Source: Elephas maximus
Lineage: Eukaryota
Direction: 5' to 3'
NCBI RefSeq assembly: GCF_024166365.1
Contig: NC_064841.1
Coordinates: forward strand, 46,439,680 to 46,503,679
DNA length: 64,000 nucleotides
Under the pieces are notes generated by a model that did not search any database, was not told the DNA's origin, and saw only the letters and a program-made list of their open reading frames with translations. Shown in pieces: positions 1-64,000 of the stretch; within the stretch, counting starts at the first letter, position 1; each line of letters starts with the position of its first letter. The position numbers were made by a program, and so were the translations under genes.

Positions 1-1589
1 GACTCCCTAATTTGTATCTCCAGCCTGAATCTCTTCCCTGAACTCTAGACTCATGTCTATACTACCTGACATTTCTATCTGGATATCTAAGAGGCATCTT
101 ACATAAACATGGCTAAAGATAAACTCCAGGTACTCCCCTCAACCTGCCCTCCTACTGTCTTTCCCATTTCAGTAAGTAGAAACACAATTTTTCTAGTTGC
201 TGAGGCCAAAAACCTTACAGTCATCTTGACTCCTATCACATATTCATCAGCAAATCTCATTGGTTCTACCTTCAATCCACAGCCAGAATCCAATCACTTC
301 TTACCATCTCCACTGCTAACATACTGGTCCAAGTCACCAAGTTCCTTGACTGAATCACTTTAGTTATATCCTATATTTGAAATGCTGCTAAGAGTGTTGC
401 CTGGTGAGTTCCCTCTGCTCCCACAGTAACTGTCCTTGCCAAAGAGGAACTGCCTCACTCAAAATTACGACCCTTTCCCAGGGGCAGCCCACATCTAATG
501 ACTAGTCTATGTGGCTAGTCTCTCTGCCAAATCCTGCCCCCTCCAATTCCCTTGCAGGTGTTGCTCCTAAGAGCAAATTTTCGTCTAGAGTCTTCTTTCA
601 AGGGAACTTGACCTTTTTTTTTTTTTACCTAAGATGTCTCCTATTTGATCCTCTTCAGACTGTTCTCAACATGGCAGTCAGAACAATCCCATTAAAGCAT
701 AGATCCAGTCACATTAGATCACACAACTTTGCCAAAAATCTTCTAAAGGCTTCCATTTCACTCAGAGTTAGGCCAAAGTCCTATATTCTTACACAATCCT
801 TCCTCCCCCATTTCTTCTCTGACTCAATTTCTTCCACTCTCCCCCTTCTCACTCAGCTCCAGCCTCGGTAGTTTGCTTAATGTCCTTTGACTACATCAGG
901 TTCACTCTCACCTCAGGACATTTGCACATGCTGCTTTCTCTGCCTAGAATGAGTGTCATCCAGATAGTCACATGGCTTAGTGCCCCAACTACTTGAGATC
1001 CATACTCAGATATCCGCTTCTCAGTGAGGCATTACTTGGCCATACTATTTAAAAGTTCAATGTCCCTGCCTCTTGTATAGTCCCCATCTGCTTGCTGATT
1101 TGATTTTTCTCCTTAGCACCATCACCAGTTACCACGTTATAGTGAAACTCGTGAGAGCCGGAATTCAACAGGACTGACTTGTTTTTCTGGGTCTCATAAG
1201 TTTCCTACCTTTGACAGGGTGCAGTCTTACCACTTTTCTATTGTTCATTTTAGTGGAAAATATTTGGGCTTTCCTTCTCTGACAGGTTTCTACCTTACAC
1301 AGGTTACGGCTTTTGCAGGTTTTACTGTATATGTTTTACTTATTTATTATGTTTATTGCCTATCCTCCCAATAGAATACAGGTTCCACAAGGGCAGAGTT
1401 TTTGTCCTGTTCATTGATGTATGCCCAGAGCCTGGGACAATGCCTGGAACATAGCAGATGCTCAATGAACATTTGTACATGAATTTTGGAAAAGTACATA
1501 CTTTGTTTAATTCATACAACAGCAATCAAATTTTCATTTATGATTTATGTCCATTTAGTTTAAATACCACAAAACCACAAACAGCATAC

Positions 1590-1714
1590 CTGGGCTACGA
1601 CGTCTATTATTCTTCCCTTGATGTGAACATCCTCAAGAGGAACTAAATTCCCAGAGGTATCCTGAAGACCAGCTCCGATGTTGCTGGAAGTTTTGGTATC
1701 TGGTAACTGGTAAT
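1590..1714 (-). CDS. PARP4: PARP4 coding exon (VIT-domain start); translates (D)YQLPDTKTSSNIGAGLQDTSGNLVPLEDVHIKGRIIDVVAQ
   Basis: Open frame between acceptor tatatag|ATTACC and donor CCCAG|gtatgc on the minus strand. Translation matches my recollection of human PARP4 ...DYQLPDAKTSSSTKAGLQDASGNLVPLEDVHIKGRIIDTVAQ. Codon phase is continuous with the exon at 3473-3317. Confidence 0.8.
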
Positions 1715-2168
1715 CTATATATTAAAAACATTAATGTTAGTTTTTAAAACCATCCCTGCATGGTCTGTTTTTGTTATCTTAATTTTCACTCCTTCTCCTT
1801 CCCTTTATACATTATGTTATGACAACAGGACAAACAGCATTCTATGATTTTCAATAGCAAATTCTGAAAAGTAACTTAATTCAATTACCCAACCCGTTAC
1901 CGTCAAGTTAACCCTGACTAATGGTGACCCCATGTGTGTTAGGGTAGAACTATTGCTCCAGAGGGTTTTAGATGGCTGATTTTTCAGAAGTAGCTCACCA
2001 TGTCTTTCATTTAGCAGCCAAGTGCCTTAACCGTTTGTACTACCCAGGTACTCCACTTGGGTACAAGATCACAAGAAAAATGGGGGCAATATTTTCAAAA
2101 GACACTCCAGCCTTTTTAATCTAGAGACTTTGGGAGTCATCTTGAACACCTATAATCATGCTATTGCT

Positions 2169-2333
2169 TGGAAAAAAAAAAAAAAAACATTGCCGTTGAG
2201 ACAATTCCAACACAGAGACCCTACAGGAGAGAGGAGAACTGCCCCATAGGGTTTCCAAGGACTGACTGGTGGATTCGAACTGCCAACCTTTGGTTAGCAG
2301 TCATGTTCTTAAGCACTACACCACCAGGGCTCC
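2169..2333 (-). mobile_element. AfroSINE (tRNA-derived SINE), complete copy with T/A-rich tail
   Basis: Minus-strand reading starts GGGAGCCCTGGTGGTGTAGTG (A box), then GGCAGTTCGAATCC (B box), CCTTGGAAACCCTATGGGGCAGTTCT core and a CAACGGCAATG tail. Same family as the copies at 11228, 16782 and 27838. Confidence 0.8.
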
Positions 2334-3316
2334 CATTACTTGAAAGATATTGATTTAAACATACACACAAATACACAAGACATTTTAAAAATATCTAAGT
2401 AAATGAACCTCAAGCATGAATCTAGATTATCTGTATACCTCAACTTGTATTAGTCATTATTACGTATTTTGCCATAAAAGTGTTTTTAAGCAACATGAAG
2501 CTACATAGACTTTCAATTCAAGAATGATTAAATCAAACTTCTAATATACCATATTGAAAAGTGCTCAAGTATTATACTAGGTGATTCAGAAATATGTTAT
2601 GGCTAACTACAAACTATTTTACCACACGTTTCATTTAATGACTAACAGAAAAATTTGAAGTCATCTTCTTGAACACACATGAACATATACATGCTGAAAA
2701 AAAAATTTTATAACAGTTAAAAATGTTAACGTGTTATAATTTTACAATGCTACTAATTAATATTATAATACCTTGAACTTACAATCTTGTATTTTCTGAG
2801 AAGCTATCATCCTCTCATACATCTCTCCTACTAATAATATATATATACCACACATCAAAATTTATGGAGTATCTTCATTAATCCCTTTTAACCCTTATAG
2901 CAACACTGTGAAGCAAGAAGCTAATGATCAGAAAAATCATGCAATTTGTCCAAGACTACACAACCTAGGAAGTGGCAGGGTTGACACTCAAACTCAAGGT
3001 TCCTGATTAAAAAATTATATCTTCTGTCTATTCTGCCAAACCCCATTATATTTTTTTTGCACTGTGCTACCTTAAATTTTTTCAATGGGTTTTAGTATTA
3101 GCTATCCTGTGATGCACAAGTTAAATGTAGGTGTGCTAATAAAGTAACATGTAATTTTGAGATCACTTAACCTCTCTCAAGCATCCTGGTTTTTATTTGT
3201 ACAAAATAAAAAGGAAATATTTAGGCATGGGGTCCAGATTCAGTTACCAAACATGAAGATAAAACCCACTGAAAATACGATGTTTGAGTTCTATAAATGG
3301 AAAAGAAAAGTCTTAC

Positions 3317-3473
3317 CTTCACCCTTCGAAAAACTTGAAAACACAGGTAGGTATTCCTCTAATTCAGTATTACCACAAGGATGAAAATCCTTTATCTGGT
3401 CTCCAGGAATGCAAAATTTAATAATATAATTCATTTTAATCTGATTGGTTTTATATACAACAAATTCATCATC
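3317..3473 (-). CDS. PARP4: PARP4 coding exon (end of PARP catalytic domain, DDEFVVYK... catalytic-Glu motif)
   Basis: Acceptor cctag|GATGATG, donor GGTGAAG|gtaaga. Translation DDEFVVYKTNQIKMNYIIKFCIPGDQIKDFHPCGNTELEEYLPVFSSFSKGE matches recalled human DDEFVVYKTNQVKMKYIIKFSMPGDQIKDFHPSDHTELEEYRPEFSNFSKVE. Confidence 0.85.
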
Positions 3474-3682
3474 CTAGGCCAAACAGAAATTAACAGGGTG
3501 GTAAAAAACAAAACAAACAAAAAAAAACCATTGTTGGCAGGTATTCTTATAAAACACAATTTCATGTTTGCTAATTTAGGAAATATTGAATTCAGACCAT
3601 ACATATTCAGTCATTATTTACATTTAAGCATACCTAATAAAGGAGCAAAAAGTTGGCACTGTCTATTTCTTGATAAAAATAC

Positions 3683-3866
3683 CTCAAAGTCCGTGATGAC
3701 AGCTGCTGTTTGTGAGACTCCATGGACACTGTCATAACCTGGTGGGGCTTCTGTTAATGAAAAATCCTTCTTGTGTAAGTCCATACACTTCCCGAGGGCC
3801 ACATCACAAATGACCAAGAGTCTAGTGCCATCTGTCTCTCCTGGGCATGAATACTTAATGCTTGTA
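3683..3866 (-). CDS. PARP4: PARP4 coding exon (PARP catalytic domain core)
   Basis: Acceptor ttcctttcaaatatag|TACAAGC, donor GACTTTGAG|gtattt. Translation (S)TSIKYSCPGETDGTRLLVICDVALGKCMDLHKKDFSLTEAPPGYDSVHGVSQTAAVITDFE carries the PARP-family signature (L-x-CDVALG ... APPGYDSV) and matches recalled human PARP4 STSIKYSHPGETDGTRLLLICDVALGKCMDLHEKDFSLTEAPPGYDSVHGVSQTASVTTDFE. A 209-bp intron separates it from the next exon. Confidence 0.9.
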
Positions 3867-4486
3867 CTATATTTGAAAGGAAATAATACATATATATAAT
3901 TTACAGTTACATATCTTTTATTTTCCATATAGGAAATATTGCTTAAAAGACTTTCCTGGTAGAACATTCCAAATTTTGCTGTTTTTTGAAATAACTCCAA
4001 ATATTCAATTTAGAACTTTATTATTCATTTATTTATTTACAATTTTTATTTAACAAGCACATACAGCACCCTTATGTTGTGTGAAGCAGTGCTCAAAGCA
4101 CTTTGTTCCCAGGGAGAGGTGAAGTCTATGTATTCTCACAAATATTTATTAGCTATTAAAATATATGCCTTTTGCTACAGTAAAAACCAGAGTGGTGAAA
4201 GAGAAGAAAAAGAACACCTTATTTATTAGGAAAAAATGGATTTAATTCTCTGCATTAAAGTTCAAAAAGGATGCTGAATATTAAGAATCAATTAAAGGGA
4301 AAGGCAGCCTTTGAATTCTAATGAGGCCTTCTGAATCAAAATAGAAAAATAAAAATTATTTCAAATGGCATTCAACTGAACAATTTTGTTTTAACTCTCT
4401 TTGGGAATCAGTAGTATAAAGCAACTCTCATTATTACGAGCAACAGGCTAGGATACAACTTTGGGATCAACAGTTTTGGGACATAT

Positions 4487-5118
4487 TCCTTTTTTTTTTT
4501 TTTTTAATTGTACTTTATATGAAGGTTTACAAAGCAAATAAGTTTCTCATTAAACAATTAATATACATATTGTTTTTGTGACACTGGCTGCCAACCCCAA
4601 AACATGTCAACACTCTCCCCTTCTTGACCTTGGGTTCCCCATTATGAGCTTTTCTGTCCCCTCCTGCCTTCTCATCCTTGCCTCCTGGGCTGGTGTGCCC
4701 CTTTAGTCTTGTTTTGTTTTATATAGGTGGTCTATCTAATCTTTGGCTGAAGGGTGAACCTCTGAAATGACTTCATTACTGAGCTATAAGGGTGTCCCGA
4801 GGCCATATTTTTGAGGTTTCTCCAGTCTCTGTAAGACCAGTAGGTCTGGTCTTTTATTTTTTTGTGTGACTAAGAATTTTGTCTACATTTTTCTCCAGCT
4901 CTGCCCAGGATCTTCTACTGTCATCCCTGTCTCAGGGCAGTTGGTGGTGGTAGCCAGGCACCATGTAGCTGTACTGGACTCAGTCTGGTAGAGGCTGTGG
5001 TAGTTGTGGTCCATTAGTTCTTTGGACTAATCTTTCCCTTGTGTCTTTGGTTTTCTTCTTTCTCCCTTGCTCCAGACGGGGTTAAGACCCGTGGAGTACC
5101 TTAGATGGCTGCTCACTC
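4487..5118 (-). mobile_element. L1 3'UTR fragment (older subfamily), poly-A tail shown as T18 at 4487-4505
   Basis: Reverse complement of the 3' end of element C at about 47440-48045 (GTTGACATGTCATGGGG...ACTTTCATCTAAAGTACAAT...An). Confidence 0.6.
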
Positions 5119-6055
5119 CGTATATTTTGTTTGTTTTTTTAAAGATCAAGACCAAAGTGTGCTGCCTGGCTGTCCTTAGTTCCATTTCCTATAAGACTTA
5201 CACTTTTTATCTTTTGTAATTAATTTTCCCCGTTCTTCCTATAAGCCCTTCCCCTTCTGTAGGGTCTTTTCCTATAATATATATATTATATAAAAAAAAT
5301 AAATTAAATCCTTCCTATTCAACTCCCGATCCCCTTCACCCTGTCCCTTCTTTCTACGTATCCTTCTTCCTTTCTCACCCATACTCATGACAGGTGTCCA
5401 ACCACCGCCTCTTCTTACTCATTTGCTGGTCACTTTTCAACCCACTGTAATTTGGCTCTTATTCACACTTTCCCACTGAAACCATTCTGCCAAAAATTAC
5501 TGAAGACTTCAATGTGGTTAAATTCAGTTCACTGTACTATTACAAAGACAGATTTAAATGTTAACAAGGATACTAAAGAGGAAATATTATTCCAGACATA
5601 TGTAGTTAATACAGAATAGATAAAAGTGTTTAGCAGAGAAGTCATATGGTGTAGAGGTGAAGATTCCTGGCTCTGGAGAAAGACTGACTGGAAAGGCTGA
5701 GTTCCATCTGTGTCAAACTTTAGCACTGTGGCCTTAGGCAAAAAACCCTCTGTGTCTCTCCGTTTCCTCATCTGTGATATGGAGATAATAATAGTACCTA
5801 CCTCAAAGGGCTACTGTAAGGATTAAGTGAACAAGTATATGTAAAAGATCTCAAAAAGTGATTTCAAATGTAATTTTTCCAAATATTCACTACAGAAGAC
5901 GTGTTTCTACAATATACTGAGAAAACTGGTTGCTTTCAGTGATCTGTTGCTTAGGTGAGAAACTCTTTCAAAAACAGTGAGAAGAACACAAGGCAAGTAC
6001 TCAATCATCATTCCTTGGTGATTAGTTTAAGTAACATGACTACAAATATAACTAA

Positions 6056-6152
6056 CCTGAGTGAATCACTGAAATATATCCCACTCCCAAGACTGCCGAC
6101 GTCTGTTCTTTTTACACCATGATCTTCAACTACTTTGGGTAAAAGCAGCCCT
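6056..6152 (-). CDS. PARP4: PARP4 coding exon (catalytic domain, GLLLPKVVED...GSGIYFSDSL); boundaries within 2 bp
   Basis: Acceptor ttcttttcag|AGGGCTG, donor TCACTCAG|gttagt. Translation GLLLPKVVEDHGVKRTDVGSLGSGIYFSDSL matches recalled human (CR)GLLLPKVVEDRGVQRTDVGNLGSGIYFSDSL. Confidence 0.75.
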
Positions 6153-6837
6153 CTGAAAAGAAAAGGGAACCATGATAATTTACTAAAAAAATAATCTTTT
6201 ATCACAGCCTTGTAATTCTAGCAGAAACAGGTGCTATTTAAAACACATGAAATGAAAAGAAAAATGCATTTTAACACAAAGTGAGCTCCAGATACTATCA
6301 AAACGTAGTGAGCTACGGCTAGCTTCTCATCACCATCCTGAACAGCTGTAGGCTGCCAGCCATTTTTCCTGCCTCTGGGCTCTGCCTACTTCAACCCAAA
6401 CCCTCCATCCCCACCCCTGCACTCAGCAGCACAATGCTTTAAGCCCAACACTAGCTGCATTTCTCCCTTGGTCAAGAACTTATGCAGATTCCTGTTGGGC
6501 TTCTAGAACTCAAGAATTCTCTGCAATCAAACTGTAGACCATGGTTATCTCTGGAAGATGGGGAAGGAAGACTTCTGCTTTTTATTATATAAACATCTAT
6601 TGTCTAAATTTTGTGTTATGAACTTAATACAACTAATTTTGCAAAAGGTACACCAAAAAAGAGATGAAAATCAAACCAATTTTTATTACAAATATTTTCG
6701 GTGATTATGCCAGCTTCCCCACCTTTCCACCTATATCTCCATTCTCTCCTGACACAGCTCCTTCACAACATCGCAGCTCATGCCTGACCCTGTCTCTGGG
6801 CCTTTGCTCCTTTTGAATCTCACTGTTAATTCCATGA

Positions 6838-8162
6838 ACATCATTTTTTTATTTATTCATTTTTATTGTACTTTAGATGAAGGTTTACAGAACTGGTTTC
6901 TCATTAAATGATTAATACACATAGTTTTGTGGCACTGGTTTGGTTGCCAACCCCATGACATGTCAACACTCTCCCTTCTCAACCTTGGGGTCCTCATTAC
7001 TAGGTTTCCTGTTCCCTACTGCCTTCTTGGTCTTGCCCCTGGTCTGGTGTGCCCATTTAGTCTCGTTTTGTTTTATGGGCCTGTCTAATCTTTAGCTGAA
7101 GGGTAAACCTCTGGAGTGATTTCATGACTGAGCTATAAGGGTATCTGGGGGCCATATTCTCCAGGTTTCTCCAGTCTCTGTCAGACTAGTAAATCTAGTC
7201 TTTTTTTGTGTGTGTGTGTGCGCGTGTGAGTTAGAATTTTGTTCTACATTTTTTTCCAGCTCTGTCCAGGACCTTCTATTGTGATCCCTGTCAGGGTAGT
7301 CAGTGGTGATAGATGGGGACCATCTAGTTGTACTGGACTCAGTCTGGTGGAGGCTGTGGTAGTTGTGGTCCACTAGTCCTTTGGACTAATCTTTCCCTTG
7401 TGTCTTTGGTTTTCTTCCTTCTCCCTTCCTCGAGATGGAGTGAGACCAGTGCAGTATCCTAAATGGCCACTCACAAGCTTTTAAGACCCAAGACGCTACT
7501 CATCAAAGTACAATGTAGAATATTTTCTTTATAAACTATGCTATGCCAATTGAGCTAGGTGTTCCCCAAGACCATGGTCCCCACAGTCCTCAGCCCAGTA
7601 ATGAGGTCCCTCAAGGAGTTTGGCTGTGTGAGCTTCCATGACCTTGCCTTCAACTGGCTTCCCCAGTATTGTGTACTGTCTTATCCTTCACTAACGTTAC
7701 CATTTATTTATTGTCTAGTTAGTGCTTTTCTCTCCCACCCCTTCCCTTCCTGGTAACCATCAAAGATCGTTAATTTTTGTGTGTAAACCTTTTCATGAGT
7801 TTTCATAGTAGTGGTCTCATACAATATTTGTCCTTTTGTGACTGACTTATTTTACTCAGCATAATGCCCTCCAGATTCATCCATGATGTGAAATGCTTTT
7901 CAGATTCATCATTGTTTTTTATTGTTGTGTAGTATTCCATTCTGTATATGTGCCATAGTTTATCCACTCATTTGTTGATGGGCACCCTAGGTTGTTTCCA
8001 TCTTTTTGCTAGTGTAAACAATGCCACAATGAACATGGGTGTGCATATGTCTATTCATGTGATGGCTCTTATTTCTCTAGGATATATTCCAAGCAGTGGG
8101 ATTGCCGGATCAAATGGTATTTCTATTTGGACATCCCTTCTTCAAGACCCATCTTGACACTT
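6838..8162 (-). mobile_element. L1 3' fragment (ORF2 C-terminus plus about 1 kb 3'UTR), 5' side cut off by a BovB insertion
   Basis: Positions 7920-8130 are the reverse complement of the L1 ORF2 3' coding region seen in sense orientation at 26280-26500. Positions 6838-7760 are the reverse complement of L1 3'UTR (compare 47040-48045). Confidence 0.8.
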
Positions 8163-9140
8163 ATTGTTGTTTTTGTTAGGTGCCGTCGAGTCAGTTCCGA
8201 CTCAGAGCAAACCTATGTACAACAGAACGAAATGCTGCCCAGTCCTGTGCCATCCTTACAATCATTGTTATGCTTGAGCTCATTGTTGCTGTCACTGTGT
8301 CGATCCACCTTGTTGAGGGTCTTCCTCTTGTCCGCTGACCCTGTACTTTGCCAAGCATGATGTCCTTCTCCAGGGACTGATCCCTCCTGACAACATGTCC
8401 AAAGTATGTAAGACACAGTCTCGCCATCCTTGCCTCTAAGGATCATCCTGGCCACACTTCTTCCAAGACAGATTTGGTCGTTGTTTTGGCAGTCCATGGT
8501 ATATTCAATATTCTTCGCCAACACCACAATTCAAAGGGGTCAACTCTTACTTTGGTCTTCCTTATTCATTCTCCGGCTTTCACATACATATGACGTGATT
8601 AAAAATACCATGGCTTGGGTCAGGCACACCTTAGTCTTCAGGGTGACATCTTTGCTCTTCAACACTTTGAAGAGGTCCTTTGCAACTGATTTACCCAATG
8701 CAATGTGTCTTTTGATTTCTTGACTGCCGCTTCCATGGCTGTTGATTGTGGATCCAAGTAAAATGAAATCCTTGATGACTTCAATCTTTTCTCCATTTAT
8801 CATGATGTTGCTCATTCGTCCAGTTGTGAGGATTTTTTTTTTCTTCATGTTGAGTTGCAACCCATACTGAAGGCTGTGGTCTTTGATCTTCATTAGTAAG
8901 TGCTTCAAGTATCTCAAGACTGTCAGTTTGTCATCTGTGGGGGCTTGTGTGTTGCTGTGATGCTGGAAGCTATGCTACCCGTATTCAAATACCGGCAGGG
9001 TCACCCGTGCAAGACAGGTTTTAGTTGAGCTTCCAGACTAAGACTAGGAAGAAGGACCTGGCAGTCTACTTCTGAAAAGCATTAGCCAGTGAAAACCTTA
9101 CAAATAGCAGCGGAACATCTGTAGACTTATCACCTCTAAA
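8163..9140 (-). mobile_element. BovB/RTE-type LINE, 3' portion (RT C-terminus, ORF2 C-terminal domain and tail)
   Basis: Minus-strand ORFs read ...RRDQSLEKDIMLGKVQGQRTRGRPSTRWIDTVTATMSSSITMIVRMAQDWAAFRSVVHRFALSRN (BovB ORF2 C-terminus) and ...LLGSTINSHGSGSQEIKRHIALGK... (RT). The element ends in GTGCCGTCGAGTC..., a tail shared with AfroSINE. Confidence 0.8.
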
Positions 9141-11227
9141 ATGTCCTACCTTTCCTTATTATAGACATCATCTCCGTGGTGCTGCACTCACCTTCCAGGT
9201 GCACTATAAATGCTACTAAATAAATCAATCACTCATCTCTCAAATTTAATGTACTTTTATTATAGGGATGTCAATCTCTATTTACAAAAGTCCACTTACA
9301 ATGAAAATTCCTATTTGGTATATGTTCCATATGCTTGCAATTGACTTGCTTAAAAACAAATAAAACATTTCTCTGTATGAAAGAAACTTCAGAGAATCCT
9401 TTGGGGTTTGTCTTTACCCTTTTTCCTATGTGACTCTGTGTTTTTTTTTTTTTCCTACTTGTTACGTGTCTGTATCTTTATTTTTCAACGGTTATAATTT
9501 CCTAGAGGGCAGAGACCAGATATTGGATTCCTTCCAGTGGTCTCTAGAGCAGTGTTCCTCCCCCAGAACTACAAGAAGGAGTTGAGATGGAACACAGGCT
9601 TCCTGAGTCACTGAGAATGCCCTCGACTTCAAAATGGAGGGGTTCTGCCCTGGTTCTCCTCTGTTCAACATTTCAATCAATAACTTTGGTGCGGACAAAG
9701 GCCGAATGTAGATCAAAATGCGAATAACTTTATGCTAAGAAATATGTAAACACATCAGAAGGCCATCAGATAAATAGATCGCTCAATAGGTTGTATCCAT
9801 GGGCCAGAACTAATAAGAGTACATTTAACAAGGACAAGTGAAACGTCCTACACTTTAGATGACAAGAGCTCAACAACAACTGCATCAGTCAGGGTGGGGA
9901 AGAAAGTTCGAATGAGAAAGGTTTAGAGATTTTATTGGACCACAAGCTCAATGCAGCAAGAGTTAACAGTGCAGTGAGGCTGCCCAGGGAAGGCTGCCTG
10001 AGCGGAAGGGAGATGAGTCAAGCTGTGTTTCCTGCCAGAGAATCCCAAGGTTTAGCGCAAGAGCAAGTATGTAGATAAAATTGAGAGTGTTCAGCAGAAA
10101 GTAGCCAGAAAGAAGAGAAGTTGAAAGAACTGAAGTTGCCTAACCTGGAACAGAAAAGATTTAGGGGAGAAAAGATCACTGAATTAAATCCTGAAAAGGC
10201 GGACATTAAGAAGAGAGATGACATTTTTCTGTGTGTGTGATCACAGGGGAATGAATTAGAACTACAAGATGAAAGTTACAAGGAGGTAGACAAAGAGGCA
10301 CTTTTAAATAGTCAGAACAACTGGAAAATAGACGTGCTGCCTAGTGCAGTGCATTCCCTGTCATGGGAAGGATTGACATTGAAGCCACTGGTGCAGTTAG
10401 TTAGAAAAACTTATGTTCACTATCTGTCAAGGCAAAATATATCCTTCATGTTCCTGTTTTTTATATTTTTCATGTCCTCATTACCTGATTTCTTTAAAAT
10501 TTTTCTTGCTTCCTTTCAGATCTGCACTGGTAACCAAATATTGTTTTCTTGGCTAAACCTTATCAACCAGTCCCTATTAAAGGGTACATAAAAGATGAGA
10601 CCCAACTTCTTGAAAAGTAGGGAGCTATTGGAGAGTGAGAGTGGCACAGAAGATAGCAATTTTAGGTTACAGGTTAACTGGTTAGGCTTTGAAGAGTTAA
10701 TACATGTGCACAATAGAAAATCCACTAAGCATAAATGGATAGATAGCAAGAAGTAATCTCCTACCCATGGCATCCAGTACTCCAGTCCCCTCCCAGAAGT
10801 CAATACTGTTAGCAGTCTCCAGAGAGATTACCTTTTTTTCTTTTTAAAATGCTGTATTATAGAATATTTCATACATACACAAAAGTAGCGAAAATGTTAT
10901 AATGAACCCTAAAGTACCCATTACACAGCTTCACAGTGATCAATTTCCAGAAGTATTATTTACATATATATGCAAAACACACATATGTGTTTCTTGAAAC
11001 TGACCATATCTTAGCGATCACATTGTATTAATACAGATGCCTCATTCTATTAAATGACTATTCCTTTGTCTGGATGTATCAGAATTATTTGAACTAGTCC
11101 CAGTAAACGGACTCTGGATGGAAATTTGCTACTACAAATAATGCTGCAATGAATAGCCTTGACTACTACTCATCGTTTTCCTCATGTGTAAATATATCTG
11201 TATGGTAAAATTCTTGATGGATCATAA

Positions 11228-11393
11228 AACCAAAAAAGAAAGCCAAACCTGTTGCCACCAAGCTGATTCCGACTCCTAGCAACCCTATAGGACAGGGTAG
11301 GACTGCCCCACAGAGTTTCCAAGGAGCACTTGGTAGATCTGTACTGCCGACCCTTTGGTTAGCAGCCACAGCACCTAACGCCAGCAGGGTTTC
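11228..11393 (-). mobile_element. AfroSINE copy
   Basis: A/B boxes, CCTTGGAAACTCTGTGGGGCAGTCCTACCCTGTCCTATAGGGTTGCTAGGAGTCGGAATCAGCTTGGTGGCAAC core in minus-strand reading, A-rich flank. Confidence 0.8.
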
Positions 11394-11954
11394 CAATGGA
11401 TCACAAGGGGTATACATGTTAACAGTTGTTTTTGTAAACTATATTTAATCTAACTGGCTTATCATTATGTTACAAGGAATTGAAAAACCAATCAAGAACT
11501 ATGTAGAAATTAATCAATAAATTTAGGACTGAAAAGAAGGAATCTTAGTAAATGCTTATGTCCATACACATCAATACATTTAATCATTCTTGTTCTACCA
11601 TTTGATGAATGAGTCGTATAAATTAAAAACTGGCAAACCACTTACTAGCAGTGTGTACTTTGTGAATTTGGCAGTTCCTGTTAAATTGCCCTTGAAGATG
11701 TGTACTAATTTTCAATTCCACTAGAATGTGTGAAAAATGCTTGCTTCTTGCCAACACAGTGCATTATCCAAACTTTTCCATTTCTGTGACTGGTAGGTGA
11801 AAAATGGTACCATGCTGTACTTTGCATATTATATTTAAATTATTTTCAGTGATACTGAACACCTCTTCAAGTTTTAAAAGTCATCTATACTTCCTTTTCT
11901 GAAGTGTTTATGCCTATTTTTCTAGGGCATCATACCATTTTTTTTTTTTATCTT

Positions 11955-12140
11955 ATTGATGTTTAGGTGTTATTGTTGGTTGCCACTGAGTTGGCTCCAA
12001 CTCATGGTGACCCCATGTAGAACAGAACAAAACATTGCCTGGTTTTGAATCATCTTCATGACTGTTGGTATGCTTGTGTCTATTGTTTTTGCTGCTGTGT
12101 ATTCTGAGTGCCTTCCAACCTAGGGGGCTCATCTTCCAGC
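11955..12140 (-). mobile_element. BovB/RTE 3'-end fragment (or BovB-tailed SINE)
   Basis: GGTGTTATTGTTGGTTGCCACTGAGTTGGCTCCAACTCATGGTGACCCCATGTAGAACAGAACAAAACATTGCC parallels the BovB 3' ends at 8170 and 13310. Confidence 0.5.
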
Positions 12141-13309
12141 ACAATATTGCACAAGTAGGTACAGATCATATATTACAGAAATTAGCTTTTTGTTGGAGGT
12201 AAATGTTTTTTTACAGTTTTGTCATCCAAGTTTTGGCCTTGTTAACGATATCTTAAATTTTCATTGTGATAATTTTCAAGCATACATAAAATAGAGAGAA
12301 CAGTATAATAGTATAATGAAAGATAGTATTTTATGACATGTAGAAAGTTTCTGTTTTTATGTAGTTGATATTTTCTCTAGGATTTTTGGGTTTTGGTTCT
12401 ACTTATAAAGGCCATTCCTGCTCAAAGATTATTTTAGAAATTATTCTCACATTTTCATTTAGTACCTTTCTGGTTTCATTTTTAATATTTAAATCTTGGT
12501 TCTATCTAGAATTCACCTAAGTGTGAGGAGGAAGGTAAGAGTCAAACTTGTTTTCTCCAAGGACTACCAATTTATCCCACCACATAGTACTGAAGAAATT
12601 ATTTTTCTTCCACAGAGATGAAGCTACTTTTATCATATACTTAAATCCTTTATGCTTCTGCATTTATTTCTAGACTCTTTATTCTATTGACTTATGTATT
12701 TATGTAGCATCTCACTATTTTAATTAATATAGCTACACATTTTAATGTCTGGTTAATCCTCCCTCATTACTCTTCTTTTTCAGAATTATCTTGGTAATTT
12801 CAAATTTTTTTAAAGTATGTACTGTATTATTAGTGTTTTATTTCTTTTCAAAAATTGTGTTGGTACTATTATTGTGATAACACTAAATCTATAAATTAAT
12901 TTAAGAAAAGCGTCTTTTGGGTCCCTCAGTAGCAGTTTAAAGTCTTCTTCAGGCAGATCTTGCAAATTTCTTCTCAAGTTTCTTCTTCAGTATTTAACTA
13001 AGGATTTAAATTTAACCGTATTTTCCCCTGTCCCCTATGCCTTTAGTTTCAGCCTTAACATTAAGTGGTTATTCAAAGTAAGCAGAAAATTTGACTTGTG
13101 TTTTAAATAGATGTAATTCACAAGTTTTAGGCACTCTAATTTCTAGAATTTTCTCTTTTAAGTATTGGGCTATCCCTAGATTAGACACACATAAAAACCT
13201 AACCCAGTGCCATCGAGTAGACACACGTGGAAGCCATGAAATATAGTCACTTTTATTCATATTATACTGTCTTCAATAAGCAATTCATACCCATGCACTA
13301 CATTTTGAA

Positions 13310-14760
13310 ATTTGCTGCTGTTGTTGTTAGGTGCCATCATGTTGGTTTCAACCCATAGCAACCCCACATATAACGGAACGAAACACTGCCAAGTCCTGCG
13401 CTGTCCTGATAATCGTTGTTATGTTTGAGTCCATTTTTGAAGCCACTGTGTCAATCCATCTCATTGAGGGTCTTCCTCTTTTCGCTGACCCTGTACTTTA
13501 CCAAGCATGATGTCCTTCTCCAGGGATTGGTCCCTCTGATAACATGTCCAAAGTACATGAGATGCCCTCTGATAACATGTCCAAAGTACATGAGATGAAG
13601 TCTCGCCATCCTGGCTTCCAAGGAGCACTCTGGCTATACTTCCAAGGCGAACTTGTTCAGTCTTCTGGCAGTCCACAGTATATTCAACATTCCTTGCCAA
13701 CAACATAATTCAAAGGCATCAATTATTCTTCTGTCTTCCTTATTCACTGTCCATCTTTCACATACAAATGAGGCAACTGAAAATATCATGGCTTGGATCA
13801 GGGGCACCTTAGTCCTCAAAGTGACATCTTTGCTTTTTTAACCCTTCAAAGAGGTCTTTTGCAGCAGATTTACCCAATGCAATATGTTGTTTGATTTCTT
13901 GACTGCTGCTTCTATGAGTTTTGACTGTGGATCCAGGTATAATGAAATCCTTCACAACTTCAATCTTTTCTCCATTTATCATGATGTTGCTTATTAGTCC
14001 AGATGTGAGGATTTTTGTTTTCTTTATGTTGACATGTAATCCATGTAGTCTTTGATCTTCATCAGTAAGTGCTTCAAGTCGTCTTCCCTTTCAACATGCA
14101 AGGTTGTGTCATCTGCATATTGGAATGGGCACAAATATGCATCTCTTCCAGGCGGTTGGCCAGGTAGCTGTCTTCAAAATTTCTTAGCATAGATGAGTAA
14201 GCACCTCCAGCGCTGCATCTGTTTGTTGGAATATTTCAATTAATATTTTGTCAGTTCCTGGAGCCTTGTTTTTCACCAGTGCCTTCAGTGCAGCTTGGAC
14301 CACTTCCTTCAGTACCATAGGTTCTTGATCATATGCTATCTCCTGAAATGGCTGAATGTCAACCAATTTTCCTGGTACATTGTCTCTCTATATTCCTTCC
14401 ATCTGCTTTTGATACTTCCTGCGTCATTCAATATTTTGCTCATAATATTCTTGAAAATTGCAACTCGAGGCTTGAATTTTTCTTCAGTTCTTTCAGCTTG
14501 AGAAATGCCTTTTGATTTTCTAACTCCAGGTCTTTGCACATGTCCTTATAATATTTTACTTTGTCTTCTAGAGCTATCCTTTGAAATCTTCTGTTTGGCT
14601 CTTTTACTTCATGATTTCTTCCACTCATTACGTTTAAGAACAAGTTTCAGAGTCTCTTCTGACATTCATTTTCATCTTTTCTTTCTTTCCTGTCTTTTTA
14701 ATGACTTTTTGCTTTCTTCATGTATTATGTCCTTGAGGTCTTCCCACAACTGGTCTTTAG
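13310..14760 (-). mobile_element. BovB/RTE LINE 3' portion (about 1.45 kb: RT start KAPGTDKI... through ORF2 C-terminus and tail)
   Basis: Minus-strand ORFs ...AALKALVKNKAPGTDKILIEIFQQTD... and ...RRDQSLEKDIMLGKVQGQRKEEDP.... Collinear with the 8163-9140 copy. It contains a 29-bp tandem duplication at 13543-13600. Confidence 0.8.
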
Positions 14761-14959
14761 AAATAAATAATAATAAATCCATAATTTAAATTATATACCT
14801 AATTATAATGTTAAAGAGTATGATTTTCTTCAGACTGCATTAAGCTGGCTCATTTTAACTGAACAGACTCATACAGTATAAAAAATAATTACAAAGAAAG
14901 TAAAACACTTCATATTTGTGAAGCTAAAATATTGTAAAACAAAGATGGCATATTCTTAC

Positions 14960-15097
14960 CGGGATAGAATTCCTACAATGTTTCGTACAGGAGATCCATG
15001 CAATAAGGATTTCACGTTGCCAAGTTTGCTCAAAAATTCTGTGGTTTCATTCACTCTGCCAACTCTATATATCTGCAAGATGTCCACTGGACTTTTA
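14960..15097 (-). CDS. PARP4: PARP4 coding exon (catalytic domain N-terminal part)
   Basis: Acceptor ttttgcag|TAAAAGTCC, donor TATCCCG|gtaaga. Translation (S)KSPVDILQIYRVGRVNETTEFLSKLGNVKSLLHGSPVRNIVGILSR matches recalled human SKSPVDVLQIFRVGRVNETTEFLSKLGNVRPLLHGSPVQNIVGILCR. Confidence 0.85.
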
Positions 15098-16480
15098 CTG
15101 CAAAAATTAGGAAAAATACCAAAGGCTTGATTGAATTAGATGATATAATTGCTGGAGTACAGCTCCCCCTCCTCAGAGCTTGAAGACATAGTTTTTTTCT
15201 TCGTTCTGACTCCCTGAAGAAAACTAGGTCTCCCCCTCCTGATTCTACCTTCATTGTCACTAGACCTTTAATTTGTATTAGCTCTGATTCTCCCTTCATT
15301 GTCCCTAGACTCTTAATTTGTATTAGATCCCAGGAGATCCCCAGGGTGGAGAGTCAAAAGTAAAATCAAAAGACATCAAAAGAATTTTATAATATATAAA
15401 AGCAAAATCTGGAAAAAGACAGGGGGAATGTGTTTTGAGAACAACTGACCAACGAAGCCAAAAAAAATTTAGATAAGTCTGAATTAGTCCATGAGGGAGC
15501 AGTGGCTGGGTGTGGTTCTAGTGAGGTGCTAGAAAACCAGCTCTCCAAACAACAACATCCACAATCCTAACTTCTAGCATTTGCTGATTCCTGTGGTGCA
15601 TTTCAAGCTATGAATGGTTTAACAACAAGTTTGCAAAATTCCTGAAAATTTGACAATTGTTTTTCTCTGGCTAGTATGAGGCAGCTCCAATAAACCGCTG
15701 TTGGTTCCAAAGGGTGTGCAAGGTTGATGAAGGTTAAGCCCAGGCCAGTATAAAGAGAACTGAGATACCAGAAATGCCTGGGCTAAAGACTTCAGATGAG
15801 AACAGAGCTGTAGTAGAGTGAATGACCAAATCATTGAAAGTCAGTCCCGCCCTCTAGAAGAATCAATAAAATTAGTTTCTGAATCATGATGCTGGGTCTC
15901 CGCTCTGGGTCAAGGTTGTTCTACAGAGATGCTAGCATTAAACGAGGGCTTGTCTGACCAGATGAATCATCTGTTTGTTGTTATCGCTGCTGCCTAGAGT
16001 TAGAGAATGCACAAACACATGGATATGTATAGGAAATGAGGAGACGCATGAAAATGACATTTAAGGATGCCACATTTCATGACATGTTTTCCAACTTCAT
16101 ATATTCATGTTATACAACGGTCCTTGTAAAAGCTGCCACACACATACTCTTGCGTTTTTAAATCTTAATTTAAGTGGGTTTTCTTATTTAATACCCCTAA
16201 GAACATATAAGCTCAAACATCCTTTCATTTTAAAACTTTAAATTTAATTCTAAGCAAGATAGGGTAATCATGATGAGAGAGTGGAACAATAGTATCTTCA
16301 AGCATAAAAGACTGCCCAGGCCCTACTATAAATACAGAAGAAAGTAATTTGTCATCACAACATAATTGTCCTGTTACTAATGATTAACTGATCTAGGTAA
16401 TTGTGGTGAACCAGCTTTTTAACAGAATCTGAAATAGCATTACATAATAATAGATCATAAGATATTTCCTTTATGCTCAC

Positions 16481-16641
16481 CTGTGATTATTCTGTAATAT
16501 CACTTTCTTAACACTGAAAAATTCTTCTGTGTTCTGTTCAACATGCTCAATTTTGCATCTCAAAGCTCGGTATTTTGCAAGAGATGGTGGGTTGGGTTTG
16601 TACAAATTAGTTTCACAGACATTCACCATGTCTCTTATTAG
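16481..16641 (-). CDS. PARP4: PARP4 coding exon
   Basis: Acceptor tctatag|CTAATAAG, donor AATCACAG|gtgagc. Translation LIRDMVNVCETNLYKPNPPSLAKYRALRCKIEHVEQNTEEFFSVKKVILQNNH matches recalled human LIRDMVNVCETNLSKPNPPSLAKYRALRCKIEHVEQNTEEFLRVRKEVLQNHH. Confidence 0.85.
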
Positions 16642-16781
16642 CTATAGATGTAAATGATACCCTGATGTTAGAATCAACATGTACCAAAATTAATATTTAT
16701 ATCATATTAACACTTTATCAAAAAGTTTGTTAAAATAAGGGTTTTTCCCAAAGCTTTTGATCAAGATCTCCTTGTACTGTT

Positions 16782-16950
16782 CAAAAAAAAACCAAACCCG
16801 TTGCCCTTGAGTCGATTCCAACTCACAGCAGCCCTACAGGTCAGAGCAGAACTCCCCATAGAGTTTCCAAGGAGTGCTTGGTAGATATGAACTGCCAACC
16901 TTTTAGTTAGCAGCCATAGCACTTTACCATTATGCCACCAGGGTTTTCCT
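16782..16950 (-). mobile_element. AfroSINE copy with A-rich flank
   Basis: Same consensus as the other AfroSINE copies: GGTGGCATAATGGTAAAGTGCTATGGCTGCTAACTAAAAGGTTGGCAGTTCATATCTACCAAGCACTCCTTGGAAACTCTATGGGGAGTTCTGCTCTGACC in minus-strand reading. Confidence 0.8.
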
Positions 16951-17439
16951 TGTACTGTAAGTGGCATATTAAAGCTAATATAGTTCCTTACGGCACAATA
17001 TACAATAATAGATTACGTTAGTATAACACATTGGTGTTAATAAAGTGTTTTCAAATACATCATTTCATTCAATCCTCACTTAGTGAGCTCTAAGAAGTTA
17101 AATCAATTACTCGAGATCTGACAGCTAATAGGAGACAGAGACTAAACTGGAATTCACATCACCAGGCTTCAAGTACAATTTTGCTTAACAAAAATTTATT
17201 AAGCATATTCTGTATGCCAGACATTATATTTGGTTTGAAAGATACAAAGATAAGTAAGACGTGGGTACCTACCCTGCAAGGCACCCAAGTACACAGTGTA
17301 GTCATAGGTCATGGAGCTTGGAGGAAGGAACACCATTTCAGGAAAACGTGAATTATGTTTATTCTAGGGATTTGTTGCTTTCAACATCTTTGAGTGTAAG
17401 AGACACTGAAGGAGGGCACTAGCCACTCTCCTTGCAGGG

Positions 17440-17990
17440 TTGAAAGTGCTATGTGCTTTTCTGACCTTGGAGCGGTGTCATGGATTGAACTGTGTCCCCC
17501 AAAATATGTGTATCAATTTGGCTAGGCCATGATTTCCAATGTTGTATGATTGTCCACCATTTTATCATCTGATGTGATTTTCCTATATGTTGTAAATCCT
17601 ATCACTATGATGTTAATGAGATGGATTAGTGGCAGTTATATTGATGAGATCTATAGGATAAGATAGTGTTTTAAGCCAATCTCTTTTGAGATATAGAAGA
17701 GAGAAGCAAGCAGAGAGACAGTGGGATCTCATACCACCAAGAAAGCAGCGCCGGGAGCAGTGCACATCCTTTGGGGTTCCTGCATAAAGAAGCTTCTACT
17801 CCACTGGAAGATTGATGAGAAGGACCTTCCTCCAAAGCCAACAGAGAGAGAAAGCCTTCCCCTGGAGCTGATGCCCTGAGTTTGGACTTCTAGCCTACTA
17901 GCCTGTGAGAAATTAAATTTCTCTTTGTTAAAGCAGTCCACTTGTGGTATTTCTGTTACAGCAGCACTAGATGACTAAGACAAGTGGGGA
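17440..17990. repeat. Ancient interspersed repeat, unclassified (possibly LTR-like with TG...CA-like termini)
   Basis: I recognise it as a widely dispersed mammalian repeat (GGATTGAACTGTGTCCCCCAAAATATGTGTATCAATTTGGCTAGGCCATGATT ... TTGTTAAAGCAGTCCACTTGTGGTATTTCTGTTACAGCAGCACTAGATGACTAAGACA). I cannot assign the family from memory. Confidence 0.4.
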
Positions 17991-19924
17991 TGACCTTTCT
18001 AATTACAACTCAAAACCCACCAGCCATAAAGTAAAAGATTGATGCATGTTACTGTATTAAAGTAAAAAGTGTCTGTTACGGTAGAAACAAAACAAGCCAC
18101 CCAACAATGAAAACAAACAAACAAAAAATCACCATAAGTAAAGTGAAAAGACAAATAACTGGGGAGAGGGGGAATACTTGAAACTTACATCACAGACTAA
18201 ACTCCTTAACATATAAAGAGTTCTTAATATCATTACAAAAACAATATCAAAACCTAAAAGAAAAGTAGGCAAAGGACGTGACATAGTGTTCACAGAAAAA
18301 GAAACATAAATGGTCCATAAACATTTGGAAAGATGTGCAGCCTCACGACACTGAGAGACCGTTTCTCATCCACATAACTGGCAAAAGTCTAAAAGATTGA
18401 CAAATATGCTACTGGCAAAACTAAAGGAAATAACTTTCATTCATCAAGAGTTGGAAGGCAAAAAGGTACAACCCTGATAAATAAATCGGACAATATCTAA
18501 CAAATTTACAGATGCATTTATCCTGTAAGCCAGCACTTCCACTTCTAGAAGGGACCTTATTCCAGAGGTACCCCTGTACAAGTATAAAATGATAAATACA
18601 AAGGGTTATTCACTGTAGCATTGCTTGTAGTAGCAAAATCTGGAAACCCAAATGTCTGTCAATACGGAACATCCACACATTATGGCACAGCCCCACTGTG
18701 GGATACCAGAATGAGGATGACCTCTATGTACAGGATATATTAAGGGAAGAAAGGAAGGTGCAGAATAGCAAGAGGGAAGAAATATAAATATATGTTTATA
18801 TTCATATTTATATGCATAAAGCAACACTGCAAAGACAAACTAATAAAAATGGTCACCTATTGCATTTGGGGAACGGGCTGAGGTAGAGGGAACAGAATAG
18901 AATTCAAACTTCTACAAGTACATTGTTTTAATATAATTTTTAGTTTTAAATCATGCAGATGTATTAAAAACCCAGTGCCGGCGAGTTGCCTACTCAAAAT
19001 ACAAGAAGTACTTATATGAGCACTATACGTATTCTCTCAGTAAACAAAACTAGTGACTGTGGCTCTTCATATTGGATATTAGGCAAATGTGGACACTGGA
19101 ACATAATAATTACAGAATTTTAAATTTGGAACGGACTGCTATCATCTCATTTACTGGTTTATCTCATTTACTGGTTCTTAACTTTTTTTGGATTCTAGAC
19201 TCTTTTGGGAATCCAATGAAAGCAATGACTTCCCCCAAACATGCAAAATTTTACATCTACAAACTCCTCTGAAGTCTAGGTTAAGGACTAATAATCTGCC
19301 CCAATCCCTTCATGCAACTCAGATTCACAGAGTAACTTCAGCCTCGTCTATGGCAGTGGTGGACACTATGGCTGCCTAACCCAGCATCCACCTTCCCTTC
19401 ATCTTTGCTAACTAGATCCTTAGTCTGTTTTGGCATCCATTCTTCCCGACACAACTCAGGGAAAGATGGCCATTTCTGAGTCAATCATGTTACTCCATTT
19501 TCCTTGCCAGCAATTGGCTTAGGATGGGCACATGATTCATTTCTGAACAAAGGAGTAAGAGTCTGCTTGGGGGGGCTTCCTGTAAGAGGCACAAAAAGAA
19601 GTGTTCCATATGCGATGCTATGAATTGCTGCAGCACAAGATGATCATGCAGAAAGCCAGGCTGAGAGTGACGCTGTCACTTACAATGGAAGAATGCAGAG
19701 ATGGAAAGAAGCTGGGATATTGATGGTAACACTGAGTCTATACCAGTAGCTACCCTACAACCGTACTTCTTATTACATAGGATAATAAAGCTCCTTATTG
19801 TCTAAGTCACATAGTTGTGGTTTTCAGATTCTTTTACCGAAAGAATCCTAACTCATCTCATTATCTATAAAATTATTTTACAATGTAGCAACTCTAAACA
19901 AATGTCTACATTTGTACTACTATG

Positions 19925-20235
19925 CCGACATATGTCTTGGAAGAAGTACTGCCAGAATGCTCCTTAGAAGCAAGGATGGCAAAACTTTGTCTCACATACT
20001 TTGGATATATTATCAGGAGGGACCAGTCCCTGGAGAAGGACATTATGCTTAGTAGAAAAGAAGGACATCGAAAAAGAGGAAGACCCTCCATGAGATGGCT
20101 GACACTGTGGCTGCAACAATGGTCCCAAGCATAACGATTGTGAGGATGGCACGGGACCAGATAGTGTTTCACTCTGTTGTACACGGAGTTGCTATGAGTT
20201 GGAACTGACTCAATGACACCCAACACCAAAATGCT
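19925..20235 (+). mobile_element. BovB/RTE LINE 3'-end fragment
   Basis: Plus-strand ORF ...CLTYFGYIIRRDQSLEKDIMLSRKEGHRKRGRPSMRWL... followed by the tail GTTGCTATGAGTTGGAACTGACTCAATGACACCCAACA. Confidence 0.7.
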
Positions 20236-20422
20236 GACATATTCATGTTTGGAATACGGCTTAGAGAACTTCTCCAAGGACCCAAAGCATTCTAAAATGG
20301 TTTGATAATTTGTTTTTGCACGTAACTCTAAGGACAACTTCTGTGATTCAGTGTTACCTTTATTCATCAGATTAAGACTCCTGAAAATACTTTAAATTGA
20401 ATTATACATTTAAGAAATTTAC

Positions 20423-20597
20423 CTGGCAGAGTTCCTCTTTCTTAGATAATAGTGTTAGGTTAACTTCTTCAGTTGTTGTACCTTTGTGAGGTATTAATCT
20501 GTAGAATTCAGTCATCATCTTTTGCAATTGTTCTGCTGTTTCTCCATTTTTCAGTGCTGTCTTTACTAGAAGGAGAATGCCCTCTGCCTTGCTCACC
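20423..20597 (-). CDS. PARP4: PARP4 coding exon
   Basis: Acceptor tatatttaaag|GTGAGCAAG, donor CTCTGCCAG|gtaaat. Translation VSKAEGILLLVKTALKNGETAEQLQKMMTEFYRLIPHKGTTTEEVNLTLLSKKEELCQ matches recalled human VSKAEGILLLVKAALKNGETAEQLQKMMTEFYRLIPHKGTMPKEVNLGLLAKKADLCQ. Confidence 0.85.
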
Positions 20598-20638
20598 TTT
20601 AAATATAAGATGATATACAATAATTAAAATTAGAGAAA

Positions 20639-21253
20639 CTTGCGGCCAAGATGGCGGACTAGGTGGATGCTACCGAGGATCCCTCTTGCAACAAAGACTC
20701 GGAAAAACAAGTGAATCGATCACATACATAACAATCTACGAACTCTGAACAACAAACACAGACTTAGAGGTGGGGAACAACAAATACAGGCAGACAGCGA
20801 TCATTTTCAGAACCAGGAGCCAGCGTACCAGGCAGGTGACCTTCGGAGCCCGATTTGGGGCAGAGCCCAGGGGGGCAGACGGCACAGACAAGGGGCCCAG
20901 CCCTAGCCCCCGAACTCATCCCGGGAGGGAGCCTAGCCGGTTGGCGTGGGCGGCGTAGCAGCACAGCTGGTGGGAGAAGTCCCCGGGAGACAGTGACGGA
21001 TCTTGGACCGGGGAGAGCAGCGTCCCAGCCAGGGAGCCGTCCCACTGGGATTTTGGCGGGTGCGGGCGGAGCATGAACGCGGGGATCAGCTCTATATTCT
21101 GAGGTGCTACACTCCTAGTTCTCTGATCCCTCCCCCACCCTCCCCAGGCGGCTCCATTAATATCCGAATACCCTGAGCCAGAGGGAGAATTCAGATAGGG
21201 ATCTGACTGCATTTTTTTTTAGCTGATTACCTGGAAAAACTAGTTTCCCAGTA
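20639..21253 (+). promoter_or_regulatory. L1 5'UTR / internal promoter region of element A (CpG-rich, 20760-21100)
   Basis: GC- and CpG-dense block directly upstream of ORF1, homologous to the 5'UTR of element B at 33462-35224. Inferred from the architecture of L1 families. Confidence 0.5.
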
Positions 21254-22753
21254 ATGGCTTGGAGACAGCAGTCCATATCAAACCACATAAAGAAACAGAC
21301 CATGACAGCTTCTCCAACCCCCCCAAACAAAAGAATCAAAATCTTTCCCAAATGAAGATACAATTCTGGAATTATCAGATACAGAATATAAAAAACTAAT
21401 TTACAGAATGCTTAAAGATATCACAAATGAAATTAGGCTAATTGCAGAAAAAGCCAAGGAACACACTGATAAAACTGTTGAAGAACTCAAAAAGATTATT
21501 CAAGAATATAGTGGAAAAATTCATAAGTTGCAAGAATCCATACAGAGACAGCATTCAGAAATCCAAAAGATTAACAATAAAATTACAGAATTAGACAACG
21601 CAATAGGAAGTCAGAGGAGCAGACTCGAGCAATTAGAATGTAGACTGGGACATCTGGAGGACCAGAGAATCAACACCAACAAAGCTGAAAAAAAAATCAG
21701 ATAAAAGAATTAAAAAAAATGAAGAAACCCTAAGAATCATGTGGGACTCTATCAAGAAGGATAACTTGCGAGTGATTGGAGTCCCAGAACAGGGAGGGGG
21801 GACAGAAAACACAGAGAAAATAGTTGAAGAACTCCTGACAGAAAACTTCCCTGACATCATGAAACACGAAAGGATATCTATCCAAGATGCTCATCGAACC
21901 CCATTTAAGACTAATCCAAAAAGAAAAACACCAAGACATATTATCATCAAACTTGCCAAAACCAAAGATAAACAGAAAACTTTAAAAGCAGCCAGGGAGA
22001 AAAGAAAGGTTTCCTTCAAGGGAGAATCAATAAGAATAAGTTCAGACTACTCAGCAGAAACCATGCAGGCAAAAAGGGAATGGGACAACGTAAACAGAGC
22101 ACTGAAGCAGAAAAACTGCCAGCCAAGGATCATATATCCAGCAAAACTCTCTCTGAAATATGAAGGAGAAATTAAGATATTTACAGATAAACACAAGTTT
22201 AGAGAATTTGCAAAAACTAAACCAAGACTGCAAGAAATGCTAAAGGAGATTGTTTGCACTGATGACCAATAATATCAGGTACCAGCACAATACAAGGTCA
22301 CAAAACAGAACGTCCTGATATCAACGCAACTCAAATAGGGAAAGCACAAAAACAAACAAATTGAGATTAATTCTAAAAAATAAATAAATAAACAAAATGA
22401 TACACATAACAGGGAATCATGGAAATCAATAGATAAACGATCACAATAATCAAAAAGAGGGACTAAATATAGGAGGCATTGAACTGCCAGACGGAGAGTG
22501 ATACAATGCGATATAGAACGATACAAGTTAGGTTTTTACTTAGAAAAATAGGGGTAAATAATAAGGTAACCACAAAAAGGAATATCAACTCCATAACTCA
22601 AGAAAAAAGCCCAGAAAAACGTAACGACTCAACTAACATAAAGTTAAACATTATGAAAATGAGGATCTCACAATCTACTAAGAAAAACGTCTCAGCACAA
22701 AAAAGTATGTGGAAAAATGAAATGGCCAACAACACACATGAAAAAGCATCAAA

Positions 22754-25700
22754 ATGACAGCACTAAAAACTTGTTTATCTATAATTACGCTGAATGTAAA
22801 TGGACTAAATGCACCAATAAAGAGACAGACAGTCACGGACTGGATAAAGAAACACGATCCATCTATATGCTGCCTACAAGAGACACACCTTAGACTTAGA
22901 GACACAAGCAAACTAAAACCCAAAGGATGCAAAAAAATATATCAAGCAAACAAAAAGCAAAAAAGAAGAGGAGTAGCAATATTAATTTCTCACAAAACAG
23001 ACTTTAGACTTAAATCCATCACAAAAGGATAAAGAAGGACACTATATAATGATAAAAGGGACAATTGATCAGGAAGATATAACCATATTAAATATTTATG
23101 CACCCAATGACAGGGCTGCAAGATACATAAATCAAATTTTAACAGAATTGAAAAGTGAGATAGACACCTCCACAGTTATACTAGGAGACTTCAACACACC
23201 ACTTTCGGAGAAGGACAGGACATCCAGTAAGAAGCTCAATAGAGACATGGAAGACCTAATTACAACAATCAACCAACTTGACCTCATAGACTTATACAGA
23301 ACTCTCCACCCAACTGCTGCAAAATATACTTTTTTTTCTAGTGCACATGGAACATTCTCTAGAATAGACCACATATTAGGTCAAAAAACAAATCTTTGCA
23401 GAATCCAAAACATCGAAATATTACAAAGCATCTTCTCAGACCACAAGGCAATGAAACTACAAATCAATAACAGAAAAACTAGGGAAAAGAAATCAAATAC
23501 TTGGAAGATGAACAATACCCTCCTGAAAAAAGACTGGGTTATAGAAGACATCAAGGAGGGAATAAGGAAATTCTTAGAAAGCAACGAGAATGAAAATACT
23601 TCCTATCAAAACCTCTGGGACACAGCAAAAGCAGTGCTCAGGGGCCAATTTATATCGATAAATGCACACATACAAAAAGAAGAAAGAGACAAAATCAGAG
23701 AACTGTCCCTACAACTTGAACAAATAGAAAGTGAGCAACAAAAGAATCCATCAGGCACCAGAAGAAAACAAATAATAAAAATTAGAGCTGAACTAAATGA
23801 ATTAGAGAACAGAAAAACGATTGAAAGAATTAACAAAGCCAAAAGCTGGTTCTTTGAAAAAATTAACAAAATTGATAAACCATTGGCCAGACTGACTAAA
23901 GAAATTCAGGAAAGGAAACAAATAACCCGAATAAGAAACGAGAAGGGCCACATCACAACAGACCCAACTGAAATTAAAAGAATCATTTCAGATTACTACG
24001 AAAAATTGTACTCTAACAAATTTGAAAACCTAGAAGAAATGGATAAATTCTTAGAAAAATACTACCTACCTAAACTAACACATTCAGAAGTAGAACAACT
24101 AAATAGACCCATAACAAAAAAAGAGATTGAAATGGTAATCAAAAAACTTCCAACAAAAAAAAGTCCTGGCCCGGACGGCTTCACTGCAGAGTTCTACCAA
24201 ACCTTCAGAGAAGACTTAACACCACTACTACTGAAGGTATTTCAAAGCATAGAAAAAGACGGAATAGTACCCAACTCATTCTATGAAGCTACCATCTCCC
24301 TGATACCAAAACCAGGTAAAGACATCACAAAAAAAGAAAATTACACACCTACATCCCTCATGAACATAGATGCAAAAATCCTCAACAAAATTCTAGCCAA
24401 TAGAATCCAACAACACATCAAAAAAATAATTCACCCTGATCAAGTGGGATTTATACCAGGTATGCAAGGCTGGTTTAATATTAGAAAAACCATTAATGTA
24501 ATCCATCACATAAATAAAACAAAAGATAAAAACCACATGATCTTATCAATAGATGCAGAAAAGGCATTTGACAAAGTTCAACACCCATTTATGATAAAAA
24601 CTCTTACCAAAATAGGAATTGAAGGAAAATTCCTCAACATAATAAAGGGCATCTATGCAAAGCCAACAGCCAATATCACTCTAAATGGAGAGAACCTGAA
24701 AGCATTTCCCTTGAGAACGGGAACCAGACAAGGATGCCCTTTATCACTGCTCTTCTTCAACATCGTACTTGAAGTCCCAGCCAGGGCAATTAGGCTAGAC
24801 AAAGAAATAAAGGGTATCCAGATTGGCAAGGAGGAAGTAAAGCTATCACTATTTGCAGATGACATGATCGTATACACGGAAAACCCTAAGGAGTCCTCCA
24901 GAAAACTACTGAAACTAATAGAAGAGTTTGGCAGAGTCTCAGGTTATAAAATAAACATACAAAAATCACTTGGATTCCTCTACATCAACAAAAAGAACAC
25001 TGAAGAGGAAATAACCAAATGAATACCATTCACAGTAGCCCCCAAGAAGATAAAATACTTAGGAATAAATCTTACCAAGGATGTAAAAGACCTATACAAA
25101 GAAAACTACAAAGCTCTGTTACAAGAAATTCAAAAGGACATACTTAAGTGGAAAAACATACCCTGCTCATGGATAGGAAGACTTAACATAGTAAAAATGT
25201 CTATTCTACCAAAAGCCATCTATACATATAACGCACTTCCAATCCAAATTCCAATGTCATATTTTAAGGGGATACAGAAACAAATCACCAGTTTCATATG
25301 GAAGGGAAAGAACCCCCGGATAAGTAAAGCATTATTGAAAAAGAAGAAGAAAGTGGGAGGCCTCACTCTACCTGATTTCAGAACCTATTATACACCTACA
25401 GTAGTCAAAACAGCCTGGTACTGGTACAACAACAGGCACATAGACCAATGGAACAGAATTGAGAACCCAGATATAAATCCATCCACGTATGAGCAGCTGA
25501 TATTTGACAAAGGACCAGTGTCAGTCAATTGTGGAAATGATAGTCTTTTTAACAAATGGTGCTGGCATAACTGGATATCCATTTGCAAAAGAATGAAATA
25601 GGACCCATACCTCACACCATGCACAAAAACTAACTCCAAGTGGATCAAAGACCTAAACATAAAGACTCAAACGATAAAGATCATGGAAGAAAAAATAGGG

Positions 25701-26495
25701 ACAACCCTAGGAGCCCTAATACAGGGCATAAACAGAATACAAAACGTTACCAAAAATGATGAAGAGAAACCAGATAACTGGGAGCTCCTAAAAATCAAAC
25801 ACCTATGCTCATCTAAAGTCTTCACCAAAAGAGTAAAAAGACCACCTACAGACTGGGAAAGAATATTCAGCTATGACATCTCAGACCAGCGCCTGATCTC
25901 TAAAATCTACATGATTCTGTCAAAACTCAACCACAAAAAGACAAACAACCCAATCAAGAAGTGGGCAAAGGATATGAACACACATTTCACTAAAGAAGAT
26001 ATTCAGGCAGCCAACAGATACATGAGAAAATGCTCCCGATCATTAGCTATTAATAGAGAAATGCAAATTAAAACTACGATGAGATTCCATCTCACACCAA
26101 CTAGACTGGCATTAATCCAAAAAACACAAAATAATAAATGTTGCAGAGGCTGCAGAGAGATTGGAACTCTCATACACTGCTGGTGGGATTGTAAAATGGT
26201 ACAACCACTTTGGAAATCTATCTGGCGATATCTTAAACAGTTAGAAATAGAACTACCATACAACCCAGAAATCCCACTCCTCGGAATATACCCTAGAGAT
26301 ACAAGAGCCTTCACACAAACAGATATATGCACACCCATGTTTATTGCAGCTCTGTTTACAATAGCAAAAAGCTGGAAGCAACCAAGGTGTCCGTCAACGG
26401 ATGAATGGGTAAATAAATTGTGGTATATTCACACAATGGAATACTACGCATCGATAAAGAACAGTGACAAATCTCTGAAACATTTCATAACATAG
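22754..26495 (+). pseudogene. L1 ORF2 (endonuclease, reverse transcriptase, Cys-rich domain), disrupted; longest piece 23049-25022
   Basis: Six-frame track: 92 aa EN start, 657 aa EN/RT piece containing FADDMIVY, then 134 aa and 270 aa C-terminal pieces in different frames. Confidence 0.85.
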
Positions 26496-27837
26496 AGGAA
26501 TCTGGAAGGCATTATGCTGAGCGAAATGAGTCAGAGGCAAAAGGACAAATATTGTATAAGACCACTAGTATAAGATCTTGAGACATAGAAAAAACGGAGA
26601 AGAACACATACTTTTGTGGTTACAAAGGGGGGAGGGAGGGAGGGAGAGGGTTTTTTATTGATCAATCAGTAGATAAGAACTGCTTTGGGTGAAGGGAAAG
26701 ACAACACACAATACAAGGAAGGTCAGCCTAATTGGACTGGACTAAAAGCAAAGAGGTTTCCGGGACAGCGGAGCAGGGGCTGGGGTCTGGGGAACATGGT
26801 TTGAGGGGACTTCTAAGTCAACGGGCAAAATAATTCTATTATGAAAACATTCTGCATCCCACTTTGAATTGTGGCGTCTGGGGTCCTAAATGCCAACAAG
26901 CGGCCATCTAAGATACATCAATTGGTCTCAACCCACCTGGAGCAAAGGCAAAGGAAGAACACCAAGGTCACACGACAACTAAGAACCCAAGAGACAGAAA
27001 GGGCCACATGAACCAGAGACCTACATTATCCTGAGACCAGAAGAACTAGTTGGTGCCCGGCCACAATCGATGTCTGCCCTGCCAGGGAGCACAACAGACA
27101 ACTCCTGAGGGAGCAGGAGGCCAATGGGATACAGACCCCAAATTCTCATAAAAAGACCATACTTAATGGTATGACTGCGACTAGAGGAATCCCGGAGGCA
27201 ATGCTCCCCAGACCTTCTGATGGCACAGGACAGGAACCATCCCTGAAGACAACTCATCAGACATGAAAAGGACTGGTCAGCGGCGGGGAGAGAGATGCTG
27301 ATGAAGAGCGAGCTAATTAAATCAGGTGGACACTGGAGAGTGTGTTGGCAACTCTTGAGTGGAGGGGGGATGGGAAGATAGAGAGAGAGGGAAGACGGCA
27401 AAATTGGCACGAAACGAGAGACTGAAAGGGCTGACTCAATAGGGGGAGAGCAAGTGGGAGAAGGGAGTAAGATGTATGTAAACTTACATGTGACAAACTG
27501 ATTGGAATGGTAAATGTTCACTTGAAGCTTAATAAAAATTAATTAAAAAAAAATTAGAGAAAAAGTGAAGGACCATGTATAAAAATATCTAAAATAATTG
27601 TTAGACATGTTGCAACTTCCAATTTTCTATTGGACATATGCCAAAAACAAATACTGATCCTAACTGTAGATGTGTCTCATGAGGGTGGCGCCATGAGGAT
27701 TCTTCCAAAACTGGGCTCTGCATAACTACAGGAAAGAACCAAATTCTTATGTATCTACACACATATGGACATAGATAGATAAAGACACAGATAAATATCT
27801 ATCTATAAACAATACACAGATATACTTGTATATAAAA

Positions 27838-27995
27838 CCAAACCAAACCCATTGGCGTCAACTCATTTCTGACTCATAGCAACCTTATTGGACAGAGTAG
27901 AACTGTCCCACAGAGTTTCCAAGGAGCAGCTGATGGATTCGAACTTCCAACCCTTTGGTTAGCAGCTGTAGCTCTTAACCACTGTGTCACCAGGG
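27838..27995 (-). mobile_element. AfroSINE copy with (GGTTT)n-type tail (seen as AAACCAAACCAAACC on the plus strand)
   Basis: GGAGCCCTGGTGACACAGTGGTTAAGAGCTACAGCTGCTAACCAAAGGGTTGGAAGTTCGAATCC... in minus-strand reading. Confidence 0.8.
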
Positions 27996-28140
27996 CTCCT
28001 AGCTATATATAGATTAGATAGATAGATATAGATTAGATAGATAGATACTTATATACATACACAGATACATAGACACACAGATACATACATACATACATAG
28101 ATGGATAAAAACATGATTGATAAAGAGAGAGAAAGAGATA
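27996..28140. repeat. (GATA)n/(TAGA)n-rich tetranucleotide microsatellite
   Basis: TAGATAGATAGATATAGATTAGATAGATAGATAC...ACATACATACATACATAGATGGATA seen directly. Shorter GATA runs also at 27770-27800. Confidence 0.85.
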
Positions 28141-28865
28141 CATATAGAGAGAGGAATGCTAACACAATAGTAGGAGACTCATTTTTAACATAAGGAATTT
28201 AGAAAGATGCCAGACTCAAACTAGGAACAAAAACCTCAAGAACATGTTTCTAATTATACATGTACTTTATGGGCTTTAACCCAGGAAACATTTTTCTCCA
28301 TAAAATAAATTAGTTCAATTTCACAGAGGAAAATTGTCTGTTATTTTAATACGACAACACAGCTGTAGAAGACGTACCACTGGGAATAGTTTCTTCCATT
28401 TGCTCTTTCAATTGCAATTAGCCATAATTGCATTTTCTATTGTGTTGGAAGCATATCTGCCTTTCCCTAAGATAGTCAGAAGTTACAGAGCTCTAGAAGT
28501 AGTTAGCTATGAAAAAGGTTAAGGTTTGGACATTAGCTGATAATCAAGACCATTCATATCCCTCAGGCCTATTACTAACCTCTTGACCTACACGATCAAG
28601 AATCGTAATTTGCCAGCAGTAAAAAGCTATCATTGATCAGCTCTTGTATTTGAGCATTTTACAGACAGGAATGTCTAGTTTTCTTGGAAGCTTATTTTCC
28701 CCTTAGTGCTCTCTATGCTCTTTTTCTCCAGGGTAAAAGGAAAGAACAGTCAACTATCAACTCAATTTGACGAGTACTAAAACATAAGTGTTATTATTTA
28801 AGCTAATGAATTAGGAAGCAGGTTTGTTATGTTAGGGGTTATGTTTCAAGGACACAGTGACTTAC

Positions 28866-29003
28866 ATCATTAAGGCTGATTTTGTTCACTGGCTTGATAA
28901 GCGTGTGCTCCAGATGGCCCAGCGTTTCCGCCCAAATCATCTCCACCAAATCACTGACCTCTTGGCTCAGAGTATTCAAATTTATTACCTCCTCCAAAAG
29001 CAA
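28866..29003 (-). CDS. PARP4: PARP4 coding exon
   Basis: Strong polypyrimidine tract then ccag|TTGCTTTTGGAGG acceptor, donor AATGAT|gtaagt. Translation LLLEEVINLNTLSQEVSDLVEMIWAETLGHLEHTLIKPVNKISLND matches recalled human LLLEEVMNSSTLSQEVSDLVEMIWAEALGHLEHMLLKPVNRISLND. Confidence 0.85.
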
Positions 29004-29321
29004 CTGGAACAACAAAAAACAAAAAAAATCAACGAAAAGTTATCAAGAGTGAATGAGTTTAAAATTAACACAAGGAGAAGAAGAGAAGTGGGAGAAGAAA
29101 TAATTACAGCCCAGAAGAGGGTCACCCCAGCCAAAAAACAACTCCTCTTCTAGGTCTATCCTGTTTCAGGCCTCTCCCTCTGTCTCCTTCATACACTTGC
29201 CTCTAATTTCCTCCCTCTCTTCCTGTCCCTTTTTTTTTTTTTGCTTGCCTTTTGCCTTCAAACCTCACCCTGTAAGTTTGAGTCCTTCCAGTGGCATTAA
29301 GTACATGTAGTCAGAGCATTC

Positions 29322-29700
29322 AAATTGTGGTGTTGGTGAGGAAATTGAATATACTGTAGACTGCCAGAAAAACTAATAACCCAGTCTTAGAAGAAATACA
29401 ATCAGAAAGTTCCATAGAAGCAAGGATAGTAAGACTTCAACTCACTTTCTTTAGACATGTCATTGGGAAAGACCAATCACTACAAAAGAACATCATGGTG
29501 GGTAAAATAGAGCGACACTGAAGGCAAGGAAGGACCTCAACGAGATGGACTGATACAGTAGCCAAAACAATGGACTCAAACATACCAACAATCATGAAGA
29601 CCGTGCAGGACCAAGCAACATTTTGTTCTATTGCACATGGGGTCATTATGAGTCAGTGCTGACTTGATGGCAAGTAACAACAAAAAGTCAAAGTTAACCT
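29322..29700 (+). mobile_element. BovB/RTE LINE 3'-end fragment
   Basis: ...KDIMVGKIERH.RQGRTSTRWTDTVAKTMDSNIPTIMKTVQDQATFCSIAHGVIMSQC-like frame plus tail GTCATTATGAGTCAGTGCTGACTTGATGGCAAGTAACAACAA. Confidence 0.7.
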
Positions 29701-30019
29701 AAATTGGTGTGTAAACCTTCCCTGAAAGCACAATAAAATATTATTTAAAAAAAAGAAAAAAAAGTGAGGGTTAAGGATCCCTGACTTCTGGCTTGGATCA
29801 TAATAACTCTTTTCAAAGCTATGAGGGTTTGTTGCTGATATAGGCGATTTTTTTTTTTTTTTTTTTTATAGGCAATAGGCTTTGTGGGTTATCCTGGAAT
29901 TCACTTCCCACTCAGCCTCCATGCCTCCCTGTCGGTTCACCTTTCCTTCTCTTAACTCCTACTCTTCTCTCCTACTGGCTTTTTATTTGTATAGAGAAAA
30001 CATTTCCATTAAATGTATT

Positions 30020-33000
30020 AAAATCAGGACTTCCAGGAAGATGGCAGAGTGAACAGATCTAAAATCCAGACCCTCTTTACAAGAACAACAATAAAAGCAA
30101 CTAGAATCCAGTACAAAGCCCTCTGGAATCATGGACAATGAAAAACAGCAAGGAACTGAAAATTGAATAAAAGCGACGACAAAGCACAAAGTAGGGAAAG
30201 CAGCTCTTCCACTTTCCCTGCCTGTCCCTTTCCTGGTACAGCAGTGGGATGCTCAGGCAGCAGCCTAACAACCAACTCACATCGTCATTTGGCACACAGC
30301 TCTCAGCTCATGAGAAGGGACCGCTTAAACTTGAGCTCTGAAACCAGGAGCAGATCTTTGACATAGACAGTGTATTTAGCTCCTAACTGGCTGATCTACA
30401 CTGCCATTGAGAGCACAGAACTCCGGCACCTCCGGATCCAAGGCCAAAAGCAGATCTCTAGTGCAAACAGTTTGAGAGGCCTCCACTCATCTCCTCCTAG
30501 TGTGGCAGAGGGAGGGCCGGGAGCCACAGAGCCACACCAACGGTGGGCATACGAATCTCTGCGACACAGGAAGGGGTCTGGTGGCTTGTGGCTCCTCGAC
30601 CAAGGGTGGCTTTCCTGGGCAGACCAGAGAGGGTGCCTCCAGTCCCTACTAGTCAGCAAAGAGAAGCCTGAAAACCACCTGGCAATGACCCAGGGCACAA
30701 TCCAAGCCACAGTGCATAAACAGTTGGCCCTGCCACAGAAAGGTCAGATTTGCACAGAGCATGACCAAGACACCTGAGCAGTCAGACCTGGGCAAGAATG
30801 GCTTGGTGAGCACAACCTAAGCTAGAGTTCTGGTAAGTCCTAGGCAACAGCAACATGGTACATGCAGCACAGACCTCAGTATATGAACAATTGGGCCTGG
30901 GACAGAAAGATATGGACAATGAAGCACAGGCCGAGACACATGAATAGTAGGACTTGGGGCAGAGCGGCCTCGTGAGCACAGTGTAAGTGAGAATTCCCGT
31001 AAGTTCCAGGAAAGAGCGGTGCATGGGTACAGTGCAGGCTGCAGTGCACGTGCAGTCAGGCCCACAGTGGAGAAGAATGAAGGGTGCATTGTGGGCCCAA
31101 ATTCCTGGGCAGACAGATCTGGGGCAGAGTGGCTCAGGAAGCACAGAATTGGCTGGAGTTCCCGTGAGTCCCAGGAAGAAACAACAAGGTGAACACAGCA
31201 GTCTGGAGTTCATGAATAGTGAGGACATGTGGTAAATTGGCAACAGTTGCTGCTTCCAGGGTGGGACTCTGAGGTTGGTATAGTACAGATGATACTTCTG
31301 GAACAGGAATCTGTGGTGTGTCTGTGACTGCTGCAGCTACTGGGAGGGGCCTAGTGCCAGAGTTGTAAGGTCAGGCCTCACAGGAAAGAGATCTGTGGTA
31401 AGCAGTCAAAGATAGCTGGTAATATCTAAAGGGGGAAAGCTGCTGATGGGACATGGCCAGTGTCTCTGAGGAAGGCATCTGGTACCAAAGTAATATGGTC
31501 AGTATGCCCAATATCTGGCGGGGAAGCAATCACACCAAGTGCTACAAGCCACGCAGTCTGGTGCTGAAGTGGCTCAGCCACCACCACCCTTAGGGAACCT
31601 AGAGGTGAAAGTGATGGCTGGTGTCCCAGGGCAGTGAGACCAATGAGGAAGGGACAACACCAAGTACACCTAGATGGGGAGTCTGGAGTGAAAGCAGAGA
31701 ACTACAAACTTCAATAAATTAAAAAAATAATAATAACAACAACACTAAAGAGGAAGAAGAGCAAAGGCAGAGCCAACATGGCACTACAGACATAAGCACC
31801 ATGCTGTCCCTCCACAGCAAAGACTCAAAAAATTAAGTAAAACAGAGACAAACATCAATCCTGGAACTCTAAGTGTCAAATGAAGACACAAAAAACTCAA
31901 CCAAGCACCAAATGGAATAAGAAACTGACAGAAAATAGAGAGCATGGAGAGATATGTGCAGAGGTCCCTATCACTTAACACAGCACAGATTCACCATCTT
32001 GGGCACCTGCTGAAGATTGGAATATAAGAAGTATGGAAAAGCAGCTTCAAAGATCTCCCAACAGGAGACATAGCACCCAGTAACCAGCGATGTATGTTTT
32101 CCCACCCTCTATCCTTCTCCTCCCTGCTGCTTGGCCTCCATCACTTCCTAGCCAGGAAGAACAGGATCTGTGCCACTTGGATTTGACCCACCTACATTGG
32201 AGATCGGTGGACAGGGAGTACAGAAAAGCAGCTTCACAGAGCTCCAGCATGAGACAGAACGCCCGAAACTGGGATATATACTTTCCCGCTCCCCACCCTT
32301 CATACCACCCCTTGGCTGGGAGGGACCAGGCTGCTTGGATTTGGCCCATCCACAGTGGCTGGTGCCATCGCTGCCATTTGTTTGTTGCTAGTATCACCTT
32401 TTTCTGCTTCTTTTGGTTTCCTTGCTGCATCTAACCACCTTCCCCCTCCTTCCTCTTGACTACCTGGCCCCAAAAGCCAGTTTTGCTTCTTCTTGGAAGG
32501 CTGGTGAAGCACCACTCAGCTGGGGAACTACTTCCCCAGACCGAGCCACCATGCTGGTGGGAACCCCAGGGCCATTTTATTTGTTTTGTTTTTATTGTTG
32601 TTTTCTTTTTCTTTTCACAGCTCAGGAGCCCCTTCTAGTGAAGCTGTCCTGCCCAGCTTGGGAGACACTGCCCCAGTTTGCAAACCCATGCCAGTGGGAT
32701 CCCTGGGGGCATTTCTTTTTTTGTTTTGGTGTTTTGTTCTGTTTTGGTTTCTTTTTCTCTTCGTGGCTTGGGAGCCCCTTCTAGACAGGCTGTCTAGGCA
32801 GCCTGGGAGCCACTTACCCGGTCTTTGCAGCTACACCGGTGGAATCCCTGGGGGCTGTTCTTTTCTTTTTTCTTTTCTGCTTTTTCTTTATTTTACTGTT
32901 TTTTCCTTTTTCTTTCTTTTTTTCTCCTTTTGTTTTTACCATTTCTTGATTTCTCATTTCTCCACTCCAACAATAAGCACTCTTCTTTGTTTGTTTCTTT

Positions 33001-33461
33001 TGGCTCCTGTTTCTCTCTCCATTCTCTTCTTTCCCATATTCATCTTAGCTGCACACATCAAAATCTCCCACTCCTTCCTACCTACCTCTACTTTGCACTG
33101 AACATCACACCTCCGAACAGGACAGGCACAGCTCACTGGAATCTGTCCTGATTCCCAACTCATGCTGTCGGGCCAAGTACATGCCACAAACAACCCATCC
33201 CAGCCCTTGCCCTTCAGCTGAACTTACCCTCTGCACCACATTTGAGCAACTGGCCCTGTCCATTGGACAAGGATTTCATAAGTATCATGCCCACAGACAA
33301 GCAAATAACAAACAACAAACAGCATGCTTGCTCAAACATAACCAAATAAAACAAAAAAGCAGGGTGAAACAAATCCACAATCAATAAACAAAGAAAATAA
33401 CTACTGAATATCCCAAAGACAGCAGACAATACCAAAACATATTTGAAAAAAAAAGGACAGA
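30020..33461 (+). mobile_element. 5' part (long 5'UTR with tandem-repeat arrays) of older L1 element C, separated from its body by the insertion of element B
   Basis: Begins GACTTCCAGGAAGATGGCAGAGTGAACAG...CCCTCTTTACAAGAACAACAATAAAAGC, parallel to the 5' starts of L1 A, B and E. Tandem repeats at about 30780-31250 and 32590-32960. The sequence flanking B continues into C at 41534. Confidence 0.6.
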
Positions 33462-36400
33462 GGGAGAGGGGCCCAAGATGGCTGACTAGGTAGACGCTAC
33501 CTCGGATCCCTCTTGCAACAAAGACTCGGAAAAACAAGTGAATCGATCACATACATGACAATCTATGAACCCTGAAAACCAAACACAGATTTAAAAAGTT
33601 GACCTGAGTGACAGAGAATGAGAATGAACAACTACGGGGAAGCAGCGACTGTTCGGACCTGGAGCCAGCGTCCCTGTCAGGTAACCTTGGCGCCGGGCTT
33701 AGGACTGGGCCCAGTGAAGCTGAATACAACATCTTGTGACGGCGCAAACACGGGGCGCAGCCCTACCCCCCTGAACTGACCCCAGGAGGGGGCCCAGCCG
33801 CTCCGCGCAGGCAGTGTGGTGATGCAGCTGGTGGGAGAAGTCCCCAGGAGGCAGTGACTGGTTTTGGAGCAGGGAGTGCAGCGTCCCAGCCGGGGAACCT
33901 TGGCGCCGGGCTTTGGACTCGGCACAGGGGAGCTGAACACAGCATCTGGTCATGGCACAAACACGGGGCACGGCCCTACACCCCTGAACTAACCCCGGGA
34001 GGGGCCCCAGCCAGTCCGCGGAGGTGGTGCGGCGACGCGGCTGGCGGGACGAAAAGTCCCCGGGAGGCAGCGACTGATTTTGGAGCTGAGAGTGCAGCGT
34101 CCCAGCAGGTGAACCTTGACACTGGGCTTTGGACTGGCAGCGGAGGATCTGACTGCAGCTTCAGCGGGCCAGACCCTCGTGGACAATCTCCACACAGCCA
34201 GCACACATAGGCGACACGCCCCTCGGGAATCTCAGATAAAATACTCATCCCAAGCAAGACAAGCAACTTTGGCTATATTCCAGGGTGCTACCCTCTGCTG
34301 TTTATCTGAACCCTCCCCTCTCCTTCCCAGGAGACTTCATTAACATTGGAATTTCCTGAGCCGGGGGAGAACGGCTCCGGCTCCGCTGCTTCGCTTTTCC
34401 CTTTTTTTTTTTTTTCGGTCTGTTCCTAACCCATTCTTCCAGCCTGAGAGAAGCAACCACAAAAAACCCAGGGACCAAAAATCCTTCCCTAATTGGACTA
34501 AAAACACCGAACCAGCTCCAGCCAAGCATATATGATCCAAATCTCGGGCTTTCATCCTTACAGGGAACAAGGTGGCTGTTATAATGCAAAGGCAGTTCTG
34601 ACAGGGACCTGACTGCATTTTTTTTTTAGCGGATTTACTGGAAAAACAAGTTTCCCAGGTCTGATATCTCTGCGTATTCAACAGAGCCTTAACTGACCCA
34701 CAACAGGGAACTGGGGGCTGAAGCTCCCCCCAGACGACCTAGCCTCTTGCCTTAGGGGTCTAAGGACGGTGACACCTACCAATCAGTAGAGGTACTTGCA
34801 TTAGGGGGCCTAACGTACAGCTACAGAGCCCTCCCACCAAGGTGCTATAGGAATAGAGACACACCTACCTCACTGACAATCGGGGGAAGCCTGTCAGCAT
34901 CCTGCTCCCCCTGGAGTGTGAACCCCAGTTGCTAATAGAATCTGGTGCATACAACTATCATCACTACTTCTCGAGGTGGATAGGTGTTAGGGTGCAGCAC
35001 ACACTGGATGACCCAAATCAGATTCTACTCAAGAATAGTGAATAGACTCAGGCATATATACCTGGCAACAGCCCAAACCAGCTGGTAATAGGTGATAAGT
35101 AAGTCAAGGGCTACAACAAACAAGACAGCACAATCTAGTAGCCCATCCACGTATATTGAAAGAAAACAAGATAAAACTCAGTGAGCAATTATAGAATAAA
35201 TCACTACTATATCTTAGTGATGGCTTGGAGACAGCAGTCGATATCAAACCACATAAAGAAGCAGACCATGACTGCTTCTACAACCCCCAAACAAAAGAAT
35301 CAAAATCTTTCCCAAATGAAGATACAATCCTGGAATTATCAGATACAGAATATAAAAAACTAATTTACAGAATGCTCCAAGAAATCAGGGATGACCTCAG
35401 AAATGAAATAAGGCAAACTGCAGAAAAAGCCAAGGAACACACTGATAAAACAGTTGAAGAACTCCAAAAGATTATTCAAGAATACAGTGGAAAAATTAAT
35501 AAGTTGCAAGAATCCATAGAGAGACACCATGCAGAAATCCAAAAGATTAACAATAAAATTACAGAATTAGACAACGCAATAGGAAGTCAGAGGAGCAGAC
35601 ATGAACAATTAGAATGCAGAGTGGGAAATCTGGAGGACCAGGGAATTAAAACCAACATAGCTGAAAAAAAATTATGATAAAAGAATTTAAAAAATTGAAG
35701 AAACCCTAAGAATCATGTGGGACTCTATCAAGAAGGATAACTTGCATGTGATTGGAGTCCCAGAACAGGGAGGGTGGACAGAAAACACAGAGAGAATAGT
35801 TGAACAATTGCTGACAGAAAACTTCCCTGACATCATAAAACACAAAAGGATATCTATCCAAGATGCTCATCGAACCCCATTTAAGATTGATCCAAAAAGA
35901 AAAACACCAAGACATATTATCATCAAACTTGCCAAAACCAAAGATAAAGAGAAAATTTTAAAAGCAGCCAGGGAGAAAAGAAAGGTCTCCTTCAAGGGAG
36001 AATCAATAAGAATAAGTTCAGACTACTCAGCAGAAACCATGCAGGCAAGAAGGCAATGGGATGACATATACAGAGCACTGAAGGAGAAAAACTGCCAGCC
36101 AAGGATCATATATCCAGCAAAACTCTCTCTGAAATATGAAGGTGAAATTAAGATATTTACAGATAAACACAAGCTTAGAGAATTTGCAAAAACCAAACCA
36201 AAGCTACAAGAAATACTAAAGGAAATTGGTCAGAAAACCAATAATATCAGACACCAGCAATACGTAAGGTCACAGAACAGAACATCCTGATATCAGCTCA
36301 AATAGGGAAATCACAAAAACAAATTAAGATTAATTAAAAAAAAAACTGCTCAAAACAGGGAATGAATGAAGTCAATATGTAAAAGATAACAATAATCAAA

Positions 36401-39400
36401 AAGAGGGATTAAATACAGGTGGCATAGAACTGCCATATGGACAGTGACACAAGGCGATATAGGACAAGTTCGGTTTTAACTTAGAAAAATAGGGGTAAAT
36501 ATTAAGGTAACCACAAAGAGGTATAACAACTCCATAACTCTTAATGACAACCAAAAAAAACATAACGACTCAGCAAACATAAAGTCAAATACTATGAAAA
36601 TGAGGATCTCACAATTTACAAAGAAAAACGTCTCAGCACAAAAAAGTAAGTGCAAAAATGAAATTGTCAACAACACACATAAAAAGGCATCAAAATGACA
36701 ACACTAAACATTTAAAAAAAATTTTTTTTTAACACTTACTTACCTATACTTACGCTGAATGTAAATGGACTAAATGCACCAATAAAGAGACAGAGAGTCA
36801 TGGTCTGGATAAAGAAACACGATCCGTCTACATAGTGCCTACAAAAGACACACCTTAGACTTAGAGACACAAACAAACTAAAACTCAAAGGATGGAAAAA
36901 AATATATCAAGCAAACAATAAGCAAAAAGGAGTAGCAATATTAATTTCTGACAAAATAGACTTTAAACTTAAATCCACCACAAAGGATAAAGAAGGACAC
37001 TACATAATGATAAAAGGGACAATTGATCAGGAAGATATAACCATATTAAATATTTATGCACCCAATGACAGGGCTGCAAGATACATAAATCAAATTTTAA
37101 CAGAACTGAAAAGTGAGATAGACACCTCCACAATTATAGTGGGAGACTTCAACATACCACTTTCGGAGAAGGACAGGACAACCAGTAAGAAGCTCAACAG
37201 AGACATGGAAGACCTAATTACAACAATCAACCAACTTGACCTCATTGACTTATACAGAACTCTCCACCCAATTGCAGCAAAGTATACTTTTTTTTCTACT
37301 ACACATGGCACATTCTCTAGAATAGACCACATATTAGGTCATAAAACAAACCTTTGCAGAATTCAAAACATCGAAATATTACAAAGCATCTTCTCAGACC
37401 ACAAGGCAATAAAAGTAGAAATCAATAACAGAAAAACTAGGGAAAAGAAATCAAATACTTAGAAACTGAACAATACCCTCCTGAAAAAAGACTGGGTTAT
37501 AGAAGACATTAAGGAGGGAATAAGGAAATTCATAGAATGCAACGAGAATGAAAATACTTCCTATCAAAACCTCTGGGACACAGCAAAAGCAGTGCTCAGA
37601 GGCCAATTTATATCGATAAATGCACACATACAAAAAGAAGAAAGAGCCAAAATCAGAGAACTGTCCCTACAACTTGAACAAATAGAAAGTGAGCAACAAA
37701 AGAATCCATCAGGCACCAGAAGAAAACAAATAATAAAAATTAGAGCTGAACTAAATGAATTAGAGAACAGAAAAACAATTGAAAGAATTAACAAAGCCAA
37801 AAGCTGCTTCTTTGAAAAAATTAACAACATTGATAAACCATTGGCCAGACTGACTAAAGAAATACAGGAAAGGAAACAAATAACCCGAATAAGAAACGAG
37901 AAGGGCCACATCACAACAGACCCAACTGAAATTAAAAGAATCATATCAGATTATTACGAAAAATTGTACTCTAACAAATTTGCAAAACTAGAAGAAATGG
38001 ATGAATTTCTGGAAAAATACTACCTACCTAAACTAATACAATCAGAAGTAGAACAACTAAATAGACACATAACAAAAAAACAGATTGAAAAGGTAATCCA
38101 AAAACTCCCAACAAAAAAAAGCCCTGGCCTGGATGGCTATACTGCAGAGTTCTACCAAACTTTCAGAGAAGAGTTAACACCACTACTACTAAAGGTATTT
38201 CAAAGCATAGAAAATGACGAAATACAACCTAACTCATTCTATGAAGCCACCATCTCCCTGATACCAAAACCAGGTAAAGACATCACAAAAAAAGAAAATT
38301 ACACACCTACATCCCTCATGAACATAGATGCAAAAATCCTCAACAAATTTCTAGCCAATAGAATTCAATAACATATCAAAAAAATAATCCACCACGACCA
38401 AGTGGGATTTATACCAGGTATGCAAGGCTGGTTTAATATTAGAAAAGCCATTAATGTAATCCACCATATAAATAAAACAAAAGACATAAACCACATGATC
38501 TTATCAATTGATGCAGAAAAGGCATTTGACAAAGTCCAACACCCATTCATGATAAAAACTCTCAGCAAAATAGGAATTGAAGGAAAGTTCCTCAACATAA
38601 TAAAGGGCATCTGTACAAAGCCAACAGCCAACATCACTCTAAATGGAGAGAGCCTGAAAGCATTTCCCTTGAGAACGGGAACCAGACAAGGATGCCCCTT
38701 ATCACCGCTCTTATTCAACATTGTGCTAGAGGTCCTAGCCAGAGCAATTAGGCTAGAGAAAGAAATAAAGGGCATCCGGACTGGCAAGGAGGAAGTAAAA
38801 TTATCTCTATTTGCAGATGACATGATCTTATACACAGAAAACCCTAAGGAATCCTCCAGAAAACTACTGAAACTAATAGAAGAGTTTGGCAGAGTCTCAG
38901 GTTATAAGATAAACAGACAAAAATCACTTGGATTCCTCTACATCAACAAAAAGAACATCGCAGAGGAAATCACCAAACCAATACCATTCACAGTAGCCCC
39001 CAAGAAGATAAAATACTTAGGAATAAATCTTACCAAGGTTCTAAAAGACCTATACAAAGAAAACTACAACCTCTACTACAAGAAATTAAAAAGGACATAC
39101 TTAAGTGGAAAAACATACCTTGCTCATGGATAGCAAGACTTAACACAGTAAAAATGTCTATTCTACCAAAAGCCATCTATACATACAATGCACTTCCAAT
39201 CCAAATTCCAGTGTCATTTTTTAAGGTGATAGAGAAACAAATCACCAACTTCATATGGAAGGGAAAGAAGCCTCAGATAAGGAAAGCATTACTGAAAAAG
39301 AAGAAGAAAGTGGGAGGCCTCACTCTACCTGATTTCAGAAGCTATTACACAGCCACAGTAGTCAAAACAGCCTGGTACTGGTACAACAACAGACACATAG

Positions 39401-41532
39401 ACCAGTGGAACAGAATTGAGAACCCAGATATAAATCCATCCACATATGAGCACCTGATATTTGACAAAGGCCCAGTGTCAGTTAATTGGGGAAAAGATAG
39501 TCTTTTTAACAAATGGTGCTGGCATAACTGGATATCCATTTGCAAAAAAATGAAACAGGACCCATACCTCATACCATGCACAAAAACTAACTCCAAGTGG
39601 ATGAAAGACCTAAACATAAAGACTCAAACAATAAAGATCATGGAAGAAAAAATAGGGACGTTAGGAGCCCTAATACAAGGCATAAACAGAATACAAAACG
39701 TTACCAAAAATGATGAAGAGAAACCAGATAACTGGGAGCTCCTAAAAATCAAACACCTATGCTCATCTAAAGTCTTCACCAAAAGAGTAAAAAGACCACC
39801 TACAGACTGGGAAAGAATATTCAGCTATGACATCTCAGACCAGCGCCTGATCTCTAAAATCTAAAATCTACATGATTCTGTCAAAACTCAACCACAAAAA
39901 GACAAACAACCCAATCAAGAAGTGGGCAAAGGATATGAACACACATTTCACTAAAGAAGATATTCAGGCAGCCAACAGATACATGAGAAAATGCTCCCGA
40001 TCATTAGCCATTAATAGAGAAATGCAAATTAAAACTACAATGAGATTCCATCTCACTCCAACAACGCTGGCATTAGTCCAAAAAACACAAAATAATAAAT
40101 GTTGGAGAGGCTGCAGAGAGATTGGAACTCTTATACACTGCTGGTGGGAATGTAAAATGGTACAACCACTTTGGAAATCTATCTGGCGTTATCTTAAACA
40201 GTTAGAAATAGAACTACCATACAACCTAGAAATCCCACTCCTCGGAATATACCCTAGAGAAATAAGAGCCTTCACACAAACAGATATACGCACACCCATG
40301 TTTATTGCAGCTCTGTTTACAATAGCAAAAAGCAGGAAGCAACCAAGGTGTCCATCAACGGATGAATGGGTAAATAAATTGTGGTACATTCACACAATGG
40401 AATACTACGCATCGATAAAGAACAGTGACGGATCTGTGAAACATTTCATAACATGGAGGAACCTGGAAGGCATTATGCTGAGCGAAATGAGTCAGAGGCA
40501 AAAGGACAAATATTGTATAAGACCACTGTTATAAGATCTTGAGAAATAGTATAAACTGAGAAGAACACATTCTTCTGTGGTTACAAGCGGGGGAGGGAGG
40601 GAGGGTGGGAGAGGGTTTTTTACTGATTAATTAGTAGATAAGAACTGCTTTAGATGAGGGAAAGACAATACTCAATACATGGAAGGTCAGCTCAACTGGA
40701 CTGGACCAAAAGCAAAGAAGTTTCTGGGATAAACTGAATGCTTCAAAGGTCAGCGGAGCAAGGCGGGGGTTTGGGGACCATGGTTTAAGGGGACTTCTAA
40801 GTCAATTGGCAAAATAATTCTATTATGAAAACATTCTGCATCCCACTTTGAAATGTGGCGTCTGGGGTCTTAAATGCTAACAAGCAGCCATCTAAGATGC
40901 ATCAATTGGTCTCAACCCACCTGGATCAAAGGAGAATGAAGAACACCAACGTCACACGATAACGAAGAGCCCAAGAGGCAGAAAGGGCCACATGAACCAG
41001 AGACCTACATCATCCTGAGACCAGAAGAACTAGGTGGTGCCTGGCCACAACCGATGACTGGCCTGACAGGGAGCACAACAGAGAACCCATAAGGGAGCAG
41101 GAGATCAGTGGGATGCAGACCCCAAATTCTCATAAAAAGACCGGACTTAATGGTCTGACTGAGACTAGAGGAATCCCGGCGGTCATGGTCCCCAAACCTT
41201 CTGTTGGCCCAGGACAGGAACCATCCCCGAAGACAACTCATCAGACATGAAAGGGACTGGACAGTGGGTAGGAGAGAGATGCTGATGAAGAGTGAGCTAA
41301 TTATATCAGGTGGACACTTGAGACTGTGTTGGCATCTGTCTGGTGGGGGGATGGGAGGATAGAGAGAGTTGGAAGCTGGCAAAATTGTCACGAAAGGAGA
41401 GACTGGAAGGGCTGACTCATTAGGGGGATAGCAAGTGGGAGTACAGAGTAAGGTGTATATAAACTTGTCTGACTTGATTTGTAAACGTTCACTTGAACCT
41501 CAATAAAAGTTACTTAAAAAAAAAAAAAAAAA
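33462..41532 (+). mobile_element. Full-length LINE-1 (element B, about 8.1 kb) with at least 15-bp TSD AAAAAAAAGGACAGA
   Basis: Starts GGGAGAGGGGCCCAAGATGGCTGACTAGGTAG. 5'UTR has about 2.5 tandem monomers of roughly 214 bp (33645-34200). ORF1 at 35225-36290 has one frameshift. ORF2 at 36695-40534 is split into at least five frames (EN, RT with FADDMILY, Cys domain). 3'UTR and A16 at 41517-41532. Confidence 0.9.
35225..36290 (+). pseudogene. L1 ORF1 of element B (coiled-coil, RRM and CTD), one frameshift near 35680
   Basis: 150-aa N-terminal ORF (METAVDIKPHKEADHD...) and 191-aa C-terminal ORF (MWDSIKKDNLHVIGVPEQ...PAKLSLKYEGEIKIF...), typical ORF1p. Confidence 0.85.
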
Positions 41533-41533
41533 G

Positions 41534-44500
41534 GACAGAATGGTTCCAGCAGGCATCCAACATAAAACACCAGATGACTTTTCTGTAGAAGAAAAGGCAC
41601 TAGAACTCCCTGATAGGGAATTCAAATCTCTAATATTTAGGCTATCCAAGAGTTGGAGCAAAAAACAAATAAAAACGAGGAATAGGTAAATTCATGAAAA
41701 AGGCAGGCAAATTCACAGAAAATACGGATAAAAAATGAAAAATTCAGAAAAATAATACAGAAACAAAGGCAAAAATAAATTCACAACTACAAATCATACA
41801 AAAACAACTATTAGAAATCCAAAAGATAAACAATCAGATTTCAGAAATGGACAGTGTCACAGAAGAAGCTGAGGAGCAGGTTTGAAACAGTGGAAGACAG
41901 GATCAGCAAAATTGAAGACAAACACCTGGATACAACTTTGTTTGAGGAAAAAATCAGAAAAATGAAAAAATAAAAATGAAGAAACCCTGAGAATTATGTG
42001 GGATAAAATCAAAAACAAAAATTTGTGAGTGATCAGAGTGCCAGAACATGGGGAGAAAATGGAAAACACAGAGACGATCATTGAAAAATTGCAGACAGGA
42101 AACTTCCCTAACATCATCAAAGATGAAAAGCTGACAATGCAAGAAGCTCAACAAACCCCACATAAGACAGACACCAAAAGAAAATCACGAAGCCATATCA
42201 TAATCACACTTGCTAAAATGAAAGGCAAAAAAAGAATCCTGAGAGCTGATTGAGAAAAACAAAAAGTCAAAAACACAGGAGAAACAATAAGACTAAGTTC
42301 TGATTATTCAGAGGAAACCACGCAGGCAAGAAGGCAATGGGATGTCATATACAAAACCTTGAAAGAAAAAAATTGCCAATGAAGAAAAATATATCCTGCA
42401 AAACTGTTATTCAAATATGATGGTGAAATTAGGGCATTTCCAGATAAATAGAAATTAAGGGAATACGTAAAAAATAAACAAAACTTATAAGAATTATTAA
42501 AGGGAGTCTTTTGGTTTGAGAACAAAAACCAAGAGACCACAGCCTGAATCTAGGACATGAGATCAAACCAGATAGATACCAACCTAGGAAATGAACTCTC
42601 AGGGACTATCCAAAACCAAACGAATTACAACAGGGAACCAGAGAGGTTAATCTGTAAATGACAACACTATGAGAACAATAAAGGATGGAATAAACATTGT
42701 TTAGAACTTTCTAATGGAGTTTTCTTTTTTTTTAATGGAGAGGAAGGCAAGGCAATACCAATAGACTGGTTCAAACCAAGGCAGGTAAGGGTAAACATCA
42801 GGATAATCACAAAGAAAGTTAACCAACCTGCTCATCAAAATACAGAAGGAAAACATAAAGTCTCATTAAAACAAAATCTACAAAAACCAAAGAAATGAAA
42901 AAGCAGTCCACAAACAAAAGGAGTTCAGCACAGGAGAATAAGAGGAACAAGGAAAACGACAGCACCACAAAGGAAAAAAAACCACTGCAAAATGACAGCA
43001 ATAAACTCACACCTATCAATAATTACACTCAATGTAAAAGTCCTAAATGCACGCATAAAGACACAAAGTGACAGAATGGATAAATAATAATAAAAAAAAA
43101 ACAGGACCCATCGGTATGCTGTTTACAAGAGACACACCTTATAAGCAAAAATGTAAATTTATTAAAAATCAAAGTATGCAAAAAAATATATCAAGTAAAT
43201 GGCTTCCAAAAAGAGCAGAAGGGGCAATACTAATCTCACATAAAACAGACTTTAAAACAAAATCCACCACAGAAGACAAAGAAGGGCACTGTATAATGAT
43301 TAAAGGGATGACCCATGATGGAGACATAACCATAATGAACACCTGTCCGCCCAATGAACAAGCCTCAAAATACATAAAACACTCTCTATCTGCACTGAAA
43401 AAAAAATTCACAATAACAGAAGGAGACTTCAACACACCACTCTCGGTAAAGGGTAGAACACGTAGAAAGAAACTTAACGAAGACAAAGAATACCTAAAGG
43501 GTACGATCAGCCAACTTGAGCTCATAGACATATATAGAACACTCCCCCCATCAGCTGTAAAGGACACATCCTTTTCCAATGCACATGGAATGTTCTCCAG
43601 AGTAGATCAGTTCGTGGGCCAAAGAGCAACCCTCAACAAAATCCAAAACATTGAGATAATACAAAGCATCTCCTTGGACCACAACACAATTAAGGCAGAA
43701 ATTAACAACAGGAAGAGCAAGAAAGAAAATGTCAATTACATAGAAATTGATTAACACCCTACTTAAAATCCAGTGGGTAATAGAAGAAATCAGAGATGGG
43801 ATGAAAAAATTCCTAGAATCAAATGAGAATGAAAACATATTATACCAAAACCTTTGGGAAGCAGCAAAGGCAGTCCTCAGAGGTCAATTTATAGTAATAG
43901 GTACACACAACAAAAAAGAAGAAATGCCCAAAATCAAACCATTAGCTACACAATTCGAATAGCACTAGCACACACAAAAAAAATGCCCACAGACACCAGG
44001 AGAAAGGAAATAATAAAGATCAGAGCAGAAATAAATGAAATAGAGGAAGTTAAAATAATAGAAAGGGTGGGCAGGTGTTCATTATGGTTATGTCTCCATC
44101 ATGTGTCCTCCCTTTAATCACTATATATTGCCTTTGTCATTTATGGTGGATTTGTTTTAAACTATTTTATCTGAGATTAGTATTGCCACTTCTGCTCTTT
44201 TTTGGAAGCCATTTGCTTGATATATTTTTTTTGTATCCTTTGATTTTTAATAAACTTACATCTTTGTAAGGTACGTCTCTTGTAAACAGCATACTGATGG
44301 GTCCTGTTTTTTTTTTTTTTTAATTAAAAAACAAAAAGTTAGTCCTTTGAAAGCATCAACAAAATTGACAAACCACTGGTTAAACTGACAAAAGAAAAAC
44401 AGGACAGGATGCAAAAAAAATAAGATGTGAAATGGGGGACATTACAACAGACCCAACGGAAATAAAAAGGATCATAACAGAATATTATGAAAAATTATAC

Positions 44501-47500
44501 TCCAACAAATCTGAAAACCTAAAGGAAATGGAGAAATTTCTAGAGACACACTACCTACCCAAACTAACACAAAATAATGTTGAAAATCTGAACAGACCCA
44601 TAACAAGAGAGGAGATTGAAAAGGTTAAAAAAAAAAAAAAAAAAACTCCCAAAGAAAAACAATCACTGGCCCACATGCCTTCACTGGAGTATTCTACGAA
44701 ACATTTAGAGAGGAGCTTACATCAGTACTACTCAAACTATTTCAGAATATAAAGGAGGAAGTGACACTTCTGAATTCATTCTATGAAGCCAGAATAATCT
44801 TGACACCAAAACCAGGCAAAGATACCACAAAAAAAGAAAATTACATACCAATATCTCTCATGAATATAGATGTAAAAATTCTCAAAAAAAAAAAACTCTA
44901 GCCAATAGAATTCAGCATCATATAAAAAAAATAATACATCATGACCAAGTAGGATTCATACCAGGTATGCAAGGATCGTTCAACAATAGAAAATTAATCA
45001 ACATAAGCCACCACATAAATAAAAGGAAAGAAAAGAATCACATGATCACTTCAACTGATGCAGAAAAGGCATTCAATAATGTCCAAAACCCATTCCTGAT
45101 AAAAACTCCCAATAAAATAATTATGAAGGGAAATTTCTCAACATAATAAAGGGCATCTATGCAAAATCAACAGCCAACATCATTCTTAATGGACAGAGGC
45201 TGAAAATATTCCCCTTGGGAACAGGAAGAAGACAAGGGTGCCCTTTATCACCACTCCTATTTAACATTGTTCTGGAAGTTGTAGCTCAAGCAAGAAGGAA
45301 AGAAAAAGAAATAAAGGGCATCCAAATTGGTAATGAAGAAGTTAAACTGTCTCCATTTGCAGATGATATGATACTATACATAGAAAACCCAAAAGACTCC
45401 CCAAGAAAACTACTGGAACTAACAGAAAGATTCAGCAGAGCAACAGGATATAAGATAAACATACAAAAATCAGTTGGATTCCTAGACACCAATAAAGAGA
45501 ACGATGAAAAGGAAATCAGGAAAACAATACCATTTATAACAGCCCCTAAGAAAATAAAATACTTAGGAATAAATCTAACCAGGGATGTAAAGGACCCATA
45601 CAAAGAAAACTACAAAACTCTGCTGTAAGAAACCAAAAGAGATGTACATAAAGGAAAAAACATACCATGCTCATGGATAGGTAGACTCAACATTGTGAAA
45701 ATCATAACTCTACCCATACCAAATACAATGCAATCCTGATCCAAATAACAACATCCTTTAAAGGGATGGAAAAACTTATCATTAACTTTATATGGAAAGG
45801 GAAGAAGCCTCAGATAAGTAAAGCACTATTGAAGAAAAATAAAGTAGGGGGATTCACACTACCTGACCTCAAAACCTACTATACAGCTACAGTAGTCAAA
45901 ACAGCCTGGCACTGGTATAACGACAAATACACTAATCAATGGAACAGAATTGAGAACCCAGATGTAAATCCATCCACCTATGGTCACCTGATCTTTGACA
46001 AAGGCCCAAGGTCCATCGAATTGGGGGAAAGACAGCCTTTTTAATAAACAGTGCTGGCAAAACTGGACATCCATCTGCAAAAAAATGAAACAGGACCCAT
46101 ACCTCACATCATACACAGAAATTAACTCAAAATGGATCAAAGACCTAAATATAATGCCAAAATCTATAAAGTTCATAGAAGAAAAAATATTAATCAGCTC
46201 TATTTTTTTTTTAGAGGCCCTAATACACGGCATTAACAGGATACAAACCATAACCAACAATGCACAAACTCCAGAAAATAAACTAGATAACAGAAATCTT
46301 CTAAATATTCAACTCTTACACTCATCAAAAGACTTCCAAAAGAGTAAAAACAGAACCTACAGAATGGGAAAAAAAATTGTGGCTATTAAAAATCAGACAA
46401 AGGTCTAATCTCTAAAATCTACAGGAAAATCCAACACCTCTACAATAAAGAGACAATCCAATTAAAAAATGGGCAAAGGAAATGAACAGACACTTCACCA
46501 AAGACATTCAGATAGCCAACAGCCTCATGAGGAAATGCTCGCAATCACTAGCTATTAGAGAAATGCAAATCAAAACCACTATGAGACACCACCTCACCCT
46601 GGCATTACTGGCACAAATCAAAAAAGTAGGAAATAACAAATGTTGGAAAGGCTGGAGGGATATCTGAACTCTTAAACACTGCTGGTGGGAATGCAAAATG
46701 GTACAAACATTTTGGAAAATGTTATGGCATTTCTTTAGAAACCTAGAAATAGAAATATCATATGATCCAGCAATAAAAAAAAAAAACCCAGTGCCGTCGA
46801 GTCAACAATCAAACTCCTACAAATATATCCTAGGGAAATAAGAGCCATCAGGTGAATAGACATATGCACACCCACTGCAGCACTGTTCACAACAGCAAAA
46901 GGATGGAAACATCCTAGAGGCCCATCAACAGATGAATGGATAAACAAACTATGGTAAATACACACATTGGAATATTATGCACCTATAAAGAACAATGATG
47001 AATCTGCAAAGCATCTCATAACATGGATGAATCTGGAGGGCATTATGCTGAGTGAAATAAGTCAATCACAAAAGGGCAAATATTGTATGAGACCACTACT
47101 GTAAAAACTCATGAAAAAGTTTACACACAAAAAGAAACATCTTTGATGGTTATGAGGGAGGGGAGGGGCGGGGATGGAAAAATATAAATGGACAATAGGT
47201 AAGTGGTAACTTTGCTGAAGGGTAAGATAGTACACAATACTGGGGAAACTAGCACAACTTGTACGAGGCAAGGTCACAGAAGCTCCATAGACACATCCAA
47301 ACTCCCTGAGGGACCGAACTGCCTGGCTTAGGGCTGTGGGAACCATGGTCTTGGGGAACATCTAGCTCAACTGGCATAACATCATTTATAAAGAAAATGT
47401 TCTACATTCTACATTGGTGAGTAGTGTCTGGGGTCCTAAAAGCCTGTGAGCAGCCATCTAAGATACTCCACTGGTCTTACCCCTTCTGGAGCAAGGAAGA

Positions 47501-48045
47501 ATGAAGAAAACTAAACATAAAAGGGAAAGATGAGTCCAAAGGACTAACAGACCACATCTATCACGGCCTCCACCATTCTGAGTCCAGAACAGCTAGATGG
47601 TGCCCAGCTATCACCACCAACTGCTCTGACAGGGATCACAGTAGAGGGTCCCAGACAGAGCTGGAGAGAAATACAGAACAAAATTCTAACTACAAAAAAT
47701 GGCCACACTTCCTGGCCTGACAGAGACTGGGGAAACCCTGAGACTATGGCCCCCAGACACCCTTACAGGTAAGGAATGAAGTCACTCCTGAGGTTCACCC
47801 TTCAGCCAAAGATTAGACAGGTCCAAAAAACAAAACGAGACTAAAGGGGCACACTAGCACAGGGGCAAGGACTAGAAGGCAGGGGGAGAAAGGAAAGCTG
47901 GTAATTGGGAACCCAAGTTTGAGAAGGGAGAGTGTTGACATGTCATGGGGTTAACTAATGTCATAAGACAATATGTACATTAACTGTCTAATGAGAAACT
48001 AGTTTGTTCTGTAAACTTTCATCTAAAGTACAATTTAAAAAAAAA
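41534..48045 (+). mobile_element. Body of older L1 element C (ORF1 remnant, ORF2 EN/RT/C-terminus, 3'UTR, A9 tail); many stops and frameshifts
   Basis: EN domain ORF 43068-43754 (...GDFNTPLS...), RT pieces 44432-45628 (FADDMILY), C-terminal pieces to about 47100, 3'UTR ending ...CTAAAGTACAATTTAAAAAAAAA. Confidence 0.8.
44068..44330 (+). repeat. Inverted internal duplication: about 260 bp copy of element C positions about 43090-43350, inserted in opposite orientation inside C ORF2
   Basis: The reverse complement of 43100-43350 aligns almost base for base with 44075-44325 (GGCAGGTGTTCATTATGGTTATGTCTCCATCATG...TGTAAACAGCATACTGATGGGTCCTGTTTTTTT). It interrupts the ORF2 sequence between ...IIERV and [11 protein letters not shown].... 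Confidence 0.75.
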
Positions 48046-50118
48046 GTGGAAGAGCAAACTCTAGAGAAGGGAGAGATTTTAATTTCCACAGATATCACAG
48101 TAAAATAGCCTAATATTCCAATTACGACAGAGAGGCACAAAGCATACACAGTGGGAGGAAAGGATGACCCACGCGAATGACCAAAATAAGGGGACAGTAA
48201 CTGCCCCGAGGAAGAACAGATAACAGAATCACTTACCAAAGACTTACCAAACAGTTTTAAGCATGCTCAAAGAGCTTAAGGAAAAAGAAGTAAAGGAAAT
48301 CAGAAAAATGATACAAGGACAAAATAAGAATTTCAACAAGGAAATAGAAATACTGGAGCTGAAAAGTTCAATGACATAAATGAACAATTCTCTGGAAGGG
48401 ATCAATAGCAGATTGAAACTGGCAGAAGAGAGAATCAGTGACTTCAAAAACAGAGCAATTGAGATTGTTCAGTCCGAGGAGCAAAAAGAAGAAAGAGTAA
48501 ATACAAATGAACATCATCGACTGAGTAATACATGCATTATGGGAGTCCCAGAAGGAGAAGAGAGAGAGAAAGGGACAGGAAGGATTTTTGAAGAAATAAT
48601 AGCTAAAAACTCCCCAAATATGACAAAATGACAGAAAGTTATAGATCCAAAAAACTCAATGAACTTCAGGTAATAAAAATCCAGAAAGAATCGAACTAAG
48701 GTATATTATAATCAAACCAAGGATAAAGAGAAAAATTTGAGAGCAGTACAACAGAAGTATTACATACAAACGGTCCTCAATAAGATTAAGCACCAAAATC
48801 TCTTCCAAAACTAGGCCAGCAATAAGGTAGTGGGATGACATAGTTAAAGTGTTGAAAGAAAAGAACTTGCTGCCATGAATAATATATCTAACACATCTGT
48901 CATTCAAAAAATGAGGGAGAAATAAAGGCATTCACAGATAAACAAACCTGAGAGAATTTCTTACCACCAGGCCAGCCCTTCAAAAAATATTAAACAGTCT
49001 TCCAGAAGAAAAGGTAAGGATACTAGATAGCAACTTAAAGTTGTACATACAGGGAAAGAAAATATTTTTCATTAATGGAAACTTCTTGACAGATCAGATT
49101 TAAGGTACTTTTCATTGACAAATAAAACTGATATATCCTCCAAGCTTTACAATGACATAAGCATAGGAAAAACCCTGAAAATAAAAAATATATATGTGTA
49201 TAGGTGTGTGTGTGTGTTTATAAAACAAAAAAAAAAATCCATTGCTGTTGATTCTGACTCATGTACATGTATACATAATAAATTTAATTTTAAATTACAG
49301 GGTAGTCAAAGTATAAAGATGTAATTAGCGATAACAACAATATAAAACAGAGGGCAGGGGGAATAGCATAGATATAGAGTTTTTCTATGTTACTGAAATT
49401 GACGTAGTATTAATATAAATAAGCTTGTTATAAAAATAAGATGTTAAATGTAATTAGTCCTCATGGTAACCAAAAGCTAACAAAAAATTATATACAAAAA
49501 TAAAGAAGGAAAACAAATCATTGATCACATAAAAGAGAGCGAAAGACAATCTATACACAAAATAAGTCAGCGCTGGAGGAAAAGAAGGACAAAAAAGGTA
49601 TATAGGACACACAAAACACAAATTAACAAAATGACAGAAGGCCTCCTTTATTGGTAATTACCATGAACATAGATGGATTAAATGTTCCAATTAACAGGTA
49701 CAGAGTGGCGGAATGAATTTTAAAAAATATGACTCATCTATCTGTATGCTGTCTACAAGATCTTGTATCTACCATACTCACAGTGACATAAATAAGTTGA
49801 AAGTGAAATGATGAGAAAAAAAAATTCCACGCAATAGTAATGAAGACAGCAGATGTGGCAATTTTAATATCAGACGAAATAGACTTTAAGTCAAATTATA
49901 TTATAAGAGATAAAGAAGGGCAAGGAATAATGATATAAGAGTAAATCCATTAAGAAGATATAACAATAATAACTAATTATGCAATTAATGTAAGAGTACC
50001 AAAATTTATAAGGCAAACTAAAAAATGGAATGGAGACATACACAAATCTAAAACAATAGCTGGAGATTTTCAATATTGGATTAAACAAGTAGAAAGAAGA
50101 TCGATAAAGAAATTACAG
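48046..50118 (+). mobile_element. Old L1M-like LINE-1 (element F), segment 1: ORF1 and start of ORF2 EN
   Basis: ORF1-like frame ...NSLEGINSRLKLAEERISDFKNRAIEIVQSEEQKEERVNTNEHHRLSNTCIMGVPEGEEREKG.... ORF2 EN start at 49630-50118. Heavily degraded. Confidence 0.7.
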
Positions 50119-53100
50119 GAGATGGGGGAGGCAAGATGGGGGTATAGACAGATGCTTCCAGCGAGCCCTCTTTACAACAAAGACCTGAAAAAATAAGTGA
50201 AACGAGTATATTTGTGACAAACGCGGAGCCCTGAGCTTCAGACGCAAGCTTAAAAAACGAACTCAGGGGCCGGGAGACGAAGAGACCTTACAGAAGCAGA
50301 GAGGAGTTACTGGACATGAATCGCAGGGAGCCCTCAGGCACCATTCCTGAAGCAACAGCAGCGGCAGCGCGCTGGTACTAGGGTTCAGACGCAGTTTCCT
50401 TAGGGAGAAGCAGCCAGCCACACAGCCTACTCACACCTCCTAAACCTGAGAAGAATGGCACTCTCGGCAAAAGCAAGCTTCAGCAGATCATTTCCCTGGG
50501 CCTGAAATAGGCCCTGTTGAGCACCTACAGCAATCCTCCCAGCCTTGGGGAAGGAAAAAATTTACAATTGGTGGAAAAGAAAATTTGCTACCTCCACTAA
50601 CTAGGGGAGCTGAGGACAGAAGCGGCTCCTGTCCAGGCATAAACCGTCCATGGACGCTGACAAACTTTCCCTTCTGCATGGACCTCTGTGGGCGTATTTC
50701 GAGACAATAGACCCTTGATGGCAAATTCCAACCATTTCAGCTGTGCAGTGGAGAGGTGGGTGTTTGATGTTTGACTTTGGTTTCCCAATTAAACAAGGTC
50801 CTCACCGACCCACATCAGGAACCTAAGGACTGGTAGCTCCACTCAGGCCACCCAGCCACCCACGACAGGGGTCCAAAGATAACTGGTAACTCCCAGTCCT
50901 TATGACCAAAAACTTGGGGTGCCCATGGTCCCTCTGCAGAACCCACCCACCAGGATGCTCTAGGGAACAGAGACGCATTTTCTTCAGACACCTGGGGGTC
51001 AGTTCTCAGCGCCCTGCCTTATTCAGAGTGTGACCCCCTGTTACAATCAAATACCAGTATACATGCCAATCACCCCTGCCCCTCTAAGACTGTAGGACAG
51101 AGCCTGTACCACACACTTAATATCACCTACCTGGAAATCTGAGCTGAATTCATACAAGAAAACTGAATGGAATCCTAGGCTGATATACCTGATAGCAGCT
51201 CTAGCCAGCTGGCGGCAGGACACCAGAGCTCCAAACGTGAAAATAATCAAACTAGATCACTCAAGCAACACATACGGGTATAACAAAACAAAATAAGGCA
51301 AGCAGCTACGACACAGTAAGCAAGCATAAACTAATACAATAACTTATAGATGGCTCAGAGACGACAGTCAATATCAAGTCAAATAAAGAAACATACCATG
51401 ATACCTCAACAGGTTCTCAAAACAAAGAATCCAGGGAGCTTCTAGATCAAAGTGCATTCCTGGAATTATCAGATGCAGAATACAAAAGTTTAATATACAG
51501 AACCCTTCAAGATATCACGAAGGAAATGAGGCAATACGTAGACGAGCCAAGGAACACACAGATAAAGCAACTGAAAAAGTCAGAAAGATTATTCAGGAAC
51601 ATAATGAAAAGTTTAATAAGTTCGAAAAATCCATAGCAATCAGAAATTCAGAAGATTAACAACAAAATTACAGAATTAGATAACAATAGAAAGTCAGAGG
51701 AGCAGAACTGAGCAAGTAGAAGCTAGAATTTCTGAACTTGAAGACAAATCACTTCGCACTAATATATTTGAAGAAAAATCAGATAAAAGAATTTAAAAAA
51801 ATGAAGAAACCTTAAGAATCATGTGGGACTCTATCAAGAGAAATAACCCACGAGTGATTGGAGTACCACAACAGGGAGGGATAACAGAAAATACACGGAA
51901 AACTGTTGAAGATTTTTTGGCAGAAAACTTCCCTGACATTGTGAAATGTCAGAAGATTTATCCAAGATGCTCATCAAACTCCACATAAGGTAGATCTGAA
52001 AAGAAAGTCACCAAGACATATTATAATCAACCTTCCCAAAACCAAAGATAAAGAGACAATTATAAGAGCAGTGAAGGATAAACAAAAAGTCACCTACACC
52101 TACAATAGAGAGCCAAAAAGAATAAACTCGGACTACTCAGCAGAAACAATGCACGCAAGAAGGCAAAGGGATAACATATTTAAAAAATTGAAGGAAAAAA
52201 ATTGCCTGCCAAGAATCATAAATCTCCATCAAAACTGTCTCTGAAATATGAAGGTAAAATTAAGACATTTTCAGATAAATACAAGTTGAGGGAATTCGTA
52301 AAAAGCAAGCCAAAACTACAAGAAATACTAAAGGGAGTTCTTTGGTTAGAAAACCAATAATATCAGGTATCAACCCAAGACTAGAACACTGGGCAGAGCA
52401 ACCAGAAGTCAACCCAGACAGGGGAATCGAAAAAACAAAAAAAAAAGGAAGATTAAAAAAAAAAAAGCCCAACACAGGGTAACGGCGATGTTATTATTTA
52501 AAAGATGACAGGTTTAAGAAATGTAATCATACACCTTCCATATGGAGAGGAAGACATGGCGAAACAAACAAAAGTTAGTTATAAATTTAGAAAAATAAGG
52601 GTAAATAATAAGGTAACCACAAAGAAGACAAACTATCCTACCCATCAAAATAAAATACAAGGGAAAAATACAGACTCAGCAGAAACAAAATCAACAACAA
52701 ATATGAGGAAAGGACAATATATAAAGAAAATCTACTCAGCACATAAAATCAAGTGGGAAAAACAAGCTGCCAACACACAAAAAAAGACATCAAAATGATA
52801 GCACTAAATTCATACCTATCCATAATTACCCTGAATGTAAATGGACTAAATGCAGCAACAAAGACACAGAGAGTGGCAGAATGGATTAAAAAACACGATC
52901 TGTTTATATGCTGCCTACAAGAGACACACCTAAGACTTAGAGACACAAACAAACTAAAACTCAAAGGATGGAAAAAAATATATCAAGCAAACAACAATTG
53001 AAAAAGAGCAGGAGTGGCAATATTAATTTCTGACAAAATAGACTTTCAAGTTAAATCCATCTGAAAGGATAAGGAAGGACACTATATAATGATTAAAGGG

Positions 53101-56100
53101 ACAATACACCAAAAAGATATAACCATATTAAATATTTATGCACCCAATCAGAGGGCTGCAAGATACATAAAACTCTATCAGCGTTAAAAAGTGAGGTAGA
53201 CAGCTCCACAATAATAGTAGGAGACTTCAACACACCACTTTCAGCGAAGGACACGACATCCAGAAAGAAGCTCAATAAAGACACGGGTTATATAAATGCT
53301 ACAATCAACCAACTTGACCTCATAGACATATACAGAACACTCCACCCAACAGCAACCAACTATGCTTTCTTTTCTAGTGCACATGGAACATTCTCTAGAA
53401 TAGACCACATATTAGGTCATAAAGCAAGCCTTAGCAGAATACAAAACATTGAAATATTACAAAGCATCTTCTCTGACCACAAGGCCATAAATGTGGAAAT
53501 CAATAACAGGAAAAGCAGGGAAAAGAAATGAAACACTTGGAAACGAACAATACCCTGCTCAAAAAAGACTTCATTATACAAGACATTAAGGATACAATAA
53601 GGAAATTCAGAGAATCTAATGAGAGTGAAAATACTTCCTATCAGAACCTTTGGGACACAGCAAAAGTGGTCTCAGAGGCCAATTTATATAAATAAATGCA
53701 CACATTCAAAAAGAAGAAAGAGCCAAAATCAAAGAATTATTCCTACAACTTGAACAAATAGAAAGAGAGCAACAAAAGAAAGCCACAGGTACTAGAAGAA
53801 AACAAATAATAAAAATTAGAGCTGAACTAACTGAAATAGAAAGCACAAAAACAATTGAAAGAATTAACAAGACCAAAAGCTGGTTTTTTTAAAAACTGAA
53901 CAAAATTGATAAACCACTGGCCATACTGACAAAAGAAAAGCAGGAGAGGACGCAAATAACCCGAATAAGAAAGGAGAGGGGCGATACTACAACAGACCCA
54001 ACTGAAATGAAACGAATCATATCAGATTACTATGAAAAACTATACTCAAATTTGAAAACCTAGAAGAAACGGATGAATTCCTAGAAATACACTAGCTACC
54101 TAAACTAACACAAACAGAGGTAGAACAACTAAATAGTCCCATAACAAAAGAAGAGATTGAAAAGGTAATCAAAAAACTCCCAACAAAAAAAAAGCCCTGG
54201 TCCGGATGGCTTCACTGCAGAGTTCTACCAAACTTTCAGAGAAGAGTTAACACCACTACTACTAAAGGTATTTCAGGGCATAGAAAAGGATGGAATACTA
54301 CCTAACTCATTCTATGACACCACCATATCCCTGATACCAAAACCAGGTAAAGACACCACAAGAAAAGAAAATTATAGACCTGTATCTCTCATGAATGTAC
54401 ATGGAAAAATCCTGAACAAAATTCTAGCCAATAGAGTTCAACGACATATCAAAAAAATAATTCACCATGACCAAGTGGGACTCATACCAGGTATGCAGGA
54501 ATGGTTCAACATTAGAAAAACAATTAATTGTAATCCACCACATACATAAAAAAAAAAAGACAAGAATCGCATGACTTTATCAATTGATGCAGAAAAGGCA
54601 TTTGACAGTTCAACACCCATTCATGATAAAAACTCTCAGCAATATAAGAATAGAAGGAAAATTCCTCAACCTAATAAACAACATTTATACAAAGCCAATA
54701 GCCAACATCACCCTAAATGGAGACAGCCTGGAAGCATTCCCATTGAGATCGGGTACCAGACAAGGATGCCCTTTATCACCGCTCTTATTCAAATTGTGTT
54801 GGAGGTCCTAGCCAGAGCAATTAGGCTAGATAAAGAAATAAAGTGCATCCATATTGGCAAGGAAGAAGTTAAAGTATCTCTATTTGCAGATGACGTGATC
54901 TTATACACAGAAAACCCTATGGAATCTTCCAGAAAACTACTGAAACTAATAGAAGAGTTCAGCAGACTATCAGGATACAAGATAAACATACAAAAATCCA
55001 TTGGATTTCTCTACACCAACAAAAAGAACATCGAAGAGGAAATCACCAAATCAATGCCATGTACAGTAGCCCCCAAGAAGATAAAATACTTAGGAATAAA
55101 TCTTACCAGAGATGTAAAAGACTTATACAAAGAAAACTACAGTACACTTCTGCAAGAAACCAAATGAGGCTTAGGTAAGTGGAAGAACATACCTTGCTCC
55201 TGGATCGGAAGACTTAACTTTATAAAAATGTCTACTCTACCAAAAGCAATCTATACATTTAATGCAATTCTGATCCAAATCCCAACGACATTCTTTAATG
55301 AGATGGAGAATCAAGTCACCAACTTCATAGGCAAGGGAAAGAGGCCCCGGATAAATAAGGCATTACTGAAAAAGAAGAACAAAGTGGGAGACCTTACTTT
55401 ACCTGATTTTAGAACCTATTATACCACCACAGTAGTCAAAACAGCCTGGTACTGGTACAAGAACAGATACATAGACTAATGGAACAGAATTGAGAATCCA
55501 GGCATAAATCCATCCACATACGAGCAGCTGATATTTGACAAAGGCCCCAAAACAGTTAAATGTGGAAAAGACAATCTTTTTAAAAAATGGTGCTGGCATA
55601 TGGATATCCATCTGCAAAAAAAAGAAACAAGTCCCATACCTCACTCCATGCACAAAAACAAGCTCGAAATGGATTAAAGGCCTAAATATAAAATCTAGAA
55701 CGATAGAGATCATGGAAGAAAAAATAGGCACATTAGGAGCCCTAATACATGGCATAAACAGTATACAAAACATTATTAAGAATGTAGAAGAAAAACTAGA
55801 TAACCGGGAGCTCCTAAAAATCAAACACCTATGTGCATCCAAAGACTTCACTGAAACAGTAAAAAGACTACCTACAGACTGAGAAAAATTTTTACCTATG
55901 ACATTTCCGATCAGTGCCTGATCTCTAAAATCTACAGGATACTGCAAAAACTCAACTACAAAAAGACAAATAACCCAATTAAAAAATGGGCAAAAGATAT
56001 GAATAGACACTTCACTAAAGAAGACATTCAGGGAGCTAACAGATTCATGAGCAAATGTTCACGATCATTAGACATATGAAGATCAAAACTACAATGAGAT

Positions 56101-57606
56101 TTCATCTCACTCCAACGAGGCTGGCATTAATCCAAAAAACACCAAATAATAAATGCTGGAGAGGCTGTGGAGAGACTGGAACACTTATACAGTGCTGGTG
56201 GGAATGTCAAATGGTACAACTACTTTGGAAATCGATTTGGCACTTCCTTAAAAAGCTAAAAATAGAACTACCATACGATCCAGCAATCCCACTCCTTAGG
56301 ATATAGCCTAGAGAAATAAGAGCCTTTACATGAACATATGTATATATATGCACACCCATGTTTACTGCAGCACTGTTTACAATAGCAAAAACATGGAAGC
56401 AACCAAGGTGCCCATCAACAGATGACTGGATAAATAAATTATGGTATATTCACACAATGGAGTAATACACATCGATAAAGAACAGTGAGGAATCTGTGAA
56501 ACATTTCATAACATGGAGGAACCTGGAAGGCATTACGCTGAGTGAAATTAGTCAGTTGCAGAAGGACAAATATTGTATAAGACCACTATTATAAGAACTT
56601 GAGAAACAGTTTAAACTGAGAAGAAAACATTCTTTTGTGGTTACGAGAGGGGAGAGGGAGGGAGAGTGGGAGAGGGGTATTCAACAGTTAGATAGTAGAT
56701 AAGAACTACTTTAGGTGAACACAATTCAGGGGAGGTCAGCACAACTGGACTAAACCAAAAGCAAAGAAGTTTCCTGAATAAACTGAATGCTTTGAAGGCC
56801 AGTGCATCGGGGCAGGGGGTTAGGGACTATGGTTTCAGGGAACATCTAAGTCAACTGGCATAATAAAATCTATTAAGAAAACATTCTGCATCCCACTTTG
56901 AAGAGTGGTGTCTTGGGTCTTAAACACTAGCAAGCAGCCATCTAAGATGCATCAATTGGTCTCAACCCACCTGATCAAAGGAGAATGAAGAACACCAAGG
57001 ACACAAGGCAATTACCAGCCCAAGAGACAGAAACGGCCACATGAAGCAGAGACTAGATCATCCTGAGACCAGAAGAACTAGATGGTGCCCAGCTACAAGT
57101 GATGACTGCCCTGACAGGGAACACAACAGAGAACCCCTGAGGGAGAAGGAGAGCAGTGGGATGCAGACGCCAAATTCTCATAAAAACACCAGACTTGATG
57201 GTCTGACCGACACTAGAAGGGCCCTGGTGGTCATGGCCTCCAGACCTTCTCTTGGCCCAGGAGAGAAACCACACCCGAAACCAACTCATCAGACATGGAT
57301 TAGACAGGACAATGGGTTGGAGAGAGATGCTGATGAGGATTGTGCTACTTGCATCAGGTGGACAGCTGAGACTATGTTGGCATCTCCTGCCTGGAGGGGA
57401 GATAAGAGGGTAGAGGGGGTTAGAAACTGACGAAATGGACACGAAAAGAGAGAATGGAGGGAGAGAGCAGGCTCTCTCATTAAGGGGAGAGGACTTTGGA
57501 GTATGTAGCACGGTGTATATAAGTTTTTGTGTGAGAGACTGAACTGATTGGTAAACTTTCACTTAAAGAACAATAAAAATTATAAAAATAAAGAAAAAAG
57601 AAATTA
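50119..57606 (+). mobile_element. Full-length LINE-1 (element E, about 7.5 kb, a different subfamily from A and B) inserted into F; probable TSD about AAGAAATTA
   Basis: 5' end ...GGCAAGATGGGGGTATAGACAG...CCCTCTTTACAACAAAGACCTG. ORF1 from about 51351, ORF2 from about 52797 (MIALNSYLSIITLNVNGLN...) through about 56580, 3'UTR, A-rich tail. Many stops; no ORF longer than 200 aa in sense. Confidence 0.85.
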
Positions 57607-59371
57607 GAAGAACTGAAAAACACTATAACCAACTATACCTAACAGACATATGTAAAACACTCCACCCAACACAGTATACATTCTTCCCAGCACACGTGGA
57701 TCACTCCCCAGGATAGATCATATCTTAGGAAACAAAGCAAGGTTCAATAAATTTTTAAAGAATTGAAATCAAACAAAGTATCTTTTCCAATCACAACAGA
57801 ATAAAATTAGAAATTAATAACAGAAAGAAAGCTGGTAAGTACACAAATATGAAGAAACTAAATAGCACAGTATTAAATAGCCAATGGATCAAAGAAGAAA
57901 TCAAGAGAGCAGTCAAAAAATATTTAGAGTTGAACAAGAATGAAAACACAACATACCAAAATCTACAGGATGCAGCAAAGGCAAAACTCAGGGAAATTTA
58001 TAGCAATAAATGCCTACATTAAAAAGGAACAAAAATCCCAAATTAACAGCCTACCTCTACAACTACAGGAATGAGAAAAGGAAGAACAAAGTAAGCCAAA
58101 AGCTACCAGAAAAAAAATAATAAAGACCAGAGCTGAAATAGATGAAATAATGAATAGAAAACAGTAGAGAAAATAACAAAACCAGAAGTTGGTTTTTTAA
58201 AAGATCAATAAAATCGACAAACCTTTGGCTAGACTGACAAAGAAAAGAGGAAATGCAAGTATCTAAAACTAGAAACAAATGCAAGGATATTACAACTGAC
58301 CCTACAGAAATAAAAAGGGAATACTATGAACAGCTGTAGGCCAACAAATTAGAAAACTTAGAGGAAATGGACAAATTATTTTGAAACACATAAACTCCCT
58401 ACATTGACTCAAGAAGAAATAGTGGATCTCAACAGACCCACACAAGGTGAAGAGATTGAGTCAGTAAAGCAAAAACCTCCCAACAAATCTAAGTCTTGGA
58501 CCAGATGATTTCACTGGGAAATCCTACCAAACATTTACAGAAGTGACTCCGATCCTGCTTAAACTTTTCCCAAAAACAGAAGAGAAGGGAACACTTCCTG
58601 GCTCATTCTATGAGGCAAGAATTACCCTGATACCAAAGCCAAAAAAAAGACACCAAAAGAAAACTATAGACCAATATCCCTAATGAGCAGAAACCCAAAA
58701 ATACTCAACAAAATACTAGCAAACTGCATCCAAAAACATATTAAACGCATTATACAACATGATCAAGTGGGATTTTCCCCAAGAATGCAAGGGTGGTTCA
58801 ACATTAGAAAATCAGTTGATATAATATACCACATTAATAGAACAAAGGAAAAGAAAGAAGCACATGATCATCCCAGTCAATGCAGAAAAGGTATTTGACA
58901 AAGTTCAACACCCTTTCATAATAAAAACAAACAGGAATAGAAAAGAAATTCCTCAGTGTAATAAAGGGCATTTATGAAAAACCTATAGCTAACATCCATA
59001 CTCAAAGGAGAAAAACAGAGCTTTCGCATTAAGATCAAGAACAAGACAAGGATGTTCACACTCACCACTGCTATTCAACATTATTCTGGAATCCCAGCCA
59101 GAAAAATTAAGCAAGGAAAAAAAAAAGTATCCACACTGGGAAGAAGGAAGTAAAAGTATCCCTTTTCCCAGACAACATGATTCCATATACAAAAAACTCC
59201 AAAGAGTCCACAAGAAAGCTATTAGAACTAATAAATGAATTCAACAAAGTGGCAGTGAACAAGGTCAACACAGAAAAATCAGTGGTGTTTCTATACATCA
59301 GCAATGATCAAGTGAAAAAAGATATTAAGGAAATACTACCATTTACAATAGCACATAAAAGAATAAAGTAC
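57607..59371 (+). mobile_element. Element F, segment 2 (ORF2 EN end and RT)
   Basis: Continues the F reading frame across the E insertion. RT motifs ...[18 protein letters not shown]... Confidence 0.7.
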
Positions 59372-60502
59372 GGGTAATTCCTGACTTACAGTGGGGTTCT
59401 ATTCCTGCAACTCCGTTGTAAGTGGGTTCTGAAATAAGTTGAATACATCATTTGTTTTAGTTTTCATTATTATTGCCTTTTATTATCAGTATCTTTACAA
59501 ATCCAATCTTGGTCTTATAGAAGTTATATTTCAATACACACACATAAAAAAATAGAGATATCATAAAAATTTACCCTAATGATGAAGATTTGGACAACAT
59601 TGGCATTTTTTCAGTTTCGGTAATAACTCCACTTTTGGAAGGTTCTGTATCATCTGGATTATCCCTGGAAATGGGGGTGAGGTTTCTAGTCATTAAATTA
59701 GTGTTGTGTGTATGGTCCTTTTCCTTTTTTCCTCATACAGTTCACAGTAACACCTCACTGTTTCTCAAGTCTGCCTATCAACTTTAGCAAAACAATCAGT
59801 GATTGGGTCCATGTTTTCAAGCAACTAAAGCCTCTGATTTAGTTTTGAAAAAACTTCAGCTAATCCTTTCATTGTAAAATTTTTTGACAACTTCTCTCCT
59901 TCTTCATCATTATTTCTTTCTTCTTTCTTTCCTCTTCAAAGTTCATTAAGTCCTGATCTGTCAATTCCCCATCTTCATGATCTATGAGCTATTCCACATT
60001 GGCAATATCGAGTCTAAATTCAGTGTTCTTGCCATAGGGATGATTTTTCCACCGATCTCTTCCATCATGTTATCCTGATGCTTCTTATGGTACAAAACAC
60101 TGAATAAGACCATACCATAGAATTGGTCTACAATGAAGCCAGCATCAGCGTCGTAACAATGAAGTCAAAGTTGTAACAGCTGTCAGGCACATGTCAGCTC
60201 AGTTGTTGCGTGTTGTTAGAGTTGAACATTGCCCAACTTTCTGTTACAACTCCTGACACTGACTTCACTGTAGACTGGGTCATAACCTGCTACACAGCAG
60301 TGTTTTGAACAGTAAACGATAAAACTGAACATCTGTGAGTGAACACCTGAGGATGATAAATAACATCAGCAAATTATGTGCTGCAACGTTGTGCGTAGTC
60401 TATATTACTAACAATAAAAACCCATAAGATGTACCAAAAGAAAAAAACAGTTTTAAGTGCAGTTCATCCTAACTTGAATACGTCATAAGTTGGGGACTAC
60501 CT
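59372..60502. mobile_element. About 1.13 kb insertion with imperfect roughly 22-bp terminal inverted repeats; candidate non-autonomous DNA transposon (Tc1/mariner-like if TSD is TA, or 4-bp GTAC TSD)
   Basis: Splits the F ORF2 codons ...[11 protein letters not shown]. Left end (C)GGGTAATTCCTGACTTACAGTGGGG versus reverse complement of right end (C)AGGTAGTCCCCAACTTATGACG. Flanked by GTAC/GTAC (TA inside). No transposase ORF. Confidence 0.4.
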
Positions 60503-61224
60503 GTACCTAGGAATAAATTTAACCAGGAAGGTTATACACAAAAAATTATAAAACATTACTAAAAGAAATTAAAGAAGACCTACATAAATGGAAGGCCATT
60601 TCATGTTAATGGATTGGAAGGTTTAATATCCTTAAGGCATCAATACTACTCAAAAAAAGCAATCTATAAATTCAATGCAATCGGAATTCCAACAGCCTTC
60701 TTCACAGAAATGGCAGACCCAATCCTCAAATTTATATGAAAGAGCAAGGAACTCTGAAAAGCTGAAGTAATCTTGAAGAATAATAAAGTAGGAGGACTCA
60801 TGCTTCCTGATTTCTAAACATACTATAAAACCACAATAATAAAAACATCCTGGGACTGGTATAATAACAGATATGTAGACCAACGGAATAAAATTGATAG
60901 TCTGGAAATAAACCCATGTATCTGTGGTCGACTCATTTTCTATGAGGGTGGTAAGTCCATTTGATGGGGAAGGAAGAATCTCTTCAAATAACTGCTGGGA
61001 AACTTCAATTTCCATATGCAGAAGAATGAATCAGGATCTATGCCTCACACCATATACAAAAAACAATTCAAAATGGATCAAGGACGTAAATGCAAAAACT
61101 AAAACCATACAATTCTTAGAAAAAAACATAGAAGTGTGGGTGCAGGGCTTAGTTTTCAATGATAACAGAAGCATGAGCAACAAAAGATAACATAGATAAA
61201 TGGGACCTCATAAAATTAAATACT
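60503..61224 (+). mobile_element. Element F, segment 3 (ORF2 RT to C-terminus)
   Basis: Frame ...LGINLTRKVIHKKL...[31 protein letters not shown]... continues the L1 ORF2 order. Confidence 0.7.
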
Positions 61225-61335
61225 TCTGTTCAAGTGCTCCTTGGAAACCGTATGGGGAAGTTCTACTCTGTCCTATAGGGGTGCTATGAGTCAGAATCCA
61301 CTCAACAGCAACAGGTTTGGGGTTTTTTTGTTTGT
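61225..61335 (+). mobile_element. AfroSINE 3' half (5'-truncated), plus orientation
   Basis: CTCCTTGGAAACCGTATGGGGAAGTTCTACTCTGTCCTATAGGGGTGCTATGAGTCAGAATCCACTCAACAGCAACAGGTTTGGGGTTTTT. Confidence 0.6.
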
Positions 61336-61339
61336 TTTC

Positions 61340-61745
61340 TGTTTTTTAATTTTTATTGTGCTTTAAGTCAAAGTTTACAAATCAAGTCAGTCTCTCATAG
61401 AAAAACTCATATACACCTTGCTATATATATACCTAGGTGCTTTCCCCCTAATGAGACAGCACACTCCTTCTCTCCACTCTCTATTTTCATGTCCATTCTG
61501 TCAGCTTCTGACTCCCTCTGCGTTCTCATCTTCCCTCCAGACAGAAATTACCCATATAGTCTCATGTTTCTACTTGATCCAAAAAGCTCACTCCTCACCA
61601 GTATCATTTTTTATCCCATAGTCCAGTCCAATCCCTGTCTGAAGAGTTGGCTTTGGGAATGGTTCCTGTCTTGGGCTAACAGAAGTCTGGGGCTCATGAC
61701 CTCTGGGGTTGGTTTTGGCTTTTTGTTTGTCAAAGGACTTTACCA
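61340..61745 (-). mobile_element. L1 3'UTR terminal fragment in minus orientation (its poly-A shows as a T-run at about 61320-61350)
   Basis: TTTTTATTGTGCTTTAAGTCAAAGTTTACAAATCAAGTCAGTCTCTCATAGAAAAACTCATATACACC... parallels the minus-orientation L1 tails at 4487 and 6838. Confidence 0.55.
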
Positions 61746-62760
61746 AAGACTGAAGACACAGCCTACGGATTGGTAAAAATTTAGGGGACCATAAATCTGA
61801 CAAAGGCCTAATATCCAAAATACCAAAAAAAAAAAACGACTATAACTTAAGAACAAAATGGCAAACGATACAATCAAAATATGGGTAAAGGCTTTAGTAG
61901 ACATTTCACCAAAGAGGATATTCAAATGGTCAATAAGCACACGAAAAGATGCTCAATGTCATTAGCCATTAACCAAAATAGAGATGCCAATCAAAACCGC
62001 AGTGAGATACCACCTCACTCCCATTAGTATGGCAATGATCAAAAAAAAAAAAAAACAAAAAAGCAAGAGGTGTTGGTGAGGTTGTGGAGAAACTGGAATC
62101 CTCATCCACTGCTAGTGGGAATATAAAATGGTACAACAACTGTTTGGCAGTTCCTGAAAAAGTTGAACAGAGAATTACGATATAACCCATTAATGCTAAT
62201 CCTAGGCACATACCCAGCAGAAACAAATGCAGGAACACAAACAGAAACCTGTACACCAAAGTTCATTGTAGCACTTTTCACAATAGTGAAAAGGTGGAAA
62301 CAACCGAAATGTCCATCAACAGATGAATGGATGAACAAAATGTGGCATATAGATACAATGGAATATTACTCAGCCGTAAAGAGAAACGAAGTCCTGATAC
62401 ATGCCACAATGTGGATGAACCTCAAGAACTGAGCGAAATAAGTCAGTCACAAAAGGACATATATTGTATGATCTCACTTATATTTAATAAGCAAACATAT
62501 AGAAACCAGAAATTATTAGTGGTTACCAGAGGTGGGAGGAAGGGCCAAAGGAAAAGTTATTGCTTACGGGCAGTGAGTTTATGTTAACAATGGTGAATAA
62601 ACTGGTGAAAGATAGCAAAAATGCTTGCAAAACTTGAAGAATGTAATCAATGTGACTAAATTAAAAAAAATTACACAGGTAGAAATTGTTGAATTGGCCT
62701 ATGTTTTGTCATGCATATTTTCACCTCAATAAAAAGAACTACTAAATGAATAACAAAAAG
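61746..62760 (+). mobile_element. Element F, segment 4 (ORF2 C-terminal domain and 3'UTR, L1M-type ending ...CACCTCAATAAAAAGAACTAC)
   Basis: ...SDKGLISKI...FTKEDIQMVNKHTKRCSMSLAINQNRDANQNRSEIPPHSH...NGILLSRKEKRSPDTCHNVDEPQELSEISQSQKDIYCMISLI-like frames, typical of old L1M 3' ends. Confidence 0.7.
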
Positions 62761-62802
62761 TAATTATGGCCAAAAGAACAAACACACAGATATCAATCTT
62801 AC

Positions 62803-62952
62803 CGCTTGTAATTTTTCAGATGCTAATTCGGTTGCTTCAGGTGTAAAATTTTCTCTTAGCAGAAATCCTTGTTTCTTCAGCTCTTCAATATAATTTTCAT
62901 AGTACTCACTTGCATCTGCAGAAGTTTTCTTTCCAGAGAATTGTCTTCTAGT
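62803..62952 (-). CDS. PARP4: PARP4 coding exon (first in the window in transcript order)
   Basis: Acceptor tgtaatttacag|ACTAGAAG, donor CAAGCG|gtaaga. Translation TRRQFSGKKTSADASEYYENYIEELKKQGFLLRENFTPEATELASEKLQA matches recalled human TRRQFAIKKTSEDASEYFENYIEELKKQGFLLREHFTPEATQLASEQLQA. Confidence 0.85.
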
Positions 62953-64000
62953 CTGTAAATTACAGTATATCTCAAAGTGTCAGGATATGAATGCACAGTA
63001 ACTTATTAACATGCAATCTTTACTGAACACCCACTATGTACCATGGGAGAACAGAAACATAAACAAGGCATTAATCCCTGCCAGGAAGGAGTTAGAAACT
63101 AGTTTTTTTTCAAATAATTATTTAAGCCTTTAATTCTTCAAAAAACATCTTAAAATCTGGAAGTGTGGGGTGTGGGGAGGTTGAGCAAGCACAATAGCAG
63201 AAGAGAGGCACTTGATGCACTGGAGTCACTCAAACTTTCATTCAGAGCCCACATGTTCTCGCTTCACATAGCATTCTAGTAGGCTTTGAAGTCTTGTCTC
63301 TCTAGCTTTTTTGAAATGGAAAAAACAAATCAGAGAAGGGGAAGAAAAATACTTCAAAAAGGAGGTATTGTTGAAAAAAAAAAAGAATGGATAGCAAGGA
63401 AAAGGCAGGAAGGGTGTTAGAACATGCACAGCACTCTTGAAGGCATGGAGTAAAAGGTTCTCTGGAAAGGCACAGACAACCCACATCTCTGTCCTTCCTC
63501 GTTCCAGCCTGCCTAGAGACATGGCATGATCCTTGGAAATCCCTGCCCTTGCGTGGCTCTGAGTGTGCAGCCCAAGAGATGCTGTGACAGGCCGCTCCTG
63601 ATCTCCAACACCGAGTGAAGGCAGCCTCCACAGCTCAGGACTACACTGTGGTCAAATTTCTCCGTTAAGAAAGTAGAGTGAATGTAATTTTGAAAGATTT
63701 CCATTAAAATGGTTTAATAAAGGAAAAGGGCAAGCTAGAAAACCCTTGTATGCAGAATACTCCTCACTGCTGGTCAGGTGAGGATTATTTCCTTCAAGGT
63801 GCACAGACTTCTCTTCCCAGGGAGCCTGGCTGACCCAGGGAGCACCGCACTCAAGTTCTGAGACACCAAGAGCTCTGTTACGTTAAGCAGGAAGGGGCGT
63901 GATGGCTTTGCACAGCTTACAGTTTTCTTTTTAAATGAAGAAAAAATTATAATACACTCTATATCCAATCGACTCAACGGCACTAGGTTTTTATCCTATC

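Follow-up and report, generated by a model that had tools for sequence, protein, structure and literature searches.

The window, by which we mean the whole 64-kb stretch of DNA analysed, contains on its minus strand an internal 61-kb stretch of a placental-mammal PARP4 orthologue, in which nine exons are spliced into 441 codons; we hold this assignment with high confidence, and from the sequence we infer transcription of the gene, splicing at the predicted sites and an intact remainder beyond the window. PARP4, the vault poly(ADP-ribose) polymerase, is now called protein mono-ADP-ribosyltransferase PARP4, and the human gene has ~34 exons. The window covers 441 of ~1720 PARP4 codons.

Read on the minus strand from 62952 to 1590, the nine coding segments each lie between an AG acceptor and a GT donor (18/18 boundaries) and together form an open frame of 1323 nt (441 codons), free of stops and frameshifts. 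The limits given here are the final ones, with split codons resolved at four of the eight junctions (E4/E5, E5/E6, E6/E7, and E8/E9). An earlier note on this DNA had proposed nine collinear, stop-free minus-strand exons with canonical acceptors and donors, and all of this was borne out; the peptide ends it quoted all lie on the minus strand where it had placed them. Its claim of unbroken codon phase also stands, but the exon limits it implied were 1–2 nt off at the four split-codon junctions, because those codons had been read through intron bases and gave the right residue by luck. The introns, in the order of the exons, measure 33799, 8269, 3781, 1383, 8808, 2190, 209, and 1603 bp, in agreement with the range of 209 bp to 33.8 kb reported before.

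Exon 1 (62803..62952, minus strand, as are all that follow; 150 nt, phase 0 to 0; cag/ACT...GCG/gtaaga; tblastn E 3e-24) encodes window residues 1–50, equivalent to human 198–247, and carries the last part of the WGR-like domain and the first part of the N-terminal helix of the catalytic region (CAT). Exon 2 (28866..29003; 138 nt; cag/TTG...GAT/gtaagt; E 1.5e-17; residues 51–96, human 248–293) continues this helix into the start of the helical domain, which fills exon 3 (20423..20596; 174 nt; aag/GTG...CAG/gtaaat; E 1.5e-25; residues 97–154, human 294–351) and ends in exon 4 (16481..16641; 161 nt, the last 2 nt belonging to a Ser codon; tag/CTA...CAG/gtgagc; E 9e-25, 92% identity; residues 155–207, human 352–404), where the ADP-ribosyltransferase (ART) fold begins. 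The catalytic His (window H241, human H438) lies in exon 5 (14960..15097; 138 nt; cag/TAA...CCG/gtaaga; E 5e-21; residues 208–253, human 405–450), and the catalytic Tyr (window Y280, human Y477) in exon 6 (6057..6152; 96 nt; cag/AGG...CAG/gttagt; E 3e-11; residues 254–285, human 451–482), together with an N471S substitution. Exon 7 (3683..3866; 184 nt; tag/TAC...GAG/gtattt; E 3e-29; residues 286–347, human 483–544) encodes T484, K516, and E544 and the motifs CDVALG and PPGYDSV. Exon 8 (3317..3473; 157 nt; tag/GAT...AAG/gtaaga; E 7e-22; residues 348–399, human 545–596) encodes D545 and the catalytic Glu (E350 here, E547 in human PARP4), closes the ART fold, and opens a linker that runs on into exon 9 (1590..1714; 125 nt; tag/ATT...CAG/gtatgc; E 6e-19, 93% identity; residues 400–441, human 597–638), followed by the first 16 residues of the VIT domain. 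Two donors, GTTAGT and GTATTT, are below consensus.

Each block, taken alone against an independent PARP4 protein, gave a tblastn E value between 3e-11 and 3e-29, and with E 1.6e-253 for the joined product against human PARP4 the nine-exon pattern is far beyond chance. Searches with the product P0001 of a mammalian PARP4 cDNA contig (L001, Logan SRR31578205) and with horse PARP4 (P0002) both returned nine collinear blocks and no other significant match in the window. No additional PARP4 exon was found by tblastn (E <= 10) in positions 1–1589, 62953–64000, or the 33.8-kb intron, save for two noise matches. The tblastn alignment would lengthen exon 1 upstream by 15 residues, to 62997, but this was rejected as spurious; the added stretch contains a stop codon and only scattered matches, so the acceptor at 62953/62954 was kept.

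In a phmmer search against the PDB, the joined product matched human PARP4 (11jf_P, 9bw6, 9bw7) with 844 bits (E 1.6e-253), which together with the confinement of the tblastn matches to the nine blocks confirms the gene identity proposed from the letters alone. All 441 residues align without gaps to human 198–638 at 86.4% identity, and the domain order is that of the human structures (PDB 8SX1 and 8SWY for the catalytic region; 9BW6, 9BW7, and 11JF for the full-length chain). Sixty substitutions separate the two proteins, 22 of them unique to the lineage of the window, including N471S, which affects an acceptor-site position, and H490C, beside the region of the nicotinamide-stacking Tyr. Divergence is greatest in the linker (human 574–622), with 75.5% identity. 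Over the same 441 residues, again without gaps, identity is 87.3% to P0001 and 82.5% to horse PARP4, both of which come from other orders; unlike the genomic window, they represent spliced transcripts or predicted proteins. The best database relatives, from mammals, birds, reptiles, and amphibians, bear the name PARP4. A PARP4-like locus in turkey (L002, GCA_000146605.4) shows all nine coding blocks in unchanged order, at 49–68% protein identity per exon, and seven of its eight junctions match ours to within a few residues (window residues ~50, 97, 155, 207, 254, 286, and 347); no position could be assigned to the eighth, which falls in the poorly conserved linker. A minke-whale locus (L003) was left out of the junction comparison as it appears truncated or degenerate.

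The segment shows the signature of purifying selection, as judged from its retained catalytic and acceptor-site residues, its low dN/dS, the lack of excess unique changes, and the same blocks in turkey. Against the cDNA contig L001, dN is 0.064 and dS 0.467, giving a dN/dS of 0.137, a value that averages over all the time since the split from another order (dS 0.47) and in which a very recent loss of constraint would be invisible. Differences from L001 are distributed 34/29/101 over the three codon positions, and the 22 lineage-unique residues compare with 17 in human and 34 in horse, which we read as no excess. These figures bear on whether the window might instead hold a recent unprocessed PARP4 pseudocopy, derived by segmental duplication and still lesion-free in its nine exons, with the real gene located elsewhere. 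Partial PARP4-like copies do exist in some mammals (a bonobo "PARP4-like" sequence, P0017, and the truncated product P0018 of the minke-whale locus L003, in which exon 2 is poorly conserved), and the gene lies only partly inside the window. The marks of a pseudogene are nevertheless absent here: eight introns are present, the 441 codons are free of stops and frameshifts, no splice site has been lost, and both the dN/dS and the count of unique changes speak against such a copy, as does the retention of all catalytic and PARP4-diagnostic residues but for the conservative N471S. We therefore consider a pseudocopy unlikely. That the segment is functional, as the earlier note had also held, is supported by the introns, the absence of lesions, the dN/dS of 0.14, the catalytic residues, and a lineage without acceleration, and it probably belongs to the working PARP4 gene.

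The encoded part of PARP4 runs from the WGR-like tail (its last ~44 residues) through the helical domain, the whole ART fold, and the linker to the start of VIT, with human domain limits taken from PMC10711553. The catalytic domain and the beginning of VIT had been recognized before, but that description was incomplete in omitting the WGR-like tail and the helical domain. Pfam PARP (PF00644) matches with E 6.8e-40 over profile positions 1–198 of 199, while PARP_reg (PF02877) is marginal (residues 61–159, 27.2 bits vs. a cut-off of 26.8). The alignment with the crystallized human CAT (242–573, including the helical domain, HD, at 282–364) is gapless and scores 648 bits. Pfam VIT begins at residue 456 of P0001, equivalent to window residue 426; 15 of the 16 VIT residues in exon 9 are the same as in human, and P0001 runs from ...VAQ straight into VIT. 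The remainder of VIT lies outside the window, since no tblastn match is present in 1–1589. No blocks for the N-terminal BRCT domain, the C-terminal vWA domain, or the major-vault-protein interaction region were found in 62953–64000 or 1–1589, and the exons for these parts lie beyond the 64-kb window.

The window retains the catalytic triad H438/Y477/E547, and the acceptor-site residues T484, K516, E544, and D545 are identical to those of human PARP4. N471 is replaced by Ser, a conservative change that leaves the position polar and not Met as in PARP1 and PARP2. In human PARP4, the acceptor site (T484, N471, K516, E544, D545) is disabled, so that the protein is limited to mono-ADP-ribosylation (PMC10711553). 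From homology with human PARP4, whose structure is solved, His241 and Tyr280 would bind NAD+ and Glu350 would catalyze the transfer of ADP-ribose, and a PARP4-type acceptor site, with Thr in place of PARP1 Lys903, Lys516, and Glu544/Asp545, would likewise limit the product of the window to mono-ADP-ribosylation. The nine exons would be constitutive, with canonical GT-AG splicing yielding the WGR-like end, the helical regulatory domain, the ART fold, the linker, and the first VIT strand.

PARP1, PARP2, and PARP3 have the HD and ART architecture and the H-Y-E triad in common with the window (PMC10711553), and they do appear among the matches. Their phmmer scores against the PDB range only over ~55–81 bits (PARP2 ~80, PARP1 ~72), approximately tenfold below PARP4, they carry Lys at the T484 position, and they lack the VIT continuation after the ART fold, which was seen here in PARP4 relatives only. 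Exons of another H-Y-E paralogue are thus refuted by the scores and the diagnostic residues, and chance open reading frames in repeat-rich DNA by the per-exon tblastn values, so that we give either practically no weight.

The introns of this PARP4 orthologue consist mostly of L1 sequence, largely antisense to the gene, and insertions of L1 and SINEs account for their large size. Best matches of a young L1 ORF2 reach just 60–70% identity and are distributed without preference among horse, rabbit, pig, dog, rodents, primates, and cow, which indicates only that the order of the host is missing from the sequences compared. A full-length antisense L1 at 20639–27549, whose 5' end is intact and which has a 13-bp target-site duplication, lies 42 nt upstream of the exon 3 acceptor. 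This element could alter PARP4 expression, either by weakening the splicing of exon 3 or, by analogy with the antisense promoter of human L1, by driving transcripts from exon 3, but we regard such an effect as very improbable. If it did occur, transcripts starting in exon 3 would encode PARP4 without its BRCT and WGR domains. These domains damp the catalytic activity of PARP4 in vitro (PMC10711553).

One SINE 3' motif, whose copies were counted by a Hamming-distance scan, occurs ten times in the window and in none of 30 shuffles; its body motif does not come from a reference library, and no paper printing the motif was found when it was searched as a text string. Five of the ten tails are of the GGTTT type and five of the CAA type, matching those reported for the AfroSINE families of elephant, (GGTTT)n/(GGTTTT)n or (CAA)n (PMC6007223), though CAA tails occur in a horse SINE too. 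An afrotherian host, as the earlier note had implied, is thus plausible. Neither Rfam, at gathering thresholds, nor ARAGORN detected RNA genes or tRNA-like SINE heads, and the open reading frames of a GC-rich stretch at 30–33 kb gave no Pfam match.

What is described here is already known, being the routine annotation of a well-described and structurally solved vertebrate gene. The earlier remark that no feature table would give its identity does not amount to a claim of novelty, as PARP4 is routinely annotated in vertebrate genomes. Beyond correct annotation, namely the catalytic-core exons of PARP4 in one more placental species, the significance is small; the useful outputs are the exact exon coordinates and the purifying selection shown for the segment. 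The window also serves as a reminder that the growth of introns around the same nine exons, which span 61.4 kb here and ~10.6 kb in turkey, stems from the accumulation of L1 and SINE elements.

The nine minus-strand coding exons of the window (E1–E9) encode PARP4 (vault PARP). Their joined product pairs along all 441 residues, without a gap, with residues 198–638 of human PARP4 (11jf_P, 9bw6 and 9bw7; 844 bits, E = 1.6e-253 against all PDB chain sequences), and scores 648 bits against the crystallised human catalytic fragment 8sx1 but only about 81, 72 and 55 bits against the PDB chains of PARP2, PARP1 and PARP3, respectively. Pfam places the full PARP catalytic profile on the product (6.8e-40), while PARP_reg barely exceeds its cut-off (27.2 bits). 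The named relatives in a search of 5.8 billion proteins are the PARP4 of horse, whales, birds, lizards and frogs. A check of the kind proposed in the earlier note, tblastn with an independent pair of PARP4 proteins (mammalian P0001, horse P0002) over the full window, matched precisely the nine intervals as collinear minus-strand blocks (E values of 3e-11 to 3e-29), with no other significant block anywhere in the window, including 1–1589 and 62953–64000. An extension of the alignment upstream of E1 contains a stop codon and was rejected as an artefact. The observation is real and its interpretation right; annotating these exons is routine for a known gene whose structure has been characterised.

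Exon limits were set by inspecting the flanks and resolving split codons, giving E1 at 62952–62803, E2 at 29003–28866, E3 at 20596–20423, E4 at 16641–16481, E5 at 15097–14960, E6 at 6152–6057, E7 at 3866–3683, E8 at 3473–3317 and E9 at 1714–1590, all on the minus strand. As the earlier note had claimed, AG precedes and GT follows each exon (9/9). The joined 1323 nt read as 441 codons with no stop. The peptide ends it quoted were all found on the minus strand where it had placed them, and its range of intron sizes agrees with the measured lengths of 33799, 8269, 3781, 1383, 8808, 2190, 209 and 1603 bp (E1 to E9 order). Its peptide was right, but its implied limits were 1–2 nt off at the four junctions that split a codon, because these codons had been read through intron bases that by luck gave the same residue. 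In minke whale (OX465368.1, 11730–16950 of the extracted locus), a locus annotated as a 264-aa PARP4 packs the counterparts of E1–E4 into 5.2 kb, whereas they take up 46 kb in the window. The whale exon 2 has just 48% identity, and the locus, some 0.4 Mb away from the end of its contig, seems to be a truncated or degenerate copy.

L1 elements make up about two-thirds of the 33.8-kb intron 1. The plus strand is A-rich between 20 and 60 kb (AT skew +0.3), which reflects L1 sense sequence on that strand, antisense to PARP4. Three mutually alignable copies of about 6.3 kb lie on the plus strand: copy 1 (aligned part 21250–27553) and copy 2 (35193–41531) are 91% identical, and copy 3 (51323–57599) is about 81% identical to both. 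Older plus-strand pieces lie at 41718–47758, 57627–59371 and 60504–62471. The antisense bias is strong, as only two short 3' fragments (4490–5116 and 6846–8128, minus strand) run in the PARP4 sense. ORFs of the L1 copies carry L1 ORF1 domains, endonuclease and RVT_1. Copy 1 is full-length (20639–27549, plus strand): its 5' end is intact (CTTGCGGCCAAGATGGCGG...), it carries a poly-A tail, and a target-site duplication of 13 bp (AAAATTAGAGAAA) flanks it at 20626–20638 and 27550–27562; its ORF2 is broken (longest piece 657 aa), and the exon 3 acceptor lies just 42 nt downstream, in the PARP4 sense, of its 5' end. The young ORF2 fragment at 23049–25022 (plus strand) is only 60–70% identical to the best database L1 proteins, being about equally far from those of horse, rabbit, pig, dog, rodents, primates and cow, and 55–56% identical to marsupial L1s; this points to a placental host whose order is missing from the annotated L1 proteins. 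Before copy 2, 213-bp tandem monomers (×2.4; 33637–34139; GC 0.58, CpG o/e about 0.6), where the CpG density of the window peaks, look like a monomeric L1 5'UTR.

Ten CpG-decayed copies of a 34-nt SINE 3' motif, against none in 30 shuffles, were found at 1898–1931, 8181–8214, 11253–11286, 11981–12014, 13332–13365, 16802–16835, 20185–20218, 27853–27886, 29639–29672 and 61277–61310. The body motif is putatively AfroSINE-like. Following tails are of the GGTTT/GGTTTT type in five copies and of the CAA type in the other five, and both tail classes are tabulated for elephant AFROSINE families (PMC6007223). An afrotherian host is therefore likely. Over the window (1–64000), Rfam gave no family at gathering score and ARAGORN no tRNA-like sequence, hence neither an Alu/7SL-type signal nor an intact tRNA-derived SINE head is present. 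Elsewhere, intron 1 holds a GC-rich (0.44–0.55), CpG-poor (o/e 0.08–0.24) stretch at 30000–33450, with degenerate direct repeats of about 140 bp at 32517–32871 and no Pfam match in its ORFs. Tandem duplications occur in intron 4 (45 bp ×2, 90% identity, 15239–15326, some 140 nt before the acceptor of exon 5) and intron 5 (33 bp ×2, exact, 13532–13597).

E1 carries the final 44 or so residues of the WGR-like domain (PF26166, named on the product of a mammalian cDNA contig, Logan SRR31578205), E2–E4 the N-terminal helix and helical domain (HD), E4–E8 the ADP-ribosyltransferase (ART) fold and E8–E9 the linker; VIT opens with the final 16 residues of E9, Pfam placing its start at P0001 residue 456 (window residue 426). 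Human construct limits are 242–573 for CAT and 282–364 for HD (PMC10711553), window numbering being human minus 197. The earlier note correctly named the catalytic domain and VIT start, and left out the WGR tail and HD. Identity to human PARP4 falls from 86–88% in the WGR tail, HD and ART to 75.5% in the linker, and is 94% at the VIT start.

Over the 441 codons, comparison with the spliced cDNA contig gave dN 0.064, dS 0.467 and dN/dS 0.137, with 34, 29 and 101 differences at codon positions 1, 2 and 3. The product shares 86.4% of its residues with human PARP4, 87.3% with P0001 and 82.5% with horse PARP4; 22 residues are unique to its lineage, against 17 in human and 34 in horse, so the lineage is not accelerated. 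A turkey PARP4-like locus (GCA_000146605.4) likewise has nine blocks, with seven of eight junctions at most a few residues from those here and the eighth in the poorly conserved linker. A very recent PARP4 duplicate, or damage beyond the window, would also fit the integrity and constraint results. A processed or decayed pseudogene is ruled out by these results combined with the turkey locus. The earlier claim of a functional gene rather than a pseudocopy is supported, for this segment, by the intact catalytic triad, the low dN/dS, the lack of acceleration and the turkey block structure.

The triad of PARP4 (H438, Y477 and E547; PMC10711553) is kept as H241, Y280 and E350. T484, N471, K516, E544 and D545 are held responsible for its mono-ADP-ribosylation-only behaviour (PMC10711553); four are identical here, and the acceptor-site position N471 has a lineage-specific change to S (aa 274, codon 6091–6093, minus strand). 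A second such change, H490C (aa 293, codon 3844–3846, minus strand), lies four residues past the 'IKY' Tyr; both sites are near the active site and conserved in human, P0001 and horse. PARP4 catalytic output is lowered in vitro by the BRCT and WGR domains (PMC10711553). By analogy with the characterised enzyme (PMC10711553), the ART fold would bind NAD+ through the His and Tyr, the catalytic Glu would transfer ADP-ribose, and the altered acceptor site would restrict the enzyme to mono-ADP-ribosylation.
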